Source: a virus
Virus record (IMG/VR): IMGVR_UViG_3300025096_003663
Coordinates: 17,248-81,247 of that record
Direction: 5' to 3' (one strand)
Length of the DNA stretch: 64,000 bases
Under the pieces are notes generated by a model that worked only from the letters and a program-made list of their open reading frames with translations, ran no database searches and was not told the origin of the DNA. The position numbers and the translations under genes were made by a program. This document shows, piece by piece, positions 1 to 64,000 of this stretch. Position 1 is the first letter of the stretch. Each line of letters opens with the position of its first letter.

Positions 1-53
1 AAGAGACAGTGAGGGAACATCTTGATGCTTTAAGGGCGGTTTTAGGGAAATGA
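1..53 (+). CDS. 3' end of an upstream gene (partial)
   Basis: Open frame ETVREHLDALRAVLGK ends in TGA at 51-53, overlapping the next ATG (ATGA coupling). Confidence 0.45.
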   Translation, partial: ETVREHLDALRAVLGK

Positions 54-748
54 ACAAAATAGCCATTTATCATCATCTTGGTATGGGCGATGCAATAGAA
101 TGTAACGGCATGGTCCGCCATTTTGCTGAAAAATACGAAATCGTTGATATATTTGCTAAAGAGTCTTACCATGAGGCTTGTAGCTTCATGTATAGAGACG
201 ACGATAGAATAATCGTAAATAAAATTGATGGCAACAATGAGAAGGAAGAGGTCTCCAGATTCCTTAAGGATTATAAGGGAGAGATTATCATCCCAGGTCA
301 TCAAAACTATTTTAAAAACATACCATACTTTAAATCTCTAAGGTATGGTCCTGGAGAATCCTTCTATCACATTGCTAATGTTCCATGGCAATATAGGAAT
401 GAAAAGTTCCATATCGATAGGGACGAGAGTGAAGAGCAGAGGGTATTAAAGAAGCTAAATCCTTATGGGCAAAAGTTCTTCTTCGTTCACGATGATCCAA
501 GCAGAGGGCATACTATAGATGTACAAAGCCCTTATATGATTTTAAAAAATGATCCATCTGAAAGTTTCTTTAGTATGCTTGGTGTTCTGGAGGCTGCAGA
601 AGAAGTACACTGTATGTCAAGTAGTTTTTTCTGTTTGTTGGACTGTATTGATAAAAAAATACAAGTCAAAAAAAAATTTCTACACAAATCAATAAGAAAC
701 GTAGATTTGGGTGATGATGGTATTGTTTCTGACTGGCTTGTTGTCTAA
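50..748 (+). CDS. Putative glycosyltransferase-like protein (GT-B/GT9-like)
   Basis: N-terminal HHLGMGD motif and C-terminal AEEVHCMSSSF resemble GT9-type motifs; sits in a sugar cluster. Confidence 0.5.
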   Translation: MNKIAIYHHLGMGDAIECNGMVRHFAEKYEIVDIFAKESYHEACSFMYRDDDRIIVNKIDGNNEKEEVSRFLKDYKGEIIIPGHQNYFKNIPYFKSLRYGPGESFYHIANVPWQYRNEKFHIDRDESEEQRVLKKLNPYGQKFFFVHDDPSRGHTIDVQSPYMILKNDPSESFFSMLGVLEAAEEVHCMSSSFFCLLDCIDKKIQVKKKFLHKSIRNVDLGDDGIVSDWLVV

Positions 749-759
749 TAGGGGCTCAA

Positions 760-1446
760 ATGTATGAAGCAAAGAAGTTAAATATCGCATTCTTATCGAG
801 CGACAACTATTTTGGATTAGCTGGACTAAGGACTTTAGAACATAAAAATCTGAACATTGTGTACAGGAATTTTGGAAAAAAAGAGTTAGAAATATCTCAT
901 TTAGATATTGATTATTTGATTTCATTCTGTTATCATAAAAAAGTCAGTAGCAAAAATCTGCTAGCTGCCAAGAAAGGGAATATAAATTTTCACCCGGCTC
1001 CATTACCTTCTTATAAGGGATTTTCTGTTTATAATTTTGGAATTTTGAACGATGAAGAAGAATGGGGAACGACAGCTCATATGATGGAAGAAGAATTTGA
1101 TTCGGGCCCTATTATAAAGACTAATTCTTTTCAAATTAGTAACGAAACTGCATATTCTCTAAGGGAGAAGAGTAGGCTTCACCTGCTAGAGTTACTAAAC
1201 GAAGTTACAAACGACATTGTTGAAGGGAGAAAGTTTAAGCTAGTTGATAATGCAGGAGGCTCATATTATTCGAAAAAGATGATGAATGAGATGAGAATGA
1301 TTAGTGCGAGTGATTCGGAAGAAACTATTGAAAAGAAGATAAGGGCTTTCTGGTGCCCGCCCCATGCCGGGGCAGTCGTTAGAATTAGAAACAGAGAATA
1401 TACTCTGATAAACTCAGATATTATAAAAACTTTAGGAGACAAATAA
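760..1446 (+). CDS. Formyltransferase, probably sugar N-formyltransferase
   Basis: INFHPAPLPSYKG, GTTAH and FDSGPII motifs of N10-formyl-THF transferases; next to a DegT aminotransferase and gmd. Confidence 0.85.
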   Translation: MYEAKKLNIAFLSSDNYFGLAGLRTLEHKNLNIVYRNFGKKELEISHLDIDYLISFCYHKKVSSKNLLAAKKGNINFHPAPLPSYKGFSVYNFGILNDEEEWGTTAHMMEEEFDSGPIIKTNSFQISNETAYSLREKSRLHLLELLNEVTNDIVEGRKFKLVDNAGGSYYSKKMMNEMRMISASDSEETIEKKIRAFWCPPHAGAVVRIRNREYTLINSDIIKTLGDK

Positions 1447-1447
1447 A

Positions 1448-1756
1448 ATGGCAGATACTTTAGGTGGATTAGTTGATAAACTTGTCACTATTGACATGAA
1501 GATGTGGAATAACCAAGAATTTCTATATGAGGTAAGGAGATTAACTTTCGATGAATTCGAAGCAAAGCACACAGATTCCAGACAGAAAAGAAAGGATCTT
1601 TTTGAGTCGATCAAAAAGTGTTGTGACTTGAATGTACAGAGAAATCAATTGATTGATGAAATAGACGAAAAAATTGTTGAGATGCTTAAGGCTCTCCTGA
1701 AAGGAAGCGAATTGGACGACGGCAAGTTTATTCAGAGAAAACATAAAACATACTGA
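1448..1756 (+). CDS. DUF4254-like helical protein
   Basis: TLGGLVDKL..I..KMW and N.QRNQLIDEID patterns; AGGAG SD upstream. Confidence 0.65.
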   Translation: MADTLGGLVDKLVTIDMKMWNNQEFLYEVRRLTFDEFEAKHTDSRQKRKDLFESIKKCCDLNVQRNQLIDEIDEKIVEMLKALLKGSELDDGKFIQRKHKTY

Positions 1757-1764
1757 GGCAAGTT

Positions 1765-2463
1765 ATGATACACGGTAATGAAAATTTATTATTTGGAGAA
1801 CTCTATAAGCAGCTACCTAATGGCGGTCGCTTTATCGAGATAGGGAGTAGAGACGGAAAAGATCATTGTTTTCGTCTGGCAACCAAGGATGGTTGGACAG
1901 GCTTTTGTGTGGAGGCAAACCCAGAAATTGCAAATTATTCTTTAAAAAAAACATATGAAAACCTACCAGAGGTAAGAACATTCAACTATGCTGTCATGGC
2001 AACAAAAGGTAGCGTTGATTTCTATATTGAGGCAACTGAGAATAGCGGAGTATCCAGTATCTTTAAAAACAGAGCATCTGGTCAAGATTCGGGGATTAGA
2101 AGAGCGATTTCCAAAACTGTTTCCGTTCCATCGATTTCGCTGTATGATTTTTGGTTATCAGTAAAAAAACCGCCTGTAGATCTACTAATGATTGATACAG
2201 AAGGATGTGATGCTGAAATTATTATGTCAACTGATTTTTCCGATTTTAAGCCAGAATTTATAATGGCGGAAACAACATTTATGTATTATTACTTGGAGCC
2301 GCATCTAAAATCAAACAATATAAAAGTTTGGGATATGATCAATGAACATCTTTCATCTTATGGATATGAACTGATATTACAGAATAACGATATAAATTAC
2401 AAAAGACAATTCTGCCCAGAATTGATTGATACACCAATGAACGCAGGATGGAGGAGAATGTAG
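1765..2463 (+). CDS. FkbM-family methyltransferase
   Basis: FIEIGSRDG, CVEAN and LLMIDTEGCD motifs. Confidence 0.85.
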   Translation: MIHGNENLLFGELYKQLPNGGRFIEIGSRDGKDHCFRLATKDGWTGFCVEANPEIANYSLKKTYENLPEVRTFNYAVMATKGSVDFYIEATENSGVSSIFKNRASGQDSGIRRAISKTVSVPSISLYDFWLSVKKPPVDLLMIDTEGCDAEIIMSTDFSDFKPEFIMAETTFMYYYLEPHLKSNNIKVWDMINEHLSSYGYELILQNNDINYKRQFCPELIDTPMNAGWRRM

Positions 2464-2465
2464 AA

Positions 2466-3701
2466 ATGAGAATACCTAGAGCATGTATAGTGAGAGAGTG
2501 TGGGTACGTTGTCTTGGACGACGAGAATAAGAAAGCATACAGAGTATTGAACAAGCCATCATACGATATAGTGACATCTGAGATGTTCAAAGAGCGAGAG
2601 GGATTGTTTTGGCCAAGAATAATGGAGAAGAATGTCTCTTCTGACGATGGCTTGATAAAGAGCGACGAAAAGTTTAAGACGGTAGAAGTTGAGTATCTAG
2701 AGCATGTTGTCTATTGGACTGAAATGTCCTTTTTCGACATCAAACAATCATTATTGTTTCTGTGTGATATTTCTAAGTATTTAGCGGAAAGCAATGTTCA
2801 TATGGTTTCTCACCTGTGGAATATCAGTCTAAGCAAGGGAAAGCCCTTTTTGATAGACTTGGGAGATTTCAGAAGAGGATCCAATTTGCTGGCGATTTAT
2901 GAAACTATAGTCTCTACATTGTCGGAAAAAACAAGCCATCACATACCAGAAGGGTATCAGCCATCTAAGTGGATGAATAACCATGACTACATTCTTTACG
3001 AGCTAGAGAAAATAAGGCATGGCATCGGCTTAGAGATAAAAGATGTAAATATTCTCATAGACAAAACAAGAGATGTCGTATCGAAAATTGACATAAAGCA
3101 GAAACATATTCGTTGGGACACATACCCTACACAGAGAGACATGCCCGACACATTGGAGGGATTGACTGCTTACGCTCCGAGAAATAGACCAAACCTGTGT
3201 AAAGTGCTGGAGAGTAAAAAGCCCGAAACACTGCTAGATTTGGGATGTTCTTACGGGCTGTATAGCTTTTACGCTTCATCCTTTGGTACTAAGACAGTTG
3301 GTTTAGATTATAGTCATGAGATGATTTCATCAGCGAATAAAAAAGCTGACTTCCTTGATACAGATTGTAGTTTCGGCTTCATTGATTTACTTAATGTGAA
3401 AGAGTGGGGCTTAAACGGGGTATATGAATCTTTCGGAAAAAGACTCAAATCAGAAGCAGTCATAGCCCCAGCCCTACTACACCATGTTCATGGACGAGGC
3501 ACCTCGGTGGAGGATATCATTCGAGAGTGGATGTCTTGTGCCGAAAAGTGGATTATGGTGGAGCATATACCAAACGATACAACTGGTCAGATAATCTCAG
3601 CCGACAAGATTGTAGAGACATTCAAAGAAGGCGGGTTTAAGAATATATCTGTTCTAGACTCCAAGCCTCTTCCAAGGAAATGGATTTTGGCAGAAAGATG
3701 A
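2466..3701 (+). CDS. Class I SAM methyltransferase with N-terminal kinase-like region (NoeA-like architecture)
   Basis: LLDLGCSYG and VGLDYS motifs; HLWNI..FLIDLGD in the N-terminal half; SD favours ATG 2466 over 2448. Confidence 0.7.
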   Translation: MRIPRACIVRECGYVVLDDENKKAYRVLNKPSYDIVTSEMFKEREGLFWPRIMEKNVSSDDGLIKSDEKFKTVEVEYLEHVVYWTEMSFFDIKQSLLFLCDISKYLAESNVHMVSHLWNISLSKGKPFLIDLGDFRRGSNLLAIYETIVSTLSEKTSHHIPEGYQPSKWMNNHDYILYELEKIRHGIGLEIKDVNILIDKTRDVVSKIDIKQKHIRWDTYPTQRDMPDTLEGLTAYAPRNRPNLCKVLESKKPETLLDLGCSYGLYSFYASSFGTKTVGLDYSHEMISSANKKADFLDTDCSFGFIDLLNVKEWGLNGVYESFGKRLKSEAVIAPALLHHVHGRGTSVEDIIREWMSCAEKWIMVEHIPNDTTGQIISADKIVETFKEGGFKNISVLDSKPLPRKWILAER

Positions 3702-4810
3702 TACCAATCTACAAGCCGTACCTTCCAAGCAATTCTTTAAGATATGCCCATGAAGCGATTGATTCAACTTGGATCTCTTCTTCTGGGAAATTTTTAGAAA
3801 AAGCAACAGAACTACTATCAGAATATCTTGGCACCAGCTATGTTCAGCTAGTAAATAACGGGACGAGTGCAACACATCTTGTCTCAAAGGCACTAGTGTA
3901 TAAACATCCAAATGTTAATAAGATCATTTTACCAAACAATGTTTATGTTGCTGCTTGGAATTCTTTTCTTTATGATAAGGAGTTCGATATTGCCCTGAGC
4001 GAGCCGAACTTATCAACATGGAATATTGATCTGGAAAGTTGCCCCCCTCTAGATGCTGATGTGGCAGTCTGCTTTGTCCACAATCTTGGGAATATAGTGA
4101 ATGTTCCCAAGTTTATGAGAGAAAATCCAGGAGTTGTCTGTGTCGAAGACAACTGTGAAGGTCTTTCTGGCGAGTACGAAGGTAACAAATCTGGCACAAA
4201 ATCTCTTGCCTCTTCCCTATCTTTTTTTGGGAACAAGACAATCACATCTGGCGAGGGCGGAGCCGTTGTGGTTGCTGACGAAGATACTTACGAATATTTG
4301 AAATGTATACAAGGTCAGGGTCAAAGCAAAGAAAGGTATGTACACAGCCATCTTGGTTACAATTATAGGATGACCAATGTTCAAGCTGCAATACTAGCAG
4401 GTCAGCTAGAAATAATATCAGAGATATTGGAAATGAAATCGGGACTTTTCAATTTTTACAGAGAAGGTCTGTCTTCTGTCGATGGAGTTTCCCTTCAAAG
4501 GCAAGAGGAGGGCACGGCTCACTCTAATTGGATGTTTTCTGTCAGAATTCACGGCTCAAGCGGGTACGAAGATTCTTCCAGATTTTTATGCGAAAGAGGC
4601 ATAGAGACTAGACCAATGTTTTACCCGTCTTCGAAGCACGACCACATTAAGGCTTCTAGTCTTGTGGCGAAGGGCACTGAGACTAATGCTGAGATTCTAA
4701 ATAGGGAATGTATCATACTTCCTTCTTTTCCAGAGTTAAGTAAGAAAGAGCTGGATCACATCGTTGAGTCAATTAAATCTTTGGCAATAAAAGTACAAAG
4801 CCAGAGGTAG
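3698..4810 (+). CDS. DegT/DnrJ/EryC1/StrS PLP aminotransferase, perosamine synthase-like
   Basis: NNGTSATH, VEDNCE, SFFGNKTITSGEGG and GYNYRMTNVQAA motifs; ATGA overlap with the previous stop. Confidence 0.9.
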   Translation: MIPIYKPYLPSNSLRYAHEAIDSTWISSSGKFLEKATELLSEYLGTSYVQLVNNGTSATHLVSKALVYKHPNVNKIILPNNVYVAAWNSFLYDKEFDIALSEPNLSTWNIDLESCPPLDADVAVCFVHNLGNIVNVPKFMRENPGVVCVEDNCEGLSGEYEGNKSGTKSLASSLSFFGNKTITSGEGGAVVVADEDTYEYLKCIQGQGQSKERYVHSHLGYNYRMTNVQAAILAGQLEIISEILEMKSGLFNFYREGLSSVDGVSLQRQEEGTAHSNWMFSVRIHGSSGYEDSSRFLCERGIETRPMFYPSSKHDHIKASSLVAKGTETNAEILNRECIILPSFPELSKKELDHIVESIKSLAIKVQSQR

Positions 4811-4813
4811 TTC

Positions 4814-5749
4814 ATGAAGTATAAGAAAATTTTAATTACTGGCGGAACTGGGATGGTGGGCACTGCTCTTAGGAAGACTCTTCCCAACATGGTCTTCCAC
4901 TCTTCCAAAGATTTTGATCTTAGAGATCCCTCAGAAGCCAAAAGGATGATGGATAAGCATAGTCCAAATGCCGTGATCCATTTGGCTGCCAAAGTTGGAG
5001 GAGTAAAGGGCAACACTGATTATGTTGCCGACTACTACTCGGACAATATCCTCATAAATACAAACGTGTTAAATGCTTCTCACTTATTCGGAGTAAAGAA
5101 GGCTGTCTCTCTATTATCAACATGTATATATCCAGATAAAGTCAGATATCCGATTACAGAAGAGCAACTTCACGAAGGGGAGCCTCATTTTTCTAATTTT
5201 GGCTATGCTTATTCCAAGAGAATGATCGAGATACAGAGTAGAGCTTACAGACAGCAATATGGTTCCAACTTTATATGTGCTGTGCCGAATAATTTGTACG
5301 GAGGGCACGACAATTTTGATCTTAATAACAGCCATGTTGTACCTGCCTTGGTTCGTAAGATTTGGGAAGCAAAACTGTCAAACAACTCGTCTGTTGAAGT
5401 GTGGGGCAACGGAACTCCAGTTAGAGAGTTCACATATTCGAAAGACATAGCAGAGATACTTCTTTTCTTGCTCGACAATTACGACGATAAAGAGCCGATA
5501 AACATTGGGAATACAGAAGAGCACTCAATAGCAGATGTGGCGAAGCTTATTTGTAAGCAGTTGGATTACAGTGGAGAAATAGTCTGGAATACAGATATGC
5601 CATCTGGACAACATAGGAAGCCAAGCGACAACACGAAACTGATTGACTTGGGCTGGGATAAGAATAGATACACTCCCCTAAAAGAGGGCTTAAAAAACAC
5701 CTGTGATTGGTTTATAATGAACTATCCAAATGTAAGGGGTGTTAAGTGA
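4814..5749 (+). CDS. fcl: GDP-L-fucose synthase (epimerase/reductase)
   Basis: GGTGMVG, HLAAKVGG, STCIYP, YAYSK, PNNLYG and SHVVPALVRK motifs. Confidence 0.9.
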   Translation: MKYKKILITGGTGMVGTALRKTLPNMVFHSSKDFDLRDPSEAKRMMDKHSPNAVIHLAAKVGGVKGNTDYVADYYSDNILINTNVLNASHLFGVKKAVSLLSTCIYPDKVRYPITEEQLHEGEPHFSNFGYAYSKRMIEIQSRAYRQQYGSNFICAVPNNLYGGHDNFDLNNSHVVPALVRKIWEAKLSNNSSVEVWGNGTPVREFTYSKDIAEILLFLLDNYDDKEPINIGNTEEHSIADVAKLICKQLDYSGEIVWNTDMPSGQHRKPSDNTKLIDLGWDKNRYTPLKEGLKNTCDWFIMNYPNVRGVK

Positions 5750-6765
5750 AAACGGCGATTATAACGGGAGTTACTGGACAGGACGGCTCCTACTTAGCAG
5801 AACTGCTCTTATCTAAGGGTTACAGAGTGATCGGCTTAAAAAGAAGAACCTCCTTGATAAATACGGCAAGGATAGACCATATCTTTTCCCACGAAAACCT
5901 AATCCTGGAATATTACGATCTTGAGGATTCGGGCTGTATCTACAAACTAATAAATAAATACGAGCCCGACGAGATTTACAACCTTGCTGCACAGTCTCAT
6001 GTAAGAGTGTCTTTTGATATGCCTGAGCACACAGTTAGCGGAGTGGCTATTGGACCTCTTAAGATTCTTGAGGCGATAAGAAATATGAATCTCTGTGATA
6101 AGATAAAGTTTTATCAAGCTTCGTCATCAGAGATGTACGGTGATAATCCAGACTACCCTTTTAACGAAACCTCAAGGCTTATGCCGGCTTCTCCTTATGC
6201 CTGTGCTAAAGTGTTCGCCCACAACATTGTCAGGAATTACAGAGAGTCCTATGGCATCCATGCCTCTAGTGGAATTCTGTTTAATCACGAATCACCTCGG
6301 CGAGGAGAAACCTTTGTTACTCGAAAGATAACCTTGGCAGCAGCCCGGATAAAGCTTGGACTACAAGATCAGCTATGTCTAGGAAACCTGGATGCTAAAC
6401 GAGACTGGGGTCATGCTAAAGATTATGTCCTGGCAATGTGGAAAATGTTACAAAAAGAATCTCCGTCTGATTATGTCATCTCTACTGGGGAGACTCATTC
6501 AGTCAAAGAGTTCTTGGAGGAAGTTTTCGATTGTGCTGGGCTTGACCCATATAAATATCTAAAAATAGATGCTAGACTGTTTAGACCACACGAAGTGCCT
6601 TATCTGCTAGGTGATAGTACAAAGGCTCGAAAGGAACTTTCTTGGACACCAGAGCATAGCTTTAAGACACTAGCAAAAGATATGTATGAAGCCGATTACG
6701 AACAGGTGATCAGCTCTGAGGGACGATACGGGCATATCGAAAAAGCGCTGAGAGAGACAATTTGA
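5746..6765 (+). CDS. gmd: GDP-mannose 4,6-dehydratase
   Basis: ITGVTGQDGSYLAE, NLAAQSHV, FYQASSSEMYG, GILFNHESPRRGETFVTRKIT and RDWGHAKDY motifs. Confidence 0.97.
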   Translation: MKTAIITGVTGQDGSYLAELLLSKGYRVIGLKRRTSLINTARIDHIFSHENLILEYYDLEDSGCIYKLINKYEPDEIYNLAAQSHVRVSFDMPEHTVSGVAIGPLKILEAIRNMNLCDKIKFYQASSSEMYGDNPDYPFNETSRLMPASPYACAKVFAHNIVRNYRESYGIHASSGILFNHESPRRGETFVTRKITLAAARIKLGLQDQLCLGNLDAKRDWGHAKDYVLAMWKMLQKESPSDYVISTGETHSVKEFLEEVFDCAGLDPYKYLKIDARLFRPHEVPYLLGDSTKARKELSWTPEHSFKTLAKDMYEADYEQVISSEGRYGHIEKALRETI

Positions 6766-6767
6766 CG

Positions 6768-7124
6768 ATGACAGAAAAGAACGAAATAGACCATCGCCCA
6801 TGGGGAATGTATGAAGTTTTGTATTCCGGCGATATCTGCAAAGTAAAGAGGATAGTCGTCAACCCAAGGCAGCGACTAAGCTTACAGTCACACTCTCAGA
6901 GAAGAGAGACCTGGATTATAGTACAAGGAGCAGCCCTCTATCAAAAGGGCGAGTTTGGACTGGGCTCCGCGACGGCAGGAGATCATATCATAATAGAGAA
7001 AAATGAAAAGCACAGGATAGAAAACTGTGGTAAAGAAGAACTGATTTTTATAGAAGTTCAGACCGGTGAATATTTTGGCGAAGACGATATTGTTCGCTAT
7101 GAAGATTCTTATGGTAGGACTTAA
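6768..7124 (+). CDS. Cupin mannose-6-phosphate isomerase (type II C-terminal domain, standalone)
   Basis: RPWG, RLSLQSHSQRRETW, HRIEN and IEVQTGEYFGEDDIVRYEDSYGR motifs. Confidence 0.9.
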   Translation: MTEKNEIDHRPWGMYEVLYSGDICKVKRIVVNPRQRLSLQSHSQRRETWIIVQGAALYQKGEFGLGSATAGDHIIIEKNEKHRIENCGKEELIFIEVQTGEYFGEDDIVRYEDSYGRT

Positions 7125-7137
7125 GGAGGAAACTAAG

Positions 7138-7311
7138 ATGAAACTTTCAGATCAAGCAGTTGGTGCCCTGATGATGGCACTCCAAAAATGTCTAATGGAA
7201 CAAACAGATATTGTCCCACTGTTGGGCGAGATGGATTTTACACCAGACGATGTAGGGAACTTAATTGTAGAGAACCCACCTAAGTTTGAGGTGCCCACAA
7301 AAAATGCCTAG
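7138..7311 (+). CDS. Small hypothetical protein (57 aa)
   Basis: AGGAGG SD before ATG 7138; fills the gap between genes. Confidence 0.7.
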   Translation: MKLSDQAVGALMMALQKCLMEQTDIVPLLGEMDFTPDDVGNLIVENPPKFEVPTKNA

Positions 7312-7543
7312 ATATACCTATCAGTGTGAGGTATGTGATGAATACTTCGAAATCACCCACGGGATGAAAGAACATCCAGAACCTTGTGAATGTGGGGAGA
7401 TTTTGACGAAGATTCCATCCATGCCACTCGATATGAAGCTAAAAGAAGGCAAGAAGAAGGTCGGAGACACAGTGAATACTTATATAGAAGATTCCAGAGA
7501 TGACCTCGTTCAGCAAAAGAAAGAGATGGAAAGTAAGAGATGA
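7304..7543 (+). CDS. FmdB-family zinc-ribbon protein
   Basis: MPRYTYQCEVC...CECG pattern; GAGGTG SD. Confidence 0.8.
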   Translation: MPRYTYQCEVCDEYFEITHGMKEHPEPCECGEILTKIPSMPLDMKLKEGKKKVGDTVNTYIEDSRDDLVQQKKEMESKR

Positions 7544-7857
7544 ATTATTTAGTAATAGCATTGGCATTGGTTATTATCTTTATGGCTTGGTTTTGTTATA
7601 GATTACTCCGGAATCTATACAACCTGTCGGAAGGTATTCACGATGTTGTCATTGAGATAGAAGGCTTCACAAAGCACCTCGAATCAATTTACGAAATGGA
7701 AATGTTTTATGGGGATGAGACACTAGATTCACTCCTCCGACACTCTAGAGCACTGAAAGAAAACTTGGGCGAATTCACAAGAACAAATGCAGCAGAGCTG
7801 GAGGATAGGGAGGAAATAGATGAAGAAGAAGAGACTGACTCGGAAGAGACGGAATAA
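7540..7857 (+). CDS. Hypothetical membrane-anchored protein
   Basis: N-terminal hydrophobic helix, acidic tail, ATGA coupling. Confidence 0.7.
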   Translation: MNYLVIALALVIIFMAWFCYRLLRNLYNLSEGIHDVVIEIEGFTKHLESIYEMEMFYGDETLDSLLRHSRALKENLGEFTRTNAAELEDREEIDEEEETDSEETE

Positions 7858-8521
7858 GAAAGAGAAGAGAGATTATTTCACCGAAGTCCATCAAGAAGCG
7901 ATTGTAAGATATGCTCAAACAACCGATCTTAAAGAACGAGATCAATTATATGAAAAACTGATAGGTCCAGCATTCAACGAAATGGTCGATAAGATCGTCT
8001 ATACCTATAAGTTTACAAACTTAGCAAATATTGATGATCTAAAAGCCGAATGTAAAATTTGGCTTACAACGATTTTGAACAAGTTTGACCCAGAGAAGGG
8101 CTCGAAAGCTTTTAGCTATTTCAGTGTTATAACTAAGAATTGGTTTATACATAAAGTAAAGCATAATAGCATTCGGCTCAAAAGAGAGGTATACTTCGAA
8201 GAAGTTGCTGATCTGGACGAGATGAAAAATCTAGTAACTCACAACGACTACTACGACCGACGAGAAAAGAAGGAGTTTTGGGATTCTTTAGGCAAGGAAC
8301 TTGATGTGTGGGAAGGCGAAGCGGTGAAAGCAAATGAAAAAAGAGTCGTCGAGGCAATAAGAATTATACTTTCGGAGCCAGAAGACATAGAAATTTTCAA
8401 TAAAAAAGCTATTTATTTATATCTCAGAGAGATAACAGGTCTAAACACAAAGCAGATTGTAAATAGTTTGAACAAAGTGAGAACGAAATACAAGCTGTTT
8501 AAGGAAGACTGGGACGTATAA
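7820..8521 (+). CDS. T4 gp55-like late-transcription sigma factor
   Basis: KFDPEKGSKAFSYFSVITKNWFI matches the gp55 region-2 motif (FDP.K...AF.YF). Confidence 0.75.
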   Translation: MKKKRLTRKRRNKKEKRDYFTEVHQEAIVRYAQTTDLKERDQLYEKLIGPAFNEMVDKIVYTYKFTNLANIDDLKAECKIWLTTILNKFDPEKGSKAFSYFSVITKNWFIHKVKHNSIRLKREVYFEEVADLDEMKNLVTHNDYYDRREKKEFWDSLGKELDVWEGEAVKANEKRVVEAIRIILSEPEDIEIFNKKAIYLYLREITGLNTKQIVNSLNKVRTKYKLFKEDWDV

Positions 8522-8522
8522 A

Positions 8523-8822
8523 ATGAAGAGTAAATTTGTTAGCCATCTCGAACAAGCTATCGATAATATAAGAAATGATCGATCTATAGCATCAGAGCTT
8601 CTGGGCGATGTTTCAGAATATATTGGTCAAAACAAAGAGAGACACAAAGATGTCGGTCAAGTTGCCGCTAAATATCTGGAAACTCTTCAGAGATCCAACG
8701 AGCAGCTAGTCAAACTAACAGCCATGTTACAGAGGGCAGACGACGATGAATACGGAGACTTGACGGAAGACGATAGAGATAAGCTGTTCGAATCGTTCGA
8801 GGAGGACGGATCGAATGGCTGA
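8523..8822 (+). CDS. Hypothetical helical phage protein
   Basis: ORF in the tightly packed operon. Confidence 0.7.
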   Translation: MKSKFVSHLEQAIDNIRNDRSIASELLGDVSEYIGQNKERHKDVGQVAAKYLETLQRSNEQLVKLTAMLQRADDDEYGDLTEDDRDKLFESFEEDGSNG

Positions 8823-9408
8823 TAAAAAGAAATCAACAGTGAACACTGAAATAGAATGGGGAGTATTAAACCCCAGGCAAGATAGTGTTATTAAAGACAA
8901 CTTTGAGAAGAATGATGTTCAGTGGTTATCATATATAACGAATAAGTTTGTTGACTCAATCAACTCTGATGACGATTATATCAAGAAAGGTATTATAGAG
9001 AGGATTGAGCCCGACCCCGACCGACTCTTGCCGTCTGGAGTTTATCGATGTAAGGTCAGATGGGTAGAAGGTGACGGAATCAGCACTGTTGAGTCTATGT
9101 CGTCGGAACTAGAAACTACCTCCCATTCTCTAAATAATTTACGAAGAACATACGAAGGAGAGCTTTCAAAGAAGCCCCAGATTGGGCAAGAATGTACAAT
9201 CAAAGTACCGAAAACGAACTTGAGGCACATAGACGGTGAAATCTTAGAGCTACATAACAGATTTTGGTATACAACGGCAGGAGCCAGCAGGAAGCGAACC
9301 AAGCCAACATCTGCTAAGAATGCGAATCAGAATGGCGGGGCAACAGGAAATAACGGCATTTCGACGAGTACAAGCGAAGATACTCAGACTGCTGAAGGGA
9401 GCTCTTAA
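8815..9408 (+). CDS. Putative baseplate spike N-terminal OB-fold-like protein
   Basis: RCKVRW and PQIGQECTI resemble the gp5/gpV/VgrG OB-fold (P.VGQEV.V); position in the module. Confidence 0.45.
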   Translation: MADKKKSTVNTEIEWGVLNPRQDSVIKDNFEKNDVQWLSYITNKFVDSINSDDDYIKKGIIERIEPDPDRLLPSGVYRCKVRWVEGDGISTVESMSSELETTSHSLNNLRRTYEGELSKKPQIGQECTIKVPKTNLRHIDGEILELHNRFWYTTAGASRKRTKPTSAKNANQNGGATGNNGISTSTSEDTQTAEGSS

Positions 9409-9426
9409 TAAGAGAGAGGTGCCCAA

Positions 9427-10035
9427 TTGGCGAATAATAATTTAAAGAGATACAATAATTTATCCTACTTATATTCCCCATTCAGGGAAGAGGTGATCCA
9501 ACTGATCCTATCAATACGCCAAAATCAGCTTCCGTTCGTTGTGTATGAGACATACAGGACACCACAAAGGCAGAAGTATCTAAACCACAGTGGCTATAGC
9601 ACAAACGAGGATCCCTTTCTCAATGCCCATGTTAACGGGTTAGCAATAGATTTTATGTTAAACGAGAAAGCTGTAATATCTCCATCAAGTGACTCAATGA
9701 CGATAGAACAGATAGTAGAGAAAGCATTGGACGAAAGAAATTCACCAAAAAACTTGGTGATATATGATATAGGAACAAACCTTCTGCCGGCGGACGGCAA
9801 GGAAGCTAGGACGATTGTAGAGAACCAGAATGTTTTAGATTTCTGGCAGAACTTAGGAAAGCTGATAAAGAACCAGTTCCCAAACTTGTCTTGGAACGGA
9901 GATAAGAACAAAAAAGAGAACCAACTTATTGGTATTGACCCACCACATGTAGAATTTAAAAAAACATCCAGTTTGATACGATCTGGTATCGCTCGACAAG
10001 AAATCAAGAGAGCGGGAGCCCCAGGGCTAAAATAG
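9427..10035 (+). CDS. M15-family Zn peptidoglycan peptidase (L-Ala-D-Glu peptidase-like)
   Basis: YRTPQRQ, H.NGLAID and DPPHVE motifs; TTG start with GAGGT SD. Confidence 0.8.
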   Translation: MANNNLKRYNNLSYLYSPFREEVIQLILSIRQNQLPFVVYETYRTPQRQKYLNHSGYSTNEDPFLNAHVNGLAIDFMLNEKAVISPSSDSMTIEQIVEKALDERNSPKNLVIYDIGTNLLPADGKEARTIVENQNVLDFWQNLGKLIKNQFPNLSWNGDKNKKENQLIGIDPPHVEFKKTSSLIRSGIARQEIKRAGAPGLK

Positions 10036-10048
10036 GAGAGGACGAAAG

Positions 10049-10948
10049 ATGAAATCAAAAGCGATAAAGGGATTCAATCCAGAGCTAGATAGCGAACTAA
10101 ATTCTATGCCAGACGGAAAGGGTGTACTCGGCAAAGGTATTGCGGGATCCCCCAGTATAGAAGAAATTCCATCATTAATAGTAACGGATAGAGATTCTGT
10201 TTATCCGCCAGACCCAAAAACAAATGCTCAGATGGTGTGTACGGTTGATAGACCGAGAAGCAGAGTTAGCGGCTATTCATCAGATACCCAGGCTGGGTGT
10301 ATGGATATCGTCGTCGGCAGATTAGGATATGAATCGAGAAGTGTCTCGGTAGATCCAGATTTTACCAAGGATGCAGCAAGAATATACATAAGCCAAAAAA
10401 CAGATGTTGATACCAATTTTAAGCTCATAGAGGGCGGAGTCGGAATGGCGAAAGCCAGATCTGCTATCGCCATCAAAGCTGATGGTGTCCGGATAATAGG
10501 TAGGGAAGGCATCAAAATAGTAACGGGCACAGATAAGAAAAACTCCCAAGGAGGGGACATACGGTCTATCACTGGTATCGATATTATCGCGGGCAATAAA
10601 GAGGCAGAACTTGAGCCCATGGTAAAGGGTGAAAAACTGACTGACTCTTTGGGTAAGATGGCGGATCACGTAGTTAAACTTAATGCGATTGTGGATCACT
10701 TACTGGTTACACAAATGAACTTTAATTCTTCTATCTCTAGTCACTTCCACTATTCTCCCTTCTACGGTAATGCTACAACACCATCGGACTCGTGTGTAGC
10801 ACAGGGAAGCAAGGCATCACTAGACCATCTACAGGAAACGAAGCGATCCCTTTCGTTTCATAAAAACAATGTTCTTAGCTGGAAGAATAATTGTCTATGT
10901 CCATCCGGGCAAGACTTTATCTTGAGCCGATGGAACAAATCTAACTAG
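10049..10948 (+). CDS. Baseplate central spike (gp5/gpV C-terminal-like)
   Basis: Beta-rich IKADGVRIIGREGIKI segment, MVKGEKL coil and an HxH (SHFH) motif typical of spike tips. Confidence 0.55.
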   Translation: MKSKAIKGFNPELDSELNSMPDGKGVLGKGIAGSPSIEEIPSLIVTDRDSVYPPDPKTNAQMVCTVDRPRSRVSGYSSDTQAGCMDIVVGRLGYESRSVSVDPDFTKDAARIYISQKTDVDTNFKLIEGGVGMAKARSAIAIKADGVRIIGREGIKIVTGTDKKNSQGGDIRSITGIDIIAGNKEAELEPMVKGEKLTDSLGKMADHVVKLNAIVDHLLVTQMNFNSSISSHFHYSPFYGNATTPSDSCVAQGSKASLDHLQETKRSLSFHKNNVLSWKNNCLCPSGQDFILSRWNKSN

Positions 10949-10958
10949 GGGTGACTCA

Positions 10959-13900
10959 ATGGCGAAGAAAAAGAAAGCAACTACAGTAGACGAATCCCAT
11001 CCCCCAAATCCGGATGATCAGTATAGCACCGTCATCCCTCCCATTGTGGAAGATTGGACTTACCGCCCGGTTAATAAGCCTTTTTATGATCCTGAAGCTG
11101 TAGCATATGCTATTATAATTCAGTCTGGAAAGAAAATAAAGGGAGAGATATATCTAACTCCGGATGAATCTGTTGATACTTCAACATTGCCCCGAGATAA
11201 AAATTCAGAGAAGAAGATTGTTAAGCAATCCACATTTCCTCACATCATCTCAGAAGCGAAAGAAAGAACTCTAAAATATTATAATAAAAGAGTAGATCCA
11301 GGAAACATTGAACTTCTTTCAGATTTGACGATCATCGAGCATGTACACATTTCGACACGCCCGCGAGCCCCAAACTTATTCTATGTCACCATCGATGCAC
11401 CTAAATTTGATTTAATACCAGATTTGGGAAGATATATTTTGACACCCATAACCAAAGAAAGCTCTCTCTATCAACTGGCAGAGGAATATAAAGATTTCTT
11501 CCGGATTACTGATAATACAGAAAAAGGCAAAAGAGCACGAATCTCTGAAATACTTCGAGCTAACGGCATTAATGTATTGGAAGCCGACAACTCAGAAGTA
11601 GAAGAATGGATATATAGAGTAAATTACGGGCTCGAAGATCCACCAGGTAAAGACTCGAAATTCAATAAGGGCAGCGAAATTTACCTTCCCAACACGGAGC
11701 CTGACTTCTCTCGGGTGATATCAGGAGGGAAGGAGATAGAACTTCATATTGGAGACACTAAGCAAGATATAGGAAAATTAATAGCTCTTCTGAAAATCTA
11801 TGATGAAAAAATTAGAGAATCTCAATTTGTAGTGAAGAATTTTGATATTGATCGGCAGATTAAAGAATTGGAAAATTTCCTACCTCGAATACGAACCCAC
11901 TTCTTAGATAACGATTATAATTTTAGGAATTTCTTAGAAGACAATATTCGGCTAGGGCTGGATAAAGATTCCAATCTTATATACATAGGAATCAGCTCGT
12001 CCGGCAGTGTAGCATATTTAAATAAGGCAATGCCGAGCTTAGCACTCGAATCCCCTTTCAACAATCCAAGAACTATGAATTTACTCTCTTACCTACAAGA
12101 GATAGTATTGTTAAGTTCATCATCACTCCCATGGAAAGATTTCTTAAGCCGTTATATATCTCCAGCCCCTCAAATTGTCAGTAGAGATCCTCAAAGTGTA
12201 TTTGAAGATGCTCAGCAAAATACCAAAACTATTTTAGAACAGTTAGCTTCTCGCTTTGACAAGTTTTCAGCGAAAAGCAATCGGCAACTTGGTGAAGAGA
12301 ATTCTATATATGGATCCGTACAGATAATGAACGGTATCTTTAATCAGCAGACATCGGCTCTTCGAGACACTGGAGATGCAGTTATACGAGACTTAGCGAA
12401 CATTAGCGAAAAGATCGAGAACCCCGGTGCCAGTGCTTGTGGAGCTGGCGCCACGGTGTATAACGAAGTTCTTAATAAGATAGATTTCAAATCATTGGTG
12501 GCTTCAGCTATTGATTGTCTCAAGGAGCAGGTTCCATTTGATTGTGAAGATATCGTTTTAGCAATTGCTGAAGAGAATCTAGATGCAGTTGCCGGAATCT
12601 TCCGGGCAAGAATAAATCCACAATATCACGACATACTGGAAGAAGCTTTACAGATCGCCACATCAGGTGATTTCACTCTTTATCAAATAAAATATGAATA
12701 TCAGTTTTATAAACCCTTAGAAGAAAAACTAGCTCAAGCTTCTGAAGGGCAAATTTTCTTAGGGGCATTAGAATACGGACTCAATTCCGAGGGAGTAGAT
12801 TACAATTCCTTGTTCCAAGAAGTATGTTCCTACTTATCCGATCCACGTCAAGCCTTATCAGATCTGACAGATGCGTTCTTCCTACCAACAATCTTTTTAC
12901 CTGATAATCTTCCTACCGTTGATATCGATGAAATGACTACCGTTGCTTTCGAGAAAATGCTTCTTGAGCTCGTTTCATCGCTTATCGTCAAAACAGTTCA
13001 GGCAGTCATATCCACTCTCTTGAACCGATGTAGAGAAGGATCAGGATCGGGAGATGGCTCTTCCTCTCCCGGCTACGGCTCTGGCTTGGATGTCGGAGCT
13101 GCCATTGCCGATAATGTTGGCGCACCCAACTTTAGAGAAGCAATGGAAGATTTGCTTGATTCACTTGGAACCTCTCCGTGGTCACCAGCATTGCCTACTG
13201 GTGGTGCATTCGAATTGATTGAATCCGGCACCGTCCAGCTAGCCTCCGATATCAGTTCCAGTTTGACTTCCTCTACTCTCGATATGGTAGAGACAGAAAG
13301 TAAATTCCTGGTTATGCAGAATCTTTTTACAATCTTAAAAGGGGAACTTACGAGTCCAGAGATCATAAGATTGTTAGAGGGTAGGGCATCTCCTTCTCTG
13401 CTCCAAGTGGTATTGAATATTATCCATCCTAGTTCCACCCAGCCACAGAATGAGATATTGTCTCCTCTTCGAGATTCCATCATGACGAAAGGAGATGTGG
13501 AAGAGATGTTTCAAAAAATAGCTAGCCTAGTAGATCTTGGACCTACGATTGAGCAAGTTAATATCTTAAGTAACCAACTCGGTTGCTCGTTGGACGACTT
13601 TGTTTCTTCAAGGGTGCCCCTTTGGTGTAATACACTTCCTCCCGATCAGACAACACCTGTTGCTGAATCTGTAATTTACGATGAAAAGGAAAACTTTCTG
13701 GACTATTATCGATACTTGTGGAAGCCCAGCAACATGCTTCCTGATCCCTGTGAAGATCCAAACACCAATATCAACACCATAGTTCCCAAAGACAGCAACT
13801 CTTTCAGCTTCATGTTGGACAAGGTGCTAAAGACTATCTTTGATAATGTGTATATGGCTTATGATTCGTCCGTTCTTTCATTTCCAGACCCGATGTTTGT

Positions 13901-16900
13901 ATTGACAGAAGAGCCTCGTAAGATCCCAAGAGTTCAAAGGACAGGCGCACAGGTGTCTATTGATTATTATAATTTTCAAAAATTACAAGAAGAAGAGCTT
14001 TCCTTTGAAATTCCGGATCAATTTGGACACGGATATGTTATAAACCCTGAATTCCAGAGATTAATATCAGACGGAATAGTACCAGCCGATGGTGATCCTA
14101 ACGGACCTTATGGACCATATACGACAGAGAAACTAGATCTCATCGGTCGCCTGGCGGATATTCTACCAGAAGGTATACCCCTTACCGACTTTGGTTTAGA
14201 CTCGGCAGGAAAGATGTTTGAGCTTCTTAAAGATTTTTTGGTAAGAAAACCTGCACCTCGAATTACTGTTAATGATACTGTTCCCGAGCTGGCAGCCAAT
14301 TCAAAGGCAGCCCTGAAGAACATAGATAATTTAGTATTGAATTCTTCAACTCCGGGTCAAATTGAACTTGAGCTACAGCAGCCCACGGTGCTGGGAAATG
14401 TAGAATCCAAGATGATGCAGTATGTGCTACAGTTGAAGATGATGGAAAATAATGATTTTCTACTTAAGATAGGTCAATTTCCACCAGATCTAGGAGCTCT
14501 CGCCGTCCAAGAGCCGGTACAATCTGAAAATTCTGCTTTCTTTTATGAAGAGTACGAAGGTAATATTACCTTCCCTGCCACGGCTCACGATTTACTTCAA
14601 TATGTGAGAAGTAACACTCCGTCCGCGATTTTTAATGACTTTCAACAAAAAGCAGACTTTCAGCGATTAATATATACAATAACAAGAAACGGCATAGAAC
14701 ATTATAGTGGAAACTTTTCTTCTCCTCCTAATGTTTTCAATGATAACCTGGTTGGAGATCTGAACGAATTTTCTGACACGGTAATGTATCACGATATTAT
14801 CCGCCAGATGTTTTCTGGCATCTCTTCTCATATTCTGACATCGCCCATGCTTAGGTTTACAGGCGATATGGGCAAGTCCATCATTCGGGTACCATATTTA
14901 TCTATTGTCGATTGGTCACCCCTCCCCAATGAAGACGAGGCTGCCTGTGGGCACGATCCACACATCCTCTCCATAGATACTATTCGGCGACAGATGAAAG
15001 AGGATTACGAAAATAAGATTAATAAGATTGAATGCGACGATCTAGGGAACGAGATAAGCTCCAATGCCCAGGGTCGTAAGGATCTCTCCTCCCTAGAGAA
15101 AGCCATTATGTCGGGATGTGTTCTCACCACCTTGAGGACTTATTCTCTAGAGCAGCTTTTAAGATCTATGTTTCCAGTCTCAGTCTTTTCAGGTTCGGAT
15201 TTTATGACAGAAGTCCAGTTGAAATACATTGTTGATAAGGTTAATGATAACATATACGATAAAAGCGAGAGCTACTATGATGCTTTTCTGCAAGAACTGG
15301 AGAGAGTCTTTGGTGATCGAATGGAGGAATTTAGTCCTTACGGAACCATACCTTCGGTAATAGCAGACGGCAATAAATCGGGCATAAGCTGGGTTTATGC
15401 CCAAAGGGCTTTGGATGAGTTCTACGGAGCTAAGGATTTAGCAACAGAGGAATTATCCTCAAGCCCCATAGGCAACGCCAATCTCGGCGGAGCATCCACA
15501 CCAACAAACTCAGACATTTTCCAGCCAAGTTCAGACGAAGAGATTATCTCACAACCCTCTGCCTCGCCCCCCACACCAGCGACGGGAGGCTCGTCTACTC
15601 AACCTCCGCTCTCTGCTCTAGAAGTTGGCTCGCCACCCAGTAATTTGCCTGCTCAAATAGAGGTAGTGGATACTGATGTTTCCGAGTCTTTGAATCCTGG
15701 ATTATTAGAAGACCCCTGTACTGATCTGAATGTTCCGTCCCTGATTCCCACTACTCCGCTGAGAGAAAATCTTAAATATAGAATAGCATTTCTCATCGAA
15801 GAGCAGGTTTATTCTTTGCTAGGAAAGTTACAAGATTTAATATCTTTTAAGGGCAACTTGTCTTTAGACGATAATTTTCTTACAAAAATCCTACCTCTGC
15901 TAGATACTCCTCGCTATGACGGTGACCCTCGTTTTGCCGAAACAGGAGACTACGGGACAGTGACAGCAATCGCTCTCAAATCTCAAGCCGAAGAATATAA
16001 TGATAAATTTAACCAATGGAAGGCTTCTAAAGAAGCTATATTGAGACTTTTCAGGCAAGCCCCTTTTCCTTCTGAGGCATATCGACAGGCTATGATAGAT
16101 TCATTGGAGGCACCAGATCCACTGACTTTAGGAAGAAATTCAATTCCAGTTCTTGCTAGCACTGATTTGGACGGGACTACATTCTATTCTAAGCACACTG
16201 ATAGTAGTGATTTATCTATGAAACGAGAACTTAAATATATGTCTGTTTCGAATTTTAAACAGATTCTTTCAGCGAAGCTCGATGAATTCAAAACTTGGTA
16301 TGAAGACGACGAAAGAGAAACAAATTGGAATGGCGAGTTTGGATTATTTAGCCACCAAGAAGGCTCCGATAGTAAATACTATTGGGATCTTACTTCCAAG
16401 GGAGACGACGGGCAAGAAGGCAATAAGGGATTTTGGGAATGGTTTTTTGCCGACAGTCAGTATAAGGACATGGATAAGTTCGCTCGAACATACCCCTATC
16501 CAGAATATGATGATTTTTTAGAAGGCATCCAGAAACATACCCCGATTCCAAATGCGAGGGGGCTAGAATCATATTCCGGTGAATCCACACCGTCTTTTGA
16601 CCCATCAGGCGAAGCGGGAAAACTCTTCTTAGAAAGATATATCCTTACAGAGAAGCAGGAGTCTGAAGAGACAGATGTATTTCCAGGCACAAGATTCATG
16701 TCCAGTGATCCCGATAGTCCGACCATTGCCAAAGAAAAGTTAGGTGGAGAAATTAATTTAAGTTCTCAAGAAATACAAAATATTACCACATTTGCAGGGC
16801 AGATGAACGGGATTGCCATACAAGGGGATTCTGAACATTCTCCTGACAGCAATGTCGCTGATAAATTTAAAAAGATATCCTTTGGACTTAGACTTAGCTA

Positions 16901-18896
16901 TGTCTCGCCACTTTCGCCTTTCGTCCCAAAGTCTGATGAAACACACACTCTGAAAGTCGGCGGATACAATTGGAAACAGTCGTTCAACTCCACATGTCAA
17001 GAGAAAAGTAAATCATATGTGTTGAGAGAAGAGTATACTAAAAAATTCACAAGTTCTGAAGCAATTGGCGAGGCTCTGGAATCAACAGTAGGAACTTTAC
17101 AGGGATACCAGGAGTTTGGTCCTACAGAGCCCGAAGAAGCAGAACAGTTGTCAGAACAAGTGTTGGAATCTGCAGCAAACTCTTTAGCCGAATCCGAAAT
17201 AGAGAGTATGGCTGTTCACCGAGATGTAATGGTGTTCCCTATATGTTCGGTGGAATTGCCTATCCAATTATCCGACGATTTGAAATTTAAAGATTTCTTT
17301 AATTCTCTTGAAGTTGGACAAGGCTTTAAAAGCAAAAAGTTGGAAGATCTGTTCAATAACCAATATATGATACCTTTGGTTGAGCAAATGAAGAAATCTC
17401 AGCCATATAAATTACTTTTCAAATATTGTATCCCGTCCGATCCAATACTTTCAGCTACTTCGATATATTCGAATATAGTGAATGAGCTGCCTCAAGAATT
17501 TTTTAGCAAAACTAAGGAAGAGCTAAAGAGCCTCTTCGAAGTAGCTTTAAACGGCGGAGATTATACTTTCGAATCAACATCCCAAAGAGAATCTGGCGGC
17601 AATCGAGGGGCATATGCTCGTGCTTCCGCGAATTATGGAACTGACGGCAAAGCCCGAGATCCAAGTTTGTTTGACTTCGCGATAAAGACACCAAAGCTTA
17701 TTTTTAAAGGACTTACAGAATTTATTGATCCAGTCATTGCCCCAGCATCAAAGATAGTAAAGGCTGCAAATGCAGGTATGCTTATACCCCAAGTTATGAA
17801 GATTTTGAATCCGGATGGAACTGCCGGCGGCACCAACGACGAGAACTATTTCTTGACTCAAGTAGCTTTCCCTCGCGGCTCAATCCCTTTTCCAACTGGG
17901 GATATGCTTGGCGACGAGGTGACTGTCATCGATAAAGCACAAGGCTTTGGAGGAGCATCGGTAGATGAAGAGATAGTAATGTTTCGTTTTAGAGATGCTC
18001 AGCTTAAGAGCTCGGAAACCGGAAACAATTTGTTCGATAGATATATACAAAATGTCTTTATGAAATATAAGCCACCTCTTGCCGCCATGGAGGAATACTA
18101 TGAAAATGCTTCTGACTCAGCCCTTGTCCCTGAGAGCGAATCTCCGCTCTTCTCTGAAGAAACTAAAGCATTTCAGCGATTCGCACTCGGAACAGTGAAA
18201 AGGGACTTTGGATTAGTGGCTGGAGCTCTTATGAGCCAATATTCGAAAGATCTCAAAAAGGTGAGAGATGGTGTGGTGGAAGAGCTCAAAGACAGAGAGA
18301 TGCTCACCGAAGAACTAGATATCCAACTTCATTTAGATGTTCTGCACCCGTTCTCCCGAGCTTTGTTTCAATTCTTACGCCAAGCTTCTGATTCGGTTAC
18401 CTGTGGTGCCCGAGATGTGATAATAGGAATCTTACGAGGTGAAATAGTAGTAAATCCTACTTATTTCAGCGGCATGGCAACCGGGTTTCTTACTGAAGTA
18501 GATATTAAAACAGAAATCGTATCTCTAAAGACAGACTCACCAATCGTGGATTGGGTTATTTGGGGCACAAACGGAGGTGCTTTCCATATTTCTAACCCGC
18601 CGATACCACAAACTATCTTTCCAGGATATCCCCTACCTTTGCCAATCACACCAGTAGCAATGTCTTCTCTTCCTTACGATATGGTACCATATGGACCAGG
18701 ACCACCCCACAGTCCTCTTGGACATATTTACCATGCAGTCGTTGCAGCAGAGGGGCTGGCGAATGTGGATCTCGACATGAAAGATATCTTGAGAGAGGAA
18801 GAAGGCTTAGAAAGCAAGAAAAAGCTTCGTGGAAAACTATGTATAGATATGGAACAAATCTCTGCCGAAGAAAGAAAACGGCGAGGCTTGGAGTGA
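10959..18896 (+). CDS. Giant (2645 aa) virion/baseplate-associated protein with a degenerate LysM-like segment
   Basis: Long ORF between the spike gene and gp25; LysM-like SLYQLA..EILRANG..GSEIYLP. Confidence 0.65.
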   Translation: MAKKKKATTVDESHPPNPDDQYSTVIPPIVEDWTYRPVNKPFYDPEAVAYAIIIQSGKKIKGEIYLTPDESVDTSTLPRDKNSEKKIVKQSTFPHIISEAKERTLKYYNKRVDPGNIELLSDLTIIEHVHISTRPRAPNLFYVTIDAPKFDLIPDLGRYILTPITKESSLYQLAEEYKDFFRITDNTEKGKRARISEILRANGINVLEADNSEVEEWIYRVNYGLEDPPGKDSKFNKGSEIYLPNTEPDFSRVISGGKEIELHIGDTKQDIGKLIALLKIYDEKIRESQFVVKNFDIDRQIKELENFLPRIRTHFLDNDYNFRNFLEDNIRLGLDKDSNLIYIGISSSGSVAYLNKAMPSLALESPFNNPRTMNLLSYLQEIVLLSSSSLPWKDFLSRYISPAPQIVSRDPQSVFEDAQQNTKTILEQLASRFDKFSAKSNRQLGEENSIYGSVQIMNGIFNQQTSALRDTGDAVIRDLANISEKIENPGASACGAGATVYNEVLNKIDFKSLVASAIDCLKEQVPFDCEDIVLAIAEENLDAVAGIFRARINPQYHDILEEALQIATSGDFTLYQIKYEYQFYKPLEEKLAQASEGQIFLGALEYGLNSEGVDYNSLFQEVCSYLSDPRQALSDLTDAFFLPTIFLPDNLPTVDIDEMTTVAFEKMLLELVSSLIVKTVQAVISTLLNRCREGSGSGDGSSSPGYGSGLDVGAAIADNVGAPNFREAMEDLLDSLGTSPWSPALPTGGAFELIESGTVQLASDISSSLTSSTLDMVETESKFLVMQNLFTILKGELTSPEIIRLLEGRASPSLLQVVLNIIHPSSTQPQNEILSPLRDSIMTKGDVEEMFQKIASLVDLGPTIEQVNILSNQLGCSLDDFVSSRVPLWCNTLPPDQTTPVAESVIYDEKENFLDYYRYLWKPSNMLPDPCEDPNTNINTIVPKDSNSFSFMLDKVLKTIFDNVYMAYDSSVLSFPDPMFVLTEEPRKIPRVQRTGAQVSIDYYNFQKLQEEELSFEIPDQFGHGYVINPEFQRLISDGIVPADGDPNGPYGPYTTEKLDLIGRLADILPEGIPLTDFGLDSAGKMFELLKDFLVRKPAPRITVNDTVPELAANSKAALKNIDNLVLNSSTPGQIELELQQPTVLGNVESKMMQYVLQLKMMENNDFLLKIGQFPPDLGALAVQEPVQSENSAFFYEEYEGNITFPATAHDLLQYVRSNTPSAIFNDFQQKADFQRLIYTITRNGIEHYSGNFSSPPNVFNDNLVGDLNEFSDTVMYHDIIRQMFSGISSHILTSPMLRFTGDMGKSIIRVPYLSIVDWSPLPNEDEAACGHDPHILSIDTIRRQMKEDYENKINKIECDDLGNEISSNAQGRKDLSSLEKAIMSGCVLTTLRTYSLEQLLRSMFPVSVFSGSDFMTEVQLKYIVDKVNDNIYDKSESYYDAFLQELERVFGDRMEEFSPYGTIPSVIADGNKSGISWVYAQRALDEFYGAKDLATEELSSSPIGNANLGGASTPTNSDIFQPSSDEEIISQPSASPPTPATGGSSTQPPLSALEVGSPPSNLPAQIEVVDTDVSESLNPGLLEDPCTDLNVPSLIPTTPLRENLKYRIAFLIEEQVYSLLGKLQDLISFKGNLSLDDNFLTKILPLLDTPRYDGDPRFAETGDYGTVTAIALKSQAEEYNDKFNQWKASKEAILRLFRQAPFPSEAYRQAMIDSLEAPDPLTLGRNSIPVLASTDLDGTTFYSKHTDSSDLSMKRELKYMSVSNFKQILSAKLDEFKTWYEDDERETNWNGEFGLFSHQEGSDSKYYWDLTSKGDDGQEGNKGFWEWFFADSQYKDMDKFARTYPYPEYDDFLEGIQKHTPIPNARGLESYSGESTPSFDPSGEAGKLFLERYILTEKQESEETDVFPGTRFMSSDPDSPTIAKEKLGGEINLSSQEIQNITTFAGQMNGIAIQGDSEHSPDSNVADKFKKISFGLRLSYVSPLSPFVPKSDETHTLKVGGYNWKQSFNSTCQEKSKSYVLREEYTKKFTSSEAIGEALESTVGTLQGYQEFGPTEPEEAEQLSEQVLESAANSLAESEIESMAVHRDVMVFPICSVELPIQLSDDLKFKDFFNSLEVGQGFKSKKLEDLFNNQYMIPLVEQMKKSQPYKLLFKYCIPSDPILSATSIYSNIVNELPQEFFSKTKEELKSLFEVALNGGDYTFESTSQRESGGNRGAYARASANYGTDGKARDPSLFDFAIKTPKLIFKGLTEFIDPVIAPASKIVKAANAGMLIPQVMKILNPDGTAGGTNDENYFLTQVAFPRGSIPFPTGDMLGDEVTVIDKAQGFGGASVDEEIVMFRFRDAQLKSSETGNNLFDRYIQNVFMKYKPPLAAMEEYYENASDSALVPESESPLFSEETKAFQRFALGTVKRDFGLVAGALMSQYSKDLKKVRDGVVEELKDREMLTEELDIQLHLDVLHPFSRALFQFLRQASDSVTCGARDVIIGILRGEIVVNPTYFSGMATGFLTEVDIKTEIVSLKTDSPIVDWVIWGTNGGAFHISNPPIPQTIFPGYPLPLPITPVAMSSLPYDMVPYGPGPPHSPLGHIYHAVVAAEGLANVDLDMKDILREEEGLESKKKLRGKLCIDMEQISAEERKRRGLE

Positions 18897-18902
18897 TAAA
18901 TA

Positions 18903-19274
18903 ATGTCTGGAATTTCGCCATCTCTACCTTTAAGAAGGGATCCACAGTATGCTGGATATGCCCTGAACTCCAACATGCTTGATGTAGTAAAGCAAAACTT
19001 CAAGCATTTGGTCCTCACGGCACCAGGGGAAAGGATGATGATTCCTGATTTCGGTGTCGGGATCAGGAACTTTCTTTTTGAACAAAATGACCAGTCCACA
19101 TATGCCGCCATCCGTGGAAAGCTGGACGAACAGGTTCGGAAATACATTCCATTTATAGCAATCCAAGAAGTCCAGTTTGAAGGCGGAGAGATTCAGGATA
19201 ATGGTGTTCAGATAGTTATAACATATGAAGTGGTTCCGCTTCAGTTCAGTGATACGCTTTCAATAGAAATTTAA
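18903..19274 (+). CDS. Baseplate wedge protein gp25/GPW-like
   Basis: LVLTAPGERMMIPDFGVGIRNFLFE motif. Confidence 0.92.
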   Translation: MSGISPSLPLRRDPQYAGYALNSNMLDVVKQNFKHLVLTAPGERMMIPDFGVGIRNFLFEQNDQSTYAAIRGKLDEQVRKYIPFIAIQEVQFEGGEIQDNGVQIVITYEVVPLQFSDTLSIEI

Positions 19275-19290
19275 GGGAGGAGGATAACAT

Positions 19291-21084
19291 ATGCCCTCTG
19301 GCAAAAAGATATCAATAAATTATACAAGCAGGGACTTTGACACCATCAAGAGTGATCTGGTCAACTATGCTAAAAAATACTATTCTGACACTTATCAGGA
19401 TTTCTCGGAAACTGGATTCGGCTCTTTGATGCTGGATACGGTTTCTTATGTGGGAGACATTCTCTCATTCTATGTAGACTACCAGGCGAACGAGGGATAT
19501 CTAGCAAGTGCCATTGAATACGATAATGTGGTCCGCCATGCCCGACAACTAGGATACCGGCTAAACAAGAGCCCTTCTTCCTATGGTACTGTAGCTTTTT
19601 ATATAGTAGTCCCGGCAGTTGTAGATGGACCGAACCGAGCATATATGCCGATCCTCAAGCAGGGGTCCGTTCTCTCTTCCGACAACAACACCAGATTTAC
19701 CCTAACAGAAGATGTGGATTTCGCTAATACCAAAAACAATGTCGTAGTTGCCACAGTAAACAGCACAACCGGTCTGCCGACATCCTATGCAATCCAAGCT
19801 TACGGGCAAGTGGTTTCCGGAAGAATCGTCGAAGAGACAGTTTCAGTCGGCGACTATGAAAGATTTAGGAAAGTCGAATTAGGCGGCACCGATATAGCGG
19901 AAATAGTTTCAATCGAAGATGCCGAAGGGAATGAGTATTTCGAGGTAGAAAACTTATCTCAAAATGTTATTTTCCGAGCAGTAACAAATACCAACTCAGA
20001 CGACAGAGAAAACACCCCATATCTTCTTAAACCACGATATATCTCCAGAAGATTTACGACTGAAAGAGATAGAAATATAACAACAATACAGTTTGGTAGC
20101 GGAGATGAGAGCTCAGATAAGAGTTCAGCCATTTCAGAACCAAGCTCTGTAGTTATGTTTTCCTACGGCAAAGAATATATTTCAGATACAGCAATAGATC
20201 CAACAAGGCTCGTTGATTCTAACAAATTTGGAGTCGCCCCGTCTAACACATCGCTTAGAATAAGATATCGACTCAACAGTGCTGCTAGCAATAATGTGTC
20301 TGCCGGCGGTTTGACATCAATTGAGACATCTAACTTTTCTTTTGAAAACGAAAATGATTTATCTAATATTCTCGTAGAATCTGTAGTATCTTCTGTTGAA
20401 GCAAACAATGAGAGTGCTATTGTTGGCAACATTTCGCTACCAACATCTGAAGAGATAAAAATAAGAAGCTTAGGTATGTTCTCAACACAGCATAGAGCAG
20501 TTACCAGGGAAGATTATATCAACCTCACTTATGCAATGCCAGAAAAGTTTGGAGCCGTGAAGAGAGCAAATCTTATCCAGGACAACAAATCTTTTAAGCG
20601 AAATCTAAATCTTTATATCATCTCAGAAGACGAGAACCAAAAGTTGGTACAGTCCAATCAATCTCTAAAAAGTAACTTAAAAACTTGGCTAAATAAGAAC
20701 AAGATGATATCTGATTCGATTGATATACTAGATGCCAAGATAGTCAACTTTGGCATTGAGTTCGAAGCAATCGGAGAGGTAGACCAAGATAACTTTGACT
20801 TACTATCTGATGCTGTCGAGGCTCTATCTGAAAAATTCACAAAGAACTACGACATCTCGGAGAATATTTACATCTCAGACATCTACTCTACTCTAAAGAA
20901 TGTTGATGGAATCTTGGATGTAACCAGTGCCAAAGCTGTCCTGAAAGTCGGCGGAGTATACTCTGATGTATTTTACGACTTCCAAGAGAACCTTTCGGCA
21001 GACGGAAGAATGATAAACATACCGAATAATGTCATCGTAGAACTTAAGCTGCCAGACATAGACATAAAAGGAGTTATTAGATAA
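19291..21084 (+). CDS. Baseplate wedge subunit gp6-like
   Basis: YTSRDFDTIK, SYVGDILSFYVD, IQFGSG and RAVTREDY motifs. Confidence 0.9.
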   Translation: MPSGKKISINYTSRDFDTIKSDLVNYAKKYYSDTYQDFSETGFGSLMLDTVSYVGDILSFYVDYQANEGYLASAIEYDNVVRHARQLGYRLNKSPSSYGTVAFYIVVPAVVDGPNRAYMPILKQGSVLSSDNNTRFTLTEDVDFANTKNNVVVATVNSTTGLPTSYAIQAYGQVVSGRIVEETVSVGDYERFRKVELGGTDIAEIVSIEDAEGNEYFEVENLSQNVIFRAVTNTNSDDRENTPYLLKPRYISRRFTTERDRNITTIQFGSGDESSDKSSAISEPSSVVMFSYGKEYISDTAIDPTRLVDSNKFGVAPSNTSLRIRYRLNSAASNNVSAGGLTSIETSNFSFENENDLSNILVESVVSSVEANNESAIVGNISLPTSEEIKIRSLGMFSTQHRAVTREDYINLTYAMPEKFGAVKRANLIQDNKSFKRNLNLYIISEDENQKLVQSNQSLKSNLKTWLNKNKMISDSIDILDAKIVNFGIEFEAIGEVDQDNFDLLSDAVEALSEKFTKNYDISENIYISDIYSTLKNVDGILDVTSAKAVLKVGGVYSDVFYDFQENLSADGRMINIPNNVIVELKLPDIDIKGVIR

Positions 21085-22499
21085 TGGCTATTAAGAGATA
21101 TATTGCTGATGCAGATAACACCATAACGGATGCCCTTAAATCAAACCTGATTGACTCCGGAAGCCTAGCAAACATGGGAGAGGCAGACATCCTAGAGGTT
21201 TTCTCAATAAGAGGACAAGCCACATCTTCATCACTAGAGATTTCTCGGGCACTAACAAAGTTCCCAGTATCTACTATCATATCTGACCGAGCGGCAGGCA
21301 CGATACCAAAGAGCGGAAGCACCAACTTTGTGTTACGACTTTCCAATGCTCCTCACTCGGAGACAACCCCAACAAAATTTAATTTAACAGTCCAGCCTAT
21401 TTCCCGCTCTTGGGAGGAGGGATACGGGCTAGATATGGAAGAGTATAAAGACCTCGGGGCATCTAACTGGGTATCCTCATCTACAGGAGTATCTTGGACG
21501 ACAGAGGGAGGGGATTATCTCACTTCTTCAAACTATAATGTATATTTTCCCGGCGGCGACGAAGATTTAGAAGTTGATATCACAAACCTCGTTGAGCAAT
21601 GGATTGATGGAACCTTTTCCAACTATGGAGTGGGGGTTCATCTAACAGCCAGCGAGGAGAACTCTTCTAGAAGCTATTACACGAAAAAGTTCTTCGCCAG
21701 GGACAGCGAGTTTTACTTTAAGCGCCCATATGTCGAAGCAAGATGGGACTCTTCTGTTTCAGACGACAGGAACCAGTTTATTATCAGCAGTTCTCTTTTG
21801 CCGGCTGAGGATAATCTAAATAAGATCTATTTTTATAATAAATTTCGTGGAAAGTTTGTTAATGTGCCGGCAGTTGGAACGGGCAGCATATATGTTAGCC
21901 TCTATTCCGGTTCGGTCGGTCCTCTTGGAAGTAAACTAGATCTCCAAGGTGCCGCCACTTCCATAGAAGGAGCTTATGTCTCGGAAGGGATATATTCCGC
22001 ATCGGTAGCTATTGACACGAGTTTTACTACATTATACGATGTATGGCACGATAATGCTGGAACCGAGTTTTTTACCGGCAGTGCTATCAATCCAGTATCG
22101 TTCAATGCTTCATCGGATGACGAAGACGAAGAATACATCATTAAAATAACTAACTTGAAATCTTCATATTCTAAGAACGAAAAATCACAGTTTAGAATGT
22201 ATGCGAGAACAAAAGATTGGTCACCAAATATTTACACAATCGCCACTTCAGACATAGAGAATACTACAATAAACGATATGTACTACAAGCTCTATAGGAG
22301 CTCTGATTTGTATGAAGTCATTCCGTATGGCACTGGAAGCACGAACCATACGAAGCTTTCTTACGATGATAAGGGAAACTACTTCAATTTTGATATGTCT
22401 CTCCTACAAGAGGGCTACGAATATACATTCAAATTCTTGATAGAAGAGTACGGTGAATTTGTGGAACAGAAAGAAGAATTTAAATTTAGAGTTGATTAA
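21084..22499 (+). CDS. Virion structural protein with DNRLRE/CBM96-like domain
   Basis: ISRSWEEG, W...GGDY, VDITNLVEQW, NYG and F.R.S...RP pattern. Confidence 0.6.
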   Translation: MAIKRYIADADNTITDALKSNLIDSGSLANMGEADILEVFSIRGQATSSSLEISRALTKFPVSTIISDRAAGTIPKSGSTNFVLRLSNAPHSETTPTKFNLTVQPISRSWEEGYGLDMEEYKDLGASNWVSSSTGVSWTTEGGDYLTSSNYNVYFPGGDEDLEVDITNLVEQWIDGTFSNYGVGVHLTASEENSSRSYYTKKFFARDSEFYFKRPYVEARWDSSVSDDRNQFIISSSLLPAEDNLNKIYFYNKFRGKFVNVPAVGTGSIYVSLYSGSVGPLGSKLDLQGAATSIEGAYVSEGIYSASVAIDTSFTTLYDVWHDNAGTEFFTGSAINPVSFNASSDDEDEEYIIKITNLKSSYSKNEKSQFRMYARTKDWSPNIYTIATSDIENTTINDMYYKLYRSSDLYEVIPYGTGSTNHTKLSYDDKGNYFNFDMSLLQEGYEYTFKFLIEEYGEFVEQKEEFKFRVD

Positions 22500-22501
22500 G
22501 A

Positions 22502-25500
22502 ATGGGAATTAAAGATTTATTTAATAACGAGAAAGATACTAAAGTAGTATCTGCTACGAACAAGAAGAATATTTCCGAGGAAATTGAGTCCGAAGGGTAT
22601 TATACATCCGAAATACAGGAAAAGAACAAGTTCGAGCCCCATGTTGACTATTCGCTACCAAGAAACTTTGCTAAGTTTGGTTCGGCGAAGAAGTATTATG
22701 AAGACTCAATAACAGGAATATATACCACTTATCCATTCGATGGCTCAAAGAAAAATAAGACCCAATGGATGCTGACTGCCTCCGGTATTGATAGATATAT
22801 CTTCGAGAACGAATATCCCAGAACGAACGGCTATATAGACTTTTCTTATGGCGGCTGGGGATCTACTTCATTATCTACTGGGTCAACCACAGTGTATGCT
22901 CTTCCGTCCACCACAGAGTACATTACAATATATGGTGGACCAAATAAAGATCCGAATGGTTCCGGCAAAACTCTAGCTAGCATTTTCGCCAACTCAAGCT
23001 CAAACTTTTATGATGTCTCTGATAATCGAGAATCGAATTTAGAATTTGCCGATGGCGGTAACACTGTCGAATGGTGGATGAAGAAAGATGCCTTTGTCGC
23101 TGCTGGCCAGCAAGAAGTTGTTTTTGATTTATGGTCTAGCGGATCAACGACGGGTACCCCTGCCGGCGACTATGGTAGATTTGCTGTTCTCGTTAACAGT
23201 TCTTCGTCGCCGATTCATCTCTCTTATTTGTCTGGAATTTTTGGAATTAATGCTAGTTTTGATGGTGCACTTGCTCCTACAGCGGCATCTATAGCAGACG
23301 GCAATTGGCACCACTATGCCATCAGCGCTAATACCACACCATACGAATATTTGTCTAATACAAAAAGCATTTTGTTTGATGGAGCCGCCGAGTATATCGA
23401 AGTTGGAGCGATAGGAGGCACTGCTGATATCGGCGGCCGAACAAATACATCGCTATCTCTATGGTGCAAGATGACTTCTCTTGCAGTCGCCGCCAATGTT
23501 TATGGAAACGGCACCGCCGGAAACACGAATAGATTAAAGATATTGCCCGACGGCACGTTTCAAGTAACAATGAATAACGCTGGCGGCACTACTTTCCCCG
23601 CGACCGGAGCGGGATTAGTTGCCGCTGATACATGGTGTCATTTGGTTTTTACATACGACAGTTCAGACACGACCAACGGTGCAAAATTATATATCAACGG
23701 GGTCATTCAGAATGGAGCGGGCGACGCAACTAATGGCGCCTTGGATATTCCGACACAGGCACCAGCGCTGGCTAGCGGTCGCGCCGGCACAGCCGCTAGT
23801 CCATTTCCTGGGAATATAGATGAACCGAGTTTTTGGGATAGAACACTTTCCGCATCTGAAGTTCTAGGACTTTATAACAATGGAACTCCAACAGATCTAA
23901 AGGGCATGCCTGGATTAATATGCTGGTATAGGATGGGAGACGATCCTCGCGATAGTACAGACAGCACCGATCCCGCAGCGAGAATTTATGATCAAGTGGG
24001 CAGCAACAACGGCACTCCTGTAGATATGGAATCCACAGATATAGTTGAAGATGTGGCCGGCATCGGGCAGTGGGGGCGCATAAAAGCAGACTTGTATGTG
24101 GACGGTGTGTATAAAGATTCAGTTTCTGGGAGCGGAATCAATGAAGTAACAGGAGCACTAATCGCCAATGTTGGATCTTATTACGAGGCTAGGGCAGCAG
24201 ACGATTTATCTGTTGAGTTTACTGGATCTGTTGTTCCCGGATGGTGTAAACTCTCCGCCTCTATTGACGAATTTCGTTTCTGGAAAACTGCTAGGACTGA
24301 TAAGCAAATAGGAATGAATTGGTTTACTCAAGTGGGTGGCGGCACAAACATTGACGATGCAAACACCGACCTCGGTGTCTATTATAAGTTCAACGAAGGA
24401 ATCACTCAAACTGTCAGCATTGACTCGAAAGTCTTAGACTATTCTGGTCGATTCTCTGATGGTACCTGGACTGGGTATAGCGCTGGAGCAAGGAGCACTG
24501 GCTCTGCCATGGTGGATGCCGGTGCCACAGATTCAGAGTTCAAGGATCCCATTATCTACTCTTTCCACCCAGAAGTGGTTTCACTATCGACGACCAAAGC
24601 GATGGAAGGCACAGAATATGATTATGGGAATGCTTCTAGTATTTATTACAGCATCCCGTCTTGGATCATAGAAGAGGACGACACAAGAGGAGATTTATTA
24701 AACCTAACTCAAATAATCTCAAGCTTCTTCGACTCTCTCCAACTGAAGATCCAGGATATCCCAAGGCTCAAAGATGTTCAGTATGTCTCATCCTCTCAAA
24801 AGCCTTATCCGTTTACGAAGCGAGGAATAGAGTCGCTAGGCTTCACAGCCCCAGATTTATTTGTAGAATCAACTCTCCTCGAAAATGTAGCTTCCAGAAA
24901 TGAGACAGAGAATTTCGACGAGAAAATATACAATATCAAAAATGTGATATATCAGAACATCTACAACAATCTTCTGTATATCTACAAGACAAAGGGAACT
25001 GCTAAATCTTTTAGAAACCTAATGAGATGCTACGGCATTGATGAAGAGTTGATGAGAGTCAATCTCTACATCGACGGAGCCACTTACGATCTGGAAGACG
25101 GCTATAAGATAGAAGGCTTGGATAAGAAGTTCGTCAACTTTGCCGGACCAGATAGATTCAATGGCTCTGTTTACCAGACAGCCTCTTCCGACATATCCAA
25201 CTCGGTTTCGTTCCTCACAGCTTCCACTTTCGATCATCCAATGACTGTCGAAGTCGAGGCAATATTTCCAAAGAAATTCACAAAAGAGGACACTCTCTAT
25301 TTCGAGACAAACTTTGTTTCCTCTTCTCTATTCGGCATTCATACAGCCAAAGATGATGGAAGCGACTATACTTGGGAGACAGGAGATCCCGCCAACTTCC
25401 AAGTATATTCGGTAAGAAACTCAACTGAATCTGCTCACGGAAAGTTCGTTCTAAAGAGCACAAGCGAAAATTCGCCTTTCCCAACTCTGGAAACAGAGAT

Positions 25501-26998
25501 CTACAAAGACCTCTATGATAATACTAACTGGAATTTTGCCGTAAGGCTCAAGCAAGAGTATGAGATACTAAACACGGGCTCAGTCCCGATTCCAGCTAGC
25601 GACAACTCATACATCCTAGAGTTCTATGGTGTCGAGACAGAAGGAGACTATGTAAGAAATGAGTTTATCCTAACCTCATCCCTTGCTTATGCTTCTGGTT
25701 CAAACTTTATCAAGAATAATAAGAGGCTCTACACAGGAGCTCACCGAACTAACTTCACTGGCTCTACATTGGAGAAGACGGATGTTAAGATAACTTCTAA
25801 TCGAGTTTGGTACAGCTATCTAGACAGCGAAGTCATGAGGGTCCACGGCAAAGATTCTACAAACTACGGCACGAAATATCCGTTCGAGAACACATATGCC
25901 CTATACAAGGAGATAGGTGTTGAGATTCCCTCGATTGATACTCTCGCTCTCCATTGGGGATATAACACCCTAAGCAGCTCGGATGGCGGCAGCGGTCCAG
26001 GATACACAGCAGGCTTCCATGTCGATGATCTATCTTCTGGCTCAACAGCAGCAAATGTTACTTATGGCTCTCTCGATGATGTCTTGAAGAAGGAACACCC
26101 AGGACGAGGAAACTTCTTCCTAGCATCAGACACCGATGCTATCACTAAAGAGTATCTCTCGAATGCTAAGCTTCAAGGTCCGGAAACTATGCAGTCCGAT
26201 GATCTGATTCAGATAATCAACGGGCAAGACGATCAAATATTCACAAGAGAATCCAGACCACAACAATTCAGGTATGCTATTGAGAAAGGAATGCACCAGG
26301 TTATTTCGGACGAAATGATAAATGTTTTCGGCTCGATCATCGACTTCAACAATCTTATCGGAGAGCCCGTAAACAGGTACCGCCAAGATTATCAGGATCT
26401 AGGAAAGCTAAGACAGATATTCTTCAGCCGAGTAAAGAACACTCCGAATCTCATAAAATATGTAGACTTCTTCAAATGGATCGACGGCTCCATCACAGAG
26501 ATGCTACAACAGCTTATTCCAGCTACTTCAAACTTTTCACCAGATGTGGCAACCGTTGTCGAGAGTCACATACTCGAAAGAAATAAATACTACAACAAGT
26601 TTCCGACAATAGAATTCAAAGAAAACATCCCAGAAGATGCGGCAAGAGGAATCAATGAACTTTGCTATCCCTGGAAAGAGGGTCATGCTCCACAAAACGG
26701 GAAGCAAAACACTAGCTGTTTTTGGTGGAGAAACAGAGCAACCCCAGGACAACTCCCTCTAAACCCAGACCCAGACTCTGTTCGTTCCGGAGTAATAAGC
26801 ATTGCCCACAGCTCATTTCAGAGAGAACTAAATACTCTATACCGATTTTCTGGTGACGGCATTCTAAATACTGATGAGGATGCTAATGATCTAAGTGTGG
26901 TGAAATCAGTTATTAAGTTTGGAGCCAAGGGATTTATTTCCATTTCTGCTGATGATGTAGCTCTGGAAGAGGAGGATTGTACAGATGGGGAAGAATAA
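22502..26998 (+). CDS. Large virion protein with LamG/ConA-like domains, one nested inside another
   Basis: TVEWW, WHHYA, LYVDG and SIDEFRFW (outer); WCHLV, LYING and GNIDEPSFW (inner). Confidence 0.75.
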   Translation: MGIKDLFNNEKDTKVVSATNKKNISEEIESEGYYTSEIQEKNKFEPHVDYSLPRNFAKFGSAKKYYEDSITGIYTTYPFDGSKKNKTQWMLTASGIDRYIFENEYPRTNGYIDFSYGGWGSTSLSTGSTTVYALPSTTEYITIYGGPNKDPNGSGKTLASIFANSSSNFYDVSDNRESNLEFADGGNTVEWWMKKDAFVAAGQQEVVFDLWSSGSTTGTPAGDYGRFAVLVNSSSSPIHLSYLSGIFGINASFDGALAPTAASIADGNWHHYAISANTTPYEYLSNTKSILFDGAAEYIEVGAIGGTADIGGRTNTSLSLWCKMTSLAVAANVYGNGTAGNTNRLKILPDGTFQVTMNNAGGTTFPATGAGLVAADTWCHLVFTYDSSDTTNGAKLYINGVIQNGAGDATNGALDIPTQAPALASGRAGTAASPFPGNIDEPSFWDRTLSASEVLGLYNNGTPTDLKGMPGLICWYRMGDDPRDSTDSTDPAARIYDQVGSNNGTPVDMESTDIVEDVAGIGQWGRIKADLYVDGVYKDSVSGSGINEVTGALIANVGSYYEARAADDLSVEFTGSVVPGWCKLSASIDEFRFWKTARTDKQIGMNWFTQVGGGTNIDDANTDLGVYYKFNEGITQTVSIDSKVLDYSGRFSDGTWTGYSAGARSTGSAMVDAGATDSEFKDPIIYSFHPEVVSLSTTKAMEGTEYDYGNASSIYYSIPSWIIEEDDTRGDLLNLTQIISSFFDSLQLKIQDIPRLKDVQYVSSSQKPYPFTKRGIESLGFTAPDLFVESTLLENVASRNETENFDEKIYNIKNVIYQNIYNNLLYIYKTKGTAKSFRNLMRCYGIDEELMRVNLYIDGATYDLEDGYKIEGLDKKFVNFAGPDRFNGSVYQTASSDISNSVSFLTASTFDHPMTVEVEAIFPKKFTKEDTLYFETNFVSSSLFGIHTAKDDGSDYTWETGDPANFQVYSVRNSTESAHGKFVLKSTSENSPFPTLETEIYKDLYDNTNWNFAVRLKQEYEILNTGSVPIPASDNSYILEFYGVETEGDYVRNEFILTSSLAYASGSNFIKNNKRLYTGAHRTNFTGSTLEKTDVKITSNRVWYSYLDSEVMRVHGKDSTNYGTKYPFENTYALYKEIGVEIPSIDTLALHWGYNTLSSSDGGSGPGYTAGFHVDDLSSGSTAANVTYGSLDDVLKKEHPGRGNFFLASDTDAITKEYLSNAKLQGPETMQSDDLIQIINGQDDQIFTRESRPQQFRYAIEKGMHQVISDEMINVFGSIIDFNNLIGEPVNRYRQDYQDLGKLRQIFFSRVKNTPNLIKYVDFFKWIDGSITEMLQQLIPATSNFSPDVATVVESHILERNKYYNKFPTIEFKENIPEDAARGINELCYPWKEGHAPQNGKQNTSCFWWRNRATPGQLPLNPDPDSVRSGVISIAHSSFQRELNTLYRFSGDGILNTDEDANDLSVVKSVIKFGAKGFISISADDVALEEEDCTDGEE

Positions 26999-27146
26999 TA
27001 TCGGAAAGAATAACTCTTTCAAAAACAAGGTGAAGGGATTCGCTGCCACTATCGGAACAGACGATGAAGACACAAATTATATATTAGCAGAGAACGGTGA
27101 TGTTATTACGACAGAAGTCGGGGAAGAATTGACGATTGAATCCTAA
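26985..27146 (+). CDS. Small 53-aa protein missing from the ORF track
   Basis: GAGGAGG upstream; MGKNNIGKNNSFK...YILAENGDVITTEVGEELTIES; I.tE.G..I.tE repeats are common in small phage virion proteins. Confidence 0.65.
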   Translation: MGKNNIGKNNSFKNKVKGFAATIGTDDEDTNYILAENGDVITTEVGEELTIES

Positions 27147-27173
27147 TTACAACAAACAGAACGGAGATTTCCA

Positions 27174-27662
27174 ATGGCAAATGTAAAAATATCAAACTTA
27201 CCAGCAGCAGCAGATGTTACAGGCGATGACCTGCTTCCTGTTGTCGATGGCGGAACCACAACACAAAAAGCAACTTTTCAACAAGTATTGGACTATGTTA
27301 CGGGCTCTACTTTTGGCGAGCTTAATGTTAGCGGCTCTCTCATAGCAGATGTAGCACTAAGCGGAGCAGTCGGATCAGAAATAACATCAACTTCCTACTC
27401 TCTATCTTCTGCCGATAGAGGGAAGACACTCCTGTTTAGTAGTTCCGCCACTCAAGGAATCACTTGTTCATCGGGGCTCGATGTCGGCTATAATACCACC
27501 TTTATTCAACTTGGGAGTGGTCAGTTGGAGTTGTCTGCCTCGGCAGGAACTTCAATACTGAATCGCCAAAGTCATACAAAAACAGCGGGACTATACGCAG
27601 CAGCAAGTGTTGTAATAATTTCAGCTAACACATATTTGTTTGCTGGCGATACCTCGGCATAG
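27174..27662 (+). CDS. Short tail-fibre/decoration-like protein
   Basis: KISNLPAA..VTGDDLLPVV N-terminus; C-terminal L...D.G...IQLG.GQ...AGD domain typical of fibre ends. Confidence 0.65.
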   Translation: MANVKISNLPAAADVTGDDLLPVVDGGTTTQKATFQQVLDYVTGSTFGELNVSGSLIADVALSGAVGSEITSTSYSLSSADRGKTLLFSSSATQGITCSSGLDVGYNTTFIQLGSGQLELSASAGTSILNRQSHTKTAGLYAAASVVIISANTYLFAGDTSA

Positions 27663-27674
27663 GAGAAACCGTTC

Positions 27675-27983
27675 GTGTCTTTTATTTTTTTACCAAACCT
27701 AAAAATCATTTCTGGAGTCACTTCGACTGGCGGAGACATTTTCGACAATCCAGTGGCTTCATCATTTACAACATTTGAATACTCTGGCTGGGATGGAACA
27801 GTCGCGAACCCAATAACAAGTTCTGATTTTTCAGTCTATCAAAACTCGGCAACAGCCAGTTATCAGTATCCAGCCTGGGACGGCACAGTTGCCAACCCAA
27901 TAACAAGTTCTGATTTTTCAGTCTATCAAAACTCGGCAACAGCCAGTTATGAGTACCCTAGCTGGGAAACTGGTTCCGCATAA
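27675..27983 (+). CDS. Small repeat protein (29-aa tandem repeat)
   Basis: GTG start with AGGAG SD; WDGTVANPITSSDFSVYQNSATASY occurs twice. Confidence 0.65.
   Translation: MSFIFLPNLKIISGVTSTGGDIFDNPVASSFTTFEYSGWDGTVANPITSSDFSVYQNSATASYQYPAWDGTVANPITSSDFSVYQNSATASYEYPSWETGSA
27789..27965 (+). repeat. 87-bp tandem repeat (2 copies plus a partial)
   Basis: 57 bp identical at 27807-27863 and 27894-27950. Confidence 0.9.
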
Positions 27984-28036
27984 TAAAATAAAATGAAAAA
28001 GAAGAGTATTTACTTGTATAATAGAAAGAGAATCAA

Positions 28037-31000
28037 ATGACAGACAGTTTCTTAAAAATAGCACCATTCCAATTATTTAGTTCATCAGTAGATACCGGCT
28101 ACAATGCCGAGATCTCAGCTAGCTTTAAGCCGGGCATCGATATAACTAATATGAAAACAGATCGATACTCCGATCTGAATGATGCTCCAATGCAAGGACC
28201 GTTTACCGAGAAGTATGTGGGCGGAAGCCAATACAGACATGTCCCTCTGAACGACGGCAACGATACACCGCTTACTCGCCCAGAGCTATACAATATTACA
28301 ATGACATCCAGTGTCCTCAAAGTTATAGGACCAGATAATATTGATGTCAATCGAGCACGAGCTCCTTACTTTCGCGATGGCTTCTCCAAAAGACCAGTCA
28401 ACATAGCGAATATACATACGACCGGCTCCGATGTAGGAAACTACCAGCATGATTACCAGGTTGTACAGACGGTAAGCAGAACTACAAACAACCGAGCATT
28501 CACCGAGGCAACTGGTTCAGGCTTCGCTCAATATCTCACAACACAATTTGTGAGTGGAGCCAAAGATCCGAATCGGACACTTCCAGACTTCGATATAGAC
28601 GGCAAGAATGAGTTCGTCTTCGTCAATCGTTTCAATGCCCCAGGAGGCACTCAGGTAAGCTCTAGGGGTGTTTTAGATACATATGCCGAGGAGTATGCCC
28701 CCGCCAACGATATCAACACTAGGAACTACACAGTTCGCTCTCAGCTACGTTCTGATTTAGCAAGACACACACCGAAAGCTGGTACTGGAATACCGACACA
28801 ATATCATAACGACAACAGGAATCCGAAGATAGATTTTACAAAGGATCCTATAATAGTTCCTGATCGATATGCTTCTCGAATTTTGACAGAACGAAAATTA
28901 ACAGCTAGCGATGCCTCCACTGACGATGTTTATGGATATGCAGTATCTATGGTTTCCGGATCTGATGGTATTTACATCTTGGTAGGTGCCAGGGAGAACG
29001 ATTCATCGGATACAAACAACGGCGCCGCTTATATTTACCAGGTAACCAACTCAGGAATATTATCTGAGCAGAAACTAACAGCAAGCGATGGCTCGCCCCA
29101 AACCAACCAGCTTTTTGGAACTTCTGTTTCTATCACTTCCGGCACCGATGGAATTTATGCCATCGTCGGAGCGCTAGGTGATGATGAAGCAGGCACATAC
29201 GATGGTGCCGCCTACATCTATCACTCAACTAGTGCTGGAGTGTTGACCGAGCAAAAGCTAACAGCTAGCGATCCTCCTCTTTCCAATTATCGCTATTTTG
29301 GCAACTCTGTTTCCATCGCCTCCGGCACTGATGGCATCTATCTCTCTGTGGGCGCCATCGGAGATGATGAAGCTGGATCTAATGATGGCGGCGCTTATCT
29401 CTATCACTCGACAAGTGCCGGCATCTTGACAGAACTTAAGCTAACAGCTAGCGATGCACCCACTTCAGCCGCTAGAAACTTTGGCAACTCTGTTTCAGTC
29501 GCCTCCGGTACTGATGGCATTTACATCTCAGTTGGTGCATATGGCGATAGCGAAGTTGGTCCAGATTATGGTGCCGCTTATCTTTATCATTCAACAAGTG
29601 CTGGACCCTTGACTGAGCTTAAGCTAACAGCTAGCGATGCAGGCTCCTCAGCGACACCGCGTTTTGGCACTTCCACCTCTATTGCCTCCGGCACTGACGG
29701 CATTTATTTACTTGTCGGAGCCCGAGGAGATGATGAAGTTGGTCTAAACGACGGCGCCGCTTATCTCTATCACTCAACAAGTGCTGGACCCTTGACAGAA
29801 CTTAAGTTGACAGCAAGCGATGAGCCTGCTTCAGACGCTAGAAACTTTGGCAACTCTGTTTCAGTCGCCTCCGGCACTGACGGCATCTATTCACTGGTGG
29901 GCGCCGATTTGGAACCAGACGATGTTGGAATATTACAAGGCGCCGCCTATATTTATCACTCAACAGCTACCGCTTTGATAGCCCAGAAGGTAACACCCAG
30001 CGATGGCTCGGAATCAATAGCTCAAAGGTTTGGATCGTCAGTATCGATTGTCTTGACTACCAATCAAGTGGGTGCTAGCGACGTGTATGTTCTAGCAGGC
30101 GCCAGCGGCGATGATGTCGGACCAGGCGGCACCGATGCAGGTGCCGCATATCTCTATAGCGGCTCAAACAGCCAATTGAGATATAGTAGTGAATATTCTC
30201 AGTCATATGATAACGGATTTATAACTCATGCCATACCTCGGTCTGATTTGAAATATAGATGGATTCAAGCATCAGCCCTAACAACCGAGGCAGAATTACC
30301 AGGATATCAACACAGTAGCCCCACTCCATTCGGACCCTACGACGATATAAACTATGTTTTAGATAGTGGAAATCCGGCACTTCATAATATAATCGGCGAT
30401 GTAGTCGAGCCATCGAGGGGAGACTTCATTGGTATTTCTGGAACAGGATTAGATAAATCAGGCATAGATATCCAGACTACACTCGGATCAATAAACCTCC
30501 TTTCCAAGACAGCAGCCACCATTTTTAATGTTTACAATGGACCTTACCAATATTCTTCCTGGAATCAAGTAAGAAACAGCTACAACCCAATCGTCAGACA
30601 GCTTGTAAGGGAGAGTATTCTATCCCTCGCCAACCCACAGAAGACAACAACAAACTCCTTGGGAAATCAGGTATTTTCGAAAAGAAGTGATGGGGTAACA
30701 AACTATAAAGAGCCAGTTGTGAGCGAAAATGCTCATCCCGTTGAGCATAATCTTCTGGTCCGACCAGACCTCACCTCTCAGGAGACAATCCCTTCATCTT
30801 TGAAGTATTCTTTCGCCAACAATCTATCTTCTTTTACTCGGCAGTCTATCGTAAATAAGGCTAACATCCAGCAACAGAACCAGAGCTCTATGTATGACGA
30901 TATCAAAGACTACTATCTAGAGTCTCAGCCAGGCGGAGATAATCCGGTAGAGAAGTTGCTCGACATCAAATATTCTCAAGGATTATATCCAGCCGTAGCA

Positions 31001-34000
31001 AACACATTCATCAACATCACTCGGGAACGAACTGAATACTCCGAAGTTGCCGGCACTGGAAGCAATGGCTATGACAGGATTTTCGGCAAACAAAGAACTT
31101 TCTATAAAGAAGACGAGATAAGAAATTCTAATGCTCCTAACTCACAGGGCTTCGCTCCTTCCGAAAATGTTATAGATTTCAGCTCTTCTTACGATTTCAG
31201 CGAAAACATCTCAACCAACTTCATTAACGACGATTCCAGCATCGTTCGGCTTGATGATACATTGGGTAGCAATGCTTTCTGCTTCGGCACAAATCCAGGC
31301 TCAAGCCCGTCAACCAGATTTTTACAGTGGAAAGACACTTTCTTGACATCAAGTGTGTCCTCGGATATTTCTCTGTCTTTTGAGATTACGAGAGGGACAT
31401 ACGGAACATTCGATGGAACAGTCACGCTAGAAGAACCTTCCTTCTTGCAGCCAGGTAAGGCAGTTTATGTACAATATAGGCTTTCAGATGGAGGAGCTTG
31501 GCAAACAGCAGATACGATACTTCCTGGCGACCTTACAGCAGGCAACTATTCTCTCACGGCTTCCTCTTTCGATCCTGGTGGACCTGCTTTTGTTAGAATT
31601 TCCCAAGAAGTATTTAGCGGACAGGGAACATCGAATGGCTACCAGTTTGATAACTATGCCATCAGAAATCTAAATATTACAGCTTCTACTGTCGATACAA
31701 ACAAGCCAGCTCTCAACTTTGACTCGATGGCAACAGACGGAATAAAATCTTTTCCAGAAAGTGCCTCTTATAGGGATTATAACGGAGAATTGATGCAGGA
31801 TTCAGACGAGACTATGTTCTCCACGAGCCCGCTTCCGTCACTATCCTATTTGGAACTCTATAATATAAAAGTCAATCAGTCAAGCAGCGGCTATGTCGAG
31901 CGACTAACAGAACAAATTGCTGGCGAGAACTCTTGGTATAATACATACAATGATTATGCTGTCGATGTAAGACCCCACACAAAGAATAAGAGCATAGTCC
32001 CAGAGTTCAGGATGTCAGATCACATCCCATACTACATTGTTGATAAGGGTAATGATTTCAGAGCCCCAAATAAGAAAATACTATCTCTCAACGGAGCATC
32101 CATCACATCAAGTGCTGAATCAGTGTCTTCGGAACTCTTTGATAACAACTTTGTTACAAAGTATGTTCAGTCATCGAATACAGCACGATTCGCCAGCATG
32201 ACAGATGAGCACGAAGATGTAGCCAGTGTCAGCAATGTAAGCTTTACTTGTAAAGGAATAAAGAAACTTCTTCCCTACAACGGATTCTACCCCAAAGACA
32301 GAACGGTTCAGATCGGAAACCTGCTTAGCGAATCCTTGTCCACGAATGTCGAAGGCACATACGAAGGAGTGGAAGGATCCTTTCCAAAACAAGGCTGGCA
32401 AGGCATCCTCAAGCCACTTATGTCGCCAGGCATTCTTTACAACTCGATCAAATCAGGCATCGCTGTTGACTACCCGATTTACACAGGAAGTATTCCAGGG
32501 CTTGTAGCGGGCGATAATACACCATCTGATTTCAGACTCGATGTTGGACCAAACTACCGCTTACCATTCGAAACACTCGTCGATGTAAAAGGAAATCTCC
32601 CAGAAGGAACGGAAAACCCAATCAGATTGGTATCCGCCTTTGTTACTGACGAATCAGATTTCAACACCGATCAACTGTTCAACTACAAATCCGTATGGAA
32701 CGGGCAGAAGACAGACTTATTCGAACTTGGGATGCACAACTTCCTAGCCGAAACCGTTGACTTCTTTTTACCACAAAGCGGATTGAGCAACTTCAGGTCA
32801 CAACCAGAAAACGAATGGGATAGGTTCAAGGAAGGCACCTCATACTATATGGATATCGTTCTCCGAGATTCCGTCGAGATGAACAAGTTTATCGAATACT
32901 CAGGCAGCGGAGAAATAGTAGAGAACTTAAAATTTGGAGCTAGCGACGGGGAATTAGATGATCGATTTGGTATATCTGTTGACACCGTAGAGGGTTCTTC
33001 GGGAGAAGGTATCTATGCTTTAGTTGGATCCGTCATCGGCAAAATGTATCTTTTTCAGAATAGATTTGATACAACAGGCTGGAAACAGTTGGAAAGTATT
33101 GAAGTATCACCATTAGACACTCCTTATATGTCTGTATCGATTGCCTCTGGAACTGACGGCATCTATATGCTCGCCGGCAACAGTTTCGATAGCTCATTGC
33201 CTTATGCCGCCAATCAACAAGGAGCAGCATATTTATATCATTCATCCAGCACTGGAATTTCAAAGCAAGCTCTTTCAGCGAGCGATGGAGCAAGCTTTAC
33301 GATGCCAAGGTTTGGGACATCGGTATCAGTAGCATCTGGGACAGACGGCATCTATGCTCTGGTTGGTCAACCAAGGGACATTGGCGGTACCATGAATGCT
33401 GGTGCGGCTTACCTTTTCCACAGCAAGAGTAGCGAACCATTTTATATAGATAGGCTTGGACTCACGAACCAGAAATGGCAGACAAAAATAACATCAAGCG
33501 ATGTTGGCTCGATAGATCTTTTTGGACAATCAGTTTCTGTTGCCTATGGTAGCGACACTGCCTATATGTTGATTGGCTCAACAGGAGATGCCGATGGCGG
33601 ATCAGGAGCAGGAGCGGCTTATCTCTTTCACAGTAAAAGCGGCACACCATTTTATGTTGATAATACTGGTCTAACAAACCAAGAGTGGCAGACAAAGATT
33701 ACGGCAAGCGATTCGACGGCAGGCACGAATCTAGGAGATTCAGTATCTATTGTTTCCGGCACCGACGCATTATATATGGCAGTCGGCGGAACTGACGAGT
33801 CTACCATAGCTTCTGATGCCGGGGCAGCATATCTTTTCCATAGTCAAAGTGGAATTCCGTTTTACATTGATAGCACTGGTCTGACAAATCAAGAATGGCA
33901 GACAAAACTAACAGCTAGCGATGCCGCTGCAGACGATAACTTCGGCAACTCAATATCTAATGTAGTTGGTGCCGAAGGGATATACACTCTCGTTGGAACT

Positions 34001-35674
34001 CGACTTGGCTCTTCTTCTCTCGGCGAAGATGCTGGCAAGTCATATATCTACCATAGCCGAAGTTTGGGTGTTTCAGAGCAAATAATGAGTGCTTCGGACG
34101 GACTTCCTTATCAATATTTTGGAACCTCAGTCTCCTTGATCAGCTCTTCGATTTTGCCGGATGAATTATACTCAACAATGGGAGCGTCAACAGCATCTTT
34201 CGCTGTCTCTGGATCCGGAGCGGGATATATGTTCGCTGGAACATTCGGCTCTCTGTCTGGCACAATCGGCATTCAAAATGTCCAACAAGATTACAGGCAG
34301 CACGGTAAGCTATTCGGCTTACCGCTAGAAGATGCTTACGATCCAGCTTATGCCGCTTACACCCCGCCAATGTTTTATGGCGAGGCAGTAGCAAGAATAA
34401 AGTTCACCCCAACCGTAACTGACAACTACACACTTGATGAGATCATAGAACAGGCGACGGTAGAAGAAATAATAACTGTTGACTCAAATCGAGTAGCTAC
34501 AGTGAACGGCTTTGTAAAATCACTTACGACATTACAAGAGCAAAACAGAATGCCCGTCAGCTCATCAGTCAACTTATTCGGAAAGTATTTCGAGAAAGGG
34601 GCAACTTGGAATGCCGAATCGGGACAAGCAACAACTATCGACGGTGCTACAGCCCAGCCATCATGGGTCGTATCAACCAAGTTTGAAAGCCCAGTTTTGG
34701 ATGTTTCTAGTAGCAAATACAACGATCTTTATTCGGCTCACCTCCCTGATGCTGATATGGCGACAAACTTCAATTTCTACCCAGGCGAGATAAACAGAAC
34801 AAACCCAAGAACAATGTGGACAAGCTACGGCAAAACTCCAACTGGAACAAAAGCTGTTACATTGGAACTGAGAGAATCATTTCCCCACAAAGTGCTGGGA
34901 CGAGCAAGTGCTACGACTGGCTCCCTAATGAGGCAATGTAAGTTCGATAAGGGAGTGACGAAGAAGGTCGGCACCGTCCGAGGCACCAAGGAGATCAGCG
35001 AAGCTATCGTTATGATTCCTTACTTGGACAAGGCAGTAAAGCATGTAACCACTCAGGTCGAGGGCTACAACCTCATTCGACTGAATAGGTCGATATACAA
35101 TATCCAGAAGAAAAACTTTGAGAAAGAAGGTATAGCAATAAAGACAGCCGCTCGCCGAAATAACGAACAGATCGAGAGCACTACATTTACAGATATGTTC
35201 CAGGCAATGGAGAACTACAATGTGCCTCCAAATATGGATTTCCTGAAGTATGACGACATTGCCCCGTTCGCTATGTATTTTTTCGAGTTCAACCAAACAC
35301 TAGACCAGGATGATCTAACGGACATCTGGCAAGGGACTATGCCAAAGGCAGCCCTAAAGGTGGAGAAGGACGAGGTAACGATAGAACATCAAGTAGATCC
35401 GTATGAGTTCTTTGGATACATAAAGGACCAAACATTGATCGGGCAGATGAAGTTTTTCACCTTCAAAGTAAAGAAGAAGGCAAAACAAAATTATTATGAG
35501 ATAACCAAGGATGCCACAGACGATAGTAGATTTAGATTTACATTCTCCAGCGATCCTGAAGCAACAGCAGTCCCACCACAGGGAAGCTATAACTGGCCGT
35601 ATGATTATTTCTCTCTTGTAGAAGGAATTGACATCGAAGCAAAATATACTTTGAAAAATGAGGATGAGGGGTAA
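28037..35674 (+). CDS. Giant (2545 aa) virion protein with two FG-GAP beta-propellers and a reelin-like domain
   Basis: Two blocks of seven KLTASD..FG.SVS..VGA..GAAYLY repeats. Confidence 0.8.
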   Translation: MTDSFLKIAPFQLFSSSVDTGYNAEISASFKPGIDITNMKTDRYSDLNDAPMQGPFTEKYVGGSQYRHVPLNDGNDTPLTRPELYNITMTSSVLKVIGPDNIDVNRARAPYFRDGFSKRPVNIANIHTTGSDVGNYQHDYQVVQTVSRTTNNRAFTEATGSGFAQYLTTQFVSGAKDPNRTLPDFDIDGKNEFVFVNRFNAPGGTQVSSRGVLDTYAEEYAPANDINTRNYTVRSQLRSDLARHTPKAGTGIPTQYHNDNRNPKIDFTKDPIIVPDRYASRILTERKLTASDASTDDVYGYAVSMVSGSDGIYILVGARENDSSDTNNGAAYIYQVTNSGILSEQKLTASDGSPQTNQLFGTSVSITSGTDGIYAIVGALGDDEAGTYDGAAYIYHSTSAGVLTEQKLTASDPPLSNYRYFGNSVSIASGTDGIYLSVGAIGDDEAGSNDGGAYLYHSTSAGILTELKLTASDAPTSAARNFGNSVSVASGTDGIYISVGAYGDSEVGPDYGAAYLYHSTSAGPLTELKLTASDAGSSATPRFGTSTSIASGTDGIYLLVGARGDDEVGLNDGAAYLYHSTSAGPLTELKLTASDEPASDARNFGNSVSVASGTDGIYSLVGADLEPDDVGILQGAAYIYHSTATALIAQKVTPSDGSESIAQRFGSSVSIVLTTNQVGASDVYVLAGASGDDVGPGGTDAGAAYLYSGSNSQLRYSSEYSQSYDNGFITHAIPRSDLKYRWIQASALTTEAELPGYQHSSPTPFGPYDDINYVLDSGNPALHNIIGDVVEPSRGDFIGISGTGLDKSGIDIQTTLGSINLLSKTAATIFNVYNGPYQYSSWNQVRNSYNPIVRQLVRESILSLANPQKTTTNSLGNQVFSKRSDGVTNYKEPVVSENAHPVEHNLLVRPDLTSQETIPSSLKYSFANNLSSFTRQSIVNKANIQQQNQSSMYDDIKDYYLESQPGGDNPVEKLLDIKYSQGLYPAVANTFINITRERTEYSEVAGTGSNGYDRIFGKQRTFYKEDEIRNSNAPNSQGFAPSENVIDFSSSYDFSENISTNFINDDSSIVRLDDTLGSNAFCFGTNPGSSPSTRFLQWKDTFLTSSVSSDISLSFEITRGTYGTFDGTVTLEEPSFLQPGKAVYVQYRLSDGGAWQTADTILPGDLTAGNYSLTASSFDPGGPAFVRISQEVFSGQGTSNGYQFDNYAIRNLNITASTVDTNKPALNFDSMATDGIKSFPESASYRDYNGELMQDSDETMFSTSPLPSLSYLELYNIKVNQSSSGYVERLTEQIAGENSWYNTYNDYAVDVRPHTKNKSIVPEFRMSDHIPYYIVDKGNDFRAPNKKILSLNGASITSSAESVSSELFDNNFVTKYVQSSNTARFASMTDEHEDVASVSNVSFTCKGIKKLLPYNGFYPKDRTVQIGNLLSESLSTNVEGTYEGVEGSFPKQGWQGILKPLMSPGILYNSIKSGIAVDYPIYTGSIPGLVAGDNTPSDFRLDVGPNYRLPFETLVDVKGNLPEGTENPIRLVSAFVTDESDFNTDQLFNYKSVWNGQKTDLFELGMHNFLAETVDFFLPQSGLSNFRSQPENEWDRFKEGTSYYMDIVLRDSVEMNKFIEYSGSGEIVENLKFGASDGELDDRFGISVDTVEGSSGEGIYALVGSVIGKMYLFQNRFDTTGWKQLESIEVSPLDTPYMSVSIASGTDGIYMLAGNSFDSSLPYAANQQGAAYLYHSSSTGISKQALSASDGASFTMPRFGTSVSVASGTDGIYALVGQPRDIGGTMNAGAAYLFHSKSSEPFYIDRLGLTNQKWQTKITSSDVGSIDLFGQSVSVAYGSDTAYMLIGSTGDADGGSGAGAAYLFHSKSGTPFYVDNTGLTNQEWQTKITASDSTAGTNLGDSVSIVSGTDALYMAVGGTDESTIASDAGAAYLFHSQSGIPFYIDSTGLTNQEWQTKLTASDAAADDNFGNSISNVVGAEGIYTLVGTRLGSSSLGEDAGKSYIYHSRSLGVSEQIMSASDGLPYQYFGTSVSLISSSILPDELYSTMGASTASFAVSGSGAGYMFAGTFGSLSGTIGIQNVQQDYRQHGKLFGLPLEDAYDPAYAAYTPPMFYGEAVARIKFTPTVTDNYTLDEIIEQATVEEIITVDSNRVATVNGFVKSLTTLQEQNRMPVSSSVNLFGKYFEKGATWNAESGQATTIDGATAQPSWVVSTKFESPVLDVSSSKYNDLYSAHLPDADMATNFNFYPGEINRTNPRTMWTSYGKTPTGTKAVTLELRESFPHKVLGRASATTGSLMRQCKFDKGVTKKVGTVRGTKEISEAIVMIPYLDKAVKHVTTQVEGYNLIRLNRSIYNIQKKNFEKEGIAIKTAARRNNEQIESTTFTDMFQAMENYNVPPNMDFLKYDDIAPFAMYFFEFNQTLDQDDLTDIWQGTMPKAALKVEKDEVTIEHQVDPYEFFGYIKDQTLIGQMKFFTFKVKKKAKQNYYEITKDATDDSRFRFTFSSDPEATAVPPQGSYNWPYDYFSLVEGIDIEAKYTLKNEDEG
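28885..30165 (+). repeat. FG-GAP repeat block 1 (7 units, mostly 183 bp)
   Basis: Recurrent ctaacagctagcgat; near-identical stretches at 29471/29837 and 29588/29771. Confidence 0.9.
32921..34240 (+). repeat. FG-GAP repeat block 2 (7 units; three carry a PFY.D..GLTNQ.WQ insert)
   Basis: Protein-level repeats in the ORF translation. Confidence 0.85.
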
Positions 35675-35683
35675 TTAATATAA

Positions 35684-36784
35684 ATGACGTTCTTTGATCC
35701 GAAAGAAGATGTAATCGATATAGAGTTCACTCAGTTTGGCAAACACATGTTAGCTAAAGGGAAGTGGAATCCGGTATACTATGCCTTTTATGACGACGAT
35801 ATCATTTACGATTCAGAGTATGCCGGAGTCACCGAAAGCCAGAACGACATACAATCCAGAATAACTGGAAGTGCCAGGGCAAAAAATCAATATGTCTTTA
35901 GTGGCATCGAGACAGAAATCAAGAAGCTGATGGATGACCTCCCATACGGAGACAATGAGAAAGACAAGATAAGCCTCCAGGCGACAGACGATAGAGAATA
36001 TTCATTGAGCTATCCTCTCGGCAGAAGCGACATTGGAAAAGAAAAATATCCAGCTTGGTCAATAACCTTCCTCAAAGGCGAACTGAGCAGCTCACTACCA
36101 TACAGCACTTCCTCTCTCGGAACAGTGCCTCGAATCCACCTCTTCGCCAAGAATGTAGAGTTCAATACTGAAGTTAGAAACAAATTTGCCGATACAGCCG
36201 ACACAGCCGAGGATTGCCCGACCGGCTCAGCGGTGGAATCAAGTTTGAGCCAAATAGGCGAGTCTGGAAATGATATGGTTGAGCCATCTGATCTAGTTTT
36301 TGCAAACAAAGTTTACGAAGACGGAACTTACATAAACATCGTAGAAGATTATCTTTTGATGGAAATGTTGGAAAAGAACACTCCTTTCGACGAGAAAAAT
36401 GTTGATATTGAGGTATTCTTATACGAGAATAATCTCAAGACAGGCAAGGAAGTTCTCACTCCACTAAAATTCAAGAAAAAGAAACCTTCGGTAGTAGACG
36501 GCATCTTAATAGATGAAGCAGACGAAGACAGAGAACAACAAGCAGAACTAACACCAGATTGTGTAGAATACTTTTTCAACATAAGAGTGGACGATGAAAT
36601 TCCAGAGGATGTCCTTTGCCGAGCAGTTAAGAAGCGCCGAGATCTTGGACTCTATGCTCCGCCGGTCGTATGTCCAGAGGAATTTGCTCCACTCTCACCC
36701 CCCGACGGTCCCTGTCCTCCAACCACTCAGAGCTGCCCAGATCCTGTTGAGCCAACTTGTGATGATATAGAGGAGGAAGAATAA
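35684..36784 (+). CDS. Virion structural protein; N-terminus paralogous to 43089..44027
   Basis: FFD..D.I...T..G...LA.G....AF.DD.I.Y motif; Cys/Pro/acidic tail. Confidence 0.65.
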   Translation: MTFFDPKEDVIDIEFTQFGKHMLAKGKWNPVYYAFYDDDIIYDSEYAGVTESQNDIQSRITGSARAKNQYVFSGIETEIKKLMDDLPYGDNEKDKISLQATDDREYSLSYPLGRSDIGKEKYPAWSITFLKGELSSSLPYSTSSLGTVPRIHLFAKNVEFNTEVRNKFADTADTAEDCPTGSAVESSLSQIGESGNDMVEPSDLVFANKVYEDGTYINIVEDYLLMEMLEKNTPFDEKNVDIEVFLYENNLKTGKEVLTPLKFKKKKPSVVDGILIDEADEDREQQAELTPDCVEYFFNIRVDDEIPEDVLCRAVKKRRDLGLYAPPVVCPEEFAPLSPPDGPCPPTTQSCPDPVEPTCDDIEEEE

Positions 36785-36787
36785 TAG

Positions 36788-39700
36788 ATGTTGAGTATAG
36801 AAGCAATAAAAAGCACAGTTCCTGTTGCAAATATTAAGTCCATTATCTTACAAAACCCCTCGTCTACAGTGGGATCAGGCACGGGGATGGTAGTTCGAGT
36901 AAAGGCAACAGCCATTACAACAGCTAACGAATTGGGTTTTGATACTTCAGCCTCCACAGCATTTTTGTCGGTACCAAAATTAGAATTTAATTCACACCTC
37001 GGAGTAGCACTAATCCAAAGCACTAGTACCAAACTCACCTCTCTCCTTCAATCCTTTGGAACGAACCTTTTGAAATATATAGGACCGGCTAATCAGTGGA
37101 AAGGTAATGCCGCCTTTGATAGTTTTTTGAGTCATAAACTTGGCAACTCTGTGGCGATTCCTGACTTTAAAGCAAAGTTTATGGAGGTGATACATCAGCC
37201 TCTTTTCGGCAATATCGAGTCTCCGATTTTGGAGAAAATAGACAACAACGGACAAACAATCAAAACAGTCCCATTAGAATTCGAGTTTAGTGTAGATAAG
37301 CAAACCCCCACTCATTTAACTTATTTTATTGTAAGCTTTTTAGATATTAACGGAATTGTGGAAGAAGTAAATTCACAGTCTCCCTTTCCTGACTCCGATG
37401 GAGCTCCCACTCTAGGATTGAACACAGTCGATTTGGAAAATCTCACAGGACTTTCATCTCCAGTAAAAAATGACACTATCTTTCAAGCAGGCATACTCTC
37501 TGGACACACTTCCTTTTTTCAACTTCCGAATGGAAAATTTTGGACGGGTCCGGTAGAGAAAGAGGGCGGTACTTACCAAACAGATACCAAAATTCCTCTT
37601 ACTGTCCGAGAAGCTAGAAATGTGAAGATTCAAGATTTTAGAAATCTTGAGCCGCTTGAAGCGGTAGAAGTAATGAGCGATTTCACAGGAGAGAAAGAAC
37701 AACTACGACTTATCTTGGAGAACTTCAAGCCTCGGATTAGGACTCTTGATCCATCTCGAAACAAGCCTCACCCATATATTAGCGAATTATTTTCATCTAT
37801 CGGTGTCCACAACAAAGTAAATCTCATGTTTATGATAAATTTTGAAGATATGTTGTTTAGCAACTCGATATATGGCGAACTGTGGAAGACAGTATATGCT
37901 GATATAAAACAGCAGATTTTTGAATTTTCGGCGATAAAATCGCTTAGGGTTTATCGTCAGCAAGTAGAGGAAGAGAAAGGCACTAATTCCATAGGTTCGC
38001 CAGTTCAGAGACTAACACCAGTTCAAGGAACATTTCCGGAACTCATTGCTGTGTCCGGGCAAAGCCAAAACTCTTCGACACTCACAGAAGTTGCCAATTT
38101 TAAAGAAGAGACTAAAATGACACTATCGGAAGGAACCAGTATTAGGTGCTTTAGTATCACTGACAGCTCCATTCCTGAATCATCGATTTCACAGTATCGT
38201 TATTATGTAGAAATGGATTTGTATGATGGATCGTCAGATTTCCTGAAGTCGAAGGTGCAAGTTTTACAGAAATTCCTATATACACTGGAAAATTATCTTT
38301 CGGATATAATGAACTCTACTCTCCGAAATGACAGCGCCGCCGGAGACGATCAGCTTCGAAGAGAGGGATACAGCCCACAGTTTGGCAACCTTACAGAAGG
38401 CTTCGCTACGAAGATGAGGGGAAAATATCAAACTCGGCTAAAGGCAGGTGTTGCAAGCTTCTTAGAGGTCATATCCCTCTTCACACCTGATAATACACCG
38501 AGTAATACTGAGTTAGACGAAGTAGGCTTTTCCGTATCCGCCACTCAAGAGTTTATGAATATGATATTAAACCCTAGCCACACAAACCCAGAAAGCATCG
38601 GTGCTGCATTACAAATCGTCGCGACAACTATTTCCCAAATCCTGTCTTTTGTTGGCGAGGATTTAGCATCTCAAGACCCAGCCGCCATCCTACCAGCATC
38701 TTCTCCTCGGTCCACCTCAAAAAGATGCGCTATGATTTCTAAACAGTTTTCACAAGCAGTGGATATGAGGGAATTAAGCTCTGGAGGGTACGATTACCTT
38801 TCTTCAAATTTAGCTGTAGCAACATCCGAGCCCAACAATCTAGGTCTTCGAGACATAGGAGGTATTGCTTTTAGACAGAGAGTTCAATCGGAAACTTTAA
38901 AATACTATGTTCAGACACAACCAGATTTGACTACTGGACTAACATCTGACAAGAAAAGTTATGGAGGCACTGTTACTGTTGGGTACCGAGAAATGAGCTA
39001 TTTGTCACCATCCCAAGTATTCGTCGGTCCCACTACCGACAAAACCATCGATCTTCTCGGATTCCTCAAGACCAACGAAAGGGCAATAGTGTTAGAATCA
39101 CAAATAGTCAACAATACACTCAGCCAGAGAAACTCAGTTGTTGCCAGTACGGTACCAGATCAGTTTTCTGTTACCTTCAAGAAAGCCTGGGACAACAAGG
39201 AGCGAAAGTTTTCCCCACCACAGCAAGTGTCGTTTTTTGAAGAAAATATGAATCTAATAAAGACACCGCTACGACCACCCGGCGCCCCCGTCGTTAATGC
39301 CTCCCAATCCACAACCGAAGATGGTGAAGTGCTCGTGATCTTCGGAGGAGACGGCAAAACAAGGACAGCTCCAGCTTCCCTCTATCAGTCCTTGTTCAAT
39401 AAAAGGATGGCGAATACAGAACCAGACCGTGAAAAATATGATATAAATAATACCAGCAATTTTTTAGAGTCTATGACAACAGATCAGGTAAGGGACTTAC
39501 CAAATCAAATAAAGGCATTATTTCAATCAAGCACCGGAGCCCAATCAGAAGTGAACCCAACAAATAGGGCTGAGAAAAATCTTCTTAGCGATCCAAGCCT
39601 AAGTGCCATCTCGACATTTCGATATAAAATGATTGTTGAAATTCAGTGCCTGGTGCAATTCGACAAGCTGGATGGACGATATTCGCTCTCGTCGCCAATC

Positions 39701-40822
39701 TGGACAACACTAGACGAGAAGCTGTTTAGCTCTTTTGTCGATAAGAAAGTGCTTTGCCGTCTAGTAGAGTATTCGGCACCACCAGAATTTGGGTTGAATC
39801 ACCCGGAAGATTTGAAGATGCATGTGCATGATCGATATTTCACCCTCTCGCCAGATACTATGGTGACGAATCCGGTATCAGTTGGGGCAACAGAATCGAC
39901 ATCGTTTATCAACCACGATTACGAATTCGTGAATTCGGATTTTGACGGATCCCCTGAATTTGGAATGACATACTTACCCACCAGCCCCCCGAAGCCTGTC
40001 GATCCTAGGATTTTGAATGCCATAGATCGCCTTAAACACTTTACCAACAAGTTGAGCGAAAATTCAATCATGGATGCCTTTCATTCGATTCCAGGCAGCA
40101 CAAAGAAATCATCAACGAGCCCGAGTGACTCTATGCTTCGAACTGACGAGATTGCAATTTTGTCGGCAACTCAAAAAGCCACATCTGCTAAGCTGGCGAA
40201 GCTCAATAAGACAATTGACTCAACTCGGGGATTATTAAAGGCGAAAGAGAGAGAGGCATCGCTGACAACGGCTAACATAGTGTCCAATTCTTTCACCTCT
40301 TCGGAGAAAGCACAGCTCCAGCAAAAGAGTGTTTCGATAGCTCAAGAGATGAACTCGCTAAGGGTAAAACTAGCGAATGACGAGCAGCAGCAAAGCGCGG
40401 CAAAAGAGGCTCTAAACATAGCCAACAATAATGCCGAGTCTTTCTCTTCCGGCGGAAAGAGCTATACTTCGGTGGAAGATCCAAACAATGTCTCTCAGGT
40501 TGGTCCGCCTAATCAAACATTTACATCAACAGAACAGCTTATGACTGATTATGGCTTACTGATAAGCTCTATAGAGCATGACGCATCCCTGGGAATTGTC
40601 AAAGAAGAGAATATTGACAAACTTCAGAAGTATTCGGGCTACATTGCCGGGCAAGATGGCGACACCGAACAATTCTCAAATGAGATTGAAAGTATCAAGA
40701 TCTCATCCCAAGAGCCGGACACTGTTGTTAAGAATGCTGAAGAGTTACAGCAGAAAGAGCTCGTTACCTCTTCGGGCACCGTCGTCGGGAAGAATCAAAC
40801 TAATAGGGGTGTTAAGAAATGA
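36788..40822 (+). CDS. Large hypothetical virion protein with a C-terminal coiled coil
   Basis: 1344-aa ORF in the structural operon. Confidence 0.65.
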   Translation: MLSIEAIKSTVPVANIKSIILQNPSSTVGSGTGMVVRVKATAITTANELGFDTSASTAFLSVPKLEFNSHLGVALIQSTSTKLTSLLQSFGTNLLKYIGPANQWKGNAAFDSFLSHKLGNSVAIPDFKAKFMEVIHQPLFGNIESPILEKIDNNGQTIKTVPLEFEFSVDKQTPTHLTYFIVSFLDINGIVEEVNSQSPFPDSDGAPTLGLNTVDLENLTGLSSPVKNDTIFQAGILSGHTSFFQLPNGKFWTGPVEKEGGTYQTDTKIPLTVREARNVKIQDFRNLEPLEAVEVMSDFTGEKEQLRLILENFKPRIRTLDPSRNKPHPYISELFSSIGVHNKVNLMFMINFEDMLFSNSIYGELWKTVYADIKQQIFEFSAIKSLRVYRQQVEEEKGTNSIGSPVQRLTPVQGTFPELIAVSGQSQNSSTLTEVANFKEETKMTLSEGTSIRCFSITDSSIPESSISQYRYYVEMDLYDGSSDFLKSKVQVLQKFLYTLENYLSDIMNSTLRNDSAAGDDQLRREGYSPQFGNLTEGFATKMRGKYQTRLKAGVASFLEVISLFTPDNTPSNTELDEVGFSVSATQEFMNMILNPSHTNPESIGAALQIVATTISQILSFVGEDLASQDPAAILPASSPRSTSKRCAMISKQFSQAVDMRELSSGGYDYLSSNLAVATSEPNNLGLRDIGGIAFRQRVQSETLKYYVQTQPDLTTGLTSDKKSYGGTVTVGYREMSYLSPSQVFVGPTTDKTIDLLGFLKTNERAIVLESQIVNNTLSQRNSVVASTVPDQFSVTFKKAWDNKERKFSPPQQVSFFEENMNLIKTPLRPPGAPVVNASQSTTEDGEVLVIFGGDGKTRTAPASLYQSLFNKRMANTEPDREKYDINNTSNFLESMTTDQVRDLPNQIKALFQSSTGAQSEVNPTNRAEKNLLSDPSLSAISTFRYKMIVEIQCLVQFDKLDGRYSLSSPIWTTLDEKLFSSFVDKKVLCRLVEYSAPPEFGLNHPEDLKMHVHDRYFTLSPDTMVTNPVSVGATESTSFINHDYEFVNSDFDGSPEFGMTYLPTSPPKPVDPRILNAIDRLKHFTNKLSENSIMDAFHSIPGSTKKSSTSPSDSMLRTDEIAILSATQKATSAKLAKLNKTIDSTRGLLKAKEREASLTTANIVSNSFTSSEKAQLQQKSVSIAQEMNSLRVKLANDEQQQSAAKEALNIANNNAESFSSGGKSYTSVEDPNNVSQVGPPNQTFTSTEQLMTDYGLLISSIEHDASLGIVKEENIDKLQKYSGYIAGQDGDTEQFSNEIESIKISSQEPDTVVKNAEELQQKELVTSSGTVVGKNQTNRGVKK

Positions 40823-43059
40823 GTCACAGTAAAGTAGGTAAAAGGGCGGCATACATCAATAAATCGCTTCTAAGAATTTCTTCTTCTGATATACCAGATC
40901 CGATTAGAAAAATTCTTAAGAGGTATTACACCACAAAAGAGGAATCTATAAAATATGCTCAGGATTTATTTCCATCTCCGTATTTTAATTCAAGTGTGAA
41001 AGAAAACAGTCTAGATGTCGGACTAATAGCCTCCGTCCCCCTAGAAAGACTATACGAATTTGCTTCTGCCGTCAATACGACTGCTAGATTTTCGGACTAC
41101 TATTATCGGAAAGTGCTTCCTATGGATAAAGACACATTAGAAAAATCCAACAAAGTAGGCACCACAGACTATATCGATGTAAACTCTTATTATAGCTTTT
41201 ATGCTAAAATATATGAAAGTGTTCTCTCAAAAAACCCTACATTGCCAGAAAATATACTCCCCAGCTTTTATGCTCTATATGCTCAGGGGGTTTATGAGCA
41301 AGACAATGTAAAGCCTCTCAACAATATTGACTCAAACTTTAAATCCGATATCGCCGAGGGCTTCTTTTCTTCCTTAGCAGGCAATGAGAAAGTAAAGTCG
41401 AGATTTATGAAGTATTTCAACGACTATGGAACAGCCTTGTCTAATATGATATCTTCTGACAGCGAAAGTGCTACGACCCTCAGCAATCTGAGTCTAAATT
41501 ATTCAACCTATGTCTTTACTGAATCCAGTATTCCCCTCTTTACTTCCGAGGCAACAAAGGGAGAAATGTTTCCTATGTATAACAAGGTTTCTTTCTCTAC
41601 AGATACTAACACGGCATTTTCCAACATACTGAGAGAACTCAAGATCGAGAAAGAGCTTGTCCGAGAGATAGTTGGAACTGCTGAAGACGAGTTAGTTCCT
41701 TTTGGGCAGAGTATTGAAAAATATACCCCTTCAGACTCTGGACCTCCGAATCCTTCCGATGCCTTTAGTGATCAGAAGATGAAGATGTGGGATGTAAAAG
41801 AGTGGATTACTGATAAAATTTTTAACAGTGTGCCAACCGGAGTGGAGATAGGAGAAAAGGAAAAGTTGGTATCCGCTGCCGACGAGTCCATTCAAAAGTT
41901 GTTTACGAAAATGATTCTCTCCGCCCGGATAAATGATCTTTCTAAAAACAGACTTAGAACCTTGGAGGAGATGATGGACGGTAAGCCGTCATATTCTGAA
42001 GAAGTAATGTACAAGATAGAGAAATTTGATTATCTCGAAACAAAAAGCCCCACCGTTCAGAGGAATCCGATTGCTACATTCTACATACCGAATTCATCAA
42101 AGCTAGATGTTTGTAACTTCATCGATACTCAAGTTAAGTATGGGAAGCGATATAAGTATGTTGTTTATTCCTATGACCTGGTGATCGGCAGCGAGTATAG
42201 CTATCCTGATGCCTCTTCGAAGGATGGTAAAATCTTAAAGGTGACTGTGAAATATGACCCTAGCATTAAAATAATAGAAAACAAGATTTCCGAATTGGAT
42301 GAGGTAGTCGTAGTGGATCACCCTCCTATGGCTCCGGGTATCTCTTTTGTTCCATACCGAGAAATAAATAATAAGGTATTAATCAACCTAAACTCTTCGA
42401 CTGGAGATAGGCTTTTAGTGCCTGTGACTCTCGATAACTCAGATGTTGAGAAGTTTGAGTTGATTAAAAAGTCACAAAGAAGAATAGATGATAAAATTCG
42501 CTTTAAATCTGACGATATATCTGCTATATTTGAAGTGTACCGGACTACAGAGAAGCCTAAGAGCTATCAAGATTTCGCCGGCAAAAAATATACTGTCACA
42601 GGAGAACTATCTTCGGCAGCCGCTTTTAGAGATGATATAGAGCCTAATACGGACTATTATTATTCCTTTAGGACTAGGGATGTTCATGGCAATGTGTCGA
42701 ATCCGTCTGTTGTCTACAAAATCAAGATGGAAGATCTTGGGGATGGTCCCCACTTTCTAGATGTTGATGTGGTAGACTTCGAGGAAATGGACACTGCAGC
42801 CACCGGCAAAGAAGTAGTGAAGGCAATGAGAAGGTATGTTCAGATACTACCAACTGTCCCCCAAGGGCTACTTAATGTAAAGGAATCTGATTTGTTAGAT
42901 GTAAATACTGTCGATGGAGTGACTAGTGTAGTTCTTGGAGTAGCTGACGAATCATTATGGAATAAGAAATTTAAAATTAGATTTACATCTAAGAAGACAG
43001 GAAGAAAGGTTGATTTAGATGTAAATTTTGTTGTAGAACATAAACTAAAACAAACTTAA
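40819..43059 (+). CDS. Virion protein with Fn3-like C-terminal domains
   Basis: FIDTQVKYGKRYKY and FEVYR..F.D.IEPNTDYYY.FR..D.HGN.S.PS patterns. Confidence 0.65.
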   Translation: MSHSKVGKRAAYINKSLLRISSSDIPDPIRKILKRYYTTKEESIKYAQDLFPSPYFNSSVKENSLDVGLIASVPLERLYEFASAVNTTARFSDYYYRKVLPMDKDTLEKSNKVGTTDYIDVNSYYSFYAKIYESVLSKNPTLPENILPSFYALYAQGVYEQDNVKPLNNIDSNFKSDIAEGFFSSLAGNEKVKSRFMKYFNDYGTALSNMISSDSESATTLSNLSLNYSTYVFTESSIPLFTSEATKGEMFPMYNKVSFSTDTNTAFSNILRELKIEKELVREIVGTAEDELVPFGQSIEKYTPSDSGPPNPSDAFSDQKMKMWDVKEWITDKIFNSVPTGVEIGEKEKLVSAADESIQKLFTKMILSARINDLSKNRLRTLEEMMDGKPSYSEEVMYKIEKFDYLETKSPTVQRNPIATFYIPNSSKLDVCNFIDTQVKYGKRYKYVVYSYDLVIGSEYSYPDASSKDGKILKVTVKYDPSIKIIENKISELDEVVVVDHPPMAPGISFVPYREINNKVLINLNSSTGDRLLVPVTLDNSDVEKFELIKKSQRRIDDKIRFKSDDISAIFEVYRTTEKPKSYQDFAGKKYTVTGELSSAAAFRDDIEPNTDYYYSFRTRDVHGNVSNPSVVYKIKMEDLGDGPHFLDVDVVDFEEMDTAATGKEVVKAMRRYVQILPTVPQGLLNVKESDLLDVNTVDGVTSVVLGVADESLWNKKFKIRFTSKKTGRKVDLDVNFVVEHKLKQT

Positions 43060-43060
43060 T

Positions 43061-43068
43061 ACTATTTA
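43061..43068 (+). promoter_or_regulatory. Candidate late promoter ACTATTTA
   Basis: Intergenic; the same octamer occurs at 58658 and 60491. Confidence 0.6.
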
Positions 43069-43088
43069 TTACGATAGGAGTGAATAAA

Positions 43089-44027
43089 ATGGCTTTTTTG
43101 GATAATTCTGGAGATATTATATTAGATGCGGTGCTGACCGATACGGGCAGGCTCCGGCTAGCACGAGGCGACGGCTCGTTTAGAATAGCGAAGTTCGCAC
43201 TAGGCGACGACGAAATCGACTACGGGAAATACAACGCCAACAATCTAAGCGGCAGCGCCTACTACGATTTAGACATCCTCAAGACACCAGTCTTCGAGGC
43301 ATTCACAAACAATGCTTCAAACATGCAATCTAAACTAATCTCAATCGCTAGAACGAATTTATTGTATCTTCCGGTAATAAAGAAAAACACCCGAGATGCC
43401 TCAACAGCTATGTATTCCGACTCTGATGTCTCTAATTTATTTTTAGTTAGTGTCGATAATACAACCACTACAGCGATTAAGAATTGGGAACCAGATACTC
43501 AGGGCATTCTCTTCCCGACGGATAGTTCCAATGCCCATATTCGCTTAGATCAGGGGCTCGATACTGATCAGCTAACTGCTGCAAACCCTATCGACGCCGA
43601 TCTTAAAGAGACACAATATATCGTAGAGATGGATAATCGATTTGGATATCTACTGTCAAAGACGAACGAGAAAGCAGATATTTCCTTTGTTGATGATGAT
43701 AGCATAGCTAGTTATTTCCTATCCCAAGGGGTTGTTAGTAGCAACTTTATCAAGAATATGGAACCTAACAGTACGGACGGCAGCAATAAGGCAGGTTCCA
43801 GTTTGGCGGGACCGAGAGGAACGAAACTAACGACGAAGATTCGGGCATCTACCGATCTTTCTTCCACAACATTCTTGTTCTCCAAGCTTGGCTCGACAAT
43901 GACTCTCCCGACTGGAACGGGTGGTTCGGCTGAAACTTATCTTACCATAGATACTGTACTAAAAGTTACCGGGGCAACTACAGGATACAAAATTGATGTG
44001 CCCGTTAGGTACATTAAAAAGCAATAG
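43089..44027 (+). CDS. Conserved large-myovirus structural protein
   Basis: MAFLDNSGDIILDAVLTDTGR..LARG..F.I.KFALGDDEIDY; AGGAG SD favours ATG 43089. Confidence 0.7.
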   Translation: MAFLDNSGDIILDAVLTDTGRLRLARGDGSFRIAKFALGDDEIDYGKYNANNLSGSAYYDLDILKTPVFEAFTNNASNMQSKLISIARTNLLYLPVIKKNTRDASTAMYSDSDVSNLFLVSVDNTTTTAIKNWEPDTQGILFPTDSSNAHIRLDQGLDTDQLTAANPIDADLKETQYIVEMDNRFGYLLSKTNEKADISFVDDDSIASYFLSQGVVSSNFIKNMEPNSTDGSNKAGSSLAGPRGTKLTTKIRASTDLSSTTFLFSKLGSTMTLPTGTGGSAETYLTIDTVLKVTGATTGYKIDVPVRYIKKQ

Positions 44028-44037
44028 AGGTTAAATA

Positions 44038-45078
44038 ATGGCAACAGTTTATAAAACATTTCTCAATAACGATGTCGCTTCGACACGAACTTTACTACAC
44101 GAATCGGTCCCGGTCACGGGCACCATCGTCTCAGGCACATACGCCGACACTAACATCAAGAACTACTCCCACGGACTCTTCCAGTCTGTGTATGACTATC
44201 CATACCTTAGTTCGTCAGCGAATCACATCTTTGATATCACATGCGGATACTCTAGCACTTCTCCATTATCCGCCTCCGCTGTAACAGACGGTGTTGCTGC
44301 TAGCGACATTAAAGACAAAATCAATATGTACAACCAGATGGCTCAAGTTCTAGTAGGGCACGATGTCGAAGGAAATATCCAAGAGTTCGATCAGGACGGA
44401 GATATTTCAGGCGGCGGCACTAAGATGAAAGAAGCCTATGTTCTAAACTTCGCTCGCCTCTTGACAAAAGACGAAATAAAGAAGGGCTCGTTTTCTCTCA
44501 AGGTTGCCACAGGCTCGGCAAACGATCCGGTTGACTTCGCAGACTTGCTGACGATATCTGACTACGGAGCGGAAAACGATTATCGAGTAAACTCACCAGC
44601 AGCAGAATATGGAATTCTGTATACATCATCTGCTACTCCAAGCTCAGACTCTGGGGTTGGACTGCTGTATTATCAAGCTGGAGTTGCTGTGCTTACAGCA
44701 TCACTTTTCGACGGTGCCCTGCTGGCTGACTCTGAAACATATACTGGCTCTCTCTCGGCATCCAACATTCAGTCTAATGCTGATGCTATTCGAGCCAGGA
44801 TCTACGATGTGGCATACAATAATACGACAGAACTAAACTCATCAGTTTATTTTTGCCGAGTGAATCACAACGAGTTTAACTATAGTGCTAATCCTACATA
44901 CCTGAGCAGCAGTAAGATCGTAGTGAAAGACCAAGCCACGGATGCTCCTGTTTCGTATACGACTACTGTCGGACTGTATTCTGCCGATAATGAACTTTTA
45001 GCAGTCGCGAAAGTTTCGGAGCCTCTTAAGAAGGATCCGACGAATGAGCTGATTCTTCGGGTAAGACTAGATTACTAG
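44038..45078 (+). CDS. Tail/baseplate structural protein
   Basis: C-terminal FNYSANPTY..TTVGLY..NELLAVAK..P.KK..RLDY motif. Confidence 0.7.
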   Translation: MATVYKTFLNNDVASTRTLLHESVPVTGTIVSGTYADTNIKNYSHGLFQSVYDYPYLSSSANHIFDITCGYSSTSPLSASAVTDGVAASDIKDKINMYNQMAQVLVGHDVEGNIQEFDQDGDISGGGTKMKEAYVLNFARLLTKDEIKKGSFSLKVATGSANDPVDFADLLTISDYGAENDYRVNSPAAEYGILYTSSATPSSDSGVGLLYYQAGVAVLTASLFDGALLADSETYTGSLSASNIQSNADAIRARIYDVAYNNTTELNSSVYFCRVNHNEFNYSANPTYLSSSKIVVKDQATDAPVSYTTTVGLYSADNELLAVAKVSEPLKKDPTNELILRVRLDY

Positions 45079-45089
45079 AAACATGAATT

Positions 45090-46208
45090 ATGTCGTTTTA
45101 CAAATTCGATCCTAGCGATATTCTCTACAACAGGATAAGAACTTATCCTCGGGTCCACTTTGATATTCACACGGGCTCGATATATTATAACGAGAATGTC
45201 AACAAGTTTGGAACCCCAAACGGAAATGTATCACTCCAGGAGCTAGCTACACTGAAAGCATCTGGGGGAGACTATTATACTTTCGTTACGAAGGATAGTG
45301 GACTTGCAGCTTTCAATACTGTATCCACCACGGCTTTTAACGGACTGAGTTTTGGCGATGTGATTACTTCGTCTCTCCCACAAACAGCTTCGATCTCTAT
45401 TGAATACCACGAAGAGGGAGACAGTCGCCTTCACATTGATGCTCTGAGAACTCACACGGACAACTATACTTACCTAAGCAATCATTATGCTTTTAGTTCC
45501 TCTTTAGGAGATAAGGACACACAATCGCTAACATTGGTGAGCTTCCCGTCCATTTTCTACGGCTCATCTATCAAGAAGGGGAGTGTAGATTTAAAATTTT
45601 ATATCACTGGAACACTGATCGGGCAACTTAGAGATGAATACGAAAACGGCGAACTTATACAAGTTGGTCCGCCTGGTAGCACGGGGTCGGGGAGTGTTGC
45701 CGGTGTAGCATACTACGGAGAGGGGCTTCTCCTCCTCACGGGAAGCTGGAACATCACAGAAGAGTCTCAAGATTTTTATGACGGACTGGATTATCCAAAG
45801 TGGAAGTATTTTGCCTCGCCAGGAATTCCGCCATTCCCAGAAACAGAATCAACGAATTATTCGATTGATCTCAGCGGCACGAACTATGTTCCAGTGGTTA
45901 CAATGTTGGCTCATGCTAAAAAGGCTCATCTAAACCACTCGAACAATCCCACGGTCATTACTTATGGACAAGCTAATACCAGAGACACTGGAACTCTTGG
46001 GTTTTATGAGCGAACGGACTTAGATATTAAAAATGTAGCCAAATACCCGTATAATGAAGATACGGGCTCTTTTAAGAAAGAAACATATGTCTCCAAAATT
46101 GGAATATACGACGAAAACAGAAACTTGATTGGGATTGCAAAACTGGCAACCCCAGTAAGAAAAAGAGAAAATGATAACTTCACTTTCAAAATGAAAATGG
46201 ATTTTTAG
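45090..46208 (+). CDS. Tail/baseplate structural protein, paralogue of 44038..45078
   Basis: IKKGS, NHSNNPT and YVSKIGIYD..NLIGIAKLATPVRK..KMDF motifs shared with the upstream gene. Confidence 0.7.
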   Translation: MSFYKFDPSDILYNRIRTYPRVHFDIHTGSIYYNENVNKFGTPNGNVSLQELATLKASGGDYYTFVTKDSGLAAFNTVSTTAFNGLSFGDVITSSLPQTASISIEYHEEGDSRLHIDALRTHTDNYTYLSNHYAFSSSLGDKDTQSLTLVSFPSIFYGSSIKKGSVDLKFYITGTLIGQLRDEYENGELIQVGPPGSTGSGSVAGVAYYGEGLLLLTGSWNITEESQDFYDGLDYPKWKYFASPGIPPFPETESTNYSIDLSGTNYVPVVTMLAHAKKAHLNHSNNPTVITYGQANTRDTGTLGFYERTDLDIKNVAKYPYNEDTGSFKKETYVSKIGIYDENRNLIGIAKLATPVRKRENDNFTFKMKMDF

Positions 46209-46726
46209 TGTTATTAGGATTAGATATTTCAACAAGCATCACGGGATTATGTGTTCTGGATGCTAGCGGCACCATTGTTCACTCTGACTATATTGATATG
46301 AGAAAAGAGAAATCTTTTTACGAAAAAGTGAAGAAGGCAAAAGACATCATTGCCGCCACAATAAAAGAGCATAACATAAAAGAAGTCTGGATAGAACAAT
46401 CTCTCCAGGCTTTCCGTCCCGGATTGAGCTCGGCGAAAACCCTGCTTACGCTGGCTAAGTTCAACGGCATCTTGTCGTGGACAATTTGGGAATCAGGAAT
46501 CGAGCCAAATTATGTTGGAGCGAGCACAGCAAGAAAATCTTGTGGGATCAAAGTCCCGAGAGGAGAGAAGGCAAAAAATGTTGTAGTGAACTTTTTACTT
46601 GACAACGAGCCCTGTTTTGAGGTAGAATATACAAAGTTCGGAAATGTCAAACAACATTTTTTTGATATTGCCGATGCTATCATAGTAGCGAAAGCAGGTT
46701 TTACATGTCACACGAAGAAAAGCTAG
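46208..46726 (+). CDS. ruvC: RuvC-like Holliday junction resolvase
   Basis: LGLDIST..TG, VWIE and DIADA catalytic acidic motifs. Confidence 0.85.
   Translation: MLLGLDISTSITGLCVLDASGTIVHSDYIDMRKEKSFYEKVKKAKDIIAATIKEHNIKEVWIEQSLQAFRPGLSSAKTLLTLAKFNGILSWTIWESGIEPNYVGASTARKSCGIKVPRGEKAKNVVVNFLLDNEPCFEVEYTKFGNVKQHFFDIADAIIVAKAGFTCHTKKS
46599..46628 (+). promoter_or_regulatory. Sigma70-type promoter inside ruvC, upstream of primase
   Basis: TTGACA-N18-TAGAAT. Confidence 0.55.
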
Positions 46727-47658
46727 ACACCCTCAAGAATGTCTTGTCTTTCTCTCACAGAATCAAGGGTGAACATCTTTTCTACTGCCCATACTGTAAT
46801 CATCACAATCCAAAGCTGTCGGTAAATATAGACAAGAATGTTTATAAATGCTGGGTTTGTGATACAAGGGGAAAAGATATATGGAGAATTGTTAGGAAGT
46901 TTGGAGACTTCAGAGATAAGAGAACTTGGAGATCTTTCTCCGAAGAAATCGACTATTCTGAAACAAACATATTCGAAGCCTTGTTTGGAGAAAAGGAAGA
47001 GGAACAAGAGGAGAAGCTAACTTTACCAGAGGAGTTCATTCCGCTATCGAACAAGAAAAATCCAATCAGTGCTAGGGCACCCTTGAAATATCTCGCCGAC
47101 AGAGGTATAGGAAAGAAAGAAATAATAAACTGGAAGATCGGCTATTGTTCGAGGGGAGAATATGGCGGAAGGATTGTGTTCCCATCTTTCGATAAGAGCG
47201 GTAATGTCAATTATTTTGTTGCTAGAACTTATGGAGACGACTGGGTAAAATATAGGAATCCCCCAGCAACTCGAAATGTTATTTTCAACGAACTTTTTGT
47301 GGACTGGAAAGAGAGAGTATTCTTGGTTGAGGGAATCTTTGATGCAATCTTTCTTGGCACGAATGCCATCCCAATCCTTGGTTCTACTATGAATGAAGAT
47401 TCCAAGCTGTTTAAGAAAATAATAAATAACGATACTGCTGTTTATATGGCTCTCGATGATGATGCCGAAAAGAAATCTATGAGGATAATAGAGAGCCTGA
47501 TTTCTCACGGAACTGAGGTTTATAAGGTAGATACATCAGGCTTTGAAGATATTGCTGAGATGCCGAAAAAAACACTTGACAAAAGAATTAAAAGTGCTAA
47601 AATGATAACTAACGAAGATTTTCTAAGTCGGAAGATCCGTTCGATTGTTGGAGTATAA
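46705..47658 (+). CDS. DNA primase (Zn finger plus TOPRIM)
   Basis: CPYCNH..CWVC, RIVFP, LVEGIFDA and ALDDDA motifs. Confidence 0.92.
   Translation: MSHEEKLDTLKNVLSFSHRIKGEHLFYCPYCNHHNPKLSVNIDKNVYKCWVCDTRGKDIWRIVRKFGDFRDKRTWRSFSEEIDYSETNIFEALFGEKEEEQEEKLTLPEEFIPLSNKKNPISARAPLKYLADRGIGKKEIINWKIGYCSRGEYGGRIVFPSFDKSGNVNYFVARTYGDDWVKYRNPPATRNVIFNELFVDWKERVFLVEGIFDAIFLGTNAIPILGSTMNEDSKLFKKIINNDTAVYMALDDDAEKKSMRIIESLISHGTEVYKVDTSGFEDIAEMPKKTLDKRIKSAKMITNEDFLSRKIRSIVGV
47576..47603 (+). promoter_or_regulatory. Sigma70-type promoter inside primase, upstream of Mre11-Rad50
   Basis: TTGACA-N16-TAAAAT with TGn extension. Confidence 0.55.
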
Positions 47659-50600
47659 ATGAGAATAGCTCACATTTCTGATACACACATCAGGAACTAT
47701 GACAGGCAAGACCAATACAAGGCGATATTTAAATCGCTCTATAAGTCTGTGAGAGAAAATAAGATAGAGTATATTATCCACACTGGAGATATCGCTCACA
47801 AGAAGACGAGCATCTCGCCAGAGTATGTAGAGATATGTTCAGACTTTCTCAGGAACCTTGAAAGTGTCGCTCCCACATATGTTATTTTAGGTAACCACGA
47901 TGGTAACCTTAGAAACTCGGACAGACAAGATGCACTGACACCGATTGTGGATGCCCTCCGTCTTGAGAACTTGTTTCTTCTCAAGAACTCGGGAGAATAT
48001 TCCGTCAACGAGGAACTTACTTTAAATGTTCTTTCTGTCTTCGACACAGACAATTGGGTAAAAACACCAACGGATGATAGCAAGATAAACATAGCCCTCT
48101 ACCACGGTGGTATCAGAGGCTCCCAGACAGACATAGGCTGGGATATTAAAGTCGATCACGACACGGGCATCTTCAGCCCTTTCGATTATGCGATGCTGGG
48201 CGACATTCATAAGTCCAACCAAATTCTAGACTCTGAGGGTAGAATCCGGTATGCGGGTAGCACAATCCAGCAAGATCATGGAGAAGCCCCGGACAAAGGA
48301 TACTTGATTTGGGATATTAAGAGCAAGGAAGAGTTTAATGTTGAACATATTATCCTTCCAGATCCAAACCCCCACTTGGATATCATACTTACTCCTTCTG
48401 GCGAACTTCCGGAAGATGTGAATATCCCAGAAGGAGCCAGAGCGAGAATTATTGCAGAAAAGTCGATAGGAACATCCCAGCAAAAGAAGCTGCTAGATGT
48501 TGTTAGGAAGCGCTTCTCTCCCCAGAGAGTTACTTTTAAAAATAAGAATGTCGGTGAGTCTGCTAGAGATGAAATAGTTTCCGAGCTAGATATTGGAGAT
48601 CTTAAGTCTCTTGATGTCCAAGAGAAGCTTATCAGAGAATATCTAAAGGACTACAATGCCTCTTCAGATGTTATGAGTGAGATTATCGAATTGAATGCTA
48701 GGATGAATGCTATTTCGGAAGCAGAAGATACGACTCTACGAAATGTCAATTGGAGTGTAAATACTCTTCGCTGGGATAACTTATTTAACTACGGAGAGGG
48801 CAATAAGATTGATTTCACTGCTCTAAGCGGGATTATAGGAATCTTTGGGAAAAACTATTCAGGAAAGTCCAGTGTCATTGACAGCCTCTTGTTTACACTA
48901 GAGAACAGCACATCTAAGAGTAGTGTCAAGAATGTTGATATCATAAATCAGAACAAGAAGTTCGCCCAATCCAACCTCTCTCTTACGATTGGTAATGTGA
49001 AATACTTGATCGAGAGAAAGATGGAGAAATATGTCAAAAAGCTCAAGGGCAAACAAACCGACGAAGCTAAAATGACACTCGATTTCTCCTCAAAGAATGT
49101 TGTAACCGGCGAAGAGCGAAACCTAAATGGCGAAACGAGAGGAGATACTGACAACAATATTCGAAGAATTTTCGGGAATAAAGATGACTTCATGACGACA
49201 AGCTTCAGCTCTCAGATGGACTCTCTTCAATTTATCAATCAAGGCTCTGTCGATAGAAAAAAGAGTTTGAGTAAGTTTCTGGGACTTGATCTGTTCGAGC
49301 GAAGGTATAAGATAACAAAAGAAGAGTCTTCTGACACGAGCGGTGCACTGAAGCAGCACGAGAATATTGACTATGATGAGAGCATCTCTAGCGAGAAGCA
49401 GAGTCTCTCTGTTGCTTCGAAAGAGTTGTCAGCACAAAAGCGCACCTGCACTTCCCTGAAAGGAAAGCTTCAAAAAGCACTAGGTGGTGTAAACGATATA
49501 GAAATAAAGATTGCTTCCTATCCAAAGCTGGATATCAATATTGATAAGAACAGAAAAGATATGGAAATAGCGAAAGCGACACATGAATCCCTAAAATCCA
49601 GCAAAGCTGAAAAAGAAGCCATGGCGAACAAAAACAGGTCTTATTTAGATAAGATTGATAGCTTTGTTTCATCTTGTTCTTACGAAGATTTGCGAGCAGA
49701 AAAAGATTCAATACAATCTATTGACACAGATCTGTCACTACTGTTGGTTGAGCACCAGCGAGTAGAAGGGCAAAAGAATAACCTGAGACAAAAGATTTCA
49801 CTACTTAGCGAAGTCCCTTGTGGCGACAAATTTCCTGGATGTAAATTTTTACACGATGCAGTAAAATCGCAGGGAGAAATCTCCGGGGTCGATAATGAGT
49901 TGGTATCTCTAACTAAGAAGACCGACAGCTTGAAAGAGCAATTCAGATCCATAGACAGAGACAAGGTGTTTTCTAAAATAGAGAAGTATGAAAAGATATT
50001 GAAAAATAAGGCAGAGGTAGAAAAAGAAAATAACACCCTCTTGCTGGAATTAGAGCGAAAAACTTCTAACATAAAAGAGTGCCTACGGAATATTGATGAT
50101 CTGGAGAAGGCAGAGAAAGAGTATCTCGAAAACGAGAAAGACTGCAAGCTCGTCGCCTCCCTGCTAAAGAAAAAGGAAACAGCAAAGCAACAAGTGGTAG
50201 GTATTCAAGACAGTTTGGAAGAGTGTGAGAATGACATTTTTAAACTTATTGCCAACAAGAGTAGCTACGAAGAGAGAATCTCTCTCCTCAAAGAACAGAA
50301 AAAGAAGTACGAAGATTTGAAGACACAAAATGTTGCCTACGAATTGCTAAAGAGTTGTATGGATCCAAACGGCATCAGTTCAGATATTATCAAAAAATAT
50401 CTTCCTGTCATTAATGAGGAGATCAACAAGGTTCTTATTTCCGTTGTGCCGTTTGAAGTCTTCTTTGAGCTTCAGGAGCGAAAGCTCGATATTTATATCA
50501 GGCATCCCAAATATGAGCCCCGAGTAATAGAGATGGCAAGTGGTGCCGAGAAGACACTGGCTGCCATGGCAATTCGATTAGCACTCACGAAAGTGGGCAC

Positions 50601-50808
50601 TCTTCCGAAGAGCGATATTTTCATACTAGATGAGCCAGCAACAGATTTAGACTCGGAAAATATGGAAGGCTTCTTATCAATACTAGAAATGTTAAAATCC
50701 CAGTTTAAGACCATTATACTTATCTCACATCTAGATACTCTAAAAGAATGTGTTGACGACGAGATTATTATAGATAAGAAAAATGGTTTCGCTAGTGTAA
50801 ACATTTAG
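47659..50808 (+). CDS. Fused Mre11/SbcD nuclease - Rad50/SbcC ATPase (T4 gp47-gp46 equivalent)
   Basis: SDTH, GD, GNHD, HG and GDIH phosphoesterase motifs; GKNYSGKS, SGAE, ILDEP and ISH ABC motifs; coiled coil with a central Cys pair. Confidence 0.93.
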   Translation: MRIAHISDTHIRNYDRQDQYKAIFKSLYKSVRENKIEYIIHTGDIAHKKTSISPEYVEICSDFLRNLESVAPTYVILGNHDGNLRNSDRQDALTPIVDALRLENLFLLKNSGEYSVNEELTLNVLSVFDTDNWVKTPTDDSKINIALYHGGIRGSQTDIGWDIKVDHDTGIFSPFDYAMLGDIHKSNQILDSEGRIRYAGSTIQQDHGEAPDKGYLIWDIKSKEEFNVEHIILPDPNPHLDIILTPSGELPEDVNIPEGARARIIAEKSIGTSQQKKLLDVVRKRFSPQRVTFKNKNVGESARDEIVSELDIGDLKSLDVQEKLIREYLKDYNASSDVMSEIIELNARMNAISEAEDTTLRNVNWSVNTLRWDNLFNYGEGNKIDFTALSGIIGIFGKNYSGKSSVIDSLLFTLENSTSKSSVKNVDIINQNKKFAQSNLSLTIGNVKYLIERKMEKYVKKLKGKQTDEAKMTLDFSSKNVVTGEERNLNGETRGDTDNNIRRIFGNKDDFMTTSFSSQMDSLQFINQGSVDRKKSLSKFLGLDLFERRYKITKEESSDTSGALKQHENIDYDESISSEKQSLSVASKELSAQKRTCTSLKGKLQKALGGVNDIEIKIASYPKLDINIDKNRKDMEIAKATHESLKSSKAEKEAMANKNRSYLDKIDSFVSSCSYEDLRAEKDSIQSIDTDLSLLLVEHQRVEGQKNNLRQKISLLSEVPCGDKFPGCKFLHDAVKSQGEISGVDNELVSLTKKTDSLKEQFRSIDRDKVFSKIEKYEKILKNKAEVEKENNTLLLELERKTSNIKECLRNIDDLEKAEKEYLENEKDCKLVASLLKKKETAKQQVVGIQDSLEECENDIFKLIANKSSYEERISLLKEQKKKYEDLKTQNVAYELLKSCMDPNGISSDIIKKYLPVINEEINKVLISVVPFEVFFELQERKLDIYIRHPKYEPRVIEMASGAEKTLAAMAIRLALTKVGTLPKSDIFILDEPATDLDSENMEGFLSILEMLKSQFKTIILISHLDTLKECVDDEIIIDKKNGFASVNI

Positions 50809-50819
50809 GAGGATATCTA

Positions 50820-51053
50820 ATGACTGAAAAGGAAAATATAATATCAGAAAGCGATGTAAGCAAGAGCACCGGCATAATCGATATGGGACTAGCCAAGCTG
50901 ACGAGTAGAAAGCTTCTTGTGTGGACTACAGCGACTGTAGCACTGTTTATGAACATAGTCCCACCAGAGGAATGGCTCCAAGTTTGCTTGCTTTATATAG
51001 GCTCTCAGGCAGCCGTAGATATGATTGTTGCCTTTAGGAACTCAGGACGATGA
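50820..51053 (+). CDS. Putative holin
   Basis: 77 aa, SRKLL followed by two hydrophobic helices; strong SD. Confidence 0.55.
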   Translation: MTEKENIISESDVSKSTGIIDMGLAKLTSRKLLVWTTATVALFMNIVPPEEWLQVCLLYIGSQAAVDMIVAFRNSGR

Positions 51054-51445
51054 TTCAGTTGATTATAGCTAAAAGCTATCTCAAGAGGGCTTATATGTGG
51101 GTGAAGAACCACTGGTATGTTCCGTTTGGATTACTGTTTGCGGCAGTGACGTGGTTTTTCTATCGGCAGAAGTCGGCGATGCTTGTTGATAACCTCAAGG
51201 AAACTCGGTCTTCCCACAAGAAGGAAGTCGAGGAAATGAAGAAGGTTCACGAAAAACATATTTCGGACAGGCAACAATCTCTAGACTCTTTTAAAGAAGC
51301 AGAAAAAAAGACTGAAGAGGAAAACAAAGCCAAAACCCAAGAATCTCTAAATAAAGAAAAAGAGAGAAAGGAAGAGCTAAGGAAGAAAGAGATACACGAA
51401 ATTGCCGAAGAGTTGAAGAAGTTCCACAACGAAAGGAAGAAGTGA
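51050..51445 (+). CDS. Putative i-spanin-like protein
   Basis: N-terminal TM plus charged coiled coil, directly after the holin-like gene. Confidence 0.5.
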   Translation: MIQLIIAKSYLKRAYMWVKNHWYVPFGLLFAAVTWFFYRQKSAMLVDNLKETRSSHKKEVEEMKKVHEKHISDRQQSLDSFKEAEKKTEEENKAKTQESLNKEKERKEELRKKEIHEIAEELKKFHNERKK

Positions 51446-51900
51446 TGAGAATAATAGCAATAGCGACAATGCTTATGCTGATGTCTTCCAGTCCCTCAGT
51501 GGCTCAAAATATTGTTGCTGTTGAGAAAGGAGCCCCAGCTCCTTTTGACGGTGTTTTGCTGGATAAAGAAACCGCCGCAGACATCATTGCCTCTGGCGAG
51601 CTCAGCGACGAGAGATGCAACATTAAACTTGAATATGAAGTGGGAAAGGCTACGAATGCCTGTAACCTAGATAAAGGAATCGCCGAGGCTAACTTGGCGG
51701 CAGAGAAGGAGAGAGCAGAGAAGATCCTGTCCATTAAGACCCAGGAGATAGATAGGCTCAATAAGAAGTTAGAAGAATCAGCCAGCCCTGATTGGGGACC
51801 AGCTTGGTTTGCCGGCGGAGCCTCCATAGGAGTTGTTGCTTCTTTGGTAATTTTCTTTATAGCAGTTCAAACAGTTAACACAGATATTACTCAATTATGA
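51442..51900 (+). CDS. Exported coiled-coil protein with a C-terminal TM (spanin-like)
   Basis: Signal peptide, KGAPAPFDGVLL motif, coil, C-terminal hydrophobic helix. Confidence 0.5.
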   Translation: MMRIIAIATMLMLMSSSPSVAQNIVAVEKGAPAPFDGVLLDKETAADIIASGELSDERCNIKLEYEVGKATNACNLDKGIAEANLAAEKERAEKILSIKTQEIDRLNKKLEESASPDWGPAWFAGGASIGVVASLVIFFIAVQTVNTDITQL

Positions 51901-52289
51901 CAAAAGACTTTAATCAAGTTGCCAAATTGGAAAAGGCAATAAAAACAAAATATGGAGAGGATGCAGTAAGGAACCCTCTGAACGACTGGTCCAAGGAAAA
52001 GGAGAAAGACTACCTTGAGCAACTTAAAGAGCTAGCCAGCGAAGAGAGAGCTGCAGATAATGAGCATTCCAAAGAATGCTATTATGGGTTTTTTATCCAT
52101 AAAAAACTACTTAATAAAGAATCTAATAGAATTTGTCCGGTTTGCGAGACTTATTCTTTTGAAGCTCGGGATGATATATATTTAGGCAAATGGGAATGTT
52201 GTTACAAATGTTATGTATCTTGGGTGGATGGAAGAGAGGCTCGCTGGAAAGCGGGCTGGCGACCAGGAGATAAAAGTGGTAGAAAATAA
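51897..52289 (+). CDS. Hypothetical Zn-finger protein
   Basis: CPVC...CCYKC, ending in W..GWRP. Confidence 0.7.
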   Translation: MTKDFNQVAKLEKAIKTKYGEDAVRNPLNDWSKEKEKDYLEQLKELASEERAADNEHSKECYYGFFIHKKLLNKESNRICPVCETYSFEARDDIYLGKWECCYKCYVSWVDGREARWKAGWRPGDKSGRK

Positions 52290-52473
52290 GATAAAAGAAT
52301 TGCTGGAAAACATCGAAAAGATTCTCAGAGATGCAGACAAGTTTGATCGAGGGAATTTCTCTGCTGGAGTTCGAGTTCGAAAAGATTTGATGAAAGCTGT
52401 TAAAGAAATAAAAGATGTTAGGCAGAGTGTTTTGGACGAAAGAAGCCGAAGAAAAGAAAATAAGGAGAACTAG
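52276..52473 (+). CDS. Histone H1-like (Hc1 family) small protein
   Basis: DADKFDRGNFSAGVRVRK matches the Hc1 K...GN..AG.R.RK motif; GTG start with AGGAG SD. Confidence 0.8.
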   Translation: MVENKIKELLENIEKILRDADKFDRGNFSAGVRVRKDLMKAVKEIKDVRQSVLDERSRRKENKEN

Positions 52474-52477
52474 GCAC

Positions 52478-53035
52478 ATGGCAACAGTAGAAGAAATAGC
52501 GAGAGGAATCTCTCAAGTATTAGCAGACTCTTATGACGGAGCAACCGACGAAGACGGTAACCCGATAAAGATTGGTCTTAAGCGAGAAATGGAAGCAGAC
52601 ATCACCGACAAGAGGGTAATGGACGGCTTCGGCATGGGTCTGAGTGGGAACATTCTCACCATCAAGTATCAAGGCGATGTGACGATGAAGGAGCTCAAAG
52701 ATAAAGGTTTTGAGTCCGATACGGAACAAACACTGGCAGATATTCTTAAGTTCGTCAAAGAGCACTACAAGAGGGTAACTGGTAGCAGTTTGAGCTGCAA
52801 ACCCCACGGAAATATGAGAATGTCCGTACAGTCAACTAGCCGAGTAAGAAACTGGGTAGAAGCACAAATGAAGTATAAGATTACGAATATGGATAATGTC
52901 GTTGACTGTGATGCTGCTCCTACCGGCGAAGAGCTGCTAGATAAATCTATTCGAGATTTTCTAGGAATGGGAAAGAAAACTTTTGGTGCTAAAGAGGCAG
53001 ATAATGTGACTCGAAAAGAGGAGAAGTCAGAATGA
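52478..53035 (+). CDS. Hypothetical phage protein
   Basis: ATG 52478 with AGGAG SD. Confidence 0.7.
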   Translation: MATVEEIARGISQVLADSYDGATDEDGNPIKIGLKREMEADITDKRVMDGFGMGLSGNILTIKYQGDVTMKELKDKGFESDTEQTLADILKFVKEHYKRVTGSSLSCKPHGNMRMSVQSTSRVRNWVEAQMKYKITNMDNVVDCDAAPTGEELLDKSIRDFLGMGKKTFGAKEADNVTRKEEKSE

Positions 53036-53292
53036 AAATTTCAAAGCAAAGGGTGAAAGAGATAATAAGAGAAGAAAACGATAAGTTTCAAAAAGCTCAC
53101 TCGGAGATCAGCAGGACAAAGGGGAAGCTTGAGAGCATCTCGCAGATAGCAAGTCAGATCAACAAAGTGTTGGAAGATCAAGAAATGTACGATCCAGATA
53201 TTGAAGAATGGGTCCAGGAAGATATAGCTGTGATCAGTGCAATGATGAATGCTATCCTTCAATACGAGAAATTCGAGAAGGTTAGATCCTAA
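53032..53292 (+). CDS. Hypothetical protein (MKISK..KEIIREE head-associated-type N-terminus)
   Basis: ORF with SD directly before terminase. Confidence 0.65.
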   Translation: MKISKQRVKEIIREENDKFQKAHSEISRTKGKLESISQIASQINKVLEDQEMYDPDIEEWVQEDIAVISAMMNAILQYEKFEKVRS

Positions 53293-53321
53293 TAGGGTGA
53301 AACCATACTTTATGTTGTGCT

Positions 53322-54908
53322 ATGTCTTACAAAGTTTCCAAGAGTCAAATAAAGAAAGAGATAACGAAGTGTGGAAAAGATCCGATCTACTTTCTGAACA
53401 ATTACGCTAAAATATCACATCCGAAAAAAGGTCTAGTTCCGTTTAAAACTTACAACTTTCAGACGGAGCTCCTTAAGGATTTTAATGATTACCGCTTCAG
53501 TGTAATATTGAAAGCCCGACAGTTAGGTATATCTACCATTACTGCCGGCTATGTTGCTTGGCTAATGATGTTCCGAAGAGAGAAGAACATTTTAGTAGTT
53601 GCAACAAAATTTAATACAGCAGCAAACCTCGTTAAGAAAGTGAAAGCTCTGATAAAGAACCTTCCAGACTGGGTTAGGATATCCGAAATCTCAGTAGATA
53701 ACAGAACATCTTTCGAGCTGTCCAACGGTTCTCAAATCAAAGCATCCACAACTTCAGCAGACGCTGGGCGTTCAGAAGCACTGTCTCTTCTTGTGATAGA
53801 CGAGGCTGCTCATGTTTCAGAGCTTGATGAGATGTGGAAAGGTTTGTATCCCACACTATCAACTGGCGGCAGGTGTATAGCATTATCAACTCCCAATGGT
53901 GTTGGCAACTGGTTCCACCAAACATATATCGATGCCGAAGAGGGAAGGAATAGCTTTCACCATGTGAAGCTTCCTTGGGATGTACATCCAGATAGAGACA
54001 AAGAATGGTTCGCCAAAGAGACAAAGAATATGTCTAGGCGAGACATCGCCCAAGAGCTTCAATGCAATTTTAACATGTCCGGCGAAACAGTCATACATCC
54101 AGACGACATAGAGAGGATGCTGGCGATTGCTTGTGAACCAAAGTATAGAACTGGCTTCGATAGGAACTATCACATTTGGCAAGAATATCAGGAAGGCTTT
54201 CAATACCTCCTTGTTGCTGATGTAGCCCGAGGCGACGGAAAAGATTATTCAGTCTTCCACATAATCAAAGTGGACACAATGGAAGTTATCGCCGAGTATC
54301 AAGGGAAGCCAAATACTGACACCTTCGCCAACATGATTAGCACCGCTGGGGCAGAGTATGGCAACTGTATGGTGGTGGTAGAAAACAACAATATTGGATA
54401 TAGTGTATTAGAAAAACTAGCAGAGCTTGAGTATCCAAATATTTACTACTCTATCAAGTCTACACACGAGTTTGTCGAGCAACATGTCGCCGAGTCGAAC
54501 ACGAGTGCTGTACCAGGATTTACCACCTCTTCGAAGACCCGCCCCCTTATAGTAGCAAAATTAGAAGAATTTATAAGAAACAACATAATTACACTATATT
54601 CTAGCCGAACCCTGAGCGAGATTAGGACTTTCGTCTGGAACAATGGTCGCCCACAGGCGATGAGAGGGTACAACGACGACTTGATAATGAGCCTGGCAAT
54701 CGGATGCTGGGTTAGGGATACTGTGTTGGAGACATCTAAACGAGATGAAAAATATGCAAAAGCAATTCTTAATAGCTTTGTAGCAGCAAATACTAAAATA
54801 AATACAACAATTCCAGGCATGAGGGGCTACAAAAGAGAAGAAGCTCATGATAGAATGAACAAACAGTTAGAGATTCAGAAAGAATTTAGCTGGCTTTATA
54901 AAGGATAA
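53322..54908 (+). CDS. terL: Terminase large subunit (T4 gp17-like)
   Basis: LKARQLGIST, LLVIDEAA, STPNG, ADVARG and NDDLIMS motifs. Confidence 0.97.
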   Translation: MSYKVSKSQIKKEITKCGKDPIYFLNNYAKISHPKKGLVPFKTYNFQTELLKDFNDYRFSVILKARQLGISTITAGYVAWLMMFRREKNILVVATKFNTAANLVKKVKALIKNLPDWVRISEISVDNRTSFELSNGSQIKASTTSADAGRSEALSLLVIDEAAHVSELDEMWKGLYPTLSTGGRCIALSTPNGVGNWFHQTYIDAEEGRNSFHHVKLPWDVHPDRDKEWFAKETKNMSRRDIAQELQCNFNMSGETVIHPDDIERMLAIACEPKYRTGFDRNYHIWQEYQEGFQYLLVADVARGDGKDYSVFHIIKVDTMEVIAEYQGKPNTDTFANMISTAGAEYGNCMVVVENNNIGYSVLEKLAELEYPNIYYSIKSTHEFVEQHVAESNTSAVPGFTTSSKTRPLIVAKLEEFIRNNIITLYSSRTLSEIRTFVWNNGRPQAMRGYNDDLIMSLAIGCWVRDTVLETSKRDEKYAKAILNSFVAANTKINTTIPGMRGYKREEAHDRMNKQLEIQKEFSWLYKG

Positions 54909-54912
54909 GAAA

Positions 54913-56853
54913 ATGGATCAAGACAATAACAATAGGAACCCCGACTCTAGCTTATATAGAAAGTTGACGAGGCTCTTTTCTGGACCAATCACAAAGAGAC
55001 GAACTCAATTTTATCGTAACGAAAAAAGAAGACAGCTTGATAAATACAAATTTCAATCTGCTAGCGGACAGAGTTTCAAAAAAGCGACTTACAATCCTTT
55101 TGAATCAATCCAATCAAACGCCATGCAAAACCAGGGGCGAGCAGAAAGATACTCCGATTTCGATCAAATGGAGTATACACCAGAGCTAGCATCTGCCCTC
55201 GATATATATGCTGATGAGATGACTACTCACACATCTTTTGAGAACATGCTAACAATCGACTGCCCGAACGAAGAGATCAAGGGAGTGCTTGAGGTTCTTT
55301 ACAATAAGATACTTAATGTTGAGTTCAATCTGTTTGGCTGGTGCCGAACGATGTGTAAGTATGGCGACTTCTTTCTTTACTTGGATATTGACGAAGGAAT
55401 CGGTGTAAAGAGTGTGGTTGGTCTTCCGTCCGCCGAAATCGAACGACTAGAGGGAGAAGACCCAACCAACCCTAACTATGTCCAGTTTCAATGGAACAGC
55501 GGAGGAATGACATTTGAGAACTGGCAAATGGCTCACTTCAGGATACTTGGTAATGATAAGTATTCTCCGTATGGAACTTCAACTCTGGAGCCGGCTAGAA
55601 GGATTTGGCGACAACTCATTCTACTAGAAGATGCGATGATGGCATACAGGATTGTTAGGTCCCCAGAACGAAGAGTTTTCTACATCGATGTTGGTGCAAT
55701 TGCTCCGGAAGACGTTGAGCAATACATGCAGAAAGTCATAACTCAAATGAAGAGAAACCAGGTGATAGATAAGGATACTGGAAGGGTCGATTTGAGATAC
55801 AACCCAATGAGCATTGAGGAGGATTATTTCCTTCCCGTCCGAGGAACAGCAAACAATTCTAGGATTGAGTCGCTGCCCGGCGGAACATATACTGGCGATA
55901 TCGATGATGTAAAATACCTTAGAGATAAACTGTTTTCTGCTATAAAGATCCCACAGTCATACCTCTCCAGGGGCGAAGGTGCCGACGAAGATAAGTCAAC
56001 ATTGGCTCAAAAAGATATCCGCTTCGCTAGAACTATCCAAAGGCTGCAAAGAGCAGTTGTTTCGGAGCTAGAGAAGATCGGCATTATTCATTTATACATC
56101 ATGGGCTTTCGTGGCGATGACTTGATTTCCCATGCTTTAAAGCTAAACAATCCTTCGAAGCTTGCTGAGCTTCAAGAGCTTGAGCAATGGCGAGCCAAGT
56201 TTGATGTAGCAAGTTCGGCGACAGAGGGTTTCTTCTCTAAGCGATGGGTATCGGAAAACATCTTTGGGCTAACAGACGAAGAGTTCCTGAGAAACCAAAG
56301 GGAGAGATTCAACGATCAGAAAATCCAACTCATGCTCGATGCCGCTGGCGAAATGCCAGAAGCTGAGGGTGGAGCCACAGGAGGCGAAGTCTTTTCTGGC
56401 GAAGGAGATGCTGGAGACATGGAATCAGGGTTGGCTGCAGCCACCGACGAGGAAGAAGACTTTGAAGATCTTCCCGTTGATACTGATACTGGGGCAGAGG
56501 GGGATCTTCTGACCGCTCCGCCGGCTCATCGTTCTGATAAAAAACATCATTATGAGAAAGGTTCTTACACTCCAGTGAAGCACCGAGGAGGTGATCGAAG
56601 GTCACTAGGGGCGAAGAAGCGAATGTCCAAGGGGAGCTGGAGCAACGAGACGGGCAAGAATACGACGAGAAATGTGTGGAAGGGTGCCGAAGATTTATTG
56701 GGCATTACGAGTGAGTCGGGACATACTTATAGAGGCGAAGAAGAAAAAGTCTTCGAAGTAAAAGAGAAGCATCAAGAAATCAAACTCCTAATAGAACAAC
56801 TGGAGACAAGGAAGGAAGAAAATAAAAATGAAACACAAGAAGAACAAACATAA
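54913..56853 (+). CDS. Portal protein (T4 gp20-like) with an acidic C-terminal extension
   Basis: LEDAMMAYRIVRSPERRVFYIDVG, EDYFLPVRG and IESLPGG motifs. Confidence 0.96.
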   Translation: MDQDNNNRNPDSSLYRKLTRLFSGPITKRRTQFYRNEKRRQLDKYKFQSASGQSFKKATYNPFESIQSNAMQNQGRAERYSDFDQMEYTPELASALDIYADEMTTHTSFENMLTIDCPNEEIKGVLEVLYNKILNVEFNLFGWCRTMCKYGDFFLYLDIDEGIGVKSVVGLPSAEIERLEGEDPTNPNYVQFQWNSGGMTFENWQMAHFRILGNDKYSPYGTSTLEPARRIWRQLILLEDAMMAYRIVRSPERRVFYIDVGAIAPEDVEQYMQKVITQMKRNQVIDKDTGRVDLRYNPMSIEEDYFLPVRGTANNSRIESLPGGTYTGDIDDVKYLRDKLFSAIKIPQSYLSRGEGADEDKSTLAQKDIRFARTIQRLQRAVVSELEKIGIIHLYIMGFRGDDLISHALKLNNPSKLAELQELEQWRAKFDVASSATEGFFSKRWVSENIFGLTDEEFLRNQRERFNDQKIQLMLDAAGEMPEAEGGATGGEVFSGEGDAGDMESGLAAATDEEEDFEDLPVDTDTGAEGDLLTAPPAHRSDKKHHYEKGSYTPVKHRGGDRRSLGAKKRMSKGSWSNETGKNTTRNVWKGAEDLLGITSESGHTYRGEEEKVFEVKEKHQEIKLLIEQLETRKEENKNETQEEQT

Positions 56854-57673
56854 TAAGAAGAGAAATACCGCTTTTCTTTACGAGATTCTTGTACGGGAAA
56901 TTACGAGAAGTATTGTTAATGGAGAGCACGGTAAAAAGAAGGCATCGATAAAACTTTGTAGGGAGTTTTTCCAAAAGGGAGCCCCTCTATCAGAAGAGAA
57001 GAGAATCTATGATTCGCTACTTGGTCTGTCGGACATATCCGAAGATATCGCCGATAGAATACTTGATGAAGCGAAAAAAGATTACGAAAAGCTAGACAAG
57101 GTAGAGATATTCAACGAGCAGACAAAGTTGATAAATCAGGTAAACAAGGAACTGTCGCCGAACACATTCCAGATATTCGTTCAGAACTATAAAGATTTAG
57201 CGACGGTAGCCCAGATTCTAAACCAGGAGCTCCCAGTAAAAGAGAGGGTTCTTCTAGAAAGAAAGTATGTAAACAACAGGGCTGAAGATGCTGTCGAGGA
57301 CATGAAGCCGACTGACAGCTTGGTATATAATACATTCGTGAAATCTTTCAATGAGAAATACGGCTCTCTCTTGAAAGAGCAGAAAGAGCTTGTTACCAGA
57401 CATGCTCTCTCTTTTAGTGACAACGGACTTTCCCTGAAAGTATTCCTGAACGAGGAGCTAACCAGGCTCAAGAGCTTAATACTCAAGGCAAAAGAAATAG
57501 AATATATAAAAGAAGACACTGTAATGAATGAGAAGATGGATGGGGTATATTCTATCCTAGAATCTTTTCGAGAGAAAGAGGTGATTGATCAGGAGGCTAT
57601 CTCTAGTGTACTTGAGATTCAAGAGTTAGCTAAAGAATTGTGGGAGAAAGATAGTAATGCCATTAATAATTAA
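56828..57673 (+). CDS. Conserved hypothetical head-module protein
   Basis: KHNKKRNTAFLYEILVRE N-terminus; directly after the portal gene. Confidence 0.7.
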   Translation: MKHKKNKHNKKRNTAFLYEILVREITRSIVNGEHGKKKASIKLCREFFQKGAPLSEEKRIYDSLLGLSDISEDIADRILDEAKKDYEKLDKVEIFNEQTKLINQVNKELSPNTFQIFVQNYKDLATVAQILNQELPVKERVLLERKYVNNRAEDAVEDMKPTDSLVYNTFVKSFNEKYGSLLKEQKELVTRHALSFSDNGLSLKVFLNEELTRLKSLILKAKEIEYIKEDTVMNEKMDGVYSILESFREKEVIDQEAISSVLEIQELAKELWEKDSNAINN

Positions 57674-58241
57674 AGTTAGGGAAGAAGAGGAGCCAACCCC
57701 GGCACCATCAGAAGACATAAAGATTAATATCGAAGAGCCACCCAAGGAAGAGACACCCTCTCTAAAGATGAATCTGAGAGCGAGAAAGTCTCTTGATGGA
57801 AGTATAATGATCACCGATCACTATGTTATAGATATAGTAGTTATTCCTGGTTCAAATAAAGTTGCAACTTTCCCCAAAAATGCCTACACTGACGAGGTGT
57901 ATACAGCTCAAAATAGATTATTCGATCACCTGACGAAAGCGGGTGTTATCGACAGAGAGAGTATCCAAGCTGGAGCCGTTCACGGCTCACTAGAGGGAGC
58001 CATTCAAGAATCAGCAGGTGATGTGCCAGCGATAGATCTTACAGTAATGTCGATAGGAAAGTTCCTAGAGAAAGAAAAGCCAGAGTATATGTTCCTAAAA
58101 GCATACGACGATGAGATAGACGATATGTATACCGAGCCAGATGCCGAAGACTCGACTAAGCTCGGAGAGGTGCCACAGGAAGAGTTCAAGGGAAGTGTCT
58201 CAAGATCACCAAGGTATAACTACCTGGGGTCGAGAATATAA
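57657..58241 (+). CDS. Hypothetical protein
   Basis: ORF with SD in the head operon. Confidence 0.7.
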   Translation: MPLIIKVREEEEPTPAPSEDIKINIEEPPKEETPSLKMNLRARKSLDGSIMITDHYVIDIVVIPGSNKVATFPKNAYTDEVYTAQNRLFDHLTKAGVIDRESIQAGAVHGSLEGAIQESAGDVPAIDLTVMSIGKFLEKEKPEYMFLKAYDDEIDDMYTEPDAEDSTKLGEVPQEEFKGSVSRSPRYNYLGSRI

Positions 58242-58245
58242 TATC

Positions 58246-58539
58246 ATGGAGCTAATTTTATTCATTTTAGCCTCTTATGGCTTAACTCTGATTCTTTTAT
58301 ATGCTACAATATTTGATAGCATAAGACCAACCGAGGGAAAGCTTGGTGAGCTTTTCTCATGTAGTATGTGTATGGGGTTCCACAGCGGGTGGATAATGTT
58401 TCTACTTTTCTGGGTAGGCGGACTGAGGATGTGGTCCACCTTAGAACTCGGAATCTTTATTATGGGATTTTTGTCTTCTGGAACTTCATATATTCTTGAC
58501 AAGATTGTGTCGGACGATGGCATCCAAATTAGTAAATGA
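58246..58539 (+). CDS. Membrane protein with CxxC (DUF1360-like)
   Basis: About three TM helices; GELFSCSMCMGFH motif. Confidence 0.65.
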   Translation: MELILFILASYGLTLILLYATIFDSIRPTEGKLGELFSCSMCMGFHSGWIMFLLFWVGGLRMWSTLELGIFIMGFLSSGTSYILDKIVSDDGIQISK

Positions 58540-58551
58540 GGAGGATATGGT

Positions 58552-58614
58552 ATGTCTTTAGTAAATGTTAGATGGTTTCTACCTAGTGTAAGAAGATGCT
58601 GTAAGGGCAAATAA
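58552..58614 (+). CDS. 20-aa mini-ORF MSLVNVRWFLPSVRRCCKGK, in frame with the upstream gene
   Basis: GAGGAGG SD upstream; followed by a terminator-like hairpin. Confidence 0.45.
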   Translation: MSLVNVRWFLPSVRRCCKGK

Positions 58615-58617
58615 TTC

Positions 58618-58646
58618 GGGCGGGTAGTGCCCGCTTTTGCTTTATT
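58618..58646 (+). terminator. Intrinsic terminator-like hairpin
   Basis: GCGGG-TAGTG-CCCGC followed by TTTTGCTTT. Confidence 0.65.
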
Positions 58647-58657
58647 GGTGCTGTAGC

Positions 58658-58665
58658 ACTATTTA
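58658..58665 (+). promoter_or_regulatory. Candidate late promoter ACTATTTA
   Basis: Lies between the terminator and the prohead protease start. Confidence 0.6.
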
Positions 58666-58685
58666 TATTTTGAGGGAAAATAAAG

Positions 58686-59294
58686 ATGTCTAAAGTTTTA
58701 TTGAGAGAATATTATGAATTGTGTCCCGGCGGCATATGCCAGGATTTGCTGACGGAAGAGGAAAAGAAACAAGTCGCCAATGGTGCTGTTATAATGACAG
58801 GCATCCTACAGAAGGCAGACACCAGAAATGGCAATGGTAGAGTCTATCCTCTTAAAATTCTCGGCAGGGAAATGGAAAACTACCAGAAGCTAATCAAAGA
58901 AAGTCGAGCTCTAGGAGAGTTAGACCATCCAGAGGATAGTGTAATCAACCTGAAGAATGCTTCTCACTTGGTCACCGAGACATGGTGGGATGGCGACACG
59001 GTGATGGGCAAAGTTCGAATCCTAGACACACCCAGCGGAACTATTCTAAAATCCCTTATGGAGGGAGGAGTCAAGCTCGGCATCTCCTCTCGTGGATTAG
59101 GGAGTGTCAGAGAGTCAAATGGAGAAACGATTGTTGAAGATGACTTTCAGTTGATATGTTTTGATTTCGTATCAGAGCCATCGACACCGAATGCTTACAT
59201 GACACCCAGAATGATGGAAGGTAAGGAAAATCCACTTTCGAAGGCAGACAGGGTAAATCGAATGCTCAACAGTATTACAGGGGATAAGAAATGA
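58686..59294 (+). CDS. Prohead protease (T4 gp21-like)
   Basis: NGNGRVYP, ALGELDHP, GISSRGLGS and FDFVSEPS motifs. Confidence 0.95.
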   Translation: MSKVLLREYYELCPGGICQDLLTEEEKKQVANGAVIMTGILQKADTRNGNGRVYPLKILGREMENYQKLIKESRALGELDHPEDSVINLKNASHLVTETWWDGDTVMGKVRILDTPSGTILKSLMEGGVKLGISSRGLGSVRESNGETIVEDDFQLICFDFVSEPSTPNAYMTPRMMEGKENPLSKADRVNRMLNSITGDKK

Positions 59295-59710
59295 AAAAAA
59301 GCGAGCTCAAAAAAATAATCAAGCCAATGGTCCAAGAGTGTATCAGAGAAAATGTCCAACAAATACTGCTGGAGAGCGGTCTTTTATCCTCTGTCATCTC
59401 GGAAGTTGTGAGCGGCTTACAGAAGTCTCCTGTGACAATGGAACCAAAATCAGTTGTCTCTGAGTCAGTAAAGCCCACAGAAGTGGTAAAGTCAGATCCA
59501 GAAGTATCAAAAAAGATAGAAGAGACGAAAACAAAGCTTATGGGTGCAATAGGTAAAGATTCCTATGGTGGGGTGAATATATTTGAGGGCACCACACCAA
59601 TGGCTCCGGATAACGGCTCGTCGAGTGGAGCACTAAAAGATACTGATCCATCAGATTCCGGTGTCGATATAGCAGCGCTCACCAATCCTAATTGGGGCAA
59701 GCTGATCTAA
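59291..59710 (+). CDS. Hypothetical head-module protein
   Basis: MKKSELKKIIK N-terminus; ATGA coupling. Confidence 0.7.
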   Translation: MKKSELKKIIKPMVQECIRENVQQILLESGLLSSVISEVVSGLQKSPVTMEPKSVVSESVKPTEVVKSDPEVSKKIEETKTKLMGAIGKDSYGGVNIFEGTTPMAPDNGSSSGALKDTDPSDSGVDIAALTNPNWGKLI

Positions 59711-59713
59711 TAA

Positions 59714-60403
59714 TCACTTTTTCGTAAAAATGGTCTGCTTCTCTATTATATCTTCGAGCCCAGGACGACCCTTCTCTTCGGTGTGAAACCAGATCCAACG
59801 GACATCTTGCTTGATGTCCGTTATTGTTTTGGCTAATTTCTTTATTTTTCTTTTTAGCCACTTCTCTTCTTTGTAGGCACTGACTTCGATGTCTATTCCG
59901 AGCTCGTAGGCAATTTCCAATAATGTCCCGCCATCCCCTTCTTTGGAAGCTTCAGCAGCCAGTTTATACATTTCAGTCCTTTCTTCCTTCTCTTCCTCGC
60001 TCATACTACCAAGCCTGTCTGGATGAGTCTCTAGGGCGATCTTCTTGAAGATATCTTTTATATCTTTGTCTTTAAGAGTTTCTTCGATTTCAGATTCATC
60101 TTCTACCTGAGCTGACTGCTCGCTTTCGTCACTTCCGCTTTGGCGATCCGTGCTTTGCTTCTCGTTGACCTCGGTGGATATATTAGTTTCTTCATTTTTG
60201 TTACCAGATTCAGAGTTTTTGTTTTTCTTTTTTTTCTTGTCAAACTCTTTTTGCTGCTTGGTGGTGTAGTAGTTGCCGAATTCTTCTCGGCATTCATCAA
60301 AAATAAATTGAGCTTCTTCTATTGAAATTTTAGAGAAGTTAAGCTCCATTCTTAGCTTCTTTATCTTTAGTTTTTCCTTCTTTTCATCCCTGGAATAGTT
60401 CAT
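59714..60403 (-). CDS. J-domain (DnaJ-like) protein
   Basis: IKDIFKKIALETHPDRL contains the HPD motif; only credible minus-strand gene. Confidence 0.75.
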   Translation of the reverse strand: MNYSRDEKKEKLKIKKLRMELNFSKISIEEAQFIFDECREEFGNYYTTKQQKEFDKKKKKNKNSESGNKNEETNISTEVNEKQSTDRQSGSDESEQSAQVEDESEIEETLKDKDIKDIFKKIALETHPDRLGSMSEEEKEERTEMYKLAAEASKEGDGGTLLEIAYELGIDIEVSAYKEEKWLKRKIKKLAKTITDIKQDVRWIWFHTEEKGRPGLEDIIEKQTIFTKK

Positions 60404-60408
60404 AGATA

Positions 60409-60416
60409 TAAGTAGT
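60409..60416 (-). promoter_or_regulatory. Candidate late promoter ACTACTTA
   Basis: 5 nt upstream of the J-domain gene ATG, with no SD. Confidence 0.55.
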
Positions 60417-60490
60417 TTTTACTTCTTGATGAAGAGCTTACAGTTAAAAGCGGCTTTGTGGGCATAAAATGTATTTTTGTGCTCTTAGCG

Positions 60491-60498
60491 ACTATTTA
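60491..60498 (+). promoter_or_regulatory. Candidate late promoter ACTATTTA
   Basis: Intergenic, upstream of bS21. Confidence 0.6.
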
Positions 60499-60531
60499 TT
60501 ATTACGATAAAATTGCAATAGCAAACACGAG

Positions 60532-60741
60532 GTGACGACTGTGGTATGTGTAGCACGAAGAGATAATGATAGCGACGAAAGAATGATCAAGCGATTCATG
60601 AAGAAAATTAAAAAGTATGGCGTGATCACCGAGGTGCTAAATAGAAGATTTTTTGTTAAGCCCTCGACAAAGAAGAGATTGGCGAAGAAGAAGCTGAGAG
60701 CGGATTATCTAAAGAAACAAAAAAAAGAAGGCAATATTTAA
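60532..60741 (+). CDS. rpsU: Phage-encoded ribosomal protein bS21
   Basis: ERMIKRFMKKIKKYGVITEV..RRFFVKPS.KKR matches the bS21 consensus; the true start may be GTG 60541 (GAGGTG SD 6 nt upstream). Confidence 0.88.
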   Translation: MTTVVCVARRDNDSDERMIKRFMKKIKKYGVITEVLNRRFFVKPSTKKRLAKKKLRADYLKKQKKEGNI

Positions 60742-60762
60742 AAATAGTTTGGAGTTAATACT

Positions 60763-61152
60763 ATGAGCACAATGATATACAGAAACGGAATTGGAAATCA
60801 GGCAGCATACCAGGTCGCTGCAATCCCATTCATTACAGGTTCAACAACCTTAGCCCCAGGCATGGAACAGAAAATATCTTTTCCAGCGATTACTCGGTCT
60901 ATTACGGTAGTTAGTAAAGCAGCCGCCGACATCGATGTCCACTTCAACTCTTCGGCAGATGGTAATGTTACAGGAGGACTTCATTTTGTAACATTGGCGG
61001 CGAAAGACTCGGTAACATTCAATGTAAAATGTAAAGAGATATATATATCCAACAGCGATGCCACTACGGGCTCTTATCAACTGTTCGCCGAGATCACAAC
61101 GATTCAAAACTCAGAGATGTATATTCTTACAGGTTCTGGGCTGACTGATTAA
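60763..61152 (+). CDS. Small beta-rich hypothetical virion protein
   Basis: GGAG SD; beta-strand pattern. Confidence 0.7.
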   Translation: MSTMIYRNGIGNQAAYQVAAIPFITGSTTLAPGMEQKISFPAITRSITVVSKAAADIDVHFNSSADGNVTGGLHFVTLAAKDSVTFNVKCKEIYISNSDATTGSYQLFAEITTIQNSEMYILTGSGLTD

Positions 61153-61185
61153 AAAGAGGGCAACGAATGGGTAGCAAAAGCGACG

Positions 61186-61509
61186 ATGAGTTCCGATCAG
61201 ATTCCAGCGGGGCAGCATCGGCTCGGTTGGCAATATAACTGGGACTATGGTACTTCGACTTCCATAGAGTTCAGGGTATTGATAAATTCGGCTGTCGTTC
61301 AGGACGGAAAGATTTCGCAGCTTTCTGAAAAATTCGCTGCCGACAGCGGCACTGTCGATAGGACAAACCATAATTCTGGATTTTTTTCCTATTCCTATTT
61401 TGAAACTGATGCCTCTCACACTATCGAGCTACAGCTTAGAACCCCCGATTCACTTACAGGTGGCGGCAAATGTTGGAATGCTTCTTTGGAGTTTTGGCGA
61501 GTTCGATAG
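61186..61509 (+). CDS. Fibre C-terminal-like domain, possibly 5'-truncated
   Basis: IPAG..RLGW.Y.W ... SLEFWRV pattern; weak SD; same frame as the upstream gene. Confidence 0.45.
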   Translation: MSSDQIPAGQHRLGWQYNWDYGTSTSIEFRVLINSAVVQDGKISQLSEKFAADSGTVDRTNHNSGFFSYSYFETDASHTIELQLRTPDSLTGGGKCWNASLEFWRVR

Positions 61510-61922
61510 GACTGCCGAGAGAGCCTCTAAAAGCAGATCCGGATCTGGTCCAAAAAAAAGTTATTTTATTTATTTCGTTATAACTTCTGTATAGCAAACC
61601 CACTGTGCTCCTGTGGATTTTCGCTTTTCTGATATCTATTTACCTATGACGATACAGAATTGTATCCGGATTTAGATAGTAAGATTAGATAGACTTTTTA
61701 TACACACGTTCTTTCTGAGCTTCATTTTACACAAACATATTGCCTCTTTTATTGAAAAAGCAGAAGATTTTCTTCCTGGTTTTATTCGTAAAAAGCTTGA
61801 TTTGCTCGATCAAATGCCAATAAAAACAAATTGGATATGTGGAGATGTATGTCTTCACTGTAAAAACGCATAATCAATTTTTAGAATAGAATAACTTTAA
61901 AACAAAAAAAGGAGGAAATAAT

Positions 61923-64000
61923 ATGGCATGTGAATTATCAAGTTCATTTTCGAAAGAAAATAGACTTCAACCAAGCACACCGCTTTGGAACCACGGACCT
62001 ATACTCTGGAATGGACAATATGAACCGGCACATTCCCAGTTTGGAGGACACGACCATGGTGCTGCTACTAGGGTCGTTCCCTACAACAACGATGTATATA
62101 CATTTATCGGTATGCCAGGTTCTGCAAGGGATGGGGGAAGCCAAAATTCTGCTGAACACCAGGGTAGTGTATACATATACAGAAGTGGATCTTCTGGCTT
62201 CGATACGGAGATCATTATAGGTCCAGGCGGCAATGCCGCCCCACTTGGAGGTGCGACTCCATCAAACTACACTGGAATCAACTTAGGGGGCGAAGATTGG
62301 GATGACGCTCTTTTTGGTAAGAGTATCGATGCGATAAGCTCTTCTACAGGGCTTCACTTTGCTGTTGCTGCCCCAGGGCTGGAAAACCTAGCTGGGCGAA
62401 TTTTGCTGTTCCAAAGCTCTTCTAGCGGAATAGAAATGATTGACGATACCGGCAGACTGCTTACCGGCTCTCATGAGCAGCCCGGCGGCTGGACATACGG
62501 GCAGATGTCGCAGCTTTATTCCCAAGCGGGAACAATGAAGAGCCTTGGTGATTGGAGCCATTCATCTGCTATGAGCATGTATGGCTACGGTTCACCAAAT
62601 GACGGTGTATCTGTTGCTTTTGACGAGAATGAAGAAAATCTTTATATCTCTTTTTATGACTCGCTTCTTTCAGGACAATACAACGGGAACACACCACATG
62701 CTGGTGGTGTTCGACTTTACAAGAGCTCTAGTTTAGGTGGCATTGAACACCTCAAAGATCTTGTAGTATCTAGCCCAATTAGTCGAGAGCAAGTTGGTTC
62801 TGCTCACCAGATGATCGTTTCTGATGGAAAGGTATACATAGCCGCCAGTGGTTATGCTATTCCTAGAGATCCTGGGCAAGCATATTTGTTCACATACGAC
62901 ATCAATGAGGGAACTTACACAGAGGATATATACTATCCAGCCAGTTCATTTTCTGACCCAGACGGCGAAATATTCACCGAAAACTTCGGTACCGGCACAC
63001 CAGACATTGTTAGTGGATCTGATGGGATCTACATTCTTCAAGGGTCGGGCAAGCGTCACGACACAGACCCATACACCCCCTTGGATGGACTCGGAAGACT
63101 CTACCTCTTTAAGAGCAGTAGTCTGGGAGGAATAGAAGTACACTCAGTATTTACGGGCTCTAATGATGACAATGAATACGCATACAACTTCTTTGGAGGA
63201 CAAACTCAATTGATGAGTGGAACAAGCGGTTTTATTATCGTATCCTCAGAGTTGAGCGGAGCTTTGACTGGTCCAGATGAATGGTGGGGCAACGGAGTAG
63301 TAGATCCAGCAAGAATCTGGGTTTATGAAACAGGAAGCAACACCAACAACGCTTACTATATAAACGGAAACAATTCAACTGAAATCTCAAGCCTCAGCAC
63401 TGCCTATTATATGGGCAAAGTTTTAGATGCACGGATTAGTAATGATGGGGAAACCCTCTACTTGGCGGCATCAGACCCAGCATGGGATAATAACAAAGGG
63501 GCAACAATTTTATATGAGTGGGGGCTTTCGGGCTCTTGCTCTCAACAACAGGCAGGGGAACCTGCCGAAGGAAACACAATTATGACTACAAAAAAAGGAA
63601 TAGCTGTATTTGATTCCGCTGGAAACAAAGTACACAAATTTTTAGACGATGGTACCGCCATCGTTGGACAAAGCACTAAGCGAGTTGAGCTTAGCGGTTC
63701 TGTTTATTTAGATGATGATTCGGATAAGAATCTCAAAACACGACTAAGCGATGCTGCTGCTTTAGCTTCTGCTGATGTTGCTGCCGAAGAGGCTCGTGCT
63801 CTTGCTGCTGAGACGGTACTATCTGGTGCACTTCACACCGAGATTGGTCGTGCTGTAGCCGCTGAAGCTGCTGTTGCTTCTGATCTTTCAGATTACGAAG
63901 CAAGTAATGATGCTGCTCTAGCTGCCGAAGCTACTACTGCTCGTGCTGCTGAAGCTGCTAACGCTACTGCTATTAGCACCGAAACTGCTCGTGCTACTGC
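61923..64000 (+). CDS. FG-GAP propeller plus Ala-rich coiled-coil fibre protein (partial; absent from the ORF track)
   Basis: AGGAGG SD; starts MACELSSSFSK; FG/GAP-type blades; ends in E.ARA.AAE repeats; every segment I translated stays in one open frame to the window edge. Confidence 0.85.
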   Translation, partial: MACELSSSFSKENRLQPSTPLWNHGPILWNGQYEPAHSQFGGHDHGAATRVVPYNNDVYTFIGMPGSARDGGSQNSAEHQGSVYIYRSGSSGFDTEIIIGPGGNAAPLGGATPSNYTGINLGGEDWDDALFGKSIDAISSSTGLHFAVAAPGLENLAGRILLFQSSSSGIEMIDDTGRLLTGSHEQPGGWTYGQMSQLYSQAGTMKSLGDWSHSSAMSMYGYGSPNDGVSVAFDENEENLYISFYDSLLSGQYNGNTPHAGGVRLYKSSSLGGIEHLKDLVVSSPISREQVGSAHQMIVSDGKVYIAASGYAIPRDPGQAYLFTYDINEGTYTEDIYYPASSFSDPDGEIFTENFGTGTPDIVSGSDGIYILQGSGKRHDTDPYTPLDGLGRLYLFKSSSLGGIEVHSVFTGSNDDNEYAYNFFGGQTQLMSGTSGFIIVSSELSGALTGPDEWWGNGVVDPARIWVYETGSNTNNAYYINGNNSTEISSLSTAYYMGKVLDARISNDGETLYLAASDPAWDNNKGATILYEWGLSGSCSQQQAGEPAEGNTIMTTKKGIAVFDSAGNKVHKFLDDGTAIVGQSTKRVELSGSVYLDDDSDKNLKTRLSDAAALASADVAAEEARALAAETVLSGALHTEIGRAVAAEAAVASDLSDYEASNDAALAAEATTARAAEAANATAISTETARAT

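Follow-up and report, generated by a model that had tools for sequence, protein, structure and literature searches.

We found that short triplets of the form [ST][GAS][ST] exceed the number expected from composition in seven proteins encoded by a 64-kb window (the whole stretch of DNA analysed here) of an 81-kb contig, IMG/VR record IMGVR_UViG_3300025096_003663, from an uncultured marine T4-like phage, and that this excess is limited to the distal tail module. These triplets may be a conserved element with a structural or assembly role in the beta-rich distal-tail proteins of this lineage, a reading to which we give somewhat less than an even chance.

Results

A Ser/Thr triplet is enriched in distal tail proteins

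Overlapping matches to [ST][GAS][ST] were counted in the 45 ORF products of the window and compared with residue shuffles, either over the whole protein or confined to blocks of 10, 20, 40 or 80 residues (Table 1; proteins are named by the first position of their ORFs). In the whole-protein shuffle, seven proteins reached p≤0.0055, where chance alone would give ~0.25: 21084 (14 matches vs. 4.8 expected), 22502 (23 vs. 11.5), 27675 (8 vs. 2.6), 28037 (53 vs. 26.2), 44038 (12 vs. 3.6), 45090 (11 vs. 3.0) and 61923 (16 vs. 7.8). All seven remained significant at every block size, and the five without FG-GAP repeats together held 68 matches vs. 29.0 expected (k=20 block shuffle). The original prediction had named nine motif-dense proteins; its enrichment survives composition-preserving shuffles in seven of them, and no significant excess was found in 27174 (6 vs. 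4.4) or 60763 (3 vs. 1.5). All 12 strings it quoted from the 471-aa 21084 protein are present, amounting to 14 overlapping matches at 12 places.

Table 1. Features of the window and its upstream flank, with triplet matches observed vs. expected from residue shuffles
Feature	Position	Strand	Matches and remarks
Sugar-nucleotide cluster	760..6765	+	formyltransferase, FkbM methyltransferase, methyltransferase, DegT-type aminotransferase, GDP-fucose-synthase-like reductase, GDP-mannose 4,6-dehydratase
Two GT4 genes, just upstream of window	contig positions 13352-14683 and 14662-16644		
gp6-like baseplate wedge, negative case	19291..21084	+	0 vs. 4.3 (k=20)
471-aa multi-beta-sandwich tail/baseplate protein, directly after the wedge	21084..22499	+	14 vs. 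5.5
SSS, residues 235-237 of 21084 protein, conserved-site example	21786..21794	+	motif in 116/118 homologs; coil in model
TGS, residues 331-333 of 21084 protein, Gly-centred example	22074..22082	+	117/118 homologs; G332 invariant; within strand 328-335
1498-aa tail protein, Laminin_G_3 domain	22502..26998	+	23 vs. 13.3
102-aa protein, internal 29-residue duplication	27675..27983	+	8 vs. 2.5
2545-aa giant FG-GAP protein	28037..35674	+	53 vs. 29
First FG-GAP block, residues 280-660 of 28037 protein	28874..30016	+	15 vs. 7.3
Second FG-GAP block, residues 1691-2080 of 28037 protein	33107..34276	+	16 vs. 8.5
346-aa tail protein	44038..45078	+	12 vs. 4.3
372-aa paralog of 44038 protein	45090..46208	+	11 vs. 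3.4; C-terminal ~50 residues common to both
FG-GAP-like repeat protein, truncated by contig end	61923..63998	+	16 vs. 6.9

The Ser/Thr-rich tail proteins 36788 (13 vs. 12.2), 40819 (3 vs. 4.0) and 43080 (3 vs. 3.8) were at chance, and orthologs of the gp6-like wedge (n=50) showed no excess (mean 2.3 vs. 2.9 expected). Terminase (1 vs. 1.8), portal (3 vs. 1.8) and primase (0 vs. 0.6) lay near composition in the whole-protein shuffle and Rad50 fell under it (0 vs. 3.6); the motif had been called sparse in these four, which holds for raw density and, relative to composition, for Rad50 alone. BLAST among the motif-bearing proteins gave just two links, 28037 to 61923 and 44038 to 45090, and the 21084 and 44038 families had no profile similarity (probability 0.9%); as far as such comparisons detect, the motif occurs in families without homology to one another, as had been claimed.

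The motif could be refined to hydrophobic-[TS]-[GAS]-Ser: position –1 is hydrophobic in 56% of cases vs. 31% in the background, positions –1 to –3 hold aromatic or aliphatic residues, and the third position is Ser 113 times and Thr 35 times. In a motif-blind scan, TGS ranked first in excess among the tripeptides occurring in the five non-FG-GAP proteins (15 vs. 2.25). Among the eight possible arrangements of the two residue classes, compared in the seven proteins already chosen for enrichment, the named order was highest (137 vs. 64.7, ratio 2.12, z 9.6) and the remaining orders had ratios of 1.2-1.5. N-x-S/T was not enriched in these data (58 vs. 64.2). Diverse codons encode the motif and homologs retain its sites, which points to selection at the protein level and agrees with the earlier suggestion that the motif is selected.

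The sites are fixed in position

Homologs of the 21084 protein (n=118) carry a mean of 13.3 motifs vs. 5.5 expected, and nine of its 14 sites are kept in at least 75% of them. The entire excess of the family resides in 11 conserved alignment columns, elsewhere the count being 4.3 vs. 4.0 (first 60 sequences); we looked in this family for turnover of sites with maintained load, as a glycan shield would suggest, and did not find it. Among the Gly-centred sites G78 and G332 are invariant and G267, G276 and G418 are at least 90% conserved; Gly is absent among the variants listed for sites 131 and 305, and Gly-centred and Ala/Ser-centred sites rarely swap. In an AF2 model of the protein (pLDDT 83), nine of the 12 motif places are in or next to a strand (four just before, two at the end, three inside) and three are in coil. 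Column entropy is 0.5-0.9 at the motif, compared with a mean of 1.32 over the family and 2.06 just downstream, and the 44038 family shows the same pattern, low at the motif and high downstream. Foldseek matched the 21084 model to Ig/FN3/CBM-like domains, part of it resembling carbohydrate-binding modules (8wab, TM 0.68 on target).

All 19 orthologs of 22502 have z>2, and nine sites within residues 585-1179 are kept in 12-19 of the 19; in 44038, each of six sites is retained by 48-54 of 54 homologs. Database homologs number at least 4,420 for one of the proteins and at least 8,000 for another. The 44038 model has a pLDDT of 61, with four of the six conserved sites in low-confidence segments: sites 27, 32, 58 and 290 lie in sequence-invariant segments with pLDDT<50 in the monomer model, as expected of assembly interfaces. 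Six of the eight matches in 27675 fall inside its two repeat copies.

The 28037 protein matches Pfam FG-GAP_2 (PF14312; E 2.4e-74, 10 stretches), with 31 of its 53 motifs in its two FG-GAP regions, to which 61923 is similar. Each blade of the first block has LTASD and an SG[ST] triplet, mirroring, without difference, the LTASD and SGS of a consensus built from 2,570 blades (best 150 of 22,329 family members). Motifs are present in the blades as originally described, but they are part of the repeat's consensus and an ordinary property of it. The 150 library proteins behind this consensus may come from phages or from cells.

The excess recurs in relatives

In the complete relative G004, ~12 tail-module ORFs held 133 matches vs. 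65.4 expected, and the remaining 153, non-tail ORFs were at chance (150 vs. 142.6), with no motif avoidance; the sheath had 18 vs. 10.9 and the gp6-like protein 2 vs. 2.5. The major capsid protein of this relative, one of the 153, is not enriched (6 vs. 5.6), and the proposed genome-wide virion glycan shield is therefore not supported. The excess recurs in the same distal tail module of Flavobacterium phage immuto, whose fibre proteins carry triplets inside obvious fibrous repeats, and of Microcystis phage Mel-JY01; the cultured clade members infect Bacteroidota and Cyanobacteria, and the clade is marine and freshwater, with thousands of metagenomic homologs. No excess was found in T4 (82 vs. 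88.6, 30 proteins; TGS 2 vs. 6.9, 20 tail and capsid proteins), T4 Hoc (6 vs. 5.0), P-SSM2 (157 vs. 157.3, 58 ORFs) or RM378 (45 vs. 36.9, 28 proteins), and in the syntenic jumbo phage LR756508 the triplet excess is mostly missing, homologs of the same tail proteins having no TGS excess (2 vs. 2.9).

The phage glycan pathway

The predicted glycan pathway is present, and all motif-bearing relatives examined conserve its soluble glycosyltransferases. Membrane-like segments are missing from all 11 glycan-cluster proteins. One enzyme of the GT4 pair is 443 aa long and the other, which combines GT4 and GT2, 660 aa; their genes lie ~22 kb from those of the candidate substrates. GT4 (PF00534) was found in five of five large relatives, orthologs of the 660-aa enzyme in four of them (50-59% identity), the fifth contig being 66% complete; immuto and Mel-JY01 keep both enzymes, adjacent, at 33-38% identity. 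The GT4 domain of the 660-aa enzyme has a clear ortholog in all four motif-bearing genomes searched and none in T4, P-SSM2 or LR756508; RM378 gave only a 61-residue match (E 1.7e-5). RM378 does encode a protein homologous to the 443-aa enzyme (25% identity) and a UDP-galactopyranose mutase, yet its motif is not enriched.

No NCBIfam model reached its cut-off for either transferase; the sole adhesin-transferase match was SdgA, at 16 bits vs. a cut-off of 800, and GtfA/GtfB models were absent among the NCBIfam and solved-structure matches of either GT4. The closest solved relative of the 443-aa enzyme is, weakly, the chlorovirus transferase B736L (E 2.6e-7), and both enzymes look like ordinary polysaccharide GT4/GT2 enzymes. 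In immuto DNA, fdPreQ1 fully replaces dG (345,000 per 10^6 nucleotides), and the nucleoside peaks match three canonical nucleosides with a new peak for dG, the available part of the report giving no sugar-modified nucleoside (PMC10516641). On that partial source, and for this cultured relative, the GT4 transferases are unlikely to act on DNA and are not accounted for by DNA modification.

Discussion

We tentatively favour a structural or assembly role. The triplet would be placed at the junction of a conserved beta-strand and a variable loop; at Gly-centred sites the Gly, whose invariance suggests as much, would form a bulge or tight turn, the middle residue of Ala/Ser-centred sites would need only small size, and we infer that the hydroxyls cap strands or make hydrogen-bonded inter-subunit contacts in the assembled baseplate and fibres. 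This role is consistent with the restriction of the 21084 excess to position-conserved columns, the invariant or nearly invariant Gly, the strand contacts of most places in the model and the low entropy at the motif, and with the invariant low-pLDDT segments of 44038, the FG-GAP consensus, the fibrous repeats of immuto, the unenriched G004 capsid and the lack of avoidance in non-tail proteins. A purely structural device, however, should not be lineage-specific across unrelated folds, and tail proteins of T4, P-SSM2 and RM378, comparably Ser/Thr- and beta-rich, lack the excess, as LR756508 homologs of the same proteins lack that of TGS; the first rank of TGS also argues against it, as does the preference for Ser at the third position, despite Thr being the better strand former. 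A second reading, which is possible but unlikely, is that the triplets are O-glycosylation acceptors, the soluble GT4 pair modifying, in the cytoplasm, the Ser at position three of tail proteins that are folded or still folding. The strand-loop junction would then be a structural sequon, and variable sugar-nucleotide genes would supply and elaborate the sugar, here a GDP-mannose-derived deoxyhexose or an N-formyl-aminodeoxyhexose, with methylation. The strong preference for Ser at the third position, the occurrence of the motif across unrelated families, the variable and probably surface loops downstream, the missing membrane-like segments, the probable exclusion of DNA as a target in immuto (on the part of PMC10516641 available) and the conserved GT4 pair all speak for acceptors; and because immuto and Mel-JY01 have hosts from different phyla, a target intrinsic to the phage is favoured. 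The expected association of motif load with glycan genes is seen in that four of four motif-bearing phages searched have the pair, but every positive lies within one clade, so this co-distribution may stem from a single evolutionary event, and RM378 is discordant. Against acceptors, moreover, are the lack of site turnover, the rarity of exchange between Gly- and Ala/Ser-centred sites, the unenriched capsid and several unenriched Ser/Thr-rich tail proteins, the lack of avoidance in cytoplasmic proteins, the ordinary character of the transferases and the generic FG-GAP instances. It is doubtful, although conceivable, that cytoplasmic O-glycosylation of distal tail proteins is at work throughout a widespread T4-like clade, by means of a core GT4 pair acting at hydrophobic-[TS]-[GAS]-Ser in strand-loop junctions, with variable sugar genes diversifying the glycan.

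Reading of the triplet by some other shared trans-acting factor, or its use as a ligand-contact element, strikes us as distinctly improbable. A tail/fibre assembly chaperone, another modifying enzyme or weak carbohydrate-binding patches, with hydroxyls beside aromatics, could be involved; a common interactor would yield one motif across unrelated families in one lineage and one module, and the hydrophobic and aromatic or aliphatic residues before the motif and the CBM-like part of the 21084 model are compatible with it. No candidate chaperone or enzyme was found, though, the invariant Gly sites are explained no better than by a structural role, and no specific prediction testable here follows. 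We disfavour, as very improbable, a statistical by-product in which Ser/Thr/Gly loop residues segregate from strand residues below the block size and repeats and a broad post hoc motif add to the count. Other residue-class orders are indeed mildly enriched, the counts of 27675, 28037 and 61923 come partly from internal repeats, and orthologs are non-independent samples; the same test was nevertheless null in tail proteins of T4, P-SSM2 and RM378 and in T4 Hoc, the five non-FG-GAP proteins and the motif-blind scan show the excess, and it is replicated in immuto and Mel-JY01.

Among known systems, mycobacteriophage capsid and tail-tube subunits are reportedly modified, as shown by mass spectrometry by Freeman et al. 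2023 in Cell Host Microbe. Glycosylation of mycobacteriophage virions is also touched on in PMC12582341 and PMC11256854. There as here, phage-encoded soluble glycosyltransferases occur and cytoplasmic modification of structural proteins before or during assembly is proposed, but here distal tail proteins are the candidates, the relative's capsid is not enriched, the host group differs and the candidate system is read from sequence. Bacterial adhesins are hyper-glycosylated in the cytoplasm by the autotransporter heptosyltransferases TibC/Aah, whose sequon is structural (strand, short loop, strand), by HMW1C, and by GtfA/GtfB, a pair of GT4-type proteins acting on serine-rich repeat proteins. 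The likeness lies in many sites per beta-rich surface protein, with Ser the acceptor there and the candidate acceptor here; unlike those systems, the phage transferase genes do not lie beside their candidate substrates, and neither enzyme matched GtfA/GtfB or TibC among solved structures; no sequence link emerged. Chloroviruses encode a sugar pathway of their own, with a GDP-mannose dehydratase and methylated deoxyhexoses, and glycosylate their major capsid protein by N-linkage at atypical Asn sequons; the virus-encoded pathway and the B736L relationship are shared, but the N-linked sites are not matched by any N-x-S/T enrichment here.

If the triplets are structural, they are helpful in recognising these tail-protein families, and they warn that a motif that passes composition controls, crosses families and lies beside a glycan pathway need not be a sequon. 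Since two cultured phages share the motif and the enzymes, the question is answerable cheaply. Should the serines prove to be glycosylated, the triplet would become the first acceptor motif to be defined for the glycosylation of phage tails, and one readable from sequence. It would hold for a clade that is abundant and for the most part uncultured, the sugar clusters of marine myophages, long unexplained, would gain a function, and host recognition, virion stability and decay in the sea would all be affected.

Triplet excess in seven proteins

The original prediction held that [ST][GAS][ST] triplets are a candidate glycosylation sequon peppering a subset of virion proteins, and all 12 strings that it quoted for the 471-aa 21084 protein (window proteins are named here by gene start) are present, with 14 overlapping matches. 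The window takes in bases 17248–81247 of a virus contig 81,247 bp long. We shuffled 45 ORF products of the window 2,000 times apiece with composition preserved (counts are given throughout as observed vs. expected) and found p≤0.0055 in seven of them (21084, 22502, 27675, 28037, 44038, 45090, and 61923; about 0.25 expected by chance). These are seven of the nine proteins first singled out; no excess was found in 27174 (6 vs. 4.4) or 60763 (3 vs. 1.5). The excess persisted in all seven when shuffling was confined to blocks of 10, 20, 40, or 80 residues, which preserves local composition. The motif was at chance in the Ser/Thr-rich tail proteins 36788, 40819, and 43080, the gp6-like wedge carried none (0 vs. 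4.3, blocks of 20 residues), and the non-structural proteins of the window showed no avoidance (23 vs. 28.8, z −1.15).

The predicted order of the two residue classes scored highest of the eight possible (137 vs. 64.7, ratio 2.12, z 9.6; 1.2–1.5 for the others), although the size of this excess is inflated by selection because it was measured on proteins pre-chosen for enrichment. When we enumerated tripeptides without presupposing the motif, TGS ranked first among those occurring in the five non-FG-GAP proteins (15 vs. 2.25, z 8.5; other high scorers had counts of 2–6). The residue preceding the motif was hydrophobic in 56% of cases vs. a 31% background, and the third position was Ser in 113 and Thr in 35. 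Codons were diverse at all three motif positions, with serine encoded by both TCN and AGY, indicating that selection acts on the protein and ruling out a DNA-level cause. An N-linked sequon was likewise rejected, as N-x-S/T was not enriched in the seven proteins (58 vs. 64.2).

Conserved sites in families without detectable kinship

A tblastn search of 50,697 cultured-phage records gave nothing at E≤1e-5 for the 21084 protein; at least 4,420 metagenomic relatives were found at E≤0.001 among 8,000 candidates scored, along with 53 IMG/VR loci. We aligned 118 of the 120 homologs listed, leaving out two outside 440–520 aa, and found the motif class kept in at least 75% of them at 9 of 14 sites, for example at SSS235 (116/118), TGS331 (117/118), and TGS417 (115/118). 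Homologs averaged 13.3 matches vs. 5.5 expected (z>2 in 96%, n=118), and in the first 60 sequences 11 conserved alignment columns held the entire excess, with 4.3 vs. 4.0 elsewhere. All 19 orthologs of the 22502 protein drawn from IMG/VR loci (36–65% identity) had z>2, and nine sites in the conserved C-terminal half were kept in 12–19 of them. For the 44038 protein, 54 homologs hand-picked from 120 listed kept six sites in 48–54 sequences, with z>2 in 55/55 when the query is counted. Enrichment was found in none of 50 gp6-like orthologs.

That the motif crosses unrelated proteins, as had been proposed, was borne out: BLAST among the enriched proteins gave just two links, one joining 28037 to 61923 and the other the C-terminal 50 residues of 44038 to 45090, and when the 21084 and 44038 families were compared profile to profile, the probability was 0.9%. 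Together these results rule out common descent at detectable depth. The 44038 copy of the C-terminal module recurs in Flavobacterium phage immuto, Microcystis phage Mel-JY01, RM378, and jumbo phage LR756508, which marks it as a tail-module domain conserved among far-T4-like phages.

In the predicted structure of the 21084 protein (pLDDT 83, pTM 0.79), beta-sandwich domains resembling Ig, FN3, and carbohydrate-binding modules follow one another in a chain. By its secondary-structure string, the 12 motif places fall directly before a strand (4), at a strand end (2), inside a strand (3), or in coil (3). Column entropy in this family is low at the motif and peaks just downstream (2.06 vs. a family mean of 1.32), and the 44038 family repeats this conserved-then-variable pattern. 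The 44038 protein is poorly modelled (pLDDT 61; no Foldseek match at E≤0.001), and of its six conserved sites four lie in segments that are invariant and have a pLDDT under 50, which suggests that these segments fold only in the assembly.

The excess lies in the tail module

In G004, a relative of 187 kb that is rated complete, we scanned a non-overlapping set of 165 out of 193 ORFs. The tail module (12 ORFs) carried 133 motifs vs. 65.4, and the remaining 153 ORFs 150 vs. 142.6; the sheath had 18 vs. 10.9 and the major capsid protein 6 vs. 5.6. The excess is therefore limited to the tail module rather than virion-wide, and the genome-wide virion glycan shield first envisaged is unsupported under any reading. 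Nor is the motif avoided by proteins outside the virion.

In the 28037 protein, two FG-GAP blocks carry 31 of 53 motifs, and the middle, 1,030 residues long, does not depart from chance (12 vs. 9.2). Solved structures included no relatives of the FG-GAP block. With a model derived from the first block's six blades, we extracted 2,570 blades from the best 150 of the 22,329 family members that an unbiased search of the library turned up. The motifs noticed earlier in the FG-GAP blades are indeed there; the consensus of the 2,570 blades itself contains LTASD and SGS, however, so this share of the finding is a property of the repeat.

Distribution across phages

The same shuffle procedure was applied to chosen proteins or ORFs of other phages, of which Mel-JY01 and immuto are the nearest cultured ones by portal (about 38% identity).

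Motif and TGS counts in other phages, observed vs. expected
Phage	Sample	Motif	TGS
T4	30 chosen proteins	82 vs. 88.6	2 vs. 6.9 (20 tail and capsid proteins)
T4 Hoc	one protein	6 vs. 5.0	
P-SSM2	58 ORFs of a 100-kb stretch, among them tail proteins of 5,195 and 2,506 aa (Ser+Thr ~19–20%)	157 vs. 157.3	9 vs. 15.2
RM378	28 of 49 annotated CDS in 45 kb	45 vs. 36.9	2 vs. 1.6 (8 tail-region CDS)
LR756508 (syntenic jumbo phage)	38 ORFs in 50 kb	51 vs. 39.4	2 vs. 2.9
immuto	tail module		26 vs. 5.9
Mel-JY01	tail module		16 vs. 2.8

Both immuto and Mel-JY01 showed the excess in the same, tail, module. In immuto it comprised gp111 (7 vs. 2.8), gp109 (17 vs. 9.9), gp108 (10 vs. 4.0), gp106 (8 vs. 2.9), gp105 (10 vs. 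4.7), gp102 (14 vs. 8.4), and gp101 (58 vs. 31.0), with plain fibrous repeats housing the triplets of gp101 and gp102 and the gp6-like wedge unenriched (3 vs. 3.6); in Mel-JY01, six tail proteins reached z 2.5–4.6 and the gp6-like protein had 2 vs. 2.4. Only the 22502-like protein stood out in LR756508 (11 vs. 5.0), and in RM378 the protein homologous to 44038 had one motif vs. 2.2. A generic trait of Ig-like or fibre proteins is ruled out, since T4 Hoc and the T4 fibres lack the excess.

Glycosyltransferases and neighbouring genes

Features by location ("window", positions in the window; L001, numbering of the whole contig; G003, a relative of the phage)
Feature	Location	Observation
Malate synthase beside isocitrate lyase	L001:5552-8446, upstream of window	Pfam E 1.9e-96 and 1.2e-98; a complete glyoxylate shunt on the phage
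442-aa protein	L001:9867-11195	PIN domain and PhoH-like ATPase in one protein
Metalloprotease-like protein	L001:11510-12205	weak anthrax-lethal-factor-type match (E 2e-4, 21.6 bits vs. cut-off 27.4); probably just a zinc-protease-like fold
Two adjacent glycosyltransferase genes	just upstream of window	443-aa GT4; 660-aa GT4+GT2 fusion
Ortholog of 660-aa transferase	G003:C1:17143-18441	within a 977-aa open frame with one in-frame TAA; could be two genes, sequencing error, or readthrough
Sugar-nucleotide cluster	left end of window	formyltransferase, FkbM methyltransferase, second methyltransferase, DegT-type aminotransferase, GDP-fucose-synthase-like reductase, GDP-mannose 4,6-dehydratase
Formyltransferase of sugar cluster	window 760-1446	NCBIfam matches all under cut-off
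2645-aa protein	window 10959-18896	no Pfam match; weak match to syntenic 2226-aa ORF of G004 (27% over 148 residues)
102-aa protein	window 27675-27983	29 residues duplicated in tandem almost exactly (copies at about 39-67 and 68-96)
C-terminal module (~50 residues) common to 44038 and 45090 proteins	window 44938-45078 and 46059-46208	
1049-aa fusion	window 47659-50808	calcineurin-like phosphoesterase (Mre11/SbcD-type) N-terminus and SMC/Rad50-type ATPase; homologous region of LR756508 is separate ORFs
Minus-strand gene	window 59714-60403 (−)	sole sizeable minus-strand gene of head module; weak DnaJ-domain match (E 2.7e-4, under cut-off)
T4-type portal, large terminase, prohead protease	window	
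gp6-like baseplate wedge	window	
Primase	window	
RuvC-like	window	weak match just under cut-off
Run of very large tail proteins	window	

None of the 11 proteins of the sugar cluster and transferase region has a membrane-like hydrophobic segment. GT4 (PF00534) occurs in all five large relatives, and orthologs of the 660-aa enzyme (50–59% identity) in four; the fifth contig is 66% complete and starts inside a GT4 match. GDP-mannose dehydratase-type genes are present in four of the five with variable content, and the set holds no sugar-gene-free relative. The two transferase genes lie side by side in both immuto and Mel-JY01. The GT4 domain of the 660-aa enzyme had no match in LR756508 and a single 61-residue match in RM378 (E 1.7e-5); P-SSM2 matched only in the GT2 part, and T4 was absent from the matches listed in two tblastn searches with the transferases. 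Homologs of the 443-aa enzyme were found in RM378 (25% identity) and LR756508 (29% identity), its closest solved relative is a chlorovirus transferase (E 2.6e-7), and neither enzyme reached an NCBIfam model cut-off. Four genomes have both the motif and a clear ortholog to the GT4 domain of the 660-aa enzyme and four have neither, so that the two track each other, although the positives all belong to one clade and the co-distribution could be a single evolutionary event.

In the published nucleoside analysis of immuto DNA, the peaks described are three canonical nucleosides and a new one, fdPreQ1, replacing dG, and no sugar-modified nucleoside is reported there (PMC10516641); on that account, the transferases of immuto are unlikely to serve DNA modification. 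The same source proposes that the immuto PF00551 formyltransferase DpdN formylates preQ1 in DNA (PMC10516641), so the formyltransferase of the window could serve either a sugar or a DNA base.

What the triplets may do

We tentatively favor a structural or assembly role for the triplets, because the excess comes entirely from sites of fixed position, those centred on Gly keep that residue invariant, the sites lie at strand boundaries, and the capsid is uninvolved; the FG-GAP and fibre repeats also demonstrate that triplets of this kind can be ordinary elements of a fold. Several observations nevertheless argue for a shared trans-acting factor over a purely structural cause: the motif spans unrelated families in a single lineage, prefers Ser, is missing from the equally Ser/Thr-rich tail proteins of three outgroup phages, is largely missing from the syntenic relative, and accompanies a conserved pair of soluble transferases that probably do not target DNA. 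Such a factor could act through the triplets as O-glycosylation acceptor sites, a reading that we consider rather unlikely; comparison with solved structures revealed no resemblance of either enzyme to known protein O-glycosyltransferases. It is quite improbable that the triplets are instead a contact for another shared factor or ligand, and that the excess is a statistical by-product is very improbable.

Multi-site cytoplasmic glycosylation is known for beta-rich bacterial adhesins, and this is the closest mechanistic analogue of the O-glycosylation reading. In phages, virion glycosylation is described as established for mycobacteriophages (PMC12582341; PMC11256854). The literature searched on phage tail glycosylation and on Mel-JY01, chiefly open-access articles, yielded no description for this clade. 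If O-glycosylation does take place, what would be new is a short and defined acceptor motif, a location on proteins of the distal tail, and an occurrence in a marine and freshwater T4-like clade.
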